NCBI RefSeq assembly: GCF_902713615.1
Contig: NC_052154.1
Location: 80,517,072 to 80,581,071 of the forward strand
Source of the DNA: Scyliorhinus canicula
Taxonomy: Eukaryota
Reading direction: 5' to 3'
Length of the DNA stretch: 64,000 nucleotides
Each line of letters begins with the position of its first letter. Positions within the stretch are counted from its first letter, which is position 1. A model generated the notes under the pieces. That model saw only the letters and a list, made by a program, of their open reading frames with translations. It was not told the origin of the DNA and did no database searches. Both the position numbers and the translations under genes were made by a program. This document shows, piece after piece, positions 1 to 64,000 of this stretch.

Positions 1-29
1 TGACAATAAGCGATTTTCATTTTTCATTT

Positions 30-260
30 GTGTGAAAACTGCTTCCTGTTTTTGCTTCTACGTAGACCAGCTCTAATTTTATGTCCCAACACACCCCCAC
101 CACCCCGCTTCTTGATTTCCCTCACCAGAGGAAATACTTGCTCTATCCTATTCAGCTTCTTTAACATTTCAAGCATCATCATCATCAGATCACCCTTCAA
201 TCCTCTATACTCCAGGGAGCACAAGACATATATATTCAACCGGTCCTCCGCATTTAATCT
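30..260 (-). mobile_element. CR1 LINE 3' RT fragment (decayed)
   Basis: Minus-strand translation LCSLEYRGLKGDL...EMLKKLNRIE matches the C-terminal motif of the better-preserved CR1 at 17170-18081 (LYSLEFRRMRGDLIETFKIMKGIDRID). Confidence 0.75.
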
Positions 261-1112
261 TATAAAGCTAATGATTTTGTGGTGAATTACAAAGCAAGTT
301 CCAATTTTTGAGCTTGTGATAGAAGGGAAGAAGGGTGGTGGGTGGAGACCCTGCTTTCTTCCTACCTCCACCCAGAGTAAGTCTGCAGAAGGAAGGCTTG
401 TCGCTGGCATTTCTGCCCTGGAGGCCACTCAAGGGCCTCATCCTGTTGCTGCTTTTTCTTACTGCCACTGCATCGCCTACTTCTGATAAGAAATTTTTTT
501 CATCTTAAAAAATCTAAATCGCACAGCAAAGCGCGAACATGGTTCTCTTAAGAGGTGACACTGAGCTCTTGCTGGCTTACCAGCTGGTAGGAGAGACCCC
601 AGTAAACTCCATTAAATCGAGCCCATTATTTTCGTAACAGGATATGGCCTAATTATCAGATCTTAAACCATTTTTAGTACCACGTTCTTGGTTTGCTGTG
701 TTATTTTGTATTTTTTAAGTGAACATTTTCCAAAGTTACCAGGAGTAGGCTGTTGTGTAGTTGCTGAAAGTATATCCAGTAACAAGGACTTCCATTTATG
801 TAACACCTTTAACATTATAAAATGGTCCAAGGTGTTTCATAGAAACATAGCGCAACTAAATTAGAGTGTAAGCTGTATAATGAGATATTAGGGCAGGCGA
901 ACAAGAGCTCAGACAAACGGATATATTTTAAGAAGCATCTTAAATGAAGAGGAACAGGTAGAATTCCAAAGCTTAGGGTAAAGATCGAATTTAAAGCACA
1001 GAACCAGTGCCATACCTCGAACACAGCAGGAACCTGACACTTTGGTGTCACTGCAATGGTAAGATTATCTCAATCGGATGAAATATGTTTGCTTCCTTTT
1101 ATTATGTTTCAG

Positions 1113-1226
1113 GAGGAAATTCTATATGACTGGATCAATCCAATTTACCTGGATGTTTCAACTCAAGTTCGCATCCAAGATGAGTTTGAGGAGAAATCTG
1201 AGATACTTCTCAAGAACTTCTTCAAG
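1113..1226 (+). CDS. OGFOD1: OGFOD1 internal exon (equivalent to human exon 8), orphan or upstream copy
   Basis: Acceptor tttcag at 1107-1112 and donor AAG|gtgaaa at 1227. The exon is 114 nt, phase 0/0, encoding [38 protein letters not shown]. This matches human OGFOD1 [38 protein letters not shown] as I recall it. Confidence 0.9.
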
Positions 1227-2019
1227 GTGAAAGCTCAATTGCGGATTCGTTCAGCGGAAAGGCAACAGCCCTTTTAAAAAAAAAAAATGCTTGTGGAACA
1301 TGAACAAGAAAATGGATATGATTCATTGACAACAACCATGGAAAGGCCCGTGGAATTAATCAATGTCTTTATTTGAGCGTTGGTATGAGGTGTCCTCTTT
1401 TGTTCACTGCTGGTTTGTTTATGATGATTATCATATTCAGATGTAATACATGGTGATGGATTCAGCTGTTGTGGGAGAGGAGTGGGCTGTTATTTCTTTG
1501 GTTAAAGATTGCCACAGGAGTCAGATGTTATTAAAAGAAGAGAAACATAGACACTGAAAGCTAGTTTGGTACTTGGAACCCAACTATAAAGGCAGGTAGG
1601 CTGTGATGGACATGATACTTAAGGGAAGGGAGTCCTGTCCCAGGATTATACAAGGTTTATTCTGTTTAGATTAAGCTAAAACCCAAGGTAGAATAGGTTA
1701 ACTTCTTTAATATCGTTACATTAAGTATGATTTAATGTTAGCAACCAATTGCTTCACACAATCCACTTTCCTAAATTGTGCAAGAAAGACTAGGAATTCA
1801 AAGCAATCTTTGCCTCACCTTTTTTTTAACTTGGTCCACCTTCAAAAAGATTGAAGAAGTAAAAATGCAAAAGACACAGGGAGTTTTATTCTTAGAAATC
1901 TTGCTACCATACAAATGGATATCGAATAGTGAGTCAACTCCCCGAAAAATAAGCTAATTAGACAACTTGTACGCGTGATTGACACTACTGCACCCGACAA
2001 GATGCATACAACAGTATCA

Positions 2020-4250
2020 GGGACATAAGGACGAGGAGCAGGATTAGGGAATTCATCCCCTCGAGCCTGCTCCACCATTCAATACAATCTTGGCTGATCT
2101 CATCTTGGCCTCAACTCCACTTTCCTGCGCATTCCCCATAACCCTTCAACCCATTACTAATTAAAAATCTATCTATTACCACAAATTTACTCAATGTCCC
2201 GGCATCCACTGCACTCTGAGGTAGTAAATTCCACAGATTCACAACCCTTTGAGAGAAGTAATTTCTCCTCATCTCTGTTTTAAATCTGCTACCCCTTATC
2301 CTAAAACTATGATCTCTCGTTCTAGATTGCCTAAAAGAGAAAGCATCCACTCTGCGTCTACTTTGTCGATACATTTTATCATCTTATATACCTCAATTAA
2401 ATCTCCTCTCATTCTTCTAAACTCAAGAAAGTATAGGCCTAAACTGCACAATCTCCCTTCATAGGACAAACCCCATATATCTGGAATCAATTGAATGAGC
2501 CTCCTCAGAACTGCCCCTAATTCAACTACATCCGTCCTAAAATAAAGGGACCAAAGCGGTATTGCGGTCTCACCAATACCTTGTACAGTTGCAGCAACAC
2601 GTCTCGAATTTGTTCCTTCTTTAATTTGTTCCAGATTAAAGAATCTGTTCCTTTTGCTATGAATGCCAAAATTCCACATGCCTTCCTTATTACCTGCATA
2701 CTAGTTTTCTGAGATTCAGGTATAAAGACACCCAGCTTCCGCTGCTCCAAAGCACTCTTTAGCTTCTCTACATTTAGATAATAAGTTGCCTTTCCATCTT
2801 TCCGACCAAAATGGATAACCTCACACTTATCCATGTTAAACTCCATCTGCCAAATTTTGACCCATTCACCTCACCTATCTATATCAATTTGTAAAGTCTT
2901 ATTTCCTCATTGCAACTTACTGTCCCTCCTACTTTAATGTAATCTGCAAATTTGGCTATCGTACCTTCTATCCCTGCATCCAAGTCATTAATATATATTG
3001 TAAATAGTTGCGGCCCGAGAACTAAAAGCTACGGCATCCCACTAGTTACATCTTGACACCCAGAATAAGAACCATTTTTCTCAACTCTCGGCCTTCTGTC
3101 GGTTAGCCAGTGTTCTATCCAATCTAATAAATTACCTCAAACCTCATGTGACCGTACCTTGTGAATTAACCTTATGGAAGTCCAGATGTACTACATCTCC
3201 AGGATCCCCATTATCCACTTGGCTTGTTACATGTTCGAAGAACTCTAGAAAAGTAGTCACACAATTTGCCCTTCTTAAACCATGCTGAGTCTAATTGATC
3301 ACATTTTGACTGTCCAAATGTCCTGTTCTTTAATAATAGATTCTAACAATTTCCCAACTGCAGATGTTAAACTAACTGGTCTATAGTTTTGTACTTTCTG
3401 TCTCCCTCCCTTTTTGACGAAGGGCATTTTTGACATTAGCGTTTTTCCAATCCACTGAAACCTTTCCTGCATTCAGGAAATTTTAGAATATTATAACCAA
3501 TGGATCCAGCTGCCACGTCCTTTAAGATCCCAGGATGTGGCCCATCAGGCCCTGGGGACTTGTCGGCCTTCAATCCAATAGTTTGTTCATTACTTTTTCT
3601 CTTCCGATTATTGTTCTAAGTTCCTCACTTTCTATTACCTCTGCATTATCTGTTACTATCGGGATTATACTAGTGTCCTCCACCGTGAAAATTGAGGTAA
3701 AATATTGATTTAGCGTCTCTGCCATTTCTGTGTTCCCACCATGAACTCCCCGGTCTGATTCTCCAAGGGATCAACATTCACTTTATATACTCTCTTCCTT
3801 TTTATATACTTATAGAAGCTTTTGCCATCCTTTTTTATATTTTGCCCTAGTTTTCTTTCATAGTTTACTTTTGTTCTTTTCATAACTTTGATCTTTAAAC
3901 GTTTCCCAATCTTCCAACCTGCCACTGACTTTGCAATATGGTATACCTTAGTTTTTGTGTTATGTTATCTTTAGCTTCCATACTCAGCCACAGATATTTT
4001 CTCCCCCTCTTACAATCTTTCTTCTTCTCTTGAATATATTTTAGTTGGGAGAAATTGAATATCTCCTTAAACAACTGCCACTGCTCATCAGTCTTTTAGT
4101 CTTCCTGCCCAGGCCACTAGGGCCAAATCTTTTCTCATGCTTACATAATTATCTTTATTGAACTCCAGAACACGAGCGTGTGACTCCAGTTTCTTCCCTC
4201 AAACTAAGTTTGAAATTCCATCATGATATGATCACAATTCCAAAAGGATT
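2020..4250 (-). mobile_element. CR1 LINE, decayed ORF2 (RT and 3' end)
   Basis: Fragments RTRDHSFRIRGSRFKTEMRRNYFSQRVVNLWN, MEFNMDKCEVIHFGRK and YKYIKRKRV-KVNVDPLEN are CR1 ORF2 motifs. The 3' UTR near 2020-2130 is shared with the copy at 18080-18190. Confidence 0.9.
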
Positions 4251-4262
4251 ATTCGGAGGAAT

Positions 4263-4492
4263 GTACAGATACTCAATTCTAGTGTGCTTCACTCTTCTAC
4301 TCACAAGAAACTCTTGGAGTTAAAACTTGGCCTTTATTACAAGCTAAAGCAGGGGCTATTGGCATTACAAATTGGGATACCAGAGTGCACAGATTCAAGA
4401 GTGGTACAGACAGACATACTTTGAAATTCGGTTACAAGAAATTAGCATCAACCAATCATTTGCAACTAGTTATCTATGTCCAATCATGACAA
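4263..4492. repeat. Possible solo-LTR-like insertion between CR1 fragments
   Basis: Non-CR1 block starting TGTACA and ending TGACA, with AATAAA on the minus strand. No TSD found. Confidence 0.3.
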
Positions 4493-4504
4493 TCGATTAA
4501 GGAT

Positions 4505-4701
4505 GGGCAGCACAGTAACATTGTGGATAGCACAATTGCTTCACAGCTCCAGGGTGTCCGGTTCGATTCCGGCTTGGGTCACTGTCGATGCGGAGTCTGC
4601 ACATCCTCCCCATGTGTGCGTGTGTTTGCTCCGGGTGCTCCGGTTTCCTCCCACAGTCCAAAGATGTGCAGGTTAGGTGGATTAGCCATGATAAATTGCC
4701 C
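4505..4701 (+). mobile_element. HE1-type tRNA-derived SINE (V-SINE superfamily), 3'-truncated
   Basis: tRNA-like head with B box (GGTTCGATTCC), then the conserved core GGGTGCTCCGGTTTCCTCCCACAGTCCAAAGATGTGCAGGTTAGGTGGATT. Confidence 0.85.
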
Positions 4702-5335
4702 TACATCTGCAGGAACCCCATTATCCACTCTACTTTTCACATCTTCGAAGAACTCTAGCAAATTAATCAAACACGATTTGCCCTTCATAAAACCATGCTG
4801 ACTCTGATAGATTACGTTTTAATATTCCAAATGTCCCGTTCTGTAATAATGATTCCAACAATTTCCCCAGAACAAATGTTAAATGAATTGGCCCATAGTT
4901 TCCTACTAGGGGAATTACATTAGCGTTTTCCCAATCCACTGCAACCTCCACTATCTCTGCTGCCACTTTGTTTCAGACCCTAGGATGTAGGCCATCCGGC
5001 CTGGAGGACTTGCCTGCCTCAAATCCCAAACGTTTGTTCAGCACCTTTCCCCTCGTGATGGCGATTGTTTTAAGTTCCTCCTTTTCAACAACCTCTGAAT
5101 TACAAGTTAATATTCGGATGGTTGTGTTCTCCACCATGAAACCGAAGCAAAACACTGATTTAGCATCTCTGCAATTTCCCATTATTAACTTCCCAGTCTC
5201 GTCCCCTAAGGGATCAACATGGACTTTAGCTCCTCTCTTCATTGTCATAATCTTATAGAACCTCGGACTATCCATTTATATATTTTGCACTAGTTATACT
5301 GCCACATAGATATACGCTAGTCCAGTTCAAATTCT
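4702..5335 (-). mobile_element. CR1 LINE RT fragment
   Basis: KGKSCLINLLEFFEDV..RVDNG, VDWENANVIPL and GKSSRPDGLHPRV are CR1 RT-upstream motifs. Confidence 0.85.
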
Positions 5336-5949
5336 GGTCAATGTTCTAAATATAGAACCCAGAGGGCTCAAAACATTTACCTTCATTTAAAATCGTCATG
5401 ATTTGGGAACTATCTATTGAATAACACACATTTTTCTTTCCCCAATTACCCCCAGCTCCCTCGCAGCTTATCGGGATTAATGGCCATCTTACTGCAGTCA
5501 ATTAGAAGACCTGACAGCGAAGTCTGAGCTTGTCCTCCTTCCACTTCCAGAAAGTTCCATTCCAAGGTGGAAATCAGCAGTCAAGTTCCCTGGCAAACCC
5601 TCACCCCCAGCACCACCCATCCCACTTGGACATCCATGCGCCACTGCGCAACCCCGGGATGCAGTTCCCAGGCCATTGGAGGTAGCAGTAGCAGTGTCTC
5701 AGCCTGGCTCAGCCAATGCAGCTGAGATGGGGACAGACACTGGGACCTTCCTGATCATTTTACCTGTGGTAATAATGTCTACGTTAAACATCTAGAGATC
5801 TGGATATTTTTTATTTTTGAAATAATTTGAATTAGGTAAGGGAACAGGAGTCAGAAGTATCTGTTATTGTAATGATAAGTATTTATCTGGCAGTCAGAAA
5901 TAAAGGGGCAGCCCATCTTTATCCCTCGGGCCTTTTTTAGAAGGGTGAC

Positions 5950-7239
5950 CAGCAGCATCATGAGCTTTGTTTGGGTGCATGGGACCCCAAGGGTGAAGAG
6001 GGTCTTCTTGGAACGGGGTAGAGATTGGGGGGGGGGGGCTGGCGTTACCCAATCTCTCGTGGTACTACTGGGCGGCCAAAGTGTCGATGGTGTGCAAGTG
6101 GGTGATGGAGGGGGAGGGGGCAGCATGGAAACGGATGGAGAGGGCGTCCTGTGGAGATACAAGCCTGGGGGCCCTGGTAACGGCGCCATGGCCGCTCCCT
6201 CCTACGAGGTATACCACGAGTCCGGTGGTGGCGGCTACCCTGAATATTTGGGGGCAGTGGAGGCGACACAGGGGAGAAGTGGGGGGCTCGATGGACGCAC
6301 CATTAAGGGGGAACCATAGGTTCGTCCCGGGGAACATTGATGGGGGATTTCAGGGTTGGCACAGAGCGGGCGTCAGGCAGCTGAGGGACCTGTTTATTGA
6401 TGGGAGGTTTGCGAGCCTGGGGGAATTGGAGGAGAAATTTGGGCTCCCCCTGGGAAACATGTTCAGGTATCTGCAGGTAAAGGCATTTGCTAGACGGCAG
6501 GTGGAGGGATTCCCTTCGCTTCCTGCGAGGTGGGTGAGTGACAGGGTGCTTTCGGGGGTCTGGGTCGGAGAGGGGAAGATATCTGATATCTACAAGGTAA
6601 TGCAGGAGGTGGAGGAGTCGTCAGTAGAGGAGCTGAAAACTAAGTGGGAGGGGGAACTGGGGGAACAGATCGAAGACGGGACATGGGCTGATGCCCTGGA
6701 GAGGGTTAATTCTTCCTCCTCGTGTGCGCGGCTTAGCCTCATCCAATTCAAGGTGCTGCACCGGGCCCACATGACTGGGACGAGGATGAGTAGGTTCTTT
6801 GGGGGTGAAGACAGGTGTGTCAGGTGCTCGGGGAATCCAGCGAACCATGCCCATATGTTCTGGGCATGCCCGGCATTGGAGGAGTTCTGGAAGGGGGTGG
6901 CGAGGACAGTGTCGAGGGTGGTAGGATCCAGGGTCAAGCCAGGCTGGGGACTCGCGATTTTTGGGGTTGGGGTGGAGCCGGGAGTGCAGGAGGCGAAAGA
7001 GGCCGGTGTGCTGGCCTTTGCGTCCCTAGTAGCCCGGCGAAGGATTTTGCTACAATGGAAGGATGCGAGGCCCCCAAGCGTGGAGACCTGGATCAATGAC
7101 ATGGCGGGTTTTATTAAGCTAGAGAAGGTCAAATTCGCCCTGAGAGGATCGGTGCAAAGGTTCTTTAGGCGGTGGCAACCTGGCCTCGACTTTCTGGTTC
7201 AACGATAGGGTACTGGGATAGTAGCAGCAGCAACCCGGG

Positions 7240-7271
<32 letters not shown>

Positions 7272-7470
7272 GATGACTAAGTTTGTCTATTTAATTTAAA
7301 TTTATTTTTAAGTTCACATGTTGGGGTGGGGGGGGGGGGGGATCTGATACATGTGTTGATACGGTTTGGGGGGTGTTACGGTTATGGGTTATTTTGTTGC
7401 ATTTCATTGTTTGTTGTTATACTTTATATTTTCTGTAAAAAATTCCAATAAAAATTATTTTTTTTAAAAA
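5950..7470 (+). mobile_element. Tx1/L1-clade LINE, 5'-truncated 3' part of ORF2 with G-run 3' UTR and A-rich tail
   Basis: ORF 6081-7208 (375 aa) carries the C-terminal zinc knuckle CVRC...HMFWACP. Poly-G at about 7241-7270; AATAAA and A-rich end at about 7447-7478. Confidence 0.9.
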
Positions 7471-7938
7471 TAAATAAAGGGGCAGAAGCAAGGAACAATT
7501 CTAAACATTTGAAAACCACTTGCATGGCCTCACATAGAAATGGTGTCCTACTTTGGGTCTGCACTTTAGGATGGATATCACGTCCTTGGAGGGGAGTTTT
7601 GCTGGAATGGTATCAGGCCTGAGGGACTTCAGTGATATGACGGAGACTAGCGAAACTATGATTGCGTTTCTGGCAGCAGAGACAGGATTCTGAGAGGGTT
7701 AGTTCGAGAAAACGAGGCAAAACCGTTTTCATCGATGGTTTGCTGTTACTATCTGCAATGCGCTGACTGAAAGTGTGACGGCAGAATATTGAACAGACGC
7801 CGCAGAAAGGGAATTGGAGCAATGTTTGAAAAGAAGGAAAATGAGAACTATAGGACTACATAATTCTATGATCCCCACTCCTGCCCAATCCCCACTTCAC
7901 CTTTATGGAATATAATGAAATAAACATTGTCACCCTAC

Positions 7939-7982
7939 CGGTTCCTCTCTCTGAGCTGCTTCCACAGAATTTCTATTATTAT
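7939..7982 (-). CDS. IgSF receptor gene 1, cytoplasmic exon
   Basis: Strong acceptor (ccttctctttctttcag). 44 nt, phase 1 to 0, encoding (D)NNRNSVEAAQREEP, followed by donor gtaggg. In frame with the TM exon. Confidence 0.65.
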
Positions 7983-8369
7983 CTGAAAGAAAGAGAAGGC
8001 ATGAACAACTGAATCAGCGCACCGGCGAAACCAGTATCACGCTTTCGCTGCAAAACATATTTACTGTGTATGAAGTAAGGAAACCTGAATTGTGACTGTT
8101 CAGCGGCTTCAACTGCAGTATGATGTGCATTACCGTTCATTACCACAGTGGCGCTGTATCCAGGTCAATCAAGTTGCCTTTGTGCAATGGGGTGAAAGAT
8201 GTGATAAGGAGTTGCAGCCCATTTTAACCCCGCAACATTGCAACATAAATAAAATTCGGGGGAGATATAAAGACAATTGTTCGTTCGAAATCACCCGTTT
8301 TACATTATCGCAGGAAGTCGAAATAATACTTAAAATGCTTATATTTTAAGATCTCTTCCTGCATGTACC

Positions 8370-8505
8370 TTGTGTTGCCCGATTATGTATTTTCTTTTTA
8401 TTTTATTTTCTTTTCATTGTCTTAATGATCTGTTTGAGCTGTTTGCAGAAAAATACTTTTCACTGTACCTTGGTACACATGACAATAAACAAATCCAATC
8501 TAATC
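8370..8505 (+). repeat. LINE-type 3' tail repeat
   Basis: ATGATCTGTTTGAGCTG..GCAGAAAAATACTTTTCACTGTACCTTGGTACAC.TGACAATAAACAAATCC recurs at 50860-50985. Confidence 0.7.
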
Positions 8506-8747
8506 CATTGATACTCTATGTAAAGCACACAGTGTTAATAATTCCGGGTGTAAATTAGAAGTGTATCAATCGAGTGAGTAGTACGAATTTGAAGGTGGAA
8601 TATTTGCAATTCAAAATCCACTTTACATCGTCATTTTCAACACTCAATCACATGACGCTCATTCGGTGTCAATTTTATTAATTAAAGGTGCAGAAACATG
8701 CTCCTTGATCCTCTATAATGAATCATTATTTGCCAAAAGGTTCTTAC

Positions 8748-8852
8748 CAGCTGATGCTTTCAATTTGAGTCTTGCCCAAACAATTATCAACAGTAAAATA
8801 GCCGATATGCCACCTACACGTCCAATAATGAGTGGAAGATTGGTACCAGCCC
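8748..8852 (-). CDS. IgSF receptor gene 1, transmembrane exon (Arg at the N-terminal side of the TM)
   Basis: Acceptor cctgtag, donor G|gtaag. 105 nt, phase 1/1, encoding (G)AGTNLPLIIGRVGGISAILLLIIVWARLKLKASA: a hydrophobic span followed by a basic stop-transfer segment. Confidence 0.85.
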
Positions 8853-9130
8853 CTACAGGATCAACAAATGAGTGAAATAAGAAACTGTGGAATACAACGA
8901 GATTCACACAGGAACACAGAGAGGATCACACACAGGGTGAGTTGCAAATGTGTCTCTGAGGATAATAGCCCATAATGTCAGTGGACCTCAACCACTTTCA
9001 TTTCTGTTAGCTGTAGCAGTACAATAATTATAACGTTTATCAAATGACATCAACTACACGTTAATCATGCAATTTATGGAGTAAACAAAGTCCATTGCAA
9101 AAAGGCGCAGTCAGCTTCTGACTGGACTAG

Positions 9131-9395
9131 CATGGTGGCACAGTGGTTAGCACTGCTGCTTCACATCTATAGGGACCCAGGATCGATTCCAACCTTGGAT
9201 GAATGTCTGTGTGGAGTCTGCACTTTCTCCCCATGTCTGAGCCTGTTTCTCCAGGTGCTCCGGTTTCCTCCCACGGTCCAGCAAAGATGTGCTGGTTAGG
9301 TGGATTGGCCATGATCAATGCCCGGGATTATGGGGATAGGGCGGAGGAGTCGGCCAAGATGGATTGCTCTTTTGGAGGGTTAGTGTAGACCCAAT
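9131..9395 (+). mobile_element. HE1-type V-SINE
   Basis: Head GGTGGCACAGTGGTTAGCACTGCTGC and V-SINE core. Confidence 0.85.
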
Positions 9396-9589
9396 GGGCC
9401 TTGCAATGACTTTGCACTACCGCTCCCTTCGGGCCATAATTCCACAGACCACCGACTCCCTGACAAAAAAAAGCATTGCCCCTGATAAATGGGAGGCCCC
9501 TTGTTCTTTAACTGGGTCCTCTAGTTCTAGATTCTCCCACAAGAGGAAACATTCTCTCAACCACCATCCTGTTAAGTTTTATAGGGACC

Positions 9590-9815
9590 TTTTTTCAAAA
9601 TAAATTTAGAGGACCCAATTCATTTTTTCCAATGAAGGGGAAATTTAACCTGGCCAGTCCACCTACCCTGCACATCCTTTTGGGTTGTGGAGGTGAGACC
9701 CGCACAGACATGGCAAGAATGTGCATACTCCACACAGTCAGTGACCTGGGGCCGGTATCGAATCCAGTTCCTCAACACTGTGAGACAGCTATGCTAACCA
9801 CTGCACCATCATGCC
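9590..9815 (-). mobile_element. HE1-type V-SINE
   Basis: Reverse complement of the SINE head and core (GCTAACCACTGCACCATCATGCC at about 9793-9815). Confidence 0.8.
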
Positions 9816-10512
9816 TCCTTCAGTTTTATGAGGATCTAACATTTCAAAACATTCTTCCATTCCTCTAAACTCCAATGGATACAGATCTTCTCCCACACTG
9901 ACATTGTTAAAAAACACAGAGCGTTAACAATTCCTGGTGTAATAAATTGGAAGTGTATAAATGGAGTGAATAGGTCGAATGGGAAAGTGAAACCCATAAG
10001 ATAACCTCTTCATGCGGGAATCAGTGAAGTGAAACTTCTCTGAACTGCTTCTAAAAATATTATATAATTTGATTAGAAAACAAAACTGCAAATAGTACTC
10101 CAGATGTGCACTCCAGATGAAACTTGCATTTATAAAGCACCTTCCACATAGTTAAACACCCTAAGATGTTTCACAGAGCATTATCAAACAAGGCTGAACA
10201 GCGGCTCACATAAAGTGATGTGAGGAGAGGTGGAGATAGGGGTCTGAAGGAATGAAAGTCATAAAGGGAGCCAGAGGGAGGGACATTTCTGACTTTATGG
10301 TGTAAACAGCTGAGAACAAATGATGATAATAATATTCCCATATATTGAACTTAAATGCACAGTAAATCTGTTAAAACCGATCTTTTTGTCTCTGTGTAAG
10401 TTAATTTCATTTGGCAAGAATTTGCCGAGGAATAAGCTTTCAGTTTTTGAGCGCTTCCCACATCAACCTTTCGATTCAGATCTTTTCAAAGGAAAATTCT
10501 TTCTCCTCCTGC

Positions 10513-11085
10513 TGTTATGGGCCAGGGTTTAGAGAACCCCAAAGTGTATCATGGAGTTCACCTGACCCACAACTTTTAATAGATTGTGGTATGGGGAGCA
10601 CACGGCCCACTCTACAGGTGTGGTACAGCAGAAATGAAAAAGTATTTTTTGAAGCAAAACAATGTTTATTCTCTGAACTCAACTTAACCTTTTTGAAACA
10701 AACAGTGAACATCTTAGCAACTATTATTTCAAAAACAACCCCCAAAGAATACAATAAGTAATCCGTAGGCTGTCCTTTTAACATCTAGAAGACTTAAAAA
10801 ATACCTTTAAACAGCAGCACATTAGATTTGCATTCACTACTGAGAACATTTATAATTCTGAATTCACCAAATGATCAAGAGATAGTCTTTTGATGGCAGA
10901 GAGAACAGCAGTAAACCTGCTCTATCAGGCTTCAGCTCCAACACTGAAAACAAAACTAAAACACACCCTGCAGCAAACAGCCTAAAATGGAAGTTAAAAA
11001 GCTGACAGGTAGCCCAACTCCACCTACTCTCTGACATCACTGCAGTAGCAAACACCCATTTCTTAAAGGTACTCTCACTACAGAT
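10513..11085. mobile_element. LTR-like interspersed repeat inserted in a duplicated intron segment
   Basis: Begins TGTTATGG and interrupts one copy of a local ~280-bp intronic duplication. Right end and TSD not resolved. Confidence 0.45.
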
Positions 11086-11518
11086 ATCCATTGATTCCCA
11101 TTGATGTGACATTGTGAGTAAACACACTCCACATTCTCCATGTATATTCGAGTTTGAACAGCCGGTCAGATACATGTCTAATAAATAACTACAATTTGCA
11201 GCGGTTCCCGGGCTCCTCGCTGTAAATGTTGCTAAGAACGTGAGGAGGAATAAGCTCTCCGTTTTTGAGCGGTTCCCAGATCAATCTCCAGTTTCAGATC
11301 TTTTCAGGGAGAAATTCTCTCTCACCCAGTTACAAACCAGCTTGATAATTTTAATTAATTTTAATTTTAATTCATTCAATTGATGTGACATTGGAAGTAA
11401 ATACACGCCACACTCTCTGTATATTAGAATTTGAAAAGCTGTTCAGATACATGTCTAATAAATAACTGCAGTTTGCAGCCTTTCCCGCGCTCACTGCTGT
11501 AAATGTTTCCAATCTTAC

Positions 11519-11815
11519 CTTGTGGGACGGTGTAGCTGACACTGGCTGGCACCTTAAGGGAGATATGAGATACCAGACAGGTATAAACTACTCCATTCGG
11601 TACAGGCCTTGCTTCTTTCAAAGAGCTGGAGACCTCAAAAAGACCCTCCGCCGTCTCGTTTTTCACAGTTTCTATTCCGGTCAGAATTTCCACACCATCT
11701 CTTTGCCAGGAGATTCTGAAATATTCCGGGTAAAAGGCAGCCGTTTTGCATTCGAACTTCAGAGAAATCGCTGAATTCTCTTCAATCTGAACCATTTTCA
11801 GGGGAGTTGGGGGAA
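11519..11815 (-). CDS. IgSF receptor gene 1, C1-set Ig constant domain exon
   Basis: Acceptor ttgaag, donor G|gtaag. 297 nt, phase 1/1. Sequence (V)PPTPLKM...FECKTAAFYPEYFRISWQRDG...EVSSSL...YTCLVSHISL has C1-set hallmarks (FxC, FYP, W, YxCxVxH). Confidence 0.93.
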
Positions 11816-12522
11816 CTTCAATCGAGAAAAATAACACAATTTAAATGTTATTTTTCTACCTCTGTTATGTTACATTCCTAATGTGACAATAATTATCCGT
11901 GCCATCTTTTTTCTTTAACCTCATGTTTGCAATTATATTAGAAATAATTTCATGGCGTACAAAAATTGTTTGGGTGTATTGCCAAAGGAACACAGGGAGG
12001 ATAAATCTCCCAGAGCTGGCGACAATGGGTAAATCACGGATCACTGTTCCGGCTGGAAGGTCAGCTTCTGGAATGGGAGCGTTTTTTGCTGAGAAGACCC
12101 AAGTGAGATTCCTTGTCCCAATCCATGGGAGGGAGCGTAAACAAGTCACGAACAACAAAATCCCTCACGTTTTCTCTCAGAATTGTGGCCGAACTAAACA
12201 TTCATTTTTAAAAATCCATTGTCCAAATAATTCATATGTTGCTGAACATATTTTGTTTTTTACATTTAATATTGAAAACAGGTGCGTAATTGAGTTATAC
12301 CCAATGTCTATAAAGTTTCCACACTCGATGTTACTACGTGTATAGATTAAAATCCGTGCATTAACAATGATTAAACAACATTTCTATGGTGGGTGTTTCC
12401 GATCGTGCAGCCTTTACAAAAGTTACTTTCCCCAGAGGGGGATTTGAGGCCTGAAACATATTTCTCAACAGGACAGGGCTTTATTACTAATTATATATGG
12501 GAGAGTAGATCACAACTTCCAT

Positions 12523-12775
12523 GTGGGTAGCACAGTGGTTAGCACTGTTGCTTCACAGTGCCAGGGTCCCAGGTTCGATTCCCGCTTGGGTCACTGTCTG
12601 TGCCGAGTCTGCACATTCTCCCGAGTCTGCATGGGTTTCCACCGGTTTGCTCCCGTATGTGAATTGGACATTCTGAATTCTCCCTCCGCGTACGCGAACA
12701 GGCGCTGGAATGTGGCGACTGGGGGATTTTCACAGTAACTTCATTGCAGTGTTAATGTGACAATAAAGATTCTTA
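12523..12775 (+). mobile_element. tRNA-derived SINE: HE1-like head and core with a second-family tail
   Basis: HE1 head and core, then GGAATGTGGCGACT.GGGG.TTTTCACAGTAACTTCATTGCAGTGTTAATG...ACAATAAAGATT. The same layout is on the minus strand at 46160-46395. Confidence 0.8.
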
Positions 12776-14345
12776 TTATGCATAGTGAAATCAAATACAT
12801 AATCTTCACTGCATATGTTATGTAATCCCAGGGATTTTGCCCTTCTACAATTTCATTGAGTATGTTGGGCATGGCTTGCCTGGAGAATCTTCTCTCATTT
12901 TTGATATTCCATTGCTCCACAGTCACCGTTTAACTGGAAAAATACTTAATTAGGTTTGCATTATTTTGTTGTTCATTTCAAATCGCTCAACATAGTTTCT
13001 TCATACATTTACATTTCTAAATTCTCGTAAAAGAGAATTATTAAATTAGAAACATTATTAACTTTCATGATTATGTCAGTCTATATTTCCAGCAAAGACT
13101 CAGAATTCCTCTATTATTTTCCAATGGATCTACTTTACGTTTAATATAACATGCGACAGAATCCCCCCTTGGCAGAAAGAAGCTTTCTCTCGGTCCCCTG
13201 CCCTAACCTTCTTCTGAGCATGGAGAGTGTAGAGGGAGATCATAAATTACAAATACTGGAGCCCAGGCGTTTATAGAAATGTTCGGTGATATCCAGCCTT
13301 CACTTCAGCAGTTGTGAATGAAACAGGGATAGTCCCATTGGTGTACCCCAGAGGTTCAAACTGTCCTGCGAGCTCTCGGATTGTGGTTGAATCCAGAATT
13401 GAGGGCAGGATCAACATCTCCCCTCTGACTGGGTTGTAGGATTCCTTTGTGGAAAGAGCTCGGAATTTCATACAAGTTATTAATGGACACAAATACAAAG
13501 TATAAAGTGCGGACATAGGGGCAGGGGAGATTTCGGCCGCTCCAGCCGGCTCTGCCTTCATTTAGATTATGCCTGATCTCTACCTTATCTCCATTTGTCC
13601 CATTTCGGTCCATTCTCCCGATACCCACGATTTATTTCCCTTGATTTCCATCTCAAATTTCTAACAGTTCGGCATAGAATTAATCGATTGGCAGTTTTCA
13701 GCAGGGGCCTAAAAGTAATCTTGTGTGTGGAATATTAATGTCAGGAAGTAAGAGGAGTTTCCGCTTGAATGTATACTGAAGGCACTTCATTGGGGCGGAT
13801 TGGTCTTTAACGCTGTATAAAGGAGTTTATTTAGGAGGTGTTCAAATTGTTCTGATTAAAGGTCGCAGATCTGAAGCCTTGACTCTGCCCATATGTGTTC
13901 ATAGATCCCTTGAGTCATTTTCCTGTTTAAATTATTTCAGTATATGCAATATTTTGCTTTTGTATTAAAATTGTCCCCAGTGTCGCACTTTGGCGCCATT
14001 ATTTTGCTGAGCGTGAAGCGAGCTATCTTATCCCATTGACTAACCAGAAGCAAGATTTAAGCAGTTATGCCGTTTCTTCTACCTTGGCTCAATCAGAATT
14101 GCAACCTCACTAAAAGCACTAATTGGATGAAATGTCACGAGGACGAGGAGTGGGTGAAATTGATCTTGGGCCTGAGCGCAAAACGAGCGATAAGGGATCG
14201 ACGACCGTTGAACGTCAAGGTCAATGGAAAAGAAAATTCCTCAAAGCGTAAAACAAACCGATTCCGCCAGATTTTCAACTAGTAATAAGTTAAAATTACA
14301 TAACTCGCACAAAGCCGGAAAGCGCCCTGGAACAATTACACTTAC

Positions 14346-14651
14346 CAAACACAGTGAGCTGGGAGCCACCTCCATCCCCAATCTTGACCTGTTGATGTTT
14401 GACTTTACAATAATACATTCCGGAGTCTGTAATACTCGCATTTAGAATTTCTAATGTACTCCGTCCCTTCTTTGGACTAAATCTCTTCCTGTCGTCTGGT
14501 TCCAGCAAAGATTCAGCGCCGCGTTTCCACCAAGAAACTTCAGGAGCATCTCCATATATGGTAAACGCGCAGAACATGGAAACATTGTCACCCCTGGCTA
14601 CCGTCAGGAGTTTAGGGAACTGTTCCACTTTGTTCGAAGTTACTTTGGCGG
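14346..14651 (-). CDS. IgSF receptor gene 1, V-set domain with germline-joined J-like G strand
   Basis: Acceptor ttcctag, donor G|gtaag. 306 nt, phase 1/1. Sequence KVEQFPK...GDNVSMFC...VSWW...STLEILNASITDSGMYYC...GDGGGSQLTVF has the canonical C-W-C, DSGxYYC and GxGS/TxLTV J motif in a single exon. Confidence 0.95.
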
Positions 14652-14859
14652 CTAGGAAATAAGTAGAAAAGGATGTGGACAACAACTGCATACGTCAGAG
14701 AAGTAAAATAACTAAATGGAGGAAAATTCAAAAACAATGAAGAAACACCAGCAGTGGAATTTGAGAACGGCAGCATCTATTTTTACAATGTATACAGTTG
14801 CAGATGTAAAATACCATTTAAGCTATTCTAAATCGGCAACATATAACAACTCAACATAC

Positions 14860-14914
14860 CTGACCAAATCAGGCCCAGAAGAGCCATATACTGAGCTGTA
14901 ACTCTGATCGACAT
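14860..14914 (-). CDS. IgSF receptor gene 1, leader (signal peptide) exon
   Basis: ATG at 14914-14912 encodes MSIRVTAQYMALLGLIWS, followed by G|gtatgt (phase 1). It joins the V exon in frame. The five exons total 807 nt (269 codons) without a stop. Confidence 0.85.
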
Positions 14915-16347
14915 GCTGTAAATGGAAAGGAAAAATGGTACGTGCTGTACAGGAGGATGTATCCTGAATGGTTTGGGCAGGAAATGGACCTCTGAGATAA
15001 ATATATGAAACGGGGAGATCTTGACATGAGATATCACATGACTGAAAGAGCGTATTGGGTCCAGTTGTATTTCTGTATGAGAGTGTGCGAAGTAGGAGGT
15101 CCCTTCCCAACTGCCGGCTGAAAGATTTCCACCCAAGAGTAATATTTTTTCAGCACCCCCCCGGGCACTTAGCCTTGGAAATATCGATTCAGGATGCAGG
15201 CGCGGGCGGTCCTCCCAAACCTTATCTAAAGGTTTCTTCTTCATGTAGGCAAATGCTTCGGAGCTCAGAGCCCCATCTGAATCAGCCTCCAAGAACATGG
15301 ACACCGAGCAGAACTAATCGGGAAAATAATTTGGATTAATTAATATGTAAAACTCCAGAGTTGGCTAGGGCAATTTTACTTTTGCACAAACCAGGGTAAC
15401 ATTTTGAACCTCTATCCACGTGGTTCAACGTTATACTTATTAATCCAGGAGACCTGGAATTCAACAAGGAATATTGATGAAACTCTTTGACGACTAGCGC
15501 AGATGGAACTGTGAGGAGAAACGAACCAGACCGGCCTCATTTAGCTGATTGCAAAGAGAATGCGGATTTAAATGGACCAGTTATTCACTGCGTTCAACTT
15601 GTTTCAGTTGGCAGTTTCGAAATTTGTTGTGTCGAGTTTGTTGATCTGAAATTGGGGGGTGAAAGTCATTCAGGAATCTTCCTCCAAGCTTCCTCCAAGC
15701 TATCGGCCCTTTGATCTTCGTAACTCGCCACGGTTCCTTAGACAGTACCTCCCAAATCCACGACCACTACAATCTCGAAGGACAAGAGCAGCAGATACCT
15801 GGGAAGCCCACCACCTGGAGGTTTCTCTCAAGTCACTCACCACCCTGACTTGTAAATAAATCGCCATTTCTTCACTATCACTGGGGCAAATCCTGGAGTC
15901 CCTGCCCTAACAATACAGTGGGTGTACCCAGTGGCGGACTGGGTCTAAAAATATTGGTTGCCAGGAGACAAAGGGGGCCCACCCATAACTACAATGCTAT
16001 CATTTAATTTTCATAACGAATAATAAAATTTTCAAAAAATACATATGGAAAAAAGGGTACAATTAAAATTTTTGTGGAAAAAATGTATATTTCTTAGTAA
16101 TTACAGTGTACATGTACTGTACATATTACTGGCAGTGAATACCAAATGTAAATACAGAATGTTATAATTGAATTTTTTATTTATTTTTTTAATTTTAAGT
16201 AATTGGTTGATATTTTTAAATAGTTTACTGCACAGTTTACACATTAACAGATAGTTCAAAAGCACAATAGAGCATTGCATGCAGTCAACTACATTAATAC
16301 CAATCGTTTACCAATTGTAAAAGTTTTTACAAATATATAAGACAAAA

Positions 16348-18193
16348 AAGAGTGGCTAAGGTAAATATTGGTCCTTTAGAGGATGAGAAGGGAGTTTTAA
16401 TAAGGGGAAATGAGGAAATGGCTGAGGAACTGAACAGGTTTTTTGGGTCGGTCTTCACAGTGGAAGACACAAATAACATGCCAGCGACTGATAGAAATGA
16501 GGCTATGACAGGTGAGGACCTTGAGAGGATTGTTATCACTAAGGAGGGAGTGATGGGCAAGCTAATGGGGCTAAAGGTAGACAAGTCTCCTGGCCCCCTG
16601 GCCCTGATGGAATGCATCCCAGAGTGCTAAAAGAGATGGCTAGGGAAATTGCAGATGCACTAGTGATAATTTACCGAAATTCACTAGACTCTGGGGTGGT
16701 CCCGGTGGATTGGAAATTAGCAAACGTGACGCCACTGTTTAAAAAAGGAGGTAGGCAGAAAGCAGGAAATTATAGGCCAGTGAGCTTAACTTCGGTAGTA
16801 GGGAAGATGCTGGAATCTATCATCAAGGAAGAAATTGCGAGGCATCTGGAAAGAAATTGTCCCATTGGGCAGACGCAGCATGGGTTCGTAAAAGGCAGGT
16901 CATGCCTAACTAATTTAGTGGAATTTTTTGAGGACATTACCAGTGCAGTAGATAACGGGGAGCCGATGGATGTGGTATATCTGGATTTCCAGAAAGCCTT
17001 TGACAAGGTGCCACACAAAAGGTTGCTGCATAAGATAAAGATGCATGGCATTAAGGGTAAAGTAGTAGCATGGATAGAGGATTAGTTAATTAATAGAAAG
17101 CAAAGAGTTGGGATAAATGGGTGTTTCTCTGGTTGGCAATCAGTAGCTAGTGGTGTCCCTCAGGGATCCGTGTTGGGCCCACAATTGTTCACAATTTACA
17201 TAGATGATTTGGAGTTGGGGACCAAGGGCAATGTGTCCAAGTTTGCAGATGACACTAAGATGAGTGGTAAAGCGAAAAGTGCAGGGGATACTGGAAGTCT
17301 GCAGAGGGATTTGGATAGGTTAAGTGAATGGGCTCGGGTCTGGCAGATGGAATACAATGTTGACAAATGTGAGGTTATCCATTTTGGTAGGAATAACAGC
17401 AAACGGGATTATTATTTAAACGATAAAATATTAAAGCATGCCACTGTTCAGAGAGACTTGGGTGTTCTAGTGCATGAGTCACAGAAGGTTGGTTTACAAG
17501 TGCAACAGGTGATTAAGAAGGCAAATGGAATTTTGTCCTTCATTGCTAGAGGGATGGAGTTTAAGACTAGGGAGGTTATGTTGCAATTGTATAAGGTGTT
17601 AGTGCGGCCACACCTGGAGTATTGTGTTCAGTTTTGGTCTCCTTACTTGAGAAAGGACGTACTGGTGCTGAAGGGTGTGCAGAGGAGATTCACTAGGTTA
17701 ATCCCAGAGCTGAAGGGGTTGGATTATGAGGAGAGGTTGAGTAGACTGGGACTGTACTCGTTGGAATTTAGAAGGATGAGGGGGGATCTTATAGAAACAT
17801 TTAAAATTATGAAGGGAATAGATAGGATAGATGCGGGCAGGTTGTTTTCACTGGCGGGTGACAGCAGAACTAGGGGACATAGCCTCAAAATAAGGGGAAG
17901 TAGATTTAGGACTGAGTTTAGGAGGAACTTCTTCACCCAAAGGGTTGTGAATCTATGGAATTCCTTGCCCAGTGAAGCAGTTGAGGCTCCTTCATTACAT
18001 GTTTTTAAGGTAAAGATATATAGTTTTTTGAAGAATAAAGGGATTAAGGGTTATGGTGTTCGGGCCGGAAAGTGGAGCTGAGTCCACAAAAGATCAGCCA
18101 TGATCTAATTGAATGGCGGAGCAGGCTCGAGGGGCCAGATGGCCTACTTCTGCTCCTAGTTCTTATGTTCTTATGTTCTTATGTTCTTATGTT
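16348..18193 (+). mobile_element. Young 5'-truncated CR1 LINE nested in the hAT
   Basis: RT motifs NYRPVSLTS, QHGFVKGRSCLTNL, YLDFQKAFDKVPH, GVPQGSVLGP and FADDTK. One TAG (WIED*) plus a small frameshift near 16600. 3' tail is (TTCTTATG)n. Confidence 0.95.
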
Positions 18194-18199
18194 TGTGTT

Positions 18200-20973
18200 C
18201 GCTAGATGATTGTGCGAATCTGCCAATAATTGCTTCTACATCCAATTCATCTAACAATCCTTTTCAATGGATAGCAACATGTATGATTCCAAATTCTCCT
18301 CAGACAGCGATTTTCTTAACCTTGTCTTTATGATCTTTAGCTTTGAAAATGTCCTCTCACATTCGACTCGAGTAACTGATAATGTGCAGATGACTTTAGA
18401 AAGTTCATAAAGGTTATCATATGCCTTGTCATGAAGTCTGTTGGATGCCAGAATTTTTAGTACACACGATGGACAAGTGCTGCAAATTTTACAATTGTTG
18501 CAACTGGAATCCATATTCTCACCATCATTAAGCAATAGCTTTAATACATCAAAGTTTGAAGCAAAAGAAAAAATTCCAATATTACTTGATCTTTGCTGAT
18601 TTGTGGAAACAGCTTAATAATACCTTCCAATGCTTCATCTTCAAGGCCCTTCTCTGCAATAGTTTTAAACTTTGCTGGGTCCAAGCAGGACAAATCTTTA
18701 TACAACTGTTTGTGTTGTACAAAGCGTGATTCTAGTGACTGGACAATGCGATCCATTATTAGGTTAAACACATTTACTCGAAAATCAGCTAGAGAATCTG
18801 AGGAATTTCTTTCATCATCAATAAGCTCATCTGCCATTCTTTTCTTCTTCCTCTGCCTCTTAACTGGCAATGCTGTTTCCAACGCATCAATGTCCAATGT
18901 TTGATTTTCATCCATATTCATCTGTGAAATCCTGTCATTACATTTATTTACAAATTCCAAAGCCTTGCTGTGAACGTTATCAAATGTTCTTGTCTGTTCC
19001 TTCAACTTGTTGTAGCTGAATCTACGAAACTCCATGCAGTAAACATATCTAAACCACTTGTCTGTAGATAACTTGATAACGGGGTTGTAGTTTCAAATAT
19101 ATACAAGTAAGTAAATGCTGTCAATATGGTTTCAAACTTTAGTAGACTTTGAAGTAAAACATTTGCTTCATGTTTTGTTTTTGCATCAAACTTTTCTGAA
19201 TCTTGTATAATTGATAAGCATGTCAATAGATTTACGAAAGTACTGGCAGTGGCATCATCAAAACGTCCAAATATAGTTGTTGCTGCATTGGATTTTCCCG
19301 ACCATCTGGTCTCACCAATTAGCCTAGATGTTTTCCAACAACTTCTCTCCATACAGCCATTCTCTTGTATGATGCTTTCACAAAAATTGCTATATTCTGG
19401 AGCAAATTGAAAAAAGAAACTGCAGGCACACAACATTTTGTTGTTTCAGTTATCACCAAAGTCAAGACATGGGCACAGCACCGTATATGAACATGTTGAT
19501 CAGCCACATCAGCTATTTTACTTTGTGAACCATTATACTGGCCATGGTAGCTTGCAGTGCCATCTGTGCTATCAGATAAACATTTTTGGGGTCAATTTTA
19601 AGATGCTGTAATGTTTCAATCAATAGATCAAAAAGTCCCTGTCCTGTACCATCATTATTTGGCACAACTGAAAGTAGTCGCTCACAGATAATACCTTTAA
19701 GCACATACCGAATAATAACGCTAAACTGATCGATGGATGAATTATCTTGTGTTGAATCAACCTGAATAGAATAATATTTTGCTTGAGAAACTTCATGACT
19801 AATTCTTTCTTGCATCATATTCTTCATAATTTTGATTAACATGTTTATAGTTGTTTTACTCAGGTATGTAACAAGTCCACCACGGCCTTTACTTTGAGCC
19901 TTTCCTTGTTGCGCTAATCGTTTGATTCTTTGTTTAGACTTGTTTTGCACTGCAGAAACGTGAGCTGCCATAATGGGGTCATATTTTGCCATCAACTGCA
20001 CTGTAGCTAAAAAATTGCCATGATTCAGAAGCTCATCATCTAGAGTGTAGGCCGATTCATTTCTGTGACCTCGAAAAGGAAGTGCTTGCTTGCCTAACAT
20101 CTTTATGATGCCTTTAATCCTCATGACAATACTTCTCTGCTTCAATACTTCTTCTTTCCTTTTAATTAGTGATGCTGCAAAAAATTTATCTAAGGTGCCA
20201 TCATTAACCACACTGATATATTGCTGAGCATTTCTGATACGTGTTGTTGTCGATTCATGTAAAGTCAAGCTCTGGCTAATACGCCTGTAGTCACTAAAGC
20301 CACGTACAAAGGGTGATGGATTACAAGTGTTGGGAAACTCAAAAGCTAAGCAGTATGAACAATATAAGCATCTATTTTCTTTGTTATATGTTAGCCATTT
20401 TCTTGGGACTGAGTCATTCAAAATTTTCCTCTCATACAAACAAGCATCAAATGGCAGATCATCAAGTGGATGTTCAGCAAAAAACTGTTTTAGCTTTGCT
20501 CGTGATGGATATCGGAAGATTCCAGTAATTGATCTTTCATTTTCTTGCATAGGTTCATTTACAGGATGTGCTTCAGAAACCAAGTCATTTATGCTTGAAG
20601 GAATATCTGATTCCCTGTCACTAGTTGAAGCTATGTGTTCAGATGTTGCAACTACAGGCAGTACAGATACCGGAACAAGGAAGCCGGAAGAAATATTGGG
20701 CCTGGGTTGATTAGTAATGGATGCACTTGTATTTGTCTCTACATTCAAGGTAGCTCTTCTCTGTTCTTGTAACTCGCATGTCATTGCATCATCACCATGA
20801 GCATTGTTTCTTGCTTCTTGATTATTTGTTGCAGAACTGGATATTGATGTGGATTGTGCTTGTGGTATTATAAACTCTGTAATAGGCCTGCATCGCTTGG
20901 CTGATTCCTTCCTTTCTGCTTCTTTTTGTCCTTTGCGTTTTAGTGACCCAGATTTATGGTTTTTCTTTTCCAT
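18200..20973 (-). pseudogene. hAT transposase, broken by frameshifts
   Basis: Consecutive ORFs 19513-20973, 19319-19507, 19002-19436, 18541-19035 and 18251-18535 contain LAFRGH-like (LPFRGHRNES), YYSIQVDSTQD, HIRCCAHVLTL, ETRW and the hATC dimerization motif CERTFSKLKIIKTRLRKSL. Confidence 0.9.
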
Positions 20974-23032
20974 GCTGGTAGGGGTAATATTCCTGAAATA
21001 AAAACTTAATTAAAAATAGCCCATATTGGGAAAAATGAATATTGATGATTGCAAGAATAACTTGAAGGAACGCCAGATAAACCCCTACTTGATAAAAAAT
21101 ATAAAATAACTTACTTACACTTCAATAGGCTATGTTCATTAGTCAATACTACTGTGGCCTATGCAGCTTCAGAAGAGGAGACAATCCACTGTCCAGTGTT
21201 CACACCAGCAAGCAACTGAGACAACTGTTGAAACTTAGAAGTTTGGTCCGACTATAGTAAGACATTAAGAATGGTCCCACGACCAAAGTTAACATGTCCA
21301 GTTTGATACCAGTGCAGTGTTACAAGTCGCAACCCTTTGAGTTTACCAATCATGGCTTATCACTTCAATATCTTTGACCTCATGATTCACGGTCAAAGGT
21401 ACCACTTCTCCTTTTCGGTGACCTCACGACCCTATGTACTGCTTGATATCCTTTCAAGTTGCCGACCATCTCAAATCACGAACTGTAACTTTATCTTTAA
21501 ATTCACACAATCTTGCTGAAAACGTGGATTTCCAACTATGTCCGACCCGGGTGAACCAGCTCCCCCCCCCACCCCCCCCCCCCCCCCACTCCTTTTCACA
21601 TCCGTTTAACACTGCTTCGTTCCTTCATACACTGAGTGATTATTTGTTTGTTTCTCTATTGCATTTTTATTTGGTATTGCTCTTTTTAAAAACAATTATA
21701 TCTTATTAAGTTAGAATACAAATCTCAGGAAAGAAGTTGGAGATTTATTTATCTAATTAATTATAATTTTTAAGGGCCCTTCAGAGATTCACGGGCCCCT
21801 TCTTGGCTTTCCGGGCCCCGGACCGGCTGAACCAAGACTACTGCTTGATATTCTTTGAAGTTGCCGACCATCATAAATCACGAATTGTAACTTTATCTTT
21901 AAATTCACACACTCTTGCTGAAAACATGGAATTTCCTTAATTATGCCCGACCCGGGTACCCCTATTCCACATCCTTCCACTACCTCCCCGCTTCGTTCCT
22001 TTTCATGCACTGCTTATTTGTGTCCTGTTCTCTTTTTTTTCTTATTCCTTTTTATTACTAAAACAGTTGTCTGTGGTTGTTTCTTTATTGCATTTTTATT
22101 TGATATAGGGGGCCCACTTCATCAGGGGCCCACTTGCCATCGGGCAAGCTGACACCCTGGCCAGTCCGCCACTGGGTGTACCTACAGCTCAGGGACTGCA
22201 TCAGTTTAAGGAGGCAACTCATCAGCACCTTCTGAAGGGCAACTAGGGGTGGGCAATAAATGCTGGCCTAACCAGTGATGCCCTAATTCCGTAAATGAAT
22301 TTTATAAATAGCCAGACAAGGCTACCCAAATATCAAAAGCTTCAGCTTCATTTGCCAATAGCCTTAAATCTTGGCCCTCTGGTTAGCAACCCTTCTGCTA
22401 CTATAAGCAGTTTCTCCTCAATTACCCAATCAAAACTTATCATAATTGTGAACGCAGCTCTCAACTCGCCTCTTTACCTTCTCGATTCTAAGTAGAAGAA
22501 CGTCAACCTCTCCAGTCTCTCTGCCCTCGGTCTCGTTACCATTCCTGTAAATCTTTGCTGTGCCCTGTTTACGTCGTTCACAATGTTCAGAGCTGAACGT
22601 ACCACTCCAGGATGAGGTTGAACTAGAACTCCCTAAATGTTTAGCATACCTTGATCGTCATATGCTCTCTGTTTTATTTGTCCTGTTACATTCAAGCACC
22701 CTCCAGACCATTACTTGCATTGAAATCTCAATTCTATTTGCAATCAATCAAATGCTATTCTCTCCTTTTCTTTTTTTTCCCATTGGTTGTGAACATTGCT
22801 GGCATGGCCAGAAGTGTTGTCCATCCCCAATTGCCCTTGAGAAAATTATGGCGAGCCTCATATTTCCATCTTTAGCTAGGTTAGCAAAAGTGGCAGGGCT
22901 TGAGCACAGGAGTGGGTGCTCTAATACAAGAACTAATTAGGGTTATAGTGCTGGAAATTATGCTATTAAAGAGTACTCACACTACTGCGGTGACAGATTG
23001 ATTGGTAAAGAATTATTACCTGTCTCAATTGT

Positions 23033-26000
23033 TTAAAAAAAATGTTTTTATTGGCATTTTTCAATTATACAGAATGATATTTTCAATGAATGGTGTATCT
23101 GGTATTTACATGTTGTAGAGTTTCTTATTTACATACATATTTCTTATTGTACATTCTTCCTGTCCCCCCTTACCCCCTCACTGCCCCCTCCCTGTCCCCT
23201 CATCGGTATCCTCCTCTTCCACCCTGGATGTCCTACTGCTGAGCTCCGCTCCTCTTTTCTGTGGCTTCTGATGTTGACCTCTTTGGTTTATGGGGGGAGG
23301 GGGGGTCTTCCTGCCCCCTCCCTCCCTCCCTCCACTTCCCCCATGTTTCTCTCTGTGGCTCCCTTGTGTTCCCTCCTCATTTTCTCCCGCCTTCCCCCTT
23401 TGTACCTCGACGTTATGCACGTTGTTATCTGTTCTCCCCGTCTCCCCCTCTTTCCCTGTTGGCCTTGAACAGGTCTTGGAACAGGCTGATGAATGGCCCC
23501 CATGCTTTGAGGAAGCCCTCATCCGACCCTCGGATGCTTTACTTGCTCTTCTCCAGAAGGAGAAATTCTGCCAGGTCTGCCAGCCAGTCTGCTGGGTAGT
23601 GCTGCTGATCGCCAGCCGAGTAGGATTCTCCAGCGTGCGATTAGGGAAGCAAAAGCAAGGGCATCGGCCCCCTTCCCCATATGTAGCTCTGGCTGCTGCG
23701 ACATCTCGAAGACTGCCACTCTCGGGCACTGCTTCACCCTCACAACCTTGGATTTCGCCTCGAAGAAGGCTGTCCAAAACCCGACAAGTCTTGGGCAGAC
23801 CCAGAACATGTGGATGTGGTTGGCCGGGGCTCCCTGGCACCGTTCACATTTATCTTCTACCTCTGGGAAGAACCTATTCATTCGGGTTCTGGTCAGGTGT
23901 GCTCTGTGCACCATTTTAAACTGCATGAAGCTAAGCCTTGCGCAAGAGGAGCTGGAGTTACCGCTACTCAGTGCTTCGCTGCAGAGTCCCCAACCCACTT
24001 CTGTCCCTAGTTCGACCCCCTCATTTTCATCTGGCTTCGTCTAGTGGTAGTCTTGCCCTATCCAATAACTATTCATAGATGTTCCTACAGTTTCGCTCCC
24101 CCCCCAGTGTTTATCAGTTCCTCTAATAGTGTGTCTCTTGGGGCCCTGGGGTATCCTGCCATCTCTTTGCAGAGAAAATATTTGATTTGGAGGTGTCTGT
24201 GTTTCTGTCCTGTTGGTAGTTACAGGTCTTCTGTCAGTTTGCCCAGAGTCACTAGTCTGTCCCCTTATGTAGAAGTCCCTGATTGTAGCATTTCCCCGCC
24301 CTGTCTCCATCTTTTAAAAATGGTATCAAGCATGGCTGGTGGGAATTTGTAGTTTCCATAGATGGGGCTAGCTTGAATGGAAGTCCTTCATCCCATTCGG
24401 GATCACTGGGAAATCCTTGTTCTTGCTGAGATAGAGTTTGTAGCCCAGGGAGTCTCTGAACTCTTCCATGAACTGCTTGATTGCTTTCAGGCCATTCTGT
24501 GGGTCCGAGATATAGAGGAGCTGGTCATCCACATGGAGCAACACTCTGTGCCCCCTGCCTCCTCTTTGGATGCCCTTCCATCGTTTTGCGTCTCGCCGAG
24601 CAATCTTCAGGTGTTCAATTGCGAACAGGAGCAGGTACAGTGGGTATCCCTGCCGTGTGCATCTGTGCAGCTGGAAGTATTCAGAGCTGGTGGTGGTGGC
24701 CATTCGAGAACCAACTCTTTTTTCCTGTCCTGTTTTCTACGTGTTCCTTTCCCCCATCCTGCCCACCTCCCTACATTGCCCCCTCTCTGTCTCCCCCTCT
24801 CTGTCTCCCCCCCCCCCCCCCCCATGCGTTCCCCTTACTGTCCCTGTGCCCACCTCCCTCTGGCTCGGTCCTCCCTACATTTGAGAGGTGTGCCATGGCC
24901 CCCCCTTACTGCCTGTCTTCCCGTGCTAGCTATCCCTGCTAATACGGTGGCTTCCTTCCCGGGGCTGGTCTAGCCCATTGCTTCTGCTTGCTGACTGTCT
25001 GCTTTCTCTGCCTGTACGCTCATCTGCAATTCCCTGTCCTTGCTCTCTCCTGTGACCCGGTCTTTTTGATCAGAACGAGGCAGTACAGTCCCCCACAAAC
25101 ATGATAGCTATTCAAGCTGTCTCTATTTCTTTAGCGATCTTCCTGCGATCCGCCTTCATTGCTGCCTCACCTGCCCCTTGTCTAGGCTGTTAGCCCGCAC
25201 AAAATTGTTTGCTCTGCTGGGGTATGAGAGTAGTGCTCTTTGTTCTGCTATGTGATCCAGAGTCTGACTGGGTATAGCATGCCAAATCGCACCCCATTTT
25301 TGCATAGCAACGACTTTGCCTGGTTAAACATGACCCTTCGTTTCGCCCCAATATCCTGGTAAATAGGGATTTTGTGTCCTTCCCACGTGCTCACTCTAGT
25401 TTGTCTTGCCCAGCGCAATATCCTTTCTTGGTCCTGATATCAGTGCAGCTTCGCAATGATCGCTCTCGGCTGCTTCCTCGCCTTGGGCTTTGGTTTCAGC
25501 GACCTGTGTGCCCCGTCAAGTTCTGGGGGTGAGGAAAGCTGTCTCTCCCGACTAAGTTGCCCAGAATGTGGGCAATGTAGCCTGTCGTCTCTCCCCTTGA
25601 TGCCTTCTGGTAGGCCCACAATCTGAACATTCTGTCATCTGGACCTGCTCTCCTGCTCCTTGACCATCTCCAGCTTCCCTGGGCTGCCACCAGCCTGTTG
25701 AATTTTGCTTTAAGAGTGACAATCCTGTCACTCTGGTCCATTGAGGCTCTGTCCTGGTCATGGATCATTTTCTCCTGCACCTCCACTTTCTTCCCCAACA
25801 TAGCGATTGTATTTTATAAGGTGACCATCGCCTCTGTCACCACCACCTTGACCGCCACTGGATTTCAATTCTGATCACCTCTTTCGTGGTGGCCAGCTCC
25901 TTCTTGTGGAATGTCTTCCATCCGTCTCCAGCTGGCGAAGGGGAGGCTGATGCTTGGGTCGATAGTCTCCCTCTCTCTTGGATGACCCTTGCCTCGTGGG

Positions 26001-26215
26001 TCCGCCGGTTCACCCGCTTGCTGTTCCTGGTCCTTTTTGCTACTTCCGCCGTCCCATTGACCCCTTGAACTCCCGTTTGCTGGCATTTCTTTTGCGGTCA
26101 TTTTCATTCCTCTGTTGACGTTATGTTCCTTTTGATTTTTCAGGCAAAATTTGCCTAAAAGTGCCTATTTGATTCTGACAATGTCTCATCAGCACATCAC
26201 CATCACCGGAAGTCG
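23033..26215 (-). mobile_element. Tx1/L1-clade LINE with both ends, internally deleted
   Basis: TSD CCT(G/A)TCTCAATTGT at 23019-23032 and 26216-26229. ORF1 remnants at about 25300-26110, an RT fragment (RQGYPL, LHVDDQLLYI) at 24370-24700, and the C-terminal CERC..HMFWVCP at about 23800-23850. Confidence 0.9.
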
Positions 26216-26501
26216 CCTATCTCAATTGTCCTCCATTATTGAATCCTAGTAATTGACTAGCTCTTTGTCCCTAAGTACAAATGTATTTTTCCCGCAGAGA
26301 TTTACAATGAATAAATCCCGAAGGGGTTCATGCGAATGATTGTCACAGCTATTTGTCATGTTTTCCTCCACTTCCACTGGAATTCTTAGGGAGCAGAACA
26401 AAGCTACACGAAAATTTCTACTGGAAACCTTCCTGTAGGTTTCTAAGCAGTTAAAGGCACAATAATACACCAGAGTTCAATATTATCCCATGCAATAGTA
26501 T

Positions 26502-26545
26502 ATTTGGGCTGATATTTGGGCTGATATTTGGGCTGATATTTGGGC
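26502..26545. repeat. 12-bp tandem repeat (GATATTTGGGCT)x3-4 abutting a SINE head
   Basis: Directly visible: tatttgggct gatatttgggct gatatttgggct gatatttgggc. Confidence 0.85.
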
Positions 26546-26845
26546 GGCAGCGTGGCACAATGCTTAGCACTGGTGCTTCACAGCGTCGATGACCCAGGTT
26601 CAATTCCATCCTTTGGTGACTGTGTGGAGTTTGTACATTCGCCCCTTGTCTGCTTGGGTTTCCTCTGGGCGCTCCGGTTTCCTCCCACAGTCTGAAGTTG
26701 TGCAGGTTAGGTGGATTGGCCATGCTAAATTGTCCCTTAGTGTTCAAAGGTTAGGTGGGGTTACAAGGATACGGTGGGGATTGGACGTGGTTAGGGTGCT
26801 CTTTCAGAGGGTCGGTGAAGACTCGATTGGCTGAATGGCATTCTT
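26543..26845 (+). mobile_element. HE1-type V-SINE, near full length
   Basis: GGGCGGCAGCGTGGCACAATGCTTAGC head, V core and tail. Confidence 0.85.
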
Positions 26846-27089
26846 CTCCAAATTGGCCTTGTGATACTTAATCATGTGGGAACAAAAGGCGACATTTAGC
26901 TCTTTCAGCATGTTTTGTCAATCAATGAGATCCTAATTGATCTGAAACCTAACATCTCATACCTGACCGTTGCCTACTGCTTGCAAATGTGACAAGAACA
27001 ATATACTGCAGGTGCTGAAAATCTGAAAAAAGACTGAAAATGGTGGAATACTCAACAGGTCAGGCAGCATCTCTGGAGGGAGAATCAGA

Positions 27090-30000
27090 GTACCAGGTTG
27101 CACCTCAAAGATGTCAGGAACCATCGAGCGTGCCAGGATGAAGGCATCATGCACACTGCCCAGGTATCAGGTGCAGACGTGCATGATGTGCTGTTCATGG
27201 TCATACACGAGCTGTCCATTCATGGAGTGGAAACCCTATCGGTATGTGAACACTAGCCTGTCATGGGAAGATGCTCTAGGGCGACATGCATCCCATTGAT
27301 CAGCTCCTGGAGCTGGGGCACCTCGGCAATGACAGCAAACCCTGCTGCCTGGGCCCTGGTGGGCTCGGTCCACATTGAATTTGATGTACTGTGTCGAGTG
27401 GGCATATAGGGCCTCAGTCATGTGCAGCTGCCCTTTTTAATTGAGTTCTGTGACATTCTGGATGGGCCCCAATTTGGCGCCTGGAACGACCCTATGGCAT
27501 AAAACATCAGGACAATCATCACCTTGATGGCCATCAGGGATGTCCTCCCCCAAATCCCCATGGTGCCATGTTTGCCATGATCCGGCAGATATGTCACACT
27601 GCCCCCCTGCTCAGCCGGAGTCTTAGACGGCATGCCCAGTCCGGCAGGTCCTCGAATGACAGTTGCTGCCAATACACACGAGGCATGATGCAGTGTCTCC
27701 TTCTCACCTGCTCCTCAGCTTGTTGAGCAGCTGGCTCTCCTTCCCACTGGCTGCCTCCTGTTCCTCTGGGGCAGGCTCTGCCACTGCAGGGCCCTCCTCG
27801 AGCAGCTCCAGCTTGTCCCGGTCTGCACTGCAGACCTTGCCCCTGCATGTTCCCCTTCCCATTCTCCTCTCCCAGACCCACGCTCACACCCGGCCATTAC
27901 ACCTGGCACTCTGGCCTCCGCACCAATGGCCCGGTCAGCGACCGGCACCATGGGGGCATCTGGCCCTGGCGTATGTCCTTGCTGCCAGTGGTACAATTGG
28001 CTGGCGCTACTCATGTCAGCAGATCATTTTACGGCCATCGTATCATGCCCTACTGTAGGTGCTACGGTGGGTGTTACTCTTGGGTGGGCCCCATGATGGC
28101 CCACCGGTAGGTGGTGGCTGGTTGGGGGGTAGAGCTGGTGGTGTGCAGGGGGATGTGTGGGATTGCTGGGGTAGAGGGTGAGGGCTGGGGTGAAGGGGGT
28201 GGTGGCAAGGGGGTACACATACGGTCGGCGTCACACTGTGCAACCACGGGCCACAGAGGGGTGCGCAGCAAGTTGTCTGCCTTGCAGGCCGTGGCAATGG
28301 TGTGTCTGTGCTTGGATGCCACAGTCCATGGGGAGGTCACCCCGACCTCACGACCCATCCTCTGGTCTCCCCCCATCACTCCCCACTGGCTGACAGATGT
28401 ACCCCACCCCCAGTCAGCGACAGGACTGGCAGCCCACAGTCACGCCTCTACATGTCTCTCCCTCCGCCCTCTCCCTCATCAGCCATGGCACTTGATCCTC
28501 GATTTTTAAAACTATAAGTAAAACTCACCATCTGTAATTCCTCTCAGCATAAGTAGAGCATCATGAAGGCCCTGGGAGCACTGGGTCAGGCCTGCTAATG
28601 ATATGTCAATGGTGTTTATTGTATGGGAGGAGTAGAATGCATTGATGCTGCTGTCGAGGTACCAGAGCATGGCATTCCGTCAGGTGCCTGGTGCCGGCCA
28701 CAATTTCACCTCACATGTGATTCTCCACCCAATCGCATTTTCTGATTCTGGCATCGGCCAATGATAATCCCGCCCAAGAAGTTTAACATGACCCCACAAA
28801 ATGGGCAGGGTTCTCCGTTAGCTGACGCTGAAAGAGGGAAGGGTGATTGGGCGGAGAATAGGTTCCAACACCAAAATCGCAGAAACCGCGATTTGAATCC
28901 AAATTGCAATTCTCCATCACCTCGACGGCAGCATCAATGCGGTCCAGAATGTACGTACAGTTCGCATATAATCCAACCCAGTGTTCTCCGGTGCCTCCGC
29001 CATTTTCTGCCTCCGATGGGCCAAGTTCCCGACTACACGGTTCACTTCTGCTTTTAAAAATCATGAAAACGGCATCATGGCTGTTGAGGAAGAGAGAGGG
29101 AGTACGAAAAGTGGCCAGCATTGCCATAGTTTTCCGACAGCTATGCCGCTGGCTGGGGTTGGGGGGGGGGGGGGGGGGGGGGGGTAGGTGGTGGTCTGCT
29201 GCCGGGGCCGGCGGAAGTAGCGGGGGGTGGCCAGGAAGTGGGTTGTGGAAGCATGGTGGACAAACACGGGGCACCATTGCTGCACCTGGAAAGGCTGCCA
29301 TCCAGCTGTGCATGCCACTGACAACCCACTGTGAACTAAGGGCCACTGATCATGAAGGTCCCCCCTCCCCAGGGCACTCCCCCAGGGTGCCCTCTGGCCC
29401 CAGCCAACCCATCATTGGGATGGGCACCCTCATGCTCAACTAGTGTCATCTTGTTGGCTGGGTTGAGAGTGTGTGGGGAGTGTAATGTATATGTGCAGCT
29501 GCAGCTTGTCAGCCTTTCGAGTGTCTACCACAGACCAAGTGAATCCCACACCATTTTTCATTGGAATCGATTGTGTTCCACGTGGCTCCACGGTTGTTGA
29601 ATCGGTCCAGCTTCGGCACCAGTTTTGCAGTCCTGGAACTCCACTAATCCTTCACCGGCATCAACGCTCACTTAATGTGGGGTTCTCTGATAAGCAATGC
29701 CGAAATCACCTTCGTCGATTGGCTGGAGAAACCCTTTTTAACACTGGAATCGGGGGCGGCGCTGTTTTTACGATGCTCCGCCTTTCAAAAATGGCGCACT
29801 CGAAGAGTACGCTGCACGCCGTCGTCACGGCCTCAGGAAGTCGCCTGAGGCCCTCCCCCAATGCTCTGCCCGATGGGCCGAGTCCCCGACGGAGTCGGTC
29901 GCGTGTCCTTGCACTTTTCGGGGACCTTGCGTGGCGGCTGCAGACTGTGTCCAGCACCGCCACAGTCTGGGGGGGGGTGCTGTTCTGCCGGCAAGGAGGG

Positions 30001-30300
30001 CTTTGGTGGGAGCTGAGGGGGACTGGTGGGGGAGTGGTCCGGGGGTGGCAAGAGGGGTTACAGGAGGCCAGTTTTTAGCAGGCTGGGTCTGCACGCGGCC
30101 GGCACCATGTTGTACGGTGCGGCCGCCGCAGGCCGCCGTTATGCACGTGAACAGCCACGGACCCGGCCATTCTGCATCCTTATCCACAGGTAAAGCCAGG
30201 GGCGGAGCATAGGTGTGGGGGCGCCGCGGACCTTTTGATCATAAGACCAGACGGATCCTGCAGACATAGCCTCAAAATCGGAGAATCCAGCCCTTAGTGT
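27090..30300 (-). mobile_element. PIF/Harbinger transposon relic(s), including HARBI1-like transposase fragments and non-autonomous terminal segments
   Basis: Minus-strand fragments PRVYWQQLSFEDLPDWACRLRLRLSR, AIKVMIVLMFYAIGSFQ and HDAFILARS. The terminal segment at 28850-29090 is homologous to 47640-47890. Confidence 0.75.
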
Positions 30301-31297
30301 CAGAAACGGAGAATCCTGTCCAATGTTTCTTGGCTCCTGACGAATATTCACCCTTCAACCAGCATAACTATCGGAGATGATCCGCTTTTCTTTTTTTTAA
30401 TTTAGAGTAACCAATTATTTTTTTGCAATTAAGGAGCAATTTAGCACGGCCAATCCACCTACCCTGCCCATCTTTGGGTTTTGGGGGTGAGACCCACGCA
30501 GACACGGAGGGAATGTGTAAGATCCACTTTTCAAAATGTTTTTGTTTGTGGGTCTTTGTTGTGTGCAGCACGGTTGGTCTATTTTCTACATTACAACAAT
30601 GACAACATGACAATAAGTACTTAATTGGCTGCACAGCGCTTTGCGACTTCAAGTGTGGTGAAATACGCTATGTAAACAGCAGCTTTTATACTTTATTTAT
30701 TCACTGTACTATTTTCTCCCACAACAAGGCCATCTTTCTTTTTCGGAGAACATTTGACCACAGCAGGAGAGCTTTCTCAATGATAACTTTTAATAGCTGC
30801 ATATATCCGGCCATTTTCCCAAACAAACCCTCACTGGATTTAACCTATTTCAAATTGAGAGGACTGCACAGAACCAGCTGATCCTCCTGACCCTGTCAGT
30901 TTAGAGTGAGTGCTGCGAAAATAAGTCAAATGATTGATTATTCAGCGTGCTCATAAAAAGCTGCACCTCTCTAAAGTTAATTATATTTCACATTGACTTG
31001 ATGGCGCCGGTGAGTGCAGTCGTCTAACGAGCTAATTGTGTCGTTCAAAACAACGGCAGCAGCATGAGCTCGATTCGGGTTCTGGGTGAAGTAAACTTCA
31101 GAGGTTAAAAATAAGAACTTAAAAATAATTGTGTTGTTCAAAACAATTCCAGCAGCATCAGCTCGATTCGGGTTCTGACTGAAATAAACTTCAGAACTTA
31201 AATCAAATAAAAACAGAAGTGCTGGAAAAAGAACGTCAGCAGGCCTGGGAGCATCTGTGCAGCGAACAATGAGAGTGACCTTTTCGAGTCCAATAAT

Positions 31298-31412
31298 GAA
31301 ATGAAAATCGCTTATTGTCACGAGTAGGCTTCAATGAAGTACTGTGAAAAGCCCCTAGTCGCCACATTCCGGCGCCTGTCCGGGGAGGCTGGTACGGGAA
31401 TATACGGCAATA
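31298..31412 (-). mobile_element. tRNA-SINE (second family), 3' fragment
   Basis: AATGAAATGAAAATCGCTTATTGTCAC.AGTAGGCTTCAATGAAGT.ACTGTGAAAAGCCCCTAGTCGCCACATTCC recurs at 45376-45553 and 57590-57775. Confidence 0.8.
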
Positions 31413-32129
31413 TATAACTTGCTCGGAACTGTTGAATCCTCGCCCCACCACACTGAAATGAAAGGACAAAGCTCCAGCTTTCAATGAGTCAAGGATCTGC
31501 CCTCGGACTGAACACCATTATTAATGATCATTTGGCTGAGATCGGGGTGATTGCTTCACATTTCATTTTTCAGAATCAGCACGCGGGGAATCGCTAAACA
31601 TAGATTTCGCAGAACATCTCTGGAAATGTTTGGTTGAGAGAAATTACACAATTAAATTTCTCAAATTCAAACGAAATACCACAGGTACTGTGAAACTTGA
31701 ACGGCCCGAGATGGGCACAACCTCTAACCACAAATGTTTCCATTATGCCGCGAGCAGTATCGCCGTGCAGTTCTATTCTCTTAGTGATGAAATGCTTCGC
31801 TAAATGAAAAAAATAGCTACAAGATTAAATGTATTTTTATAGCTAAGTTGCAAAAGTTAGCGCCCTTGAACAACAGCAATCGCATATTAGAAACAACATT
31901 TAAAATAGATGCCTCTGTGGCGAGGGGTTTTCATCAGAATGGAACAAATTATAGTTAGGAAGTATTTAAAAAGGAACAGAATAATGGAAGGGGTTTCAAA
32001 CACACACATAAAGACAGCCACACAAGCAACCACAACAACAACCCGCCAGTAAACAGCATCTTCAAATGGTAAAGTATCTGTCGTCGCTTCATAGGGAACA
32101 TTATTGAATACATTTCAATTCTAGGCAAT

Positions 32130-32710
32130 GTGAGATCCTGGTAACCAACACCTTGGTCAAAGAGGTCGGCTTTGAAAGAGGTGATGTATTTTGGTTGAAA
32201 ATATTGGGAGAGTCAATGTCGATTTCATAGCTAAGTTCTTAAGATTAAATAGGTATTGAGTACAAAAAGAAGGAAGCTATGCTGAAGCATTTAAGCTCTC
32301 TGGTTAGGCTACAACTGTATTGCATCCAGTTCTAGTCACCATATCTTCAGAAAGATCTCTGATCCTTGTGAGGATGCAGAGGAGATTTATCAGAATGATT
32401 ACAAGGATGCGGGATTTGAGCTACAATTTTAGATTGGAGAAGCTGGAATTTTTCTCCTTGGAGCAATAGAGATGGAAGGGCAATTTGATAGGAGTGTACA
32501 AGGTTATGGTAGGTTTAGATCAAATAGATAAAGGAAAGCTGTATCAATTTGTTGGCAGAACAAAGACTGGGGGCACAGATTGAAGCTTTTAGGCAAGAAA
32601 TGCTGGGGTATGTGAAGGAAGAGCTTTATATTACAGTAAATGGCAATTGTCTGCAACTTGCTCAGAAGAGGGTGGCTGAAGTGGGAAAGATCAATGATTT
32701 CAAAAGGAGA
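32130..32710 (+). mobile_element. Old CR1 3' fragment
   Basis: Decayed homolog of the CR1 C-terminus (AGAGGAGATTTATCAGAATG...GGAGAAGCTGGAATTTTTCTCCTTGGAG). Confidence 0.7.
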
Positions 32711-32719
32711 TCAGAGAAT

Positions 32720-33030
32720 CCCTACAGTGCAGAATGAGGCCATTCGGCCCATAGAGTCTGCACTGATCCTCTGAATGAGCACCTTACCTAGGCCCAGTCC
32801 CCCACCCTACTCCCGTGATCCTATCTAGGGGCAATTTAGCATGGCCAATCAACCTAATCTGCTTATCTTTGGACTCTGGGAGGAAATTGGAGAGCCTGGA
32901 GGAAGCCCACGCAGACATGGGAAGAATGTGCAAACTCCACACAGGCAGTCATCCGAGATCGGATTCGAACCTGGGTCCCTGGCGTTGTGAGGCAGTAATG
33001 CTAACCACTGTGCCACCGTGCCGCCCCTTG
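32720..33030 (-). mobile_element. HE1-type V-SINE
   Basis: Ends GCTAACCACTGTGCCACCGTGCCGCCC (reverse complement of the head). Confidence 0.85.
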
Positions 33031-33244
33031 GGATGGATTCATGGGGGAAATATATTTGTAGGGCTACAGGAATAAAGTAAGGAGATATGCCTGCTTTGGT
33101 TGTTGTAAGGACTCTGACATTCACACACACATCCACAAATAAGGAAAGGCTTCCCTGTATGTAATACCTTTCACAATCTCTAACACGCCAATGCTTTTTA
33201 CAGCTAATAAAGTTAGTCACTGGTGGAATGCAATAAAGTACAAA

Positions 33245-33495
33245 TAAGGGCACAAAGACACACAAGAATGCACACACCTTCCCCAATACATACAGAGACA
33301 CGCAGACATATATCTCCCCTAAATACACACACAAGCACGCACACACACACACTTTCCCCAACACACACAGAGACACACAGACTTACACCTCCCTTAAATA
33401 CATACTCAGGCACACACACTCACCTTCCCCAATACACACACATACATCTTCCTGAAATACACACACACGCACATGCACACACACACACATATATA
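33245..33495. repeat. Degenerate (CA)n-rich simple repeat
   Basis: Interrupted CA/ACAC runs. Confidence 0.85.
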
Positions 33496-35119
33496 TAATT
33501 CCCTTTGATCTATCCCTACCATATCTACAATACTGTTTCACAAATGCCATTCCGTGGGAGGATCACCCTCGACCGTCTTCAGTGCACAGACTGCCTACCT
33601 TCACATTGTAACATCACCCGTCTCCACCCCATCCAAACTCCTTGCAGCTCAAACAGTTATCATATCTTTTTTTAATTTGCATCATTGATCAATGGAAGTT
33701 AACACATATGAAAATACAGAGAAATGTAAATGAGATTGCCAACCAAAATGAGATTGCCACCCCACTGCATCTGGTAAAGACTTATCTAATGATACCAAGG
33801 TGCTCTTTGCTACCTCCCCCACTCCCCACCCCGCCCCACCAATCTTGAACTTGAAACTATTTAGGCTCATTCAAAACTCTGCTGTCCATCGCTTATCCCA
33901 CACCAAACACTCATCTCCCTTCATTCCTAACCTGAATGACCTACATTAAATCTCATCTCCCCAGTGCCTGGAATTTAAATTTGTGCAGTACCTTGTCCTT
34001 CCCTCTCCATCTAACCTGCCCAGCTAACAACGCTGGAATGTAATACATTATGCATCCCTTAGTGCACTGTTGCCTAGCTACCATGCTCAAAATTTCTCTC
34101 TCCAAACTTCTCTGCTTCCGCATCCCTTCTCCTCAATTAGGATTGTCCTTGACAGCCACCTTTGTAATCAAACATTTAGATCATCGTGCCTAACAGCATT
34201 CTGGGTGTACCTACATCACTTTGCTGCAGAGGTTCAAAAATGCGGCCCACCACCACTTTCTCAAGGGCAACTGTCGATGGGTAATAAATACTGCCCTAGC
34301 CAGCGATCCCCACATCCTCTGAAAGAGTAAAAGAAAATACATATTTTTTTGATTGGGTGCGTTTTTCATTTTGGTTAGATCTTTAGGAAATACGTTTCTC
34401 TGCTTTTAAAGAGTTATGTAAATGAAAGTTATCATTTACAACTTTGACTTTATGTTTCCAGTTCGCATGAAGGATTATGACTGAACAGTTAACCTATATT
34501 TTCACTTGGCTGATGTTGATGGAGACACAGTATGTTTCCTGCATGTTTTGTTTCACATTACATAGAATTACATACAGCGCAAGAATAGACCATTCGGCCC
34601 AACTTGTCTGTAATGACATTTTAACTGCACTGAGCCCCATCCTACCACTTTTCATCAGTCATATCAGCAGTTAAAAAAATATTTCCCTCTCACATGCTGA
34701 CCAACCGGTCCCTTTCAAAGCCCCCCCCCCCTGAACTCGCCACAACCACTCCTTTTTCTAGTGCCCACCACATTCCTGCAATTCATTGGTTTAAATTCTT
34801 GAATTTGTTTTTGAATTTATTTTCAGGGCTTTTTTATGTTCTCCCCTTTAATTTGGCACTCCCACACAATTTGAAACATTTTCTCCAGCTCTACCCTGTG
34901 AAACCCTTTCATAATTTCAAAAATATCTATCAGGTCTCCTTGAGTCTCCGAGCGTTCAACCTTTCCTGATAGGTTCACCCTTTCGCTTCTGGTATTCTCC
35001 TTTTGGACATCTTTGTACCATTTTCAATGCTTCTGTGTGCCGTTTGTAACACGGAGAGTTGAATTCCCACACATAACACCAAGTGTGATCTAAGCAAGGT
35101 TTCATTAATTTTTTTCACG

Positions 35120-35540
35120 GAATGTGAGAGGTTGAATAAACTTGGTTTGTTCTCACTGGAACGAAGGAGGTTGAGGGGCGACCTGATAGAGGTCTACAAA
35201 ATTATGAGGGGCATAGACAGAGTCTTTTTCCCAGGGTAGAGGGGTCAATTACTAGGGGCATATGTTTAAGGTGTGAGGGGCAAGGTTTAAAGGAGATGTA
35301 AGAGGCAAGTTTTTTACACAGAGGTAGTGGGTGCCTGGAACTCGATGCCAGAGGAGGTGGTGGAAGCAGGGTTGATAGTGATGTTTAAGGGGCATCTTAA
35401 CAAATACATGAATAGGGTGGGAATAGAGGGATACGGGCCTCGGAAGTGTAGAAGATGTTAGTTTAGATGGGCAGCATGGTCGGTGCAGGCTTGGAGGGCC
35501 GAAGGGCCTGTTCCTGTGCTGTACTTTTCTTTGTTCTTTG
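35120..35540 (+). mobile_element. CR1 LINE 3' end
   Basis: [19 protein letters not shown]-type coding remnant plus 3' UTR ending CTGTACTTTTCTTTGTTCTTTG. Confidence 0.8.
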
Positions 35541-36039
35541 TGTCCCCCCCATTTTTATTGCCCATCTCCAGTTTGCCTTGAGAAGCTGGTGGTGAACCTC
35601 TTCTTGAACCACTCACAGATAGTGCTGAGCCTCTGATTCAATGACAGTGAAGGAACATAATTATACTTCCAGTCAGGATGCTGTATGATTTGAAGGAGAA
35701 CTTGCAGGTCATGATCTTCCCATACATCTCCTGCCCTTGTCCTTCTAGATAATGGAGATACTTCTCTGGAAGATACCGACTAAGGCGCTGCTGCAGTCCA
35801 TCTTGTGGATGGTGCACACTTCTGCCACTATCGATGGGGGAGCAAATATGGTGCATGGAGTGCAAATCAAGTGGGCTGTTTAAAACAATAATTTGGGGAT
35901 GTGAACCTGGCTGGCTAATTTATTGCCCATACCTAATTGCCCTTGAACTGAGAGGTTTGCTGAACCATTTCAGAGATTCTGTGGTCTGGAGTCACATGTA
36001 GGTCAGACCAGGCAGTAGGCCAATATCAGAAGGCTATTA

Positions 36040-38260
36040 AACATGATTATGATGCCCCCGGAAGGTAGAGAGGTGGAGGTAGAGGTCGCAATGGACGCAG
36101 AGAAGGCATTTGATCGAGTAGAATGGGAATATCTGTGGTAGGTACTGGGACGGTTCGGATTTGGGCGGGGCTTTATTGACTGGGCCAGGTTGCTGTATCA
36201 GGCTCCTGTGGCAAGTGTACGAATGAATAGGACAACATCGGACTACTTTAGGCTGCATCGGGGGACGAGGCAGGGTTGCCCCCTCTCCCCACTGTTGTTC
36301 GTGCTAGCTATAGAGCCACTGGCAATTGTTCTGAGAGCTTCAAGGGGCTGGAGAGGGCTGAACCGGTGGGGGGAGGGGGGGGGGGGGGGGTGGAGCACAG
36401 AGTTTATGCAGACAATCTGCTCCTGCTTTATGCAGATGACCTACTCCTGTATGTATTGGACCCAATAGAGGGGGTGGAAGAATTCATGAAGATTCCAGGG
36501 GAATTTGGCCGGTGTTTGGGGTATAAGCTAAATATGGAGAAAAGTGAGATGTTTGCGGTCCAGGCAAGGGGACAGGAGAGGCGATTGGGGGAGCTGCTGT
36601 TTAGACTAGTGGGGGAAGCTTTAGGTATCTAGGCATCCAAGTGGCCCGGGAGTGGGACTGGCTGCATAAATTAAATCTGGCCCGACTAGTAGATCAAATG
36701 AAGGACGATTTTCGGAGATGTGACATGCTTCTGTTGTCACTAGGTGGGAAGGTGCAGACGGTGAAGATGACGGTCCTCCTGTGATTCCTGTTTGTATTAC
36801 AGTCTCTCCCCATCTTTATCCCGAGATCCTTTTTTAAATGGGTCAACAAAGTGATCACTGGCTTTATTTGGGCGGGAAAGACCCCGCGAGTAAGGAAGGT
36901 AATGCTTAAGCGGAGTCGGGGAGAGGGCGGGCTGGTATTGCCAAATTTTAGTAACTATTACTGGGCGGTAAATATAGCCATGATTAGGAAGTGGGTGGGG
37001 GAAGGGTTGGCATTGGAGCGTATAGAGTTGGCTTAATGCAAGGGCACCAGTTTGGGGTCATTGGTAACTGCGCCTCTGTCATTCCCGTCGGCATGGTACT
37101 CCACCAGACCCATGGTGGTGGCAGCCCTGAGAGTCTGGGGGCAATGGAGGAGACATGTGGGAGCAGATGGAGCATCGGTTTGGTCTCCAATCTGTAATAA
37201 TCGCCAGTTTGCCCCGGGAAGGCTGGAGTGAGTTTCCAGAGATGGCGGAGAGCAGGGATTGAGAGGATGGGGGATATGTTTATAAAGGGGACCTTTCATC
37301 GTTTGAGGGCATTGGAGGAGAAGTTTGGATTGGCGAGGGGAAACAAATTCAGGTACCTGCAGGTGCGGGACTTCCTACGTAGACAGGTTTCAACCTTCCC
37401 GCTCCTACCACTAAGGGGGATTCAGGACAGGGTAGTTTCCAGAGGGTGGGTGGGAGAAGGGAGCATCTCTGACATTTACAAGGAACTTATGGAGTCAGAG
37501 GAGACGCAGAATGAGGAGCTGAAGCGCAAGTGGGAGGAGGAGCTGGGAGGAGAGATAGATGATGGTCTATGGTAGAGCCAACGTGTCCACAACATTTGCC
37601 AGGCTCAGCCTGATACAATTCAAGGTTGTTCATCGGGCACACGTGATAGTGTCCCGGATAAGCAGATTCTTTGGGGTGGAATACCGGTGTGCAAAGCGTG
37701 CGGGAGGGCCAGTGAACCATATCCACATGTTCTGGGCATGTCCAAAGCTTAGGGGATTTTGGCAGGGGTTTGCAGATGTCATGTCCACGGTGTTAAAAAC
37801 AAGGGTGGCACCGAGTCTGGAGGTGGCGATTTTCGGGGTGTCGGAAGATCCGGGAATCCAGGAGGAGAAAAAGGCAGACGTTCTGGCCTTTGCTTCCCTG
37901 GTAGCCCAGTGATGGGTACTATTAGCTTGAAAGCCCCCGAAGTCGGAGACCTGGCTATTGGACATGGCTAGCTTTCTCTGACTGGAGAAAATTAAGTTCG
38001 CCCTGAGAGGGTCAATGTTAGGGTTCTCCCGGAGGTGGCAACCGTTCATCGACTTCTTTGTGGAAAATTAATCGTCAGCAGAAGTGGGGGGGGGGGGGGG
38101 GGGGGGGGGGTTAGTTTAGCTTACAGTAGGGGGTTAATAAAGGTGGGACCTGTAAGGGAGGGAGATGGCTTTTGTACTATGTTTATACATTCATGTACAT
38201 TGTTTATTTTGTTGTTGTAAAACCAAAAATACCTCAATAAAATGTTTATTAAAAATAAAA
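36040..38260 (+). mobile_element. Tx1/L1-clade LINE, 5'-truncated, decayed RT through 3' end
   Basis: DAEKAFDRVEW, GTRQGCPLSPLLF, YADDLLLY and HMFWACP motifs; A-rich tail at about 38236-38260. Confidence 0.9.
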
Positions 38261-39712
38261 GAAATTATCACTTTGTTTTAGATAGGTTGCCCGACAATCC
38301 TTTATTAAATAGATTCTATGATGGTACAAACAGAAATCTGAGATTCTAATAGAAAGCTGGCAGGAAGCGACAAGGGTTAGATTTTTCACATGCTGCCCTA
38401 ATGGTTCATATAACAAATTTGCAAAGTCCGTTTTCCCCCTGGGCAGCAAATTGAAAATCTATCCTCCATGATGAAGGTAATATTCTACATCACAGATCGT
38501 AATTCAAACACAACTGGGCTTCAATTTTCTGGTATCTCCAATTGCATAATTGGAAGTTATTTTTTTTAAAAACTGGCCAACATTTGTACACAGTAAACTG
38601 TTTTTACTGTTTTCCTATGGGGAGAAAATGAGGAAGATATTGACCTTTTACTACATTGCAACCCGGCTAACAACATCCCAACCTCTTACTTTTCCTAACT
38701 GTGGAATGTAATACATTAATAATAATCTTTATTGTCACAAGTAGGCTTACATTAACGCTGCAATGAAGTTACTGTGAACAAGCCCCTAGTCGCCACATTC
38801 CGGCGCTAGTTCGGGTACACAGAGGGAGAAACAAGATGGATAACACGCCGATCTACAGCATACCGGACTGACTACACTGAGGAGGGATATGGAGCAGACT
38901 GACAACTCACCATCATCGTTTGACAGGCTCGACGCCTTATGCTTTAAAAAAATCAATTCAAGTACGATGGACGTTCTGTTTTCATGTTTTCATCAATAAA
39001 CCTGTACTTCTGCCGCGGTTTTAATCAGAAGTTCGGCTACAGATTTCTGCACCAAGAAACGACCGTATATCGATAAATACACAATTATAATAGTTGTGAT
39101 CTAGTCAGTGGACGGTGGCATTATAACTAGTATCTCCGGCTATCTGATACTTCAGAAAATATAGGGTTTGACCTTGCCTTTGTCCGACAGTGTAAGACGG
39201 CAGCTCGTTTTATATTTCTCCTAAACTATTATTGCCATTGACTTTTCAGCCCAATCGCACTGAAATACTTGGGAGAGCTGTAAAAGGTGCTTGTATGTTC
39301 TCTGTCCCGCTATTTCACAAAGTCAAAATCTATCCGCATCGCACATCAAGGTTTGAGTTCATATCCTCTGGAAAAACCCGGTTTCACAATTTTATGGGTG
39401 AAAGTTTTGCTCACAGTTGGTCAGGTTCTGGACAGTTGTTTCCGCGTGACCTGCTAAAGAAGCACAACATTCAATACTGGCCATGGATTGAAGTATCGAT
39501 TACTTTGATTAATTATTACAAACTTCCAAACCCCACCAATTTTACCCGTCCTCTTTCAAATGCCCTGGATAAGCTTCCCTTTCATATCCGCAATATACCT
39601 TCTGATATCTCACCCGGCTGAGCAACTTTGAAGGATACTTCTAAACGGGGAGGAGCATACATTTATCCTGGGCTACAATACAACGCTGGCGATTGGGAAT
39701 TGTTTTTGAATT

Positions 39713-39925
39713 TGTAATGAACTGCAATTGGCTTTATTGGTTGGCCAATTGGAGTATGAGCTCCCTCAATGATAGGGCCCATATAAGCACCTGTGTAGGC
39801 TTTGTGAGCCAGTCTTAAGTTGACTGGACTGCTAGCAGCACTGTTTGTAGCTGCTCCTGTAATATCGTTATTGTAAATAAATATTGGTGTGGTGAGGGAA
39901 CTCCTGCCTCCCCTGGATTACTACA
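39713..39925. mobile_element. Solo LTR (213 bp)
   Basis: TGTAAT...TTACTACA termini and a 5-bp TSD GAATT at 39708-39712 and 39926-39930. Internal CCAAT, TATAA and AATAAA motifs. Confidence 0.85.
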
Positions 39926-41964
39926 GAATTCCACCTGAATTACTTTTCCATTTGCTTTCAATGAACAATAGCAAATCGGTAAGAGCTTAAAACGGATTTG
40001 TTTTTGGAATGAAAGCTGATACCCTACAGAACTCATTTCTATCTCTGAGTGTGAGCCGGATTTTGCTCTCGGGCGGAGGGAACATCACCACCTTACACTA
40101 CCCTGAACTCCACACATTTCTGAACGAATCACTAACATCAGGAGTTTGACCAGGCTGATTTTAACCCCCCCCCCCCCCCCCCCCCCCCAAGACAAGAACA
40201 ACATAATGGAATCCTGTTGCCCACGTGCAGAAAACATAGTGCCAGTATTGGAGTCGGAGATTTCCCCACTATATTATTAACATAGTGACCCAAGTCGGGA
40301 ATCGAACCTGGGATCCTGGTGCCGTGAAGCAATAGTGCTAACCACTACTACAGACCACTACTACAGACCGCCTTTGACAACGTGGCTACTATTTTTTTTA
40401 AAAACAAGAGACAGATTGAGAAATGCCTTTGTTTCAACTTTGGAGTTTCTCAGGTTATTCACAGCCTGCAATAATAGCAGGTTGATCAGCGAACTTTACC
40501 TACAAACATCTGGGAGATTGATTATATGGACCTTTGAGGCCATTTTTAGTTACTCCGTCCTAAACGTGGAATCTGGTTCTGAAAAACTTATTGAGTTCCT
40601 CAATTTGCAGGACCCCCCCCCCCCCCCCCCCCCGGAAAAACAAAACAGCAGAAGACAATAGGATACTCCGGTTCCACTCGAGTGAATGGAAGATTTGACT
40701 GAGAGCCAAATTTTCCATCCTCGCTAGCAGTGGTAGCGATGCAGACCCGCAACCGAGAATGGCGACATTATGAGTAGGGAAGTGTTTGCTCTCACTCCAG
40801 CCAAATCCTAAACACTATTTAACAAAAAAACGCACTTACAATAATCTTAACAGGCATTAGGGTGAAAGTAATCGTTCTCCTTTCCAACAGAGTGTTAGCC
40901 CTGGCTCATTGTATGGCACTCTTACCTCTGATTCAGGGGGTTGTCATAGAGTCAGAGCGGTTTACAGCATGAAAACATTCCCTTCGGCCCAACTTGTTCA
41001 TATTGCCCAGTTTTTAAAACTAAGCCATTGCTAAATTGCCCGCACTTGGCCCATGCCCCTTGATATCCAGCTTTCCCCAAAAATTGTCTAAATGCTTTTC
41101 AAAAGACTAAATTTTACCCGCATCTACAACTACCTCTGGCAACCCATTCCAGACACTCACCACCCTGTGTCTGAAAAAATTGCCCCTCTGGACCCTTTTG
41201 TATCTCTCCCCTCTCACCTTAAACCTATGCCTTTTAGTTCTAGACTCCCCTTGACTCCCACTCCAGGCCTTGAACAACTTTCTCAGGTGGAAGTAAAAGA
41301 AGCCACAGCATGATTTAGAAGAGCATGAGATTAATCTCTGTGGTGTCCTGGCTAATATTATTATAATTATTAATATTTATCCCTCAATGCAAATCAGGGA
41401 AACACATCCTCTGGCCATTATCACCTTGCTTTTGTTGTCAATTGGCACTGGGCAAGTTGGCTGCGTGTTTCCCACATGAAAATAGCGATTAGTCTTCAAA
41501 ACTACTTCATTGGTTGTAAAATGCTTTGAGATTTTAGCTGGTATCTCCTTCCCGATGGAAGAAGTTGGAAGAGTGAGTAAACCAGGTGGGGGCAGTGGGA
41601 GGTGTAGATGGAGTCAATGGATGGGAGGCAGGCTCATGTGATGGACTGGGCTGTGTTCAGGGCTCTCTGATTAACGCAAAATTAATTAGTCATAGAGTTT
41701 TTACAGCACAAAACGAGGCCCTGCAGCCCATCTTCTTTGTGTAAATATGTTTAAAAAATGATTTGAAACAAATGGCTGTTAGCACTGCTGCCTCACAGCG
41801 CCAGGGACTCGGGTTCGATTTCCACCTTGGGTGACAGTGTGGGCTCTTGGGCCTCCGTGGCTCTTCTAGCGAAGTTCCAGGGGGTCAAGGGAAATCAGGA
41901 TGTTTGGAAACGAATGAAGTCTATCAGAATATTGGAAAGTGATTATTAGTGAAATTAGTGTTAG

Positions 41965-42240
41965 TGGCACAGTGGTTAGCACTGCTGCTTCATAGCGCCA
42001 GGGTCCTGGGTTCGACTCCACCCTTGGGTGACTGTGGAGTTTACACTTCCTCCCCGTGTCAGCGTAGGTTTCCTCCCACAGTCCAAAGATGTGCAGGTTA
42101 GGTGGATTGGACATGCTAAATTGTCCCTTAGGGTGAGGTTACAGAGCAGGTGATAGGGCCTAAGTAGGGTAGTCTTTCAAACAGTCGGTGCAGCATCGAT
42201 GGGCCAAATGGCCTCCTTCTGTACTGTGGGGATTCTATCA
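41965..42240 (+). mobile_element. HE1-type V-SINE (part of an inverted duplication)
   Basis: SINE head directly follows TTAGTGTTAG, as does the minus-strand SINE ending at about 44525. Confidence 0.8.
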
Positions 42241-42833
42241 TTCTATTAAATAATTGGCTCTCTAACCAGCGATATATTTTTGCTCCTTTAACTACTGGGA
42301 TAATTTCCCTCTGTTTGTTGTGCGTGGTGAAATCATAAATGCTTTATTATAGAGCACTTAGAATAATAAAATCCCTGCTGTGCAGAAGGAGACTGTAAAT
42401 TCTATGATTCTATGAGACCATTTATCCACAGAGTCCGCACGACGCTCGGAAAGAGTGCCCTACCCAGGCCCCCACCCCACCCTATCGGGATCAAAAATCT
42501 GACTAACTCAGCCTTAAATATACTCAATGACCCAGCCTCTGCTTGTTTCTGGGGCAGAAATTACAAAAACGAAGGCCCCTCAGAGAGAAGAAATTCCCCC
42601 TCATAGTCATCGTGTTTTTACAGCACAAAAAGAAGCCCTTCAGCCCATCGATTTTGTTTTGACAGTAGCCTTGTATGTTTTGATATTTCAAGTGGTTATC
42701 TAAATGCTTCTTAAATGTTAAGTGTTCAAGCCTCCACTACTATTTCAGGCACTGAGTTCCAGATTCTCGTTTACTTACAAGCGATTTGATTTGCAAAGTG
42801 ACGATGCGCCGTGGTGATAATGGTGTGCCTCAC

Positions 42834-42941
42834 CTTTGACTGTACCTCGGTTTAAAATAATTCCCAACGATGACTGCCAGCACCATTATTACCAACAAAC
42901 TCGCTAAATGTCGAGACAGCAACAGGATACGTTAGCAGCAC
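42834..42941 (-). pseudogene. IgSF receptor gene 2, TM exon (frameshifted)
   Basis: Acceptor tgttgcag, donor AG|gtgagg. The hydrophobic frame ILLLSRHLASLLVIMVLAVIVGNYFKPR is 1 nt out of register with the phase-1 acceptor, which reads into TAG. A downstream acceptor (catttag) would restore the frame. Confidence 0.7.
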
Positions 42942-43206
42942 CTGCAACAGAGTATCGGAGATAAAAGGTCAAAGGACGTCAATATCAATGCCAGCAGCAA
43001 GAAAACCCAGCCACAGATGGGACCGGAAAATTGTGTAAATATATTTTTTTAATATTCAAAATAAAATGCCAACAAATGAAACAATTCGCAATCTGAATAA
43101 TGAATCCCCAATGTAATAAACGAACGGATCAAATGTTAACACGTGTCTTCGGCGTGTTAATAGTAAGCGCGCAAACCATTTTGAACGGGATGAATGAACA
43201 GGGTAC

Positions 43207-43506
43207 CTTGAAAGTTGAAATTGACTTTGGCTGGTGTCTGGAGAGAAATATGAGACACTTGACAGCTGTAGGTAGCTCTGCTGCGGAATGGCCTCGTATC
43301 TTTCAAAGTGCTGCAAACTTCATACGTTCCCACTGCGGTTCGCTGCTTCATCGTATTTATCCCAGTTACAACTTCCGCGTCGTCCTTATACCAAGTCACG
43401 TTGAGATCTTCGGGGGAAAACTCAGCTGTTTTACGCAGCAGAGGCGGGAAAGTAGATAGACGACATTTGGATTCAACCAAGCCGATTGTCAGAGGAGTGG
43501 GCCGAA
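43207..43506 (-). pseudogene. IgSF receptor gene 2, C1-set exon (first Cys replaced by Arg)
   Basis: Acceptor catccaag, donor G|gtaccc. 300 nt, phase 1/1, open. (V)RPTPLTI...LLRKTAEFSPEDLNVTWYKDD...YSCQVSHISL is clearly paralogous to 11519-11815, with CGT where gene 1 has Cys. Confidence 0.88.
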
Positions 43507-44179
43507 CTTGGATGGGAAAAGAATCTGGTTTATTGACTGAAATGTAAATTGTTTATTGTTCTATTTGTTCAGAACACGAATTTAGGACCAGGCTGTCTAT
43601 TCATTGGAACGTTTAAAAAATTTTCATGTTCAAATATTATTAAACATGTAGTTAGACATTACATGGCGCCCTTAACGGAGAAAGATATGTAATGCATTTG
43701 GTAGAATCAGAGAGTCACGGAGGGCAGATGGAGACTATTCGGCCCACCGTGTGTATGCTGGTTCCACGAGAGAGCTACGCAGTTAGTCCCATTCCCATTC
43801 TCCATAGCCTGACCAACATTCCATTTTAAATATGAACGCAATCTCCCGTGGGAATTTCTGTTTATTCCCATTACTTCAAGGTAGTGACTTCCGAACGACA
43901 GAACGTGTCGCGCAAGACAATTCCCCCCCGCCCCCCACTCTTTTGCAACTTAGCTGAAATGTGCACCCTCTGGTTCGGGACTAACGTTTGTCTGTTTATC
44001 GAGTCACACCGCTTTATCATGCTGCAGGAATCCATTTAGCTCAGTATTCTGATCTCCTCTCAGGCAGAGCAATCCACGTAGTCACATTGACATACTGAGG
44101 TAGATCCCTTTAAAACCATATAGATTCTCCACTGTTTCTGAAAATACATCCCACGTGGTAACAATTCTACGCTCCCTCC

Positions 44180-44525
44180 AGCCCTGTCAGATCAGTTGGA
44201 ACCATAGAATTTACAATGCAGAAGGAGGCCATTCGGCCCATCGATTCTGCACCGGCCTTTGGGAAGAGCACCCGATTTAAGCCCACATCTCCACCCCATC
44301 CCTGCAACCCAGTAACCCCACCTAATCTTTTTGGCCACTGAGGGGCAATTTAGAATGGCCAATCCACCTAACCTGCGCATCTTTGGACTGGGGGAGGAAA
44401 CCCGAGCACCCGGAGGAAACTCACGCAGACAAGGGGAGGACGTGCAGACTCCACACTGTAACCCGAAACCAGAATTGAAACCGGACCCTGGAGCTGTGAG
44501 GCAGCAGTGCTAACCACTGTGCCAC
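44180..44525 (-). mobile_element. HE1-type V-SINE
   Basis: Reverse-complement head, core and tail. Confidence 0.85.
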
Positions 44526-45375
44526 TAACACTAATATCACAAATTTCCCTAATAATTACTTTCCAATATTTTAATAGATTTCATTCGTTTCCAAACATCC
44601 TGATCTCCCTTGACCTGCCGGAATTTCGTTGGAAGAGCCGCGGAGACCCGAGAGAGACCTGAGACCCGCGAAGCCGAAGTTGCAGGAGTTGTAAGGAAGA
44701 ATTCACTCGTGTAGTGTTGAGATGAACCTTAATGAAGTTCCATGTGGCCGTCCTGTGCGGTGGCATTGTAAATCTACTTAGAAATGGCCTTGTGGTTTTG
44801 AAATCCTAAAGTTGCTCCAAAAGGAGAACAAAATTTCATGCCAGTTTTTACTTCATTGGAGCCACCAACGCTTCTCCGCGGCGGAAAATGGCTACGTTTG
44901 ATGTTCCATGCAAAATTGTAGGAACTTTCTAAGCAAACGTTTGAACACAAACAAACAGAGGAAACATTCCATCCAGATATCAGGCCATATCCAGCACACA
45001 TGGACTTTGTGCGATAATGGAAACCAGACCAGAGCCTCTGTTACACCCCCTCTGGTTTATATTGCCATTTAAGTTGGAATCAACTTCCTGTCAACTATTC
45101 TGCTCATCCTGCGCAAAGCCAGGTCACATGGGAGAATAGGCATTTCTGAGCAAAATGCGTTCGACTTCCTGGGGGGGGGGGCTGATTTTTCCCCCCCTGT
45201 ATTCTGCAAGATTTCACCCCTGGAGTGTCAGTGTCTTGATGCTGACACTGGATATATAAATCGAAGGCACCATTAAAGCAAACTTTTCCACCTCTTTGGT
45301 ATTTTAGCAAATAACCATTGCACACCTCACGCCTGTCCCGTCAGCATCGGGGACTCGCGGACACATGGAAAATCA

Positions 45376-45553
45376 AATGAAATGAAAATCGCTTATTGTC
45401 ACAAGCAGGCTTCAAATGAAGTCACTGTGAAAAGGCCCTAGTCGCCACATGCCGACGCCTCTTCGGGGAGGCTGTTATGGGAATTGAACTGTGCTGCTGG
45501 CCTGCTTGGTCTGCTTTCAAAGTCAGCGATTTAGCCCTGTACTAAACAGCCCT
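45376..45553 (-). mobile_element. tRNA-SINE inserted at the 3' end of the gene 2 V exon
   Basis: Head AGGGCTGTTTAGTACAGGGCTAAATCGC supplies the in-frame TAG at 45544-45542. (TTTCA)n tail. Confidence 0.85.
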
Positions 45554-45861
45554 CTGGAGCCCTGAGTCGGTTCCATTCCCAAACAATCTTCCCCCGCAGT
45601 ACACAGAGCAATAACAGCGGCCAGAATCTTGGAGGCTTACATTCAGAAATTGGAGGACGGCTGCCCCTCTTTTCCAAAGCCTATACTGTCTCTTGTTCGC
45701 TTCTTCGTCGGCCAAGAACTCACTGTCACCATGTCGCCACCAGTGAACCACGACCTCTGAATCCTCTGGAAAGACTGGGAATGTGCAATAGAGAGTAATG
45801 TTCGTTCCGCTGAGTGCAAACTTGAATGGAGGGATTTGGACAATGGTGGAATCCCCAAGAA
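45542..45861 (-). CDS. IgSF receptor gene 2, VJ-type V domain; splice donor lost, ends in a SINE-derived stop
   Basis: Acceptor ttctgatag. (V)LGDSTIVQIPP...GTNITLYC...VHWW...LQFLNVSLQDSGRCYC...FGNGT, then DSGLQRAV*. No GT donor after the J motif. Confidence 0.85.
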
Positions 45862-46037
45862 CTATCAGAAAGCCAATATAAATACAAAAATACAGATCTA
45901 ATTGCTCAAGTAAATAAAGATACAAATGGGATTTTAAAAATTTATAATTTATAAGAACTGCTGATAGAAATCCACTGATCAAATAATATGACTATACAAA
46001 AATTGTTCTTATTTCTAACCAGTAAATATTAAGATAC

Positions 46038-46077
46038 CTGTGTGTGCAATTGCCAGGATCAATACACATGACAGCAT
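46038..46077 (-). CDS. IgSF receptor gene 2, leader exon
   Basis: ATG CTG TCA TGT GTA TTG ATC CTG GCA ATT GCA CAC ACA G|gtatct encodes MLSCVLILAIAHT. Phase 1, in frame with the V exon. Confidence 0.8.
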
Positions 46078-46159
46078 GTCGGACAATGGAAGTCGAACGC
46101 ATTTTGCTCTGAAATGCCTATTCTCCCATGTGAATTGCTGGTTAGTGATAGTCCAGATA

Positions 46160-46395
46160 ATAATAATAATCTTTATTGTCACAAGTAGGCTTACATTAAC
46201 ACTGCAATGAAGTTACTGTGAAAAGCTCCTAGTCGCCACATTCCGGCACCTGTTCGGGTACATAGAGGGAGAATTCAGACTGTCCAAATGACCTAACAGC
46301 ACGTCTTTTGGGACTTGTGGGAGGAAACCGGAGCACCCATTGGAAACCCACGCAGACACGGGGAGAACGTGCAGACTCCGCACAGACAGTATTGG
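46160..46395 (-). mobile_element. tRNA-SINE (HE1 core with second-family tail), 5'-truncated
   Basis: Same layout as 12523-12775, in reverse orientation. Confidence 0.8.
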
Positions 46396-47579
46396 CTACC
46401 AATTGCTGTTCTTGGTCTCATAGTGGTTCTTGGTATCTTGTTCCATTTATCTCACCATTGCTTAATTCTATTTCTAAATGGCAACGGTAGTCTCAGTTCG
46501 TACTTTCAAACTCTGGTTAAGTTGCCATTCTGCTCACAGCTAAGCCTCAGGAGTCAGTCAAACTGAAAATATGAATTTGAAATCAAATACCAAATTGTTG
46601 TCCAGAGGGGAACAGAATGAGTTAGAAAACTGTCCATTTATTGTTGGCAATTGGCTACTTTTAATTGCAGGTTAAAATTCTCCTTTGTCTCGTGAAAGTA
46701 GTTTGTGCCATTTTTATTCAGAAATGTTCCAGGATTGACTCTGAGGGGAGTGGGAAATGTTCTATGAAGATTGGGATATTGGTGAGGTTTGAGGTTGTTT
46801 TACTTTGCTACTTACTAACCCGTGATACCCATGACCTACAAGTGGTCGTGAGTCCTTTTGGAAGGAGTTTCTTTGCTTGATTTTTGTACCTTATTTGAGA
46901 ATGCGTTATGCTGCAGCTGAGTATTCGGGTTGGGGAAATACTCTATTCCCATTAAATGAGGTGCACTTCTCGGATTGGAGATAAGGTGCTTGGTTGGGGG
47001 GGGTGGGGGAGGCAACAATTGTTTCAGAGCTTGGTACTTTTCATTGATATGTTTCACTGTTCTGACAATGCCATAAATTTAAAACAATCATCATGCCAGT
47101 CCACATTCAAACTCCATCTTTGCAACCTCCTCCATTCCTGCAAGCCTCTGTGATCATTGTGCTCCTGTAATTCTAGTTTGATATTCCACTTCAGGGCGGG
47201 TGTAAACCGGCTGAGAGAAGATCAACCACTTGTCCACACCGGCTGGTAAATCAGATGGGATGTAGCGTCGGTAGATGTTGAACTGCCACCTCTTTTGCAC
47301 CTCGCTAAGTTGACTTTCATCACTTTTTCTTTAGCTGTTTTGTATCTCTTTTATGTCGAGTGCATGATGGATCCTCTTAATACTTTTACATTTGTCAGAA
47401 AGTAGGAAGTCATTATCCTGCACAAGGAAGGGCAGAATCATTAAACATTTTTACTCTTTGTCAACATAATAAGAACACTAGATATAGGAATAGGCCTTCG
47501 GGTCCTTGGAATCTGCTTTGCCACTCAACAATATGACGGTTATCTTTCTACATCAGTTCCACTTTCCTGCCCCAATACC

Positions 47580-49070
47580 ATTGGCTGGATTTTCTGTCAG
47601 TTCACGACTGGATTGGGAAACTCGATTGGGTGGAGAATCGGTTCTCATGCCGAAATCGTGGCGGCTGCCGATTTCACACCAAATCACAATTCTCCATTGC
47701 CTCAACAGTAGTGTCAATGCGTTCTAGATTGCACATAAAGTAAACACCGTTGGAATATCATTAGCAGGCCCGACCCGGGATTCTCCAGGGCCTCCGCAAT
47801 TCTCCGTCTCCAATGGGCCAAATTCCCGACAGTGAGGTTCACTTGTGCTTTTAAAAATCATGAAACTAGTGTCGTGGCTGATGAGGGAGGGAGAGGATAT
47901 AGGACACAGAAGCATGCCCATGGGCTGCTGGCCGGACACTGGCCTGGCTTGCTGGGGTGGGGGGTCCCTGCCAGGAGTGGGGGAGGGTGACAGGGGAACA
48001 GACCAAGATAGCCCCCATGGGACACTGGGGCAGTGTCCAGGCACAGACCGCCATTGCCGCAGCCATCTTGCTGCGCACCCCACTGACTACCCACCTTAGA
48101 CACTGGTTCTGCAAAGTGACACTGGCCATATGGGTGACCCCAGCCCCCCACCCCCCCTCTACACTAGCCTCTGCCATATCACAACCCCCCCGGCTGCCAC
48201 CTGCTGGTGGGGCATCACATAGCCCAACCGAGTACAATGCCCACATTAGCCCCTACAGAGATGGTGGGCAGGGGCCGCAGAGTGTACTGCTGGCAAAGGC
48301 AGCACCAGCCAATGGTACCCCTGACAACTCAGATGGGCACCAGTGCCAGACGCCCCCCATGGTGCTGGGCACCGATAGTGCCATGGGTGAGGGAATGGGC
48401 GGACATGCGTGGGCAGGGTCTGCGTGCCAACCAGGGCCACTGTGCGGCTCACTGGACCTGGCTGGGCATGGGAGTCAACACCATGCTAATATGTAGGCCT
48501 TTCCCCCCCTGCACACAATGGATATTGGCATTCAACAGCAATGGTGGCCTTCCTGCTAGTCACTGCAGCCCTGGGGGATGCACTGCTGCTGTACAAGCTG
48601 AAGCAACTCGAGGAGAAGAAAGCAATGAAGGGCACAGCAGTGGAGCATGCAGCAGCAGGACAGGAGGCAACCGATCAGGATGGAAAGCCGGCCGCCAAAC
48701 AGGCCAAGGAGAAGGAGGATCCAAGGAGGCGCCCCATGATGCCTGCATGTCCCAGCAGCGCCTGTCGTCCGAGGAACTTCTGGACCGGGCATGGTGTTGC
48801 AGACTCTGGCTGAGCAGAGAAACAGTGACATATCTGCCAGATCACGGTGCACCCGGCACTGTGGGGGAATAGGGGAGGGCACCTGCTACTGGTGGCCTTC
48901 AAGGTGATGGTCGCCCTGAACCTTTAAGACAAGGGCTCCTTCCAGGCGTTGAGTGGGGAACTGTCTGGGAATCTCTCAGAGCACGGTGCACAGGGGTATC
49001 CATGCCATCACATCCATTTCCACATCCTGTTGCTGGGCAGATCCATGGCAACCATTTGCCTTCTTTACTG
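47580..49070 (+). mobile_element. PIF/Harbinger relic with the transposase N-terminal part
   Basis: Frameshifted ...QQRLSSEELLDRAWCCRLWLSRETVTY...KVMVALNL...GSFQALSGELSGISQSTVHRGIHAIT. Terminal segment homologous to 28850-29090. Confidence 0.75.
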
Positions 49071-52000
49071 CCTGTCGCACCTGCATGCTTATATTCAGTG
49101 ACTGATGTACAAGGACAATCATGTCTTGTTGCACATTCCTCTCTCTCAATTTATAGCCATTCAGAAAGTAACCTGCCTTCCTGTTTTTGGTAATGAAGTT
49201 GATAATGTCACCGTTATCAACATTATATTGCATCTGCCATGCATTTGCCCACTCTCTCAGATTGTCCAAATTGCATTGAAACATTGCTGCATCCTCCTTA
49301 CAGCTCACCTTCCCACCCAGCTTCATGTCATCTGCAAATTTGGATATATTACATTTAGTTCTCTCGTCTAAATCATTAACATGTATTGTGAATAGCTGGG
49401 GTTTCACCACCGATCCCTGCGGTACCCCACTAGTCACTGCCTGCCATTTGGAAAAACACCCATTTATTCCTAATCTTTGTTTCTTGTCTGCCAACCAGTT
49501 TTCTATCCATTTCAAGACACTACCACCATCCTAAGCACTTGAATTTTGCACACTAATCTCTTACGTGGGATTTTGTCAAAAGCCTTCTTAAAGTCCAAAT
49601 AAACCACACCACTGGCTCCTCTTCATCAACTCTACTAGTTAGATCCTCAAAGAATTTGAGTAGATTTGGCAAGCATGATTTTCCTTTCATATATCCATGC
49701 TGACTCTGTCCGATTCTGACAGTGTTTTCCAAGTGCTCTGTTATGAAATCTTTTATAATGTACTCTAGAAATTTCTCACTACCGAAGTCAATCTGACTGC
49801 TCTATAATGTCTTGTCACCTCTACCTCCCTTTTAAATAGTGGTGTTACATTAGCTACCCTCCAATCTGTAGGAGCTGTTCCCAGAATCTATGGAATCTTG
49901 GAAGATGACCACTAAAGCATCCACTATTTCTAGGGCCACTTCCATAAGTGCTCTGCGATGTAGACTATTGGGCCCTGGGGATTTATCAGCCTTTAATCTC
50001 ATTAATTTCCCCAGCATCATTTCTCTACAAACACTGATTTCTCTCAGATCCTCCCCCTCTTACTAAATCCTGGTTTCCCCTTCATTTCTGGTATGTTATT
50101 TGTGTCTTCCATTGCGAAAACAGGGCCAAAGTATGTATTAAGTTGATCTGTCATTTTTTTGTTCTCCATTACAAATTTCCTGTTTCTTACCAAAAGGTAC
50201 CTACCTACATTTGTCTTCACCAATCTTTTTATCTTCATGTACCTATAAAAACTTTTATAGTCAGTTTTTATGTTCCCCACATGCTTACTCTCATGCTCTT
50301 TTCCCCTTCTTAATAAATCCCATGGTTCTCCATTGCTGAATTCTAAACTACCTCCAATCCTCAGGTCTGTGTTTTTCTGGCCAGTGTGTATGCCTCTTTC
50401 TTGGCCTAATACTAACTCCAATTTCCCTTGAATGCCATGGTTTAACCACCTTTCCCGTTTTCCTTTTATGCCAGACAGGAATAAATAATTATTGCAGTTC
50501 GCCCATGTGCTCTTTGAATGTTTGCCATTACCTATACACCATCATCCCTTTAAGCAACCTTTCCCAATCCATCATAGCCAACTCACATCTCATGCCATCA
50601 TAGTTTCTTTTCTTAAGATTCAGGACCCTAGTCTCAGAATCAACTACGCCACTCTCCATCTTGATGAAGAATGTTATCATATTATGTTTGCTCATACCCA
50701 AGAGGTCTCACACAACTAGATTGTTGATTATTCTTTTCACATTAGACAATATCCAGCTAGGATGGCCTGTTCTATAGTTGGTTCCTCAATGTATTGTGTA
50801 TTGGCCCAGGAAAACTTCACCCGAAGCCAGTGTCTATGTATTTACATTGTAAACCGAGTGTTGCCCTGTTATGTATTTTCTTTTTATTTTATTTTTTCTC
50901 ATGTACTAGATGATCTGTTTGAGCTGCTTGCAGAAAAATACTTTTCACTGTACCTTGGTACACGTGACAATAAACAAATCCATTGAAAACCATCCTGTAT
51001 ACATTCCATGAATTTCTCCTCTATAGTATTGCTACTAATTTGATTTGCCCAATCTATATGCAGATTAAAGTCACCCATAATTACAGATGTTACTTTATTA
51101 CATGCATCTTTAATTTCCTGTTTAATGACATTCCCAACATCACCACTACAGTTTGGGGGTCTATATGCAATCCCCACTAATGTTTCTTGGCCCTATCTGC
51201 AACACCCATAGGTTCACACCAGCACTGACTGACGCCACCTTCAAAAGGTGGAGGCAGGACGGAGGGACACTGACAGTCAGGGACCTATACACGGACGGCA
51301 GGATCGCAACACTGGACGAACTGACAGAGAAATTTCGGCTAGCCAGGGGAACGAGCTACGGTATCTGCAGCTCAAAAAATTCTTACGAAAGGAGACAAGG
51401 ACGTACCCACAACCACCACGACAGACACTACTGGAAGACCTACTGGATGCAGGTATCCTAGATAAAGGGAACTGTAGCGACATGTATGACCGACTGGTAG
51501 ATAGGGCCGACACCGTACTGGACGCAACAAGAAAGAAATGGGAGGATGACCTGGGGATTGAGATAGGGTGGGGACTCTGGAGCGAAGCACTGCATAGGGT
51601 CAACTCCACCTCCACGTGCGCAAGGCTCAGCCTGACGCAACTAAAAGTGGTACATAGAGCCCACTTAACAAGAAACTGTATGAGTAGGTTCTTCCCGGAG
51701 GTGGAGGACAGATGTGAACGGTGCCAAAGAGGCCCGGCCAACCACGCCCACATGTTCTGGTCTTGCCCCAGACTTGTGGAGTACTGGATAGCCTTCTTCG
51801 AGGCTATGTCCAAAGTGGTGGGGGTGAGGGTGGAGCCATGCCCAATAGTGGCGGTCTTCGGGGTTTCAGACCAGCCAGATCTATTCCTGGGGAGGAGGAC
51901 GGACACCCTTGCCTTTGGCTCCCTGATCGCCTGCCGTAGAATCCTGTTTGGCTGGCGGTCAGCAGCACCGCCCAGAGCTGCAGACTGGCTGGCCGACCTC

Positions 52001-52860
52001 TCGGAATCTCTCCAAGTGGAGAAAATCAAATTCGCCATCCGAGGGTCAGACGACGGCTTCCACAGAACATGGGAGCCATTCATGCAATTGTTCTGGGACC
52101 TGTTTGTGGCCAACGAACAAGAGGAAGAAATAGTCGGGCGGCCAAGAATCAGGGAAAAATGGATGGGAATCGGGGGAAGGTAGCCGGGGGGGGGGGGGGG
52201 GGGGGAGGGGGGGGGGGGGGGGGGGCTACGGGTTCGTTATGGGGGTTTGTTCTCATGGTTTTATGCTTATTTATTTTTCTTGTTAATTTATTGTTTTTGT
52301 ATTCGAGTGGAGGGGTTACTGTTTTTCTCTGTTGTGATAAAATTGTTGTTGAAAACTTGAAAAAAAATTATTCCAAAAAAAAAGGAAGGACAAAGCCGCA
52401 AGCGCCAGTCTGATGGCAAGCTAAGGCCCAAAACCAAATTGTAAATAAATACCGAGAAACATGTGCCTCGGCCATATTGGGGAATGTAAAATATGTATGC
52501 CGGTTAAAGGGGGTGGCCACAGTTGTTATTATGAAGATGCTTGCCTGTAAATATACATGTTAATTTTTGCGCGTTTTTTTCTAATAATTTGTAATTTGTT
52601 GGATATAAAATATGAAAACTCAATAAAAGACATTTCCAAAAAAAAATGTTTCTTGGCCCTGAGCATTTTTCAGCTCTATTCATGTCGATTCCATATCATT
52701 GGAGCTGATACCCTTCCTCATTATTATGTTAATTTCCTCTTTGAGCAGCAATGCAACTCCACCACCTTTTCTTTTTTGTCTGTCCATCCTAAATACTGAA
52801 GAGCCTTGGATGTTCAGTTCCCATCCCTGGTTACCCTACAGCTATGTCTCCACAATTCTG
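49070..52860 (-). mobile_element. Decayed CR1 LINE (EN/RT), interrupted by an L1 insertion
   Basis: WQAVTSGVPQGSV...NISKFADDMKLGG, YKSFYRYMKIKRLVKTNVG and SVIMGDFNLHIDW motifs. Sequence resumes after the TSD at 52661. Confidence 0.85.
51195..52644 (+). mobile_element. Tx1/L1-clade LINE 3' fragment with 16-bp TSD
   Basis: TSD AATGTTTCTTGGCCCT at 51179-51194 and 52645-52660. ORF 51248-52183 contains CERC..HMFWSCP; poly-A end. Confidence 0.92.
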
Positions 52861-53229
52861 CCTATATCACACCCATGATATGATATAGGTCTCTTTTTAA
52901 TTTTCTCTACACTAAGGTTCTATATTTCCTGTTTCTGTAATCTCTCCTAAGGCCTCTCATCCCCTGTATCATCCTAGCAAACCTCCTCTACACCCTCTCC
53001 TGCCTAAAATGTGGTCCCAAAATTTTACTCATTAATCAAGCCATTGCCTAATCAATGATTCATAAAGGCGTTGTATGATTTCCTTGTCCTTTTTTAAATT
53101 TAACGCTCTTATATACAAACTAAATATCCCATATGTGTTCTTAATCACCATATCAACTTGGCTTGTCACCATAATAGATTTCTGAATATGCACCCCCACT
53201 TCCCTAAGCAATTTACTCTCCTAGTTCCT

Positions 53230-53520
53230 GGGTTATTCAAAAAAGGTGCAAAGCTTGAGCATATCCCTTTTGCTTGCAGCTAATGACTTCCTGCATGTGA
53301 ATGTATTTTGCTTCTAGCGGCCATAATAAATAAGCCATGTTATGAACTTGAGTGATTATCTTAAATTGGTTGTAAGTGTAGCTATTAGTGCATTCATGAT
53401 TATTAAGCAAGTGATGCCCAATCACAGAATCACACCTTCTTGCTTTTTTCCTGGCAATGCCTCCACCAATCAGGATCAAAGTGCTAATCAATTAGCACCC
53501 TTTTCTTCTGTTGAAATTTG
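53230..53520 (-). mobile_element. Penelope-like element, GIY-YIG C-terminal fragment
   Basis: DSVIGHHLLNNHEC...FKII...LEAKYIH...CKQK resembles the SAIxxHL...F.I....LE..YI pattern of Penelope endonucleases. Confidence 0.7.
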
Positions 53521-54453
53521 GTATTCATGTGTTTGCCCTGAAGGCAAGATCAAACATTTTTGCAACATATCTCACTTCTGCAATTTTCTGATGCTATTGT
53601 TAAGAGCAGTAGCAAAGGAAAAATCATTAAAATTTCAATAAAAATATTTTTAAAAAAGCAAAGGACAAATATCAATGCAGGTATCTGTAGTCCCGTTTCT
53701 ACCACTGGGAATGCACCATCTCATCGCTCGGTGTCTGAATAAGGAATGGGGCAGTTGCCATTGGCCTGGTTATTAGTGATCGCCAACTCTGCCTGCACTG
53801 CCCCAGTAGGGCCTTTAGGTGGCACTAAAATCAAAGCAGAAGACTGTAGATGCTGGAATCGGAAAGAAAAACAGAGAATTCCTGAAAATCTCAGCAGGTT
53901 CTGCAGCATCCATAGGGAGAGAAAACAGAACTAACATTCGGAGTGCATTTGACTCTTCTTCAGGACTAAACGAGAGGGAAAATATGTTGGATATTATACT
54001 ATATAAGAGGGCTGTAACTCCTGGAACAGTGATTCGTGGGAGCTGGGAGAATTTGTAACAGATGTAGCAAACTTAAGAACAAGAGACAGATGGCCCAGAG
54101 GGGGCTTGGTGGGGTTGGGGAGGTAGGGGTGAGGAAGGCTATTTGTATTGAGACATAAAATGATGGAGACAAAAAAGTGGATTAAGATGGAGGAGAAAGG
54201 TCACAGTCTAAAGTTGGGCCCATTGTTCCTCCGGGATCAGGGCCACAGATGGCAGAGTCTCAGAGAAGACACTACTGGCCAAGGGTATTCCGATGCCAAA
54301 CTTCCTCCCTCCTGATGTCAGAGTTCCAGTGCAGGAGAAGACTACATCTGTTCCTGGGGATGGTAGGCCACCTGTGACAGATGATGCAAAAGTTGGTACC
54401 ATATCAACTGGGAGGTCACCCTTTGCCTGTGCCCTTAAAGGTACTCCCACTCT

Positions 54454-54680
54454 TTTTAATAAAATTTAGAGTACCCAATTATTTTTTTTTCCAATTAAGG
54501 GGCAATTTAGCATGGCCAATCCACCTAACCTGCACATCTTTGGTTTGTGGGGGTGAAACCCATGCAGACATGGGGATAATGTGCAAACCCCACACGGATA
54601 GTGACCCAGGGCTGGGATTTGAATCCGGGTCCTCATCGCTGCAGTCCCAGTACTAACCACTGTGCCACATGCCGCCCTGG
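54454..54680 (-). mobile_element. HE1-type V-SINE with 14-bp TSD
   Basis: TSD GGTACTCCCACTCT at 54440-54453 and 54681-54694. Confidence 0.9.
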
Positions 54681-54847
54681 GGTACTCCCACTCTGAACAT
54701 CTATGCCAGTTGCTCCTTTCAGGACAGCACGTGTGACCTGTGCGCCATAATCCAGTCAACCGAGAACAAGTGCATAATGGAGTTCATATATGCACTATTA
54801 GGGTGGGCCCACATGTCATAAACGTGGACCAGGACCACGTGGACCAG

Positions 54848-54965
54848 GATGCCAGGGTCATGGGCTTTGCCCTCATAGCAGGCATGGCTCAGGTAATGGG
54901 CTTCGCCCTCTTAGCAGGTATGGCCCAGGTCATGGACTTCGCCCTCATAGCAGGCATGGCCCAGG
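54848..54965. repeat. 36-bp tandem repeat x3
   Basis: Unit CAGGTCATGGGCTTCGCCCTCATAGCAGGCATGGCC, read as VMGFALIAGMAQ x3 on the plus strand. Confidence 0.85.
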
Positions 54966-55009
54966 CGCAGGGTATCACCCACTGCATCCACATGGCCTGT
55001 AGTCTCCAC

Positions 55010-56610
55010 AGAACATGGGGTGTCATTTATGCACCTCAAGCGATTCCCTCAATGTCCAGCTTGTCATCATGCAGGTGTGTGACTATTTCCCAGGGAGTGT
55101 CCATGATAGTTACATGTTGGAGTGCTCGCAGATCCGAGCCATCTTTGCAGGAGAGCAGCGGCTGGAGGGATGGCTTCTTGAGGACAAGGGTACCTATCCT
55201 TTTGGAAGTGGCTGATTGAGACTGCCTGCAATGAGGCTCATGCGTCAATGCGCATGCTGGTCGAGCAGGCGATTGGATTGCTCAAGATGTGGTTCCTTCC
55301 AGTGCCTTGACCAGTGCGGGGAAGCCCTCCAATCCAGCCCCCAGAGGGCATTCCGCATCATTGTGCCCTGCTGTGTTCTGCACAACTTGGTACTGCAGAG
55401 GGGAGAGCAACTGGACCAGGAGGAGATGGAGGAGCACCACATCTCCTCGGGTGGGAAGGAGGTTGAGGAGGGTAGTGAGGGTCAACATGCAGAGGAGGGA
55501 GAAAGGCCTCTAATGATGATTAGGGCCCACATGGGGCAAAGGACTAGGGATGCCCACATAGTATCTTGGTTTGTGGATGACCAGAACTAGGGAGTCAAGA
55601 ACTCTCCCACCATGGGGGTCTGCCACCAACTCACTAATATGGTGCTTGCGGGAGGTCTTGTGATGGTTGCGACATTCATGTGCAGGACACCAATGCCATT
55701 GTCTGCATGCTGCAAGAGAAGGATGATGACTTGCATTGAGTGATGTTCCTCTCATCCTCAGCGATATGCCTGACTCCTGCCTGACAGAGTTGAATGCATC
55801 CTGCCAATGAATGGGTGATCAGAAAAGCTACATGGCAAGTCTTAGCTACTACTATTTCCTCTGAGGTCAGGGGTCCTGGTGTTTTTCTCCACCTTACATA
55901 CAAGGTAGACACTCTCTCAACACTTTGTCAGCCTCATCACTGAAGAAGTGTGGCAGTGATGAAAGGTATGATGTTGTCAGGATGCAGGAGAGTCGTACCT
56001 TCCATGAATGGGAGGGTTGTCTTTACTGCGTCTTTGGTGTAGATGGAAGGGACATACCACTGTGTTTCTCATAGTCTACAGATATGAAGCGCTGAGTGTG
56101 TGCAAGGGGTTTTCAGAGCTTGGAGCCATGACATGAAAGCATGCAAAGGCAGAGACAGGAAAGGGGATTGGCACTCCCAAACATGATGCGCTACCATTGG
56201 GCAACGAATGTGGAGAAGATGAGGCATTGATGGTGGGAAGGGGCAGAGTGGATCGGGTTGGAGGAGGAGTCCTGTAAGGGCTCATGTTTGAGGGCCCTGG
56301 TGATGGCACCGTTACCGTTGACTCCGAGGAAGTATACGGTGAGTCCAGTGGTGAAGACGACTATTAAGATTTGGAATCAGCTGAGGAGGCACTTTAAATA
56401 GGGTCAAATGTTGGCGTTGACGCTACTGTGTTTGAATCATGGGCTGGATTCCCTGCTGGCAGACTGCTCCGTTTTGCTGGTAACCCGGGGGTTTCCCGAC
56501 AGCATGCGGCTGCTCCACAATGGGAAACCCCATTGACCAGCCAGCGAAACGGAGCATCCCGCCGGCGTGCTGAACCCCAGAAATCTGACGCGGTGGGACG
56601 GATAAACCCG
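55010..56610 (+). mobile_element. PIF/Harbinger relic, transposase C-terminal part and 3' region
   Basis: [23 protein letters not shown] and RIIVPCCVLHNL motifs of HARBI1-type DDE transposases. Confidence 0.75.
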
Positions 56611-57520
56611 TCCCATATGTTTACGCCCATGGAGGATGGATTGGATGTACAGGTGGTGGAGGGAGGAGGGATTGGAGCGGGTCAAGGATTGTTCTCAGAG
56701 GGGAAGTTTGCTGGGTTTGATGAACTGTGGTAGAGGCAAGAGGGGGAGTGAGCTTTTGTACTGGCAGGTCTGGGACTTTGCGCGAAAGGGGCTACTTATG
56801 TTCCCCCAACTACAGGAGTACACACAACTGGAGAAAATGTTGCTGCCAGATGAGGGCAGGATCGGGGACATATATGGGTGGTTGGGAGAGCGGGGCAAGG
56901 CGTTAGTGGAAAGGATTAAGCGGACGTGGGAGGAGGAATTGGGGAGGGAGATAGGATGGGGACTCTGGTATAAGGCGATGCAGCAACTGAACTCAACCTC
57001 CTACTGTGCTAGAATGCGCTTGATTCAGTTTAAAGTGGTGCACAGGGTACACATGACTCGGGCTCGGGTGAGTCGGTTCTTTCCGGGGTAACCGATGGAT
57101 GCGAGAAGTGTGGACGGGGGCTGGTGAATCATGTTCACAAGTTTTGAGGATGCGAGAGGTTGGAGAGCTATTGGGAGGTGGGTTTGGGATCCTATCGATG
57201 GTAGTGGGGGCCGAGGTGAAGCTAGACCCCATGGTGGCGATGTTTGGGGTTTTGGAGGTGCAGGAGCTGCTGGGGGGTAGGGGACCAATGTCATGACCTT
57301 CACCTCTCTGATTACCCAGCAACGGATTGTTTTGAACTGGAGGTCAGATACGCCATCGGGGTTGTGGCTTGGCTGGTAGACTAGTACAGGTTTCTCTAGG
57401 GGAGGAGAGAAGGGATTAAAAGGGGAAAAATGTACACACTGTTAACTTTGCTTTGTTGGGATGTTGTTTTGTTGTTATTGTTTATGTTTGAAATAAAACA
57501 GCTTCAAGAAAAATAACATT
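56610..57520 (+). mobile_element. Tx1/L1-clade LINE 3' fragment (decayed)
   Basis: NSTSYCARMRLIQFKVVHRVHMTRARVSRFFP matches the other copies; A-rich tail. Confidence 0.85.
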
Positions 57521-57779
57521 ACAGCATGGAGGATCTGTATGGGGTGAACAAAGTGATGTTTAATACAAGAGTGATATTACAATAATGAAAATGAAATGAA
57601 ATGAAAATCGCTTATTGTCACGAGTAGGCTTCAATGAAGTTACTGTGAAAAGCCCCTAGTCGCCACATTCTGGCACCTGTCCGGGGAGGCTGATACGGGA
57701 ATCGAACCGTGCTGCTGGCCTGCTTGGTTTGCTTTAAAAGCCAGCGATTTAGCCCAGTGAGCTAAATCAGCCCCATAGT

Positions 57780-58080
57780 GACTATCTCTCTATTAAAGCC
57801 TAGGTTCACCCACCTAATGAGTTTATTAAGTCTTTACCGGTCCAGATGGAGCGACTGGAGAGAAGGATAATCACAGGTTAAAGAGGTGTGTATTGTCTCA
57901 AGCCAGGACAGTTGGTAGGATTTTGCAAGCTCAGGCCAGATGGTGGGGGGAGAATGTAACGCGACATAAATCCAAGGCCCCAGTTGAGGCCGTACTCATG
58001 TGTGCGGAACTTTGCTATCAGTTTCTGCTCCGTCTGGACCTGTAAAGACTTAATTACCTGCACAGACTCGCATTGAAAGT
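57780..58080 (-). mobile_element. Penelope-like 3' fragment
   Basis: EQKLIAKFRTHEYGLNWGLGFMSRY resembles the GIY-YIG terminal motif E..LI..F.T...GLN. Confidence 0.7.
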
Positions 58081-58234
58081 ATCATCTTGCATCATTGACT
58101 TTTCCTTTATATGTCTTTCTGTAATTCACTGAAGGAGCTGTGCTCCAAGAGTGATTTGAAAGAAACCTGTTGGACTTTAACCTGGTGTTGTAAAACTTCT
58201 TCCTGTGCCCACCCCAGTCCAATGCTGGCATCTC

Positions 58235-58495
58235 CACATCATGTGTGGAGTTTGCTCTTTCTCGGTGTGTCCGCGTAGGTTTCCTCAGGTGCTCTGGTTT
58301 CCTCCCAGAGTCCAAAGATGTGCAGGTTATGTGGATTGGACATGCTAAATTGCCCATCAGTGTCCAAAATGGTGTGGTCACTTGGATAGGGTGGGGGAAG
58401 GGTCTGAGGAAGGGTGCTTTTTCAGAGGGTCGGTGCAGACTGGATAGACCAAATGGCCTCCTTCTGCACAGTAGGGATTCTCTGCTATGATTCCG
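58235..58495 (+). mobile_element. HE1-type V-SINE, 5'-truncated
   Basis: V core and tail (CTGTAGGGATTCTATG-like end). Confidence 0.8.
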
Positions 58496-58551
58496 CCCAT
58501 TCACTGTTTTCTTTCCCTCCGGATGCTGCCGGACCTGCTGAGTTTTCCCGG

Positions 58552-58920
58552 CTGTTAGGTGGCGCTGTTGCGGGAGGCGATGATTCCGTTGGTGGGCAGG
58601 CTGTTGCCGGGAGACGTAGTCCCTGGTGAGGCAGCAGCTGGCGGTGACACTGGATTTGAAGCAGTTGCTCCCGGGTCGCGATGAGCTCCAAGAGGTTACG
58701 GAGTGATCCGGAGAGTCGGGTTGGTGGGAAGAGACAGCTAAAGCATCAGGAGCTTGCGGAACTCAACCCGCTGCTGCTGGAAGTGAAGGAGCGAGTGAGC
58801 GAAGCCTGGAGCCGGGGGCTCGAGTACTCACATGGTGAGGGCCAGTCAGAGATATGGGGCTGGGAGAAGCTCTCAGAAGATTGGGAAGCGGCCAGTCCGA
58901 TAATCCAAGGCCGGAGAAAT
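58552..58920 (+). promoter_or_regulatory. CpG-rich island around OGFOD1 exon 1
   Basis: Visibly GC- and CpG-rich non-repeat DNA spanning the 5' UTR and first coding exon. Confidence 0.6.
58681..58834 (+). CDS. OGFOD1: OGFOD1 first coding exon
   Basis: MSSKRLRSDPESRVGGKRQLKHQELAELNPLLLEVKERVSEAWSRGLEYSH, then G|gtgagg. It aligns to human MNGKRPAEPGPARVGKK...KKQVAEAWSRRTPFSH. 154 coding nt, phase 1, the same size as I recall for human exon 1. Confidence 0.88.
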
Positions 58921-59199
58921 TATTCCAGTGCCAGTTGAGATCAGTGGGAATGCACTGAGTTCAGTGGCCACTAAACTGTCAGCATTAGCAAATTATACAC
59001 CTCTGAAATTAATGGCAATTTTTGAAGTCCGTATGTGTGCAGTTAGAGGTGGAAACTCAGTGATTCCATGCTGCCCCATGGATGTGTTTTCGACTGTAAT
59101 CAATTAGAAATCACTGAATTGACAGATTGGCAGTTTTAAGTGATTCATCTTGCTGTAAAAATCTTTTAAAAAGTTACTATGTCTTGTTGAATGATGTGT

Positions 59200-61729
59200 A
59201 ACTGGGTTTTTAAAAATATAGTTTATTCAATCAAATTCATAAAAACAAACCGGGGTTAAATTGCCCCTTAATTGGAAAAATGAATTGGGTACTCTAAATT
59301 TATTAAAAATAAAATAAAAAACAAACCGAAGCAGAGGCAAAATGACATATGATAAATAACCAACACCCACTCCACACATCACCCCTCCTCCCGTCCTGTC
59401 TTCCCCATTTTAACCCCCTTACCACCCTTGCACCCCCTCCCTCCTCCCCTTTTGCTGACTCCTCAATCCTCCTCAAAGAAGCCAATGAACGGCTTCCACC
59501 TCCGAGCGAATGCATCGACTGACCCACTCAGGATGAACTTGAATTCCGGCCATCAGGGAGGCAAAGGCCAAAATATCAGCCTCTCTCACATCCTGGACTC
59601 CCGGGTCTTCCGACACCCGAATATCACAACCACTGGACTCGGACCACCTTTACCCCCGCACCTCGGACATTACTCCACAAGCCCCAATCAGAACCCCTTT
59701 ATCTTTGGACATGCCCAGCACATGTGGACGTGATTCACGGGCCTCCCTGCACACTGCCCACAACTATCTTCTACCCCCTACTCATCCGCGCTACCGTTAT
59801 ATGTTTCTTATGAAATACTTTAAACTGAATGAGGCTTAGCCTTGTACACGGCGAGGCCGCATTCACCCTCCGCCTCCACCACCCCACCCAGCTCCTCCTC
59901 CCACTTCTGCTTTATATACCCCACCGGGGCCCCCTCCCAATCCATCAACATTTATAGACTTCAGATACCTTCCATTCCCCTATCTCCTCCTTCGACAGCA
60001 CCTTTTCTTACAACCCTAAGGGTGGAAATCCAGGAAAAGGGCAGCTCATACTCTAGGTCCTCCAATTTCCTGAAACTGCCTCTACAAACAGATCACCAAA
60101 TCGCTCAATCCATGCCTTCCGCCACCCCTGAAACCTCAGTTCCAGCCCTCCACCAGTGCAAACCTGTGATTATAACAAATCGGTGCCGACACCGAGGCGC
60201 CCTCCACTCCCACATGCTGCCTCCATTGCCCCCACACCCTCAAGGCTGACACTACCTCTGGGCCCATGGAGCACCTGGCTGACGAGAATGGCAGAGGCAC
60301 TGTTACCAGTGCCCTTAAGATCATTCCCCTACAACCGCCCTTATGCTGACCCCTCTCCCACTGCCCATTTCCTAACCATGGCCATGTTCACTGCCCAGTA
60401 GTTGTTCACAAACCCAGAGATCAGCGTGTTAACCGTTTTAAAGAACAACTTCGCGATAAAGATCGGCAGGTTCTGAAATATGAACAGGGACCTTGGCAGC
60501 ACAGTCATCTTTACTGTCTGCACCCGACCCGCCAGCGACAGTGGCAGCACATCCTACTTCTTGAATTCTCCCTTCATCTGCTCCACCAGCCGAGTCAAAT
60601 TTAGCTTGTGCAGCTGCACCCAATCCCGCGTCACTTGGATGCCCCGGTGTCTAACCCCACCCCCACTATCTTGAACGGCAACTCCCATAAACTCCTCTCC
60701 TGCCCTCTAGCCTCAATCAGGAACACCTTGCCCTTTCCCATGCTCAACCTCTTTCCCAAGAATCAGCCATAGTCCTCCAAAATCCCCACAATTACCCCAA
60801 TACCACCCAATGTGTTTGAGATATATAACAGCATGTCGTCCGTGTGCAACAAAACCATGTAATCAACACACCACCTCTCTTTCCAATCCCTCAACCCTCT
60901 AAGCATTATTGACAATGGCTCTATAGCCAAGGCAAAGAGCAACAGGGGGAGCAGGCACCCCTCCCTTCTCCCGCAATGCAGCGCAAAATATCCCTAACTC
61001 ACCTGGTTCATCCACACCCTTGTGACCGGTGCCTTGTACAGCAGCCGGACCAAGTCAGCAAACCTCTGTCAAACCCGAACCACCCCAGCATCTCCCACAA
61101 ATATTCCCACTCCACCTGGTCGGAAGCCTTCTCTGCGTCCATTGCCGCCACCACATCCACCTTTTGTCCCTCCGGAGGCATCATCATAGAATCTACAGTG
61201 CAGAAGGAGGCCATTCGGCCCATCGAGTCTGCACCGGCCCTTTAATTACCACCTCACTTAAGACCACACCCGTAACTCAGTAACGCCACCTAACCTTTTT
61301 TGGATACGAAAGGCAATTTAGCATGGCCAATCCACCTAACCTGCACATCTTTGGACTGTGAGAGAAAACCGAGCACTCGGAGGAAACCCGTGCAGACTCC
61401 ACACAGACAGTGACACAAGCCGGGAATCGAACCTGGGACCCTGGAGGTGTGAAGCAACTATGCTAACCACTGTGCTACCGTGCTGCTCTGTAATCATAAT
61501 TACATTAAGCAGCCTCCTCACATTCACTGACAACCGTCTCCCTTTCACAAAACCCATTTGTCGTTGCCTACCATCCCTGAGATGCAGTCCTCCATTTGTG
61601 AAGCCAACACCTTCGCCAGCAACTTGACGACCACATTCAACAGCAATATTGGACATACGATCTACACTGTTCCGGACCCTTGTCCTTTTTCAATATCAAA
61701 GGTATGCCTGCGATAGTGTAGGGGGGAGG

Positions 61730-61765
<36 letters not shown>

Positions 61766-62575
61766 TTAGCCTCATTAGCAGTGGCCCCAGGTCCCCCCAA
61801 CCTTTTTATAAAAATACACCAGGAAGGGCCCGGGCCTTCTCTGCTTGCATCACCCCCATACTCTGCATCACCTCCCTCAAACCGATAGGGGTTCCATTAA
61901 CTCCTTCTGGGACCAACACCACCCTTTCCGTCTTGTCCTTTACTCTGCCAGTCTCCCACACCGCCTCCTGCTTCCTCAGCTGGTGGGCCAGCATGCTACT
62001 GGCCTTCTCACCATACTCCTATACTGCCCCTCTGACCCTCCGCAGCTGCCTCTCTGCCTTCACCGTGGACACTACCTGAACTCCATCTGGAGCCTCTGCC
62101 TCTCCTTCAAAATCGCCGCCTCAGGGCTCTGTTTACCTTCTATCCATCTTCAGAATCTCTTCCACCAGCCTTGCCATCTCTGTCTGTTCCGCCTTCTCCC
62201 TATGCGCCCGAATTAAAATAAATTCCCCCCGAATCATCGCCTTGAGTGCCTTCCACAGCATGGCAGCCTTGAACTCCCCCATGTCATTCAGTTCTACATA
62301 CCCCCCAGATGGCAGCCCTCACCTGATCGCATACCTCCTCATCCGCCAACAACCCCACATCCAGCCTCCACTGCCCCCCACCCCCCACTCCACTCGCAAA
62401 TCTCTCTCATGCAGCACGTGGTCAGACACCACGATCGCCGAGCATCCGAGTTGACCACCCGCCAACAACACCCTGTTCAGCATGAAAAAGTCAATCCCGG
62501 AGTACACCCGGTGCACCTGGGAAAAATGTGAGAATTCCTTCACTCTCTGCGTCCCAAACGCCACGGGTCTAACCG

Positions 62576-62612
<37 letters not shown>

Positions 62613-63895
62613 ACACACACACGCTCTATAAACCTTTACAGCTCCTTCTCACTGCCAATAGATTCCCCGATCTCGGGCTCAACCCCCCCCCCCACCCCTG
62701 GAACCCGCCTCATGAAATCTACATAATTCCAACTTGGGGCATAAACGTTTACCAGGACCATCGTCATCCCCTCCAACCTCCCACTCACATCACAAACCTC
62801 CAACCCCCCCCCCCCCCAAACCACCCCAGGATATGCCACAATGCTCCCCACCTCAAAAACCCGCTTATTCACCAGCACAGCCACCCCCCCTCGCCTTCAT
62901 GTCCAGTGCCGAGTGGAACATCTGCCCTCTCCATCCTTTCCTCAACCTTGTCTGATTCCTGCAAAAAAGCCACGTCCACCTTCAGACTCTTCAGCAAATA
63001 CACATGACCGTTTGACCAGCCCATTCACCTCCCTCACTTACACATGGCCAGCCCACCCTCCTGTCCACCCCCCCCCCCCCCCCCCCCATAAAGCAGAAAA
63101 GATGCACTCACCATTGATATTTCCCCCACGGAGGGACCTGCCCTCCAAACACCCTGCCATCAAAACCAAAAGAATATTTCAAGGGGAAATGTTTCCCGTG
63201 AGCAAAGAAACCTCCTCACAAACCCTCCCAAAGTGCAATGTCCTCCTTCTCCTGTCAGTCCAGTGTCCTTCATGAACTCCATTGCCTCCTCTGGGGTGCC
63301 AAAATAATATTCATGCTTCTAAAAAGCCACCCAGAGGCGGGCCCAAACCTCATCCCCTGCTTGAAGAGGGCAGCCTTAACCCGATTAAATCCGGCCTTCT
63401 TCTTTGTCAGTTCTGCACCCAGGTCATGTTACACCTGCAGCTTATTCCCTTCCCAGGGACATTACCTCGTCTGCCTCGCACACCGAAGATTCTTCTCTTT
63501 ATACAGAAAGCCGTGCAACTGCACCACTATCGCCCTTGGTGGCTCACCCGCTTGCGGCATCCGCATCAGCACCATGTGCGCTCGGTTGAGCTCCAGGAGC
63601 TAGTCGAAGGCCCCCTCCCCATCAACTGCTCCAACATTTCGGCCACACATGTGCCACCTCTGCACCTTCAATGCTTTCGGGCATCCCCACAACCCTCAAA
63701 TTGTGCCTTCTGAAGCGGTTTGCATGTCCTCCACCTTCTCCTTCAGCCTCTTCTGGGTCTCCTGCATCACCCCACCTTGGCCACCAATGAGGCCAACTGC
63801 TCCTTATGCTCACCCACCACCTCCTCCACTTTCTGGATTGCCCGACCCTGGGACTCGAGCCTCTGCTCCACTCTCTCAATACCTGCTTTGGCTGT
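59200..63895 (-). mobile_element. Tx1/L1-clade LINE, near full extent but heavily deleted and decayed, in OGFOD1 intron 1
   Basis: ORF1 remnant (RRHNLRVVGMPESIEG), EN (VAILVNKRV, YSGIDFF), RT (MDAEKASDQVEW, VKMTVLPRSLFIFQNLP) and C-terminal HMCWACP. Confidence 0.88.
61170..61485 (-). mobile_element. HE1-type V-SINE nested in the L1
   Basis: Full head, core and tail in reverse, interrupting the L1 RT region. Confidence 0.88.
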
Positions 63896-64000
63896 AATAA
63901 GTGTAACAATGTACAGATAATTCTTGTTTGTAGTTTTTAGGAACCTGACAATTCAACTTCCTTTTACTTTCACAAATGTGGTGTGGAAAGCAAAATATTT

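What the first reader, a model, noticed from the sequence alone, without database searches (positions are those of the whole stretch)
1113..58834. OGFOD1 exon 8 lies 57 kb upstream of OGFOD1 exon 1 on the same strand, enclosing the Ig receptors
An internal exon precedes the first exon, which is impossible for a single gene. I could not find exons 9 onward between 1226 and 58681. The simplest reading is a tandem segmental duplication whose unit is [OGFOD1 5' part + Ig-receptor genes], with an upstream OGFOD1 copy truncated after exon 8. A housekeeping ribosomal prolyl hydroxylase would thus be carried along in an immune-receptor expansion and mark the duplication unit. In human, OGFOD1 is head-to-head with NUDT21. 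Here only about 130 bp of unique DNA precede the ATG, and no NUDT21 exon 1 is visible.
Basis: partly seen in the sequence, partly recalled or inferred. Interest (0 to 1): 0.72.

Follow-up and report, generated by a model that had tools for sequence, protein, structure and literature searches.

The report
Truncated OGFOD1 copy beside catshark Ig genes
In this small-spotted catshark window an internal OGFOD1 exon lies 57 kb ahead of an OGFOD1 first exon, so the assembly holds a cut-off extra copy of the gene's front part next to two antibody-like receptor genes; this is an ordinary partial gene duplication, or possibly an assembly error.

Summary
Window 1113-1226(+) is a cleanly spliced OGFOD1 exon. 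It matches residues 264-301 of Scyliorhinus canicula OGFOD1 (XP_038662964.1) at 38 of 38 residues. Window 58681-58834(+) is OGFOD1 exon 1, 51 of 51 identical. No other OGFOD1 exon and no N lies anywhere in the 64 kb.

The annotated catshark gene spans only 37.4 kb, but 62.8 kb follow the internal exon without the next exon. One gene therefore cannot explain both pieces. The assembly must hold a 5' OGFOD1 copy that ends after this exon, plus a second OGFOD1 that starts at 58681.

The tandem-unit idea ([OGFOD1 5' part + Ig genes]) is not shown. The two Ig genes are V-C1 receptors on the opposite strand and are old paralogs. In Mustelus and Heterodontus a V-C1 gene sits about 7 kb downstream of OGFOD1 on the same strand, so the neighbourhood is ancestral and the catshark block looks inverted.

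Short-read contigs from two individuals show one version of the exon-8 region at flat depth. This does not separate a recent real duplication (about 0.58) from a false duplication in the assembly (about 0.28). An unchecked scan note of an in-frame TAG in the upstream copy favours a real pseudogene. Interest is low.

The parts
1..1112 (+). 3' end of the intron that precedes the internal OGFOD1 exon (upstream, truncated copy)
   Evidence: It holds no OGFOD1 coding match and ends in a polypyrimidine tract plus AG at 1111-1112. DNA contigs of two individuals tile it continuously into the exon (table 8).
1113..1226 (+). It is the last OGFOD1 exon of the upstream copy.
   Evidence: 38/38 identical to S. 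canicula XP_038662964.1. E 1.7e-12 to human OGFOD1 4NHX. AG/GT splice sites. Every one of 19 RNA-like runs holds 5 of the 6 sampled 31-letter words.
1227..8775 (.). Sequence after the truncated copy. It has no exon 9. Positions 1227-2000 are unique DNA; after that come LINE and SINE fragments. An A12 run lies at 1276-1287.
   Evidence: tblastn is negative. The read-depth profile shows single-copy depth at 201-2000 and high-copy repeats at 2001-4200 and 4400-4800. There is a zf-RVT match at 5997-7205. Reading through the donor adds 17 codons and then a stop (alignments).
8776..14694 (-). V-C1 Ig-superfamily receptor gene 1. V exon lies within 14299-14694, C1 exon within 11427-11840, candidate transmembrane exon at 8776-8838.
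   Evidence: Pfam V-set/I-set E 5.8e-12 and C1-set E 9.3e-07. The hydrophobic stretch comes from my own scan. The best real solved-structure match of the C1 exon is UrIg2 9dmx, E 6.7e-13.
42866..45991 (-). V-C1 Ig-superfamily receptor gene 2. V exon lies within 45545-45991, C1 exon within 43160-43552, candidate transmembrane exon at 42866-42928.
   Evidence: Pfam C1-set E 1.7e-09; ig/V-set matches are weak, E 5e-4 to 8e-3. By tblastx it is 49% (C1) and 41% (V) identical in amino acids to gene 1. Transmembrane scan.
58242..58497 (.). SINE copy 183 bp upstream of the OGFOD1 start codon
   Evidence: It matches at least 8 other copies in the window at 70-80% identity.
58681..58834 (+). OGFOD1 exon 1 (start codon to the split codon after residue 51) of the second copy, presumably the complete one
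   Evidence: 51/51 identical to XP_038662964.1, E 2.6e-26. GT donor at 58835-58836. No exon 2 lies in the remaining 5.2 kb.

Best explanation
The window holds the 3' end of a partial, non-functional duplicate of the catshark OGFOD1 gene. This duplicate is the 5' part of the gene and ends after the exon for residues 264-301. The 5' end of the complete OGFOD1 gene starts at 58681.

Between the two pieces lie 57.5 kb of transposon-rich DNA with two V-C1 immunoglobulin-superfamily receptor genes on the opposite strand. The duplication is recent: both exons still encode exactly the annotated protein. It arose by a local structural rearrangement in a region where OGFOD1 and V-C1 receptor genes were already neighbours.

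What is shown: the two exons, the absence of all other exons, the strand and type of the Ig genes, and the synteny in two other sharks.

What is inferred: that the copy starting at 58681 is the annotated complete gene; that the upstream copy carries exons 1-7; that it is dead; and the mechanism. I favour an inversion-linked duplication over a plain tandem one, because the V-C1 genes are inverted relative to their orientation in Mustelus and Heterodontus.
For: - Both exons are 100% identical in protein to S. canicula OGFOD1 and have intact splice sites.
- No other OGFOD1 exon lies in 64 kb.
- The annotated gene spans 37.4 kb in S. canicula and 33-62 kb in five other sharks. An intron longer than 62.8 kb after this exon is incompatible with that model.
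- The window has no N, so the exon-8-to-exon-1 order sits in gap-free sequence.
- DNA contigs of the probable source individual (X1) and of an independent individual (X9) run unbroken from the preceding intron through the exon to 2084. No systematic break appears there (table 8).
- All 19 RNA-like runs from 8 studies hold 5 of the 6 sampled exon words, and each lacks one. This fits one silent nucleotide difference between this copy and the expressed mRNA.
- An unchecked scan note (s1-249310) reports an in-frame TAG at a conserved Trp in the OGFOD1 exons 3.1 kb before the window. XP_038662964.1 is not flagged low quality and has every Trp. So the annotated protein does not come from that copy.
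- A V-C1 gene is adjacent to OGFOD1 in Mustelus and Heterodontus.
Against: - The second copy of the internal exon, the junction of the duplication and the upstream exons all lie outside the window.
- Short-read contigs show only one version of 1089-2084 at flat depth of about 4-6, with no twofold step anywhere in 1-6000. A collapsed recent duplicate should show double depth unless the whole 6 kb is duplicated. A single real locus split in two by the assembler would give exactly this flat picture.
- 100% protein identity of both exons is also what a false haplotypic duplication predicts.
- The TAG note is an unchecked AI reading.
- The missing sixth word could be a private allele or an effect of the word index.
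- I assume the window comes from the same assembly as the annotation (GCA_902713615). This is likely, because X1 differs from the window by about 0.6% and X9 by about 1.2%. It is not proven.
Confidence: 0.58

Rival explanations
1. Assembly artefact. The catshark has one OGFOD1 gene. The upstream 5' copy is a false duplication (an uncollapsed second haplotype) or a chimeric contig join in the long-read assembly, so the exon-8-before-exon-1 order does not exist in the animal.
For: - Both exons are 100% identical in protein to the single annotated gene.
- Contigs from two individuals show only one version of the exon-8 region, at the same depth (about 4-6) as unique DNA 3-5 kb further on. There is no second 90-99% version.
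- Both individuals' contigs carry 5 extra letters (TATAA) at 1632 that the window lacks (table 4). The window sequence here is therefore either a minor allele or imperfect.
- No protein product of a second catshark OGFOD1 is in the 90% cluster.
Against: - There is no N anywhere between the two exons. False duplications usually flank gaps.
- A retained haplotype would not be expected to carry a nonsense codon at a conserved Trp (note s1-249310, unchecked).
- The exon word absent from all 19 RNA-like runs suggests a copy-specific difference.
- Coverage of the runs is too low (about 5x) for depth to decide.
Confidence: 0.28
2. One reading: a plain tandem segmental duplication whose unit is [V-C1 receptor genes + OGFOD1 exons 1-8]. 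A second set of the same V-C1 genes would then lie upstream of the truncated copy. This is a sub-case of the best explanation.
For: - It is the simplest single event that puts exon 8 ahead of exon 1 on one strand.
- The scan note placing NUDT21 about 120 kb before the window leaves room for one more unit of about 80 kb.
- The nearest V-C1 gene starts about 12.5 kb upstream of exon 1. That is just outside the 10-kb flanks in which other sharks show no gene.
Against: - In Mustelus and Heterodontus the V-C1 neighbour lies downstream of OGFOD1 on the same strand, not upstream on the opposite strand.
- The scan's notes on the roughly 40 kb before the window mention a retroelement and the OGFOD1 TAG but no Ig genes. 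This is weak evidence.
- Nothing in the window repeats.
- The two V-C1 genes in the window are old paralogs, so there is no sign of a recent receptor expansion here.
Confidence: 0.18
3. One gene with a giant intron. Exons 9-13 lie beyond the window, and the exon 1 at 58681 is a stray duplicate of exon 1 alone inside that intron.
For: Shark introns can be long. No exon 2 follows exon 1 within the last 5.2 kb of the window.
Against: The annotated gene spans 37.4 kb in this species. The intron would have to exceed 62.8 kb. In the old S. torazame assembly, the exons from about the fourth to the last fit in 30.4 kb.
Confidence: 0.04

Closest known systems
Partial (truncated) segmental-duplication pseudogenes of vertebrate genomes
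   Same: The copy keeps its introns and splice sites, stops at an intron breakpoint, lies within 100 kb of the parent gene, and is reported to carry a premature stop.
   Different: The second copy and the junction were not seen. Copy identity at DNA level is unknown apart from one 114-bp exon, which holds 5 of 6 sampled words of the mRNA.
False duplications in long-read vertebrate reference assemblies (retained haplotypes)
   Same: Two copies with identical coding sequence, only one sequence version in short-read contigs, and flat depth.
   Different: There is no gap at or near the copies within 64 kb. A nonsense codon is reported in one copy only.
OGFOD1 (prolyl 3-hydroxylase of ribosomal protein uS12/RPS23; structure 4NHX)
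   Same: The two exons encode the N-terminus and the start of the linker/C-terminal region, with 100% identity to the catshark orthologue.
   Different: The upstream copy lacks all exons for the C-terminal Ofd1_CTDD domain, so it cannot encode a full OGFOD1.
Shark germline V-C1 receptors ('SIRP-alpha-like' in RefSeq; UrIg-type C1 domains, PDB 9dmx)
   Same: Both genes between the OGFOD1 pieces have one V-type and one C1-set exon with a hydrophobic exon after them. A gene with the same domains neighbours OGFOD1 in Mustelus and Heterodontus.
   Different: Full gene models, tails and expression were not worked out here. They are on the opposite strand to the neighbours in the other sharks.

Membership tests
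OGFOD1 orthologue (complete gene) | N-terminal 2OG-Fe(II) oxygenase domain (PF13661/PF13640) followed by the C-terminal Ofd1_CTDD domain (PF10637), encoded by collinear exons | tested here: not met
   For the upstream copy, no exon beyond residue 301 lies in the 62.8 kb after 1226. For the copy at 58681 only exon 1 is in the window, so its completeness could not be tested.
OGFOD1 orthologue (complete gene) | Sequence identity of the exons to the species' annotated protein | tested here: met
   38/38 and 51/51 identical to XP_038662964.1.
Processed pseudogene (retrocopy) | Exons joined without introns, with a poly(A) tail and target-site duplications | tested here: not met
   The exon stands alone with AG/GT splice sites, and the neighbouring exons are absent from the flanks. 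The A12 run at 1276-1287 lies 50 bp into the intron, not at an mRNA 3' end.
Segmental duplication | Two genomic copies of at least 1 kb with at least 90% identity, both supported by reads at about twofold collapsed depth | tested here: inconclusive
   The second copy lies outside the window. Contigs of two individuals show one version at flat depth of about 4-6 across 1-6000. Coverage is too low and no baseline is available.
False (haplotypic) duplication of the assembly | Each copy at half depth, differences between the copies behaving as alleles, and often next to a gap | tested here: inconclusive
   No gap in the window. Depth is not calibrated. The long reads of the reference animal were not available to me.
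Shark V-C1 (SIRP-like / UrIg-like) receptor family | One V-set and one C1-set Ig domain on consecutive exons, then a transmembrane segment | tested here: met
   Pfam V-set/I-set and C1-set matches for both genes. C1 matches UrIg2 9dmx with E 6.7e-13. The transmembrane candidates come only from a hydropathy scan.

The most novel reading that the evidence does not exclude
A single complex rearrangement (duplication of the OGFOD1 5' part with an inverted copy of the downstream V-C1 receptor block) created a truncated OGFOD1 gene. That gene is still transcribed from its own promoter. Having no exon 9 to splice to, it reads through its last donor for several kb, convergent with the nearest V-C1 gene on the other strand. 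A housekeeping promoter would then drive antisense transcription into an immune-receptor gene. The only hint is that RNA-like contigs of run X11 cover 1001-5872 but not the preceding intron at 601-1000. A minus-strand transcript ending near 1080 explains this equally well.
Probability: 0.12. Interest if true: 0.4.

Novelty: new member of a known kind. Interest (0 to 1): 0.2.

Why it matters
If real, this is a young partial duplicate of a conserved ribosomal prolyl hydroxylase gene. It marks a structural rearrangement at the edge of a shark V-C1 receptor cluster. It is useful as a breakpoint marker for dating how that cluster was reshuffled in catsharks, and as a warning for gene annotation. 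It does not change what is known about OGFOD1 or about immune receptors. If it is an assembly artefact, it matters only as a correction to the reference genome. The observation worth carrying forward is the conserved neighbourhood of OGFOD1 and a V-C1 receptor gene in three shark orders.

Tried and rejected
- Exon 1 alone against solved structures gave nothing. Shark orthologues were needed.
- Self-comparison of the window found only dispersed repeats and no unit.
Only gene lists within 10 kb could be used. Pristis was not on record.
- The search of earlier findings does not accept places outside the window. I could not list what lies before or after it beyond three notes.
- A Pfam scan of 48 ORFs passed as one alignment gave family counts only, not places. 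I repeated it protein by protein.
It found nothing.
- Read laying at 90% likeness was swamped by SINE/LINE copies. Most variant rows for the unique 1-2 kb were cut from the output, so the exact differences between the window and the contigs are not known.
- Depth could not be calibrated to copy number.
- Two paper searches (OGFOD1 + shark; false duplication + Scyliorhinus canicula) found nothing relevant.
- dN/dS of the duplicated exon could not be computed, because the DNA of the second copy was not available.
- The processed-pseudogene and giant-intron readings were considered and rejected (see the membership test and the rivals).
Full report
THE OBSERVATION

Window 1113-1226(+) is bounded by an AG acceptor (1111-1112) and a GT donor (1227-1228). 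It translates to a 38-residue peptide. That peptide matches human OGFOD1 (PDB 4NHX, chain residues 284-320) with E 1.7e-12.

A search of 1.84 billion representative proteins with this peptide returned OGFOD1 proteins. A follow-up search gave full-length shark orthologues. Their cluster includes the two RefSeq isoforms of Scyliorhinus canicula.

Against the S. canicula protein XP_038662964.1 (P0200, 547 aa), the exon is 38/38 identical to residues 264-301. Window 58681-58833 is 51/51 identical to residues 1-51, with E 2.6e-26. One more base completes a split codon before the GT donor at 58835-58836.

tblastn with 16 OGFOD1 proteins found no other OGFOD1 exon on either strand. The genome is the small-spotted catshark or something indistinguishable from it, and scan notes say the same.

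WHY ONE GENE CANNOT EXPLAIN IT

The annotated catshark gene spans 37.4 kb from first to last coding base. The orthologues span:
- 61.7 kb in S. torazame;
- 35.4 kb in Hemiscyllium;
- 32.7 kb in Mustelus;
- 36.2 kb in Cetorhinus;
- 40.6 kb in Heterodontus.

In the window, 62.8 kb follow the internal exon without the next exon. The assembly must therefore contain at least two OGFOD1-derived segments: one that stops after this exon, and one that starts at 58681.

An unchecked scan note (s1-249310) reports OGFOD1 exons with an in-frame TAG at a conserved Trp 3.1 kb before the window. The RefSeq protein has every Trp and is not flagged low quality. The annotated, intact gene is therefore most likely the one that starts at 58681, and the upstream segment is a dead 5' copy. 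This last step is inference. I could not read DNA outside the window, and the chromosome files of all annotated sharks were too large to be served.

WHAT LIES BETWEEN

- Two Ig-superfamily genes lie on the minus strand.
  - Gene 1 has a V exon within 14299-14694 and a C1-set exon within 11427-11840.
  - Gene 2 has a V exon within 45545-45991 and a C1-set exon within 43160-43552.
  - Each has a hydrophobic candidate transmembrane exon after the C1 exon.
- The two genes are 41-49% identical in amino acids, so they are old paralogs and not a fresh expansion.
- The best meaningful solved-structure match of the gene 1 C1 exon is shark UrIg2 (9dmx, E 6.7e-13). Scan notes describe a large shark family of such V-C1 receptors that RefSeq labels SIRP-alpha-like.
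- The rest is LINE reverse-transcriptase fragments, a hAT-like ORF and many SINE copies. One SINE ends 183 bp before the OGFOD1 ATG.

SYNTENY

In Mustelus asterias and Heterodontus francisci, a gene with V-set and C1-set domains (318 and 321 aa) starts about 7 kb after the OGFOD1 stop codon, on the same strand. OGFOD1 and a V-C1 receptor gene were therefore neighbours before the catshark event.

In the catshark window the V-C1 genes point the other way and lie ahead of the complete OGFOD1. Neither can be tested inside the window, because self-comparison shows only dispersed repeats at 63-77% identity.

In none of the six shark assemblies is any gene called within 10 kb upstream of OGFOD1. The absence of a NUDT21 first exon near 58681 is therefore normal for sharks. 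A scan note puts NUDT21 about 120 kb before the window.

REAL OR ARTEFACT

I laid contigs of three runs and raw RNA reads of a fourth on 1-6000.

- DNA contigs of the probable source animal (X1) differ from the window by about 0.6%. Those of an independent animal (X9) differ by about 1.2%.
- Both sets tile 1-2084 without a break. One X1 contig spans 1089-2084, which is the exon plus 858 bp after it. The local sequence is therefore genuine and present in two animals.
- There is only one version of it. In X1, depth in the bins of 1201-2000 equals that of the single contig.
- Depth is flat at about 4-6 from 200 to 5800 wherever the DNA is unique.
- A second copy diverged by 1-10% would have appeared as a second contig set. 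A collapsed near-identical copy should show double depth, unless the whole 6 kb is duplicated. A single real locus that the assembler wrote twice would look exactly like this.
- At about 5x coverage, and without a baseline, depth cannot decide.

A word search with the 114-bp exon gave a small hint. All 19 RNA-like runs from 8 studies hold 5 of the 6 sampled words, and each lacks one. This would follow from one silent difference between this copy and the expressed mRNA. It favours a real paralog with about 1% divergence, but a private allele or an effect of the index is possible.

Together with the gap-free sequence and the reported nonsense codon, I put a real, recent partial duplication at about 0.58. 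I put an assembly false duplication or misjoin at about 0.28, and a giant-intron reading at about 0.04.

HOW IT WORKS

If real, the upstream copy is a truncated pseudogene. It keeps the promoter-proximal exons for the catalytic double-stranded beta-helix domain and lacks the C-terminal Ofd1_CTDD domain. It is reported to carry a premature stop.

Reading through its last donor would add 17 codons and then stop (alignments). RNA-like contigs of run X11 cover 1001-5872 but not 601-1000. A few oligo-dT reads sit next to the A12 run at 1276-1287. This could be read-through of the truncated copy, or a minus-strand transcript ending near 1080. The strand could not be calibrated.

KNOWN OR NEW

Partial segmental duplicates of housekeeping genes are common. 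Nothing suggests a new function. No paper in the library links OGFOD1 and sharks. I rate the finding as a new member of a known kind, with low interest. It needs long-read confirmation before anyone builds on it.

Noticed in passing
window 8776-8838 (-): The candidate transmembrane exon of V-C1 gene 1 reads LPLIIGRVGGISAILLLIIVW, with an arginine inside the hydrophobic stretch. Activating receptors that pair with adaptor chains have this feature. The ORF continues for only about 20 residues after the stretch.
   Followed up: no
window 11427-11840 (-): The best meaningful solved-structure match of the gene 1 C1 exon is the shark protein 'UrIg2 V-C1-C2-C3' (PDB 9dmx, E 6.7e-13). It scores above MHC, IgM and B7-H6 C1 domains.
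   Followed up: partly
window 1001-5872: RNA-like contigs of run X11 (label 'organism B', but only about 1.7% different from the window) cover the internal OGFOD1 exon and the 4.7 kb after it at depth 3-16. The 400 bp before the exon are uncovered. This means either read-through of the truncated copy or a minus-strand transcript ending near 1080. An AATAAA lies on the minus strand at 1098-1103.
   Followed up: partly
window 1632: Contigs of both DNA individuals (X1, X9) carry 5 extra letters (TATAA) at full depth that the window lacks. This is either a small assembly indel or a rare allele of the reference haplotype.
   Followed up: no
window 1113-1226: All 19 RNA-like runs from 8 studies hold 5 of the 6 sampled 31-letter words of the exon, and each lacks one. 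This suggests a single silent nucleotide in this copy that is absent from expressed OGFOD1 mRNA.
   Followed up: partly
Mustelus asterias and Heterodontus francisci OGFOD1 loci (no DNA held): A 318-321 aa gene with V-set and C1-set domains starts about 7 kb after OGFOD1 on the same strand in two shark orders. This is a conserved OGFOD1/V-C1 receptor neighbourhood that I did not find mentioned in the two paper searches I ran.
   Followed up: partly
window 19516-21009 (-): A 498-codon open frame with a weak DUF4371 match, and a hAT dimerisation domain among the first 48 ORFs scanned (1-24041). This is a fairly intact hAT-type transposase gene between the two Ig genes.
   Followed up: no
S. torazame OGFOD1 locus (no DNA held): The OGFOD1 gene spans 61.7 kb in S. 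torazame against 37.4 kb in S. canicula and 33-41 kb in four other sharks. The congener may have its own insertion or rearrangement inside the gene.
   Followed up: no

What the first reader, a model, noticed from the sequence alone, without database searches (positions are those of the whole stretch)
7729..46077. Tandem cluster of non-rearranging antigen-receptor-like VJ-C1-TM receptors in a shark
Two paralogous genes share the layout leader / single-exon V already carrying a J-type G strand (GDGGGSQLTV; FGNGT) / C1-set domain / TM. I found no RSS in the V-C intron, so these are germline-joined, light-chain- or TCR-like V+C1 molecules on a membrane anchor. Established: V(J)+C1 combinations outside Ig, TCR and MHC are rare (SIRP, tapasin, B7-H6), and VJ-type non-rearranging receptors such as NKp30 and shark UrIg-type genes are discussed as candidates for the pre-RAG antigen-receptor ancestor. 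Inference: this OGFOD1-linked cluster may be an undescribed innate or NK-like receptor family. Gene 1 is open over 269 codons with all phases compatible.
Basis: partly seen in the sequence, partly recalled or inferred. Interest (0 to 1): 0.85.

Follow-up and report, generated by a model that had tools for sequence, protein, structure and literature searches.

The report
Catshark SIRP-like receptor gene and pseudogene
Next to OGFOD1 the small-spotted catshark has one intact, already annotated gene and one broken copy from a large shark, ray and chimaera family of two-domain immune surface receptors, so this is a family member and not a new kind of antigen receptor.

Summary
Both genes lie on the minus strand. 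Gene 1 (14914-7930) is real. Its five exons splice into a 271-aa protein identical to a RefSeq model of Scyliorhinus canicula named "NCR3LG1-like". It has a leader, a short V-like domain with a J-type G strand, a C1 domain and a TM segment, with no RSS. Its tail stops after 26 residues, and its TM carries Arg where ITIM-tailed relatives have Cys.

Gene 2 is a pseudogene. A SINE sits inside its G strand and brings a stop codon, the C1 B-strand Cys is Arg, and its TM exon is only a candidate.

The family has more than 45 protein clusters, all chondrichthyan, under inconsistent automatic names. The ectodomain is closest to B7-H6. The four-tyrosine tail of long members aligns colinearly with a sturgeon SIRP-like tail. 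ITIM-tailed members have uncharged TMs, and six of the eleven short-tailed members with a TM carry an Arg in it. This is a paired-receptor pattern.

Gene 1 is probably an adaptor-coupled or decoy counterpart, but its expression was not shown. This scan met the family before, on other DNA of this genome (s1-240101).

The parts
14860..14914 (-). Gene 1 exon 1: start codon and signal peptide, phase-1 donor CAG|GTATGT
   Evidence: Identical to residues 1-18 of RefSeq protein P0157.
14346..14651 (-). Gene 1 exon 2: V-like (I-set sized) domain whose G strand carries the J-type motif G-D-G-G-G-S-Q-L-T-V. Cys46, Trp59 and Cys100 are present.
   Evidence: Pfam I-set 46 bits and V-set 36 bits. PDB matches cover the whole domain for TCR V-alpha/delta, VL and NAR V. 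pLDDT is at least 88 over most of the domain. Family alignment A2.
11519..11815 (-). Gene 1 exon 3: C1-set domain (Cys143, Trp157, Cys200, C-x-V-S-H)
   Evidence: Pfam C1-set. PDB phmmer hits: UrIg2, B7-H6, B7-H3, IgA, MHC II beta. Alignment A3.
8748..8852 (-). Gene 1 exon 4: short stalk, TM segment and basic anchor. The Arg231 codon CGT lies at 8818-8820, where ITIM-tailed relatives have Cys.
   Evidence: A paralogue's transcript contig laid here reads Cys-Ala...Leu instead of Arg-Val...Ser.
7930..7982 (-). Gene 1 exon 5: the cytoplasmic stub ending ...REEP, then read-through VG and TGA (7930-7932). The donor CCG|GTAGGG is intact, but no later exon is found.
   Evidence: (CDS span 6985 nt = 14914..7930).
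7301..7306 (-). First AATAAA downstream of the gene 1 stop. A possible poly(A) signal, inferred only.
   Evidence: No reads specific to gene 1 support it.
46038..46077 (-). Gene 2 leader exon (MLSCVLILAIAHT, phase-1 donor)
45554..45861 (-). Gene 2 V-like exon up to the insertion. It ends ...FGNGTDSGLQ and has C-Y-C where the family has Y-Y-C.
   Evidence: 31% identical to the gene 1 V domain.
45368..45552 (-). SINE inserted in the last codons of the gene 2 V exon. It brings an in-frame TAG (45542-45544) and pushes any donor about 190 nt away.
   Evidence: 87% identical to the copy at 57587-57773. Further partial copies at 31295-31401, 46173-46258, 38729-38815 and 12695-12766.
43207..43506 (-). 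Gene 2 C1-set exon. The B-strand Cys is replaced by Arg (CGT at 43433-43435).
   Evidence: Pfam C1-set 39 bits. It is the only non-Cys among 28 family C1 domains. 43% identical to the gene 1 C1 domain.
42834..42903 (-). Candidate gene 2 TM exon (ASLLVIMVLAVIVGNYF...), with a phase-1 compatible acceptor and an AAG|GTGAGG donor. Unverified.
   Evidence: No similarity to any family TM or tail.
1056..1277 (+). OGFOD1 exon, the neighbouring gene, convergent with gene 1
   Evidence: Pfam Ofd1_CTDD, E 1e-7. The annotated neighbour carries 2OG-FeII_Oxy_4 and Ofd1_CTDD and ends 2.4 kb from the gene 1 stop.

Best explanation
The region holds two tandem minus-strand members of a chondrichthyan multigene family of non-rearranging surface receptors. 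Each member has a leader, one short V-like domain with a J-type G strand, one C1 domain and a TM segment. Long members also have a cytoplasmic tail with four tyrosine motifs of the SIRP-alpha type, which presumably recruit SHP phosphatases and inhibit the cell. Gene 1 is an intact member, already annotated as a 271-aa protein. It has the TM module of the inhibitory members but lacks all tail exons beyond a 26-residue stub, because OGFOD1 begins 2.4 kb further on. It also has Arg231 one third of the way into the TM, where inhibitory members have Cys. Shown here: the gene structure, the family membership, and the family-wide link between ITIM tails and uncharged TMs, with TM Arg found only in short-tailed members. 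Inferred, at about 45%: gene 1 works as the activating partner of a paired-receptor set, binding the same kind of ligand as its inhibitory relatives and signalling through an ITAM adaptor (FcR-gamma, DAP12 or CD3-zeta type) held by the TM Arg. Otherwise it is a signalling-dead decoy or a decaying duplicate. Gene 2 is a pseudogene of another subfamily, disabled by a SINE in the G strand and by loss of a structural cysteine. The confidence given is for the structural and family statements; the activating mechanism alone is about 0.45.
For: The spliced gene 1 is identical to RefSeq P0157, with a CDS span of 6985 nt. Both Ig domains model at high confidence. Homologues number 17-57 per search, and all V-C1 ones are sharks, rays or chimaera. 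In the tree, gene 1 is sister to the catshark protein P0159 (99/95), and gene 2 sits with Heptranchias P0161/P0182 on a long branch of 1.01. The tail consensus is xAYAxLNL...TVYAQTKQ...KLTYAALxL...TEYAEL. It aligns across all four tyrosines with the tail of sturgeon 'SIRP-beta-1-like' P0212 (hhalign probability 92.5%, E 4.7e-7). In the TM survey, every ITIM-tailed member has an uncharged TM. Six of the eleven short-tailed members with a TM carry a TM Arg: P0157, P0186 (catshark, tail of 7 residues), and the P0159/P0084/P0158/P0163 module. The gene 1 TM and stub are 79% identical to the cloudy catshark protein P0162, which continues into the ITIM tail. A catshark RNA contig with Cys in the TM uses the same 8748|7982 junction and runs on into ...VTQGPSEQIAA, so a long-tailed paralogue is expressed. 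Gene 2 defects.
Against: Gene 1 expression is not shown. Three raw RNA runs gave no reads on its TM exon or exon 5. The only contig there differs at 6 of 107 positions and belongs to a paralogue. Word shares of 0.22-0.37 on the V exon cannot be told apart from the P0159 gene, which is 93% identical. Arg at exactly this TM position is seen only in gene 1. Together with the truncated tail it could be decay. No adaptor binding, ligand or cell type is known. Family assignment to SIRP rests on the tail and the architecture. By fold and sequence the ectodomain is nearest B7-H6, and identities to all named families are only 16-27%.
Confidence: 0.7

Rival explanations
1. Gene 1 is a truncated duplicate on its way to becoming a pseudogene. 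The duplication or a later deletion cut off the ITIM exons, the TM Cys-to-Arg change is neutral decay, and the open frame only reflects its youth.
For: No tail exon lies within 2.4 kb before OGFOD1. There are no gene-1-specific reads in four runs. The gene 1 terminal branch is longer than that of its sister P0159, 0.075 against 0.005. The neighbouring gene 2 is already dead.
Against: All five exons, their splice sites and every conserved Ig core residue are intact. Both domains fold at high confidence. Short tail plus TM Arg recurs in other annotated members. Five of the seven V differences from P0159 lie in the BC and FG loops, not in the core.
Confidence: 0.3
2. Gene 1 is a decoy or adhesion-type member, like SIRP-gamma. 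It binds the family's ligand but does not signal, and the Arg merely snorkels to the membrane surface.
For: The tail is short and has no motif. Arg231 lies in the outer third of the TM. Five other short-tailed members have no TM charge: P0167, P0168, P0173, P0072 and P0185. In a sixth, P0169, the Arg flagged lies at the outer edge of the TM.
Against: Nothing direct. The recurrence of Arg in short-tailed members fits adaptor pairing better.
Confidence: 0.15
3. The family are shark B7-H6-type ligands, as the RefSeq name NCR3LG1-like suggests. They would be displayed on target cells for NKp30-like receptors and would not be receptors on leukocytes.
For: B7-H6 is the best two-domain structural match (VIA Z 16.6, 27% identity; Foldseek ranks 1-2). 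It is also the best single-domain PDB match of the C1 exon (E 2e-7).
Against: The lead over other V-C proteins is small (Z 16.6 against 16.1 and 15.5). The G strand carries a GxG(S/T)xLxV J-type motif. The tail is colinear with a SIRP-type four-tyrosine tail. ITIM forms paired with TM-Arg forms are a receptor trait.
Confidence: 0.15
4. One reading: an undescribed antigen-receptor-like lineage unrelated to SIRP, B7-H6 or NKp30, and a relic close to the pre-RAG ancestor.
For: VJ-type G strand, C1 and TM without an RSS. V matches to TCR, IgL and NAR V domains cover the whole domain. C1 matches UrIg2. No bony-vertebrate V-C1 orthologue was retrieved.
Against: The domain lacks C'/C'' and scores best as I-set. 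There is no linkage to the MHC or to antigen-receptor loci in this window. The SIRP-type tail and the paired forms point to an ordinary regulatory receptor family.
Confidence: 0.1

Closest known systems
SIRP family (SIRP-alpha/PTPNS1, SIRP-beta, SIRP-gamma)
   Same: A non-rearranging N-terminal domain with a J-type G strand, followed by C1-set domains. Inhibitory members have a four-tyrosine tail, colinear with a sturgeon SIRP-like tail. Short-tailed members carry a basic TM residue. The family forms multigene clusters. Language-model neighbours are most often SIRP-alpha clusters (23 of 100). PMC11599192 lists SIRP among the joined-VJ IgSF members.
   Different: There is one C1 domain, not two; the only two-C1 member seen (P0155) has a near-identical duplicate. 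The V-like domain is shorter. Identity to SIRP-alpha is only 16% in Foldseek. The neighbour is OGFOD1, not the mammalian SIRP neighbourhood as I recall it. CD47 binding is unknown.
B7-H6 (NCR3LG1)
   Same: A V plus C1-like ectodomain on a TM anchor. It is the top structural match (Z 16.6, 27% identity) and the top single-domain C1 sequence match. This is the source of the RefSeq name.
   Different: The family has a J-type GxG G strand, a SIRP-type tail and paired TM-Arg forms. The margin over B7-H3, PD-L2 and butyrophilins is small.
NKp30 (NCR3)
   Same: A non-rearranging VJ-type domain. From my own knowledge, NKp30 has a TM Arg and a short tail coupling to CD3-zeta/FcR-gamma, which is what I propose for gene 1. 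A C1-less chimaera isoform of this family is named NCR3-like (P0197).
   Different: NKp30 has no C1 domain. NKp30 chains are not among the 60 best PDB matches of the V exon. No MHC linkage is seen here.
UrIg / UrIg2 (shark non-rearranging antibodies, PMC12227049)
   Same: Elasmobranch, single-exon VJ, C1 domains and no RSS. UrIg2 is a strong C1 hit.
   Different: As described in PMC12227049, UrIg and UrIg2 are V-C1-C2-C3 homodimers linked to the MHC or to the antigen-receptor complex. The present genes are V-C1-TM receptors next to OGFOD1.
Teleost NITRs
   Same: From my own knowledge, these have VJ-type domains and come in inhibitory (ITIM) and activating (charged TM) forms in multigene clusters.
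   Different: NITRs have no C1 domain and are known only from bony fish. I did not compare them here.

Membership tests
Chondrichthyan 'SIRP-alpha-like / NCR3LG1-like' V-C1 family (database family, no formal name) | Leader, V-like domain with a GxG(S/T)xLxV G strand, and a C1 domain starting VPPTPLK and containing CKTAAFYPE and CLVSH | tested here: met
   Gene 1 shares every invariant and nearly invariant column of alignments A2 and A3. It is 83% identical to P0159 and 61-69% identical to the Heterodontus members. Gene 2 shares most columns but lacks the C1 Cys and the first Tyr of YYC.
Chondrichthyan 'SIRP-alpha-like / NCR3LG1-like' V-C1 family (database family, no formal name) | Four-tyrosine cytoplasmic tail (long members) | tested here: not met
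   Gene 1 stops after ...REEPVG. No tail exon lies downstream. It therefore belongs with the short-tailed members.
SIRP | N-terminal V domain with a J-like G strand | tested here: met
   The GxG(S/T)xLxV motif is present in gene 1 and across the family. The domain is shorter than a full V.
SIRP | Two membrane-proximal C1-set domains (V-C1-C1) | tested here: not met
   Gene 1 has one C1 exon. Only P0155 shows two, and they are near-identical.
SIRP | SIRP-alpha-type tail with four tyrosine motifs in inhibitory members, and a basic TM residue with a short tail in activating members | tested here: met
   This holds at family level: tail profile against sturgeon P0212, E 4.7e-7, all four tyrosines colinear, and the TM survey. 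P0212 is itself named only automatically. The match to human SIRP-alpha is from memory.
SIRP | Orthology and shared synteny with the SIRPA/SIRPB locus | tested here: inconclusive
   The only neighbour in reach is OGFOD1. No V-C1 orthologue from a bony vertebrate was retrieved.
SIRP | Binds CD47 | not testable with these tools
   This needs a binding assay.
B7-H6 (NCR3LG1) | Ectodomain closest to B7-H6 by sequence and fold, clearly above other IgSF proteins | tested here: inconclusive
   It ranks first (Z 16.6, 27% identity; E 1.9e-15; C1 E 2e-7). Other B7, butyrophilin, SIRP, TAPBPR and TCR chains follow within one Z unit or one order of E-value.
B7-H6 (NCR3LG1) | Ligand of NKp30 | not testable with these tools
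   This needs a binding assay.
NKp30 (NCR3) | Single VJ-type domain directly on a stalk and TM, with no C domain | tested here: not met
   Gene 1 has a C1 exon that the RefSeq model splices in.
Rearranging antigen receptors (IgL, TCR) | Separate V and J segments flanked by RSS | tested here: not met
   The G strand is encoded in the V exon. No heptamer-12/23-nonamer lies in gene 1. The one RSS-like hit in gene 2 lies inside the SINE.
UrIg/UrIg2 | V-C1-C2-C3 architecture with MHC or antigen-receptor-complex linkage (PMC12227049) | tested here: not met
   Gene 1 has one C domain followed by a TM segment, and its neighbour is OGFOD1.

The most novel reading that the evidence does not exclude
Cartilaginous fish carry their own large paired-receptor system of VJ-C1 molecules, made of ITIM-tailed inhibitory forms and TM-Arg short-tailed forms. 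Its ectodomain is B7-H6-like and its tail SIRP-alpha-like. That would make it a surviving relative of the common stock of SIRP, B7-H6 and antigen-receptor chains. Gene 1 would then record a recent switch from an inhibitory to an adaptor-coupled form, through loss of the tail exons and a Cys-to-Arg change in the TM.
Probability: 0.25. Interest if true: 0.55.

Novelty: new member of a known kind. Interest (0 to 1): 0.36.

Why it matters
The genes themselves are ordinary: one is an annotated family member and the other is a pseudogene. The useful result is about the family. Sharks, rays and chimaeras share a sizeable set of non-rearranging VJ-C1 receptors whose automatic names point to six or more unrelated mammalian proteins. 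In the papers I could search I found no description of this family. Their tails and TM segments show the inhibitory/activating pairing known from SIRP, KIR and NITR. A curated phylogeny and expression map would clean up shark immune-gene annotation. It would also show whether SIRP-type paired receptors date back to the first jawed vertebrates. It does not by itself bear on the origin of RAG-rearranged receptors.

Tried and rejected
As a result the V-C1 and C1-TM junctions of gene 1 were never laid on reads.
2. I looked for tail exons of gene 1 in three ways: tblastn with 35 family proteins, a 32-nt pattern taken from the paralogue's next exon, and a scan for acceptors in phase. None gave anything.
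3. It has no in-phase acceptor and no similarity to the family.
4. The search of 1.84 billion representatives with the V exon was swamped by titin-like multi-Ig proteins, but it still gave the first ten family members.
5. Profile searches of the PDB with the V and C1 alignments were swamped in the same way by multi-domain chains, so they could not rank SIRP, NKp30 and B7-H6 domain by domain.
6. Pfam gave no significant family for the tails (SIT at 18 bits, below cut-off).
7. A formal tree against curated SIRP, NKp30, B7-H6, tapasin, IgL, TCR and UrIg sequences was not possible, because no tool hands those sequences out as usable ids and I did not type them from memory.
9. Six paper searches found no description of this family. 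The 2012 B7H6/NKp30 paper and the 2015 review are not held.
10. I could not restore an unambiguous phase-1 donor after the gene 2 SINE. The SINE's T-rich tail merges with the flank.

Full report
ANATOMY OF GENE 1. Both genes lie on the minus strand.

Gene 1 has five coding exons with canonical GT-AG borders:
- Leader, 14860-14914.
- V-like exon, 14346-14651.
- C1 exon, 11519-11815.
- Stalk and TM exon, 8748-8852.
- A 44-nt exon, 7939-7982.

The first four end in phase 1. Spliced, they give 269 codons ending ...REEP. Reading on through the fifth donor adds Val-Gly and TGA at 7930-7932.

This 271-aa product is letter for letter the RefSeq protein P0157, [quoted passage not shown]. Its coding span in assembly GCA_902713615.2 is 6985 nt, exactly 14914 to 7930.

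The next gene, 2.4 kb beyond the stop and convergent, carries 2OG-FeII_Oxy_4 and Ofd1_CTDD, so it is OGFOD1. One of its exons is at window 1056-1277.

DOMAINS OF GENE 1.
- The N-terminal exon scores I-set 46 bits and V-set 36 bits, both above cut-off.
- Its best PDB sequence matches are I-set domains (titin, DCC, contactin). TCR V-alpha/delta, light-chain V and shark NAR V match over the full length, including the G strand.
- An AlphaFold model built on a 28-sequence family alignment has pLDDT at or above 88 over most of both Ig domains. It shows strands A, A', B, C, D, E, F, G but no C'/C''. The two cysteines are only 54 residues apart.
- This is therefore a short V-like domain, not a full antigen-receptor V.
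- The G strand does carry the J-type motif. The family consensus is G-N-G-S-G-S-x-L-T-V, that is GxG(S/T)xLxV. PMC11599192 gives the J consensus as FGxGTx(L/V)xV.
- No heptamer-12/23-nonamer occurs anywhere in gene 1.
- The second exon is a C1-set domain. Its best PDB matches are UrIg2, B7-H6, B7-H3, IgA and MHC class II beta.

THE 3' END OF GENE 1. That ORF has no acceptor in phase with exon 5. It also resembles no relative's tail.

I searched the whole window with 35 family proteins and with the first 32 nt of a paralogue's next exon. Neither found a further exon. In the cloudy catshark, the TM-plus-tail part of a relative spans 23 kb. Here only 2.4 kb, partly a LINE fragment, separates the stop from OGFOD1. 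Gene 1 therefore lacks the tail exons.

GENE 2. The leader (46038-46077), the V-like exon (from 45861) and the C1 exon (43207-43506) are there. They are 31% and 43% identical to the V and C1 of gene 1. The gene is nevertheless disabled:
- The V exon reads ...FGNGTDSGLQ and then runs into a SINE. The SINE is aligned over 45552-45368 at 87% to the copy at 57587-57773, with partial copies elsewhere in the window. It brings TAG at 45542-45544.
- Relatives have two or three more codons and a phase-1 donor at this point. After the SINE I could not restore a clean donor.
- In the C1 exon the B-strand cysteine is Arg (CGT, 43433-43435). This is the only exception among 28 aligned family C1 domains.
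- The family's Y-Y-C is C-Y-C here, and the V scores below Pfam's V-set cut-off.
- In the tree, gene 2 has a terminal branch of 1.01, against 0.43-0.44 for its nearest relatives.
This is a 70-nt ORF with a usable acceptor, the right phase and a good donor, but it has no stalk and no likeness to any TM of the family. I list it as a candidate only.
- None of the catshark proteins retrieved (P0157, P0159, P0084, P0186) corresponds to gene 2.

I read gene 2 as a pseudogene.

THE FAMILY. Three searches returned 17, 25 and 57 proteins. Every V-C1 hit is chondrichthyan:
- Scyliorhinus canicula and S. torazame
- Chiloscyllium
- Hemiscyllium
- Stegostoma
- Heterodontus
- Heptranchias
- Mobula
- Hemitrygon
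- Hypanus
- Callorhinchus

Their automatic names disagree. They include SIRP-alpha-like (PTPNS1-like), SIRP-beta-1-like, NCR3LG1-like, NCR3-like, tapasin-related-like, immunoglobulin lambda-like, CD276 homolog and TCR-beta-like.

The reason shows in the fold searches. B7-H6, SIRP-alpha, TAPBPR, CD276, TCR-beta, CD80, PD-L1, butyrophilins and light chains all match at E 1e-15 to 1e-13, with 13-23% identity. In the alignment that does not rely on Foldseek, B7-H6 is first (Z 16.6, 27% identity over 188 residues) but barely ahead of the next rows.

TAILS AND MEMBRANE SEGMENTS. Long members share a tail with four tyrosine motifs, with the consensus xAYAxLNL ... TVYAQTKQ ... KLTYAALxL ... TEYAEL. 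A profile of 16 such tails aligns across all four tyrosines with the tail of a sturgeon protein named SIRP-beta-1-like, at probability 92.5% and E 4.7e-7. From memory, human SIRP-alpha has the same order of motifs. That recollection is a lead, not a test.

I surveyed the TM of about 60 members. Every ITIM-tailed member has an uncharged TM. Six of the eleven short-tailed members with a TM carry an Arg in it:
- Gene 1, with Arg231 replacing the Cys of the G-C-A-G-G motif.
- Catshark P0186, with A-I-R-C-T-V-G-G and a tail of 7 residues.
- A second TM module shared by P0159, P0084, P0158 and P0163.

This is the pattern of paired inhibitory and activating receptors.

The closest relative of gene 1, P0159, has a 93% identical ectodomain on that second, Arg-bearing module. 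The TM and stub of gene 1 itself are 79% identical to the cloudy catshark P0162, which goes on into the ITIM tail. Gene 1 thus looks like an inhibitory-type gene that lost its tail and gained a TM Arg.

EXPRESSION. One read-laying run was lost to a filter. The other, on 7000-9200, showed no reads of three raw RNA runs on the TM exon or exon 5.

It did show one contig of run X1 that covers the TM exon with 6 differences in 107 letters. Three of these turn Arg-Val...Ser into Cys-Ala...Leu. The contig uses the junction 8748|7982 and then continues into sequence that translates as VTQGPSEQIAA, the start of the ITIM tail. This is a paralogue's transcript. It proves the splice pattern and the expression of a long-tailed catshark member, but not the expression of gene 1.

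RNA-type runs hold 0.22-0.37 of the sampled words of the gene 1 V exon. The P0159 gene could account for that.

VERDICT.

What is here is one intact, annotated, short-tailed member and one dead member of a chondrichthyan SIRP/B7-H6-like V-C1 receptor family. Gene 1 most likely serves as an adaptor-coupled (activating) or decoy counterpart to ITIM-tailed relatives. A decaying duplicate remains a serious rival.

An earlier follow-up in this scan, on other DNA of the same genome (s1-240101), reached the same family assignment. My searches support it independently.

I found no paper describing the family. The UrIg papers treat different, secreted, MHC- or antigen-receptor-linked genes.

Noticed in passing
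window 45389-45429 (minus strand), inside the SINE: The SINE downstream of the gene 2 V exon contains CACAGTG, a 23-nt spacer and ACAATAAGC, which looks like a 23-RSS (2 nonamer mismatches). It belongs to the conserved SINE body, where other copies read CACAGTA, and lies about 125 nt from the coding end. I take it as chance, but it could mislead RSS scans near V exons in sharks.
   Followed up: partly
window 45124-45169 and 46088-46133: A 46-nt inverted repeat, 98% complementary, brackets the gene 2 leader, V exon and SINE. One arm contains the upstream ATG region of gene 2. This points to a local inverted duplication in the dead gene.
   Followed up: partly
window 18251-20973 (minus strand): A run of long ORFs (486, 144, 164 and 94 aa) between the two receptor genes is a broken hAT-type transposase. 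Dimer_Tnp_hAT scores E 1e-8 on 18251-18535, and DUF4371 scores weakly on 19513-20973.
   Followed up: partly
window 8748-8854 and 7939-7982, as laid in run X1: A catshark RNA contig differs from gene 1 at 6 of 107 TM-exon positions, has Cys in the TM and continues into an ITIM-type tail exon. None of the four catshark family proteins retrieved has this TM-plus-tail combination, so a long-tailed paralogue may be unannotated or was missed by the searches.
   Followed up: no
proteins P0159, P0084 (S. canicula), P0158, P0163 (Heptranchias): A second TM module, conserved between two shark orders, has an embedded Arg followed by G-I-I-V-D-H-V and a short tail ending in a shared G-K-x-R-L-x-I-S-A motif. 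A Heterodontus form (P0156) has that end without the TM. This suggests alternative TM and secreted exons in the family.
   Followed up: no
protein P0155 (Chiloscyllium plagiosum): This model has two nearly identical C1 domains in tandem and no TM. It is either a very recent exon duplication or an assembly or annotation artefact.
   Followed up: no
window 6081-7208 (+), 16352-18081 (+), 51248-52183 (+) and others: LINE reverse-transcriptase fragments (RVT_1, zf-RVT), together with several SINE families, fill most of the space between and around the genes. One LINE piece lies between the gene 1 stop and OGFOD1, where the tail exons would be expected.
   Followed up: partly
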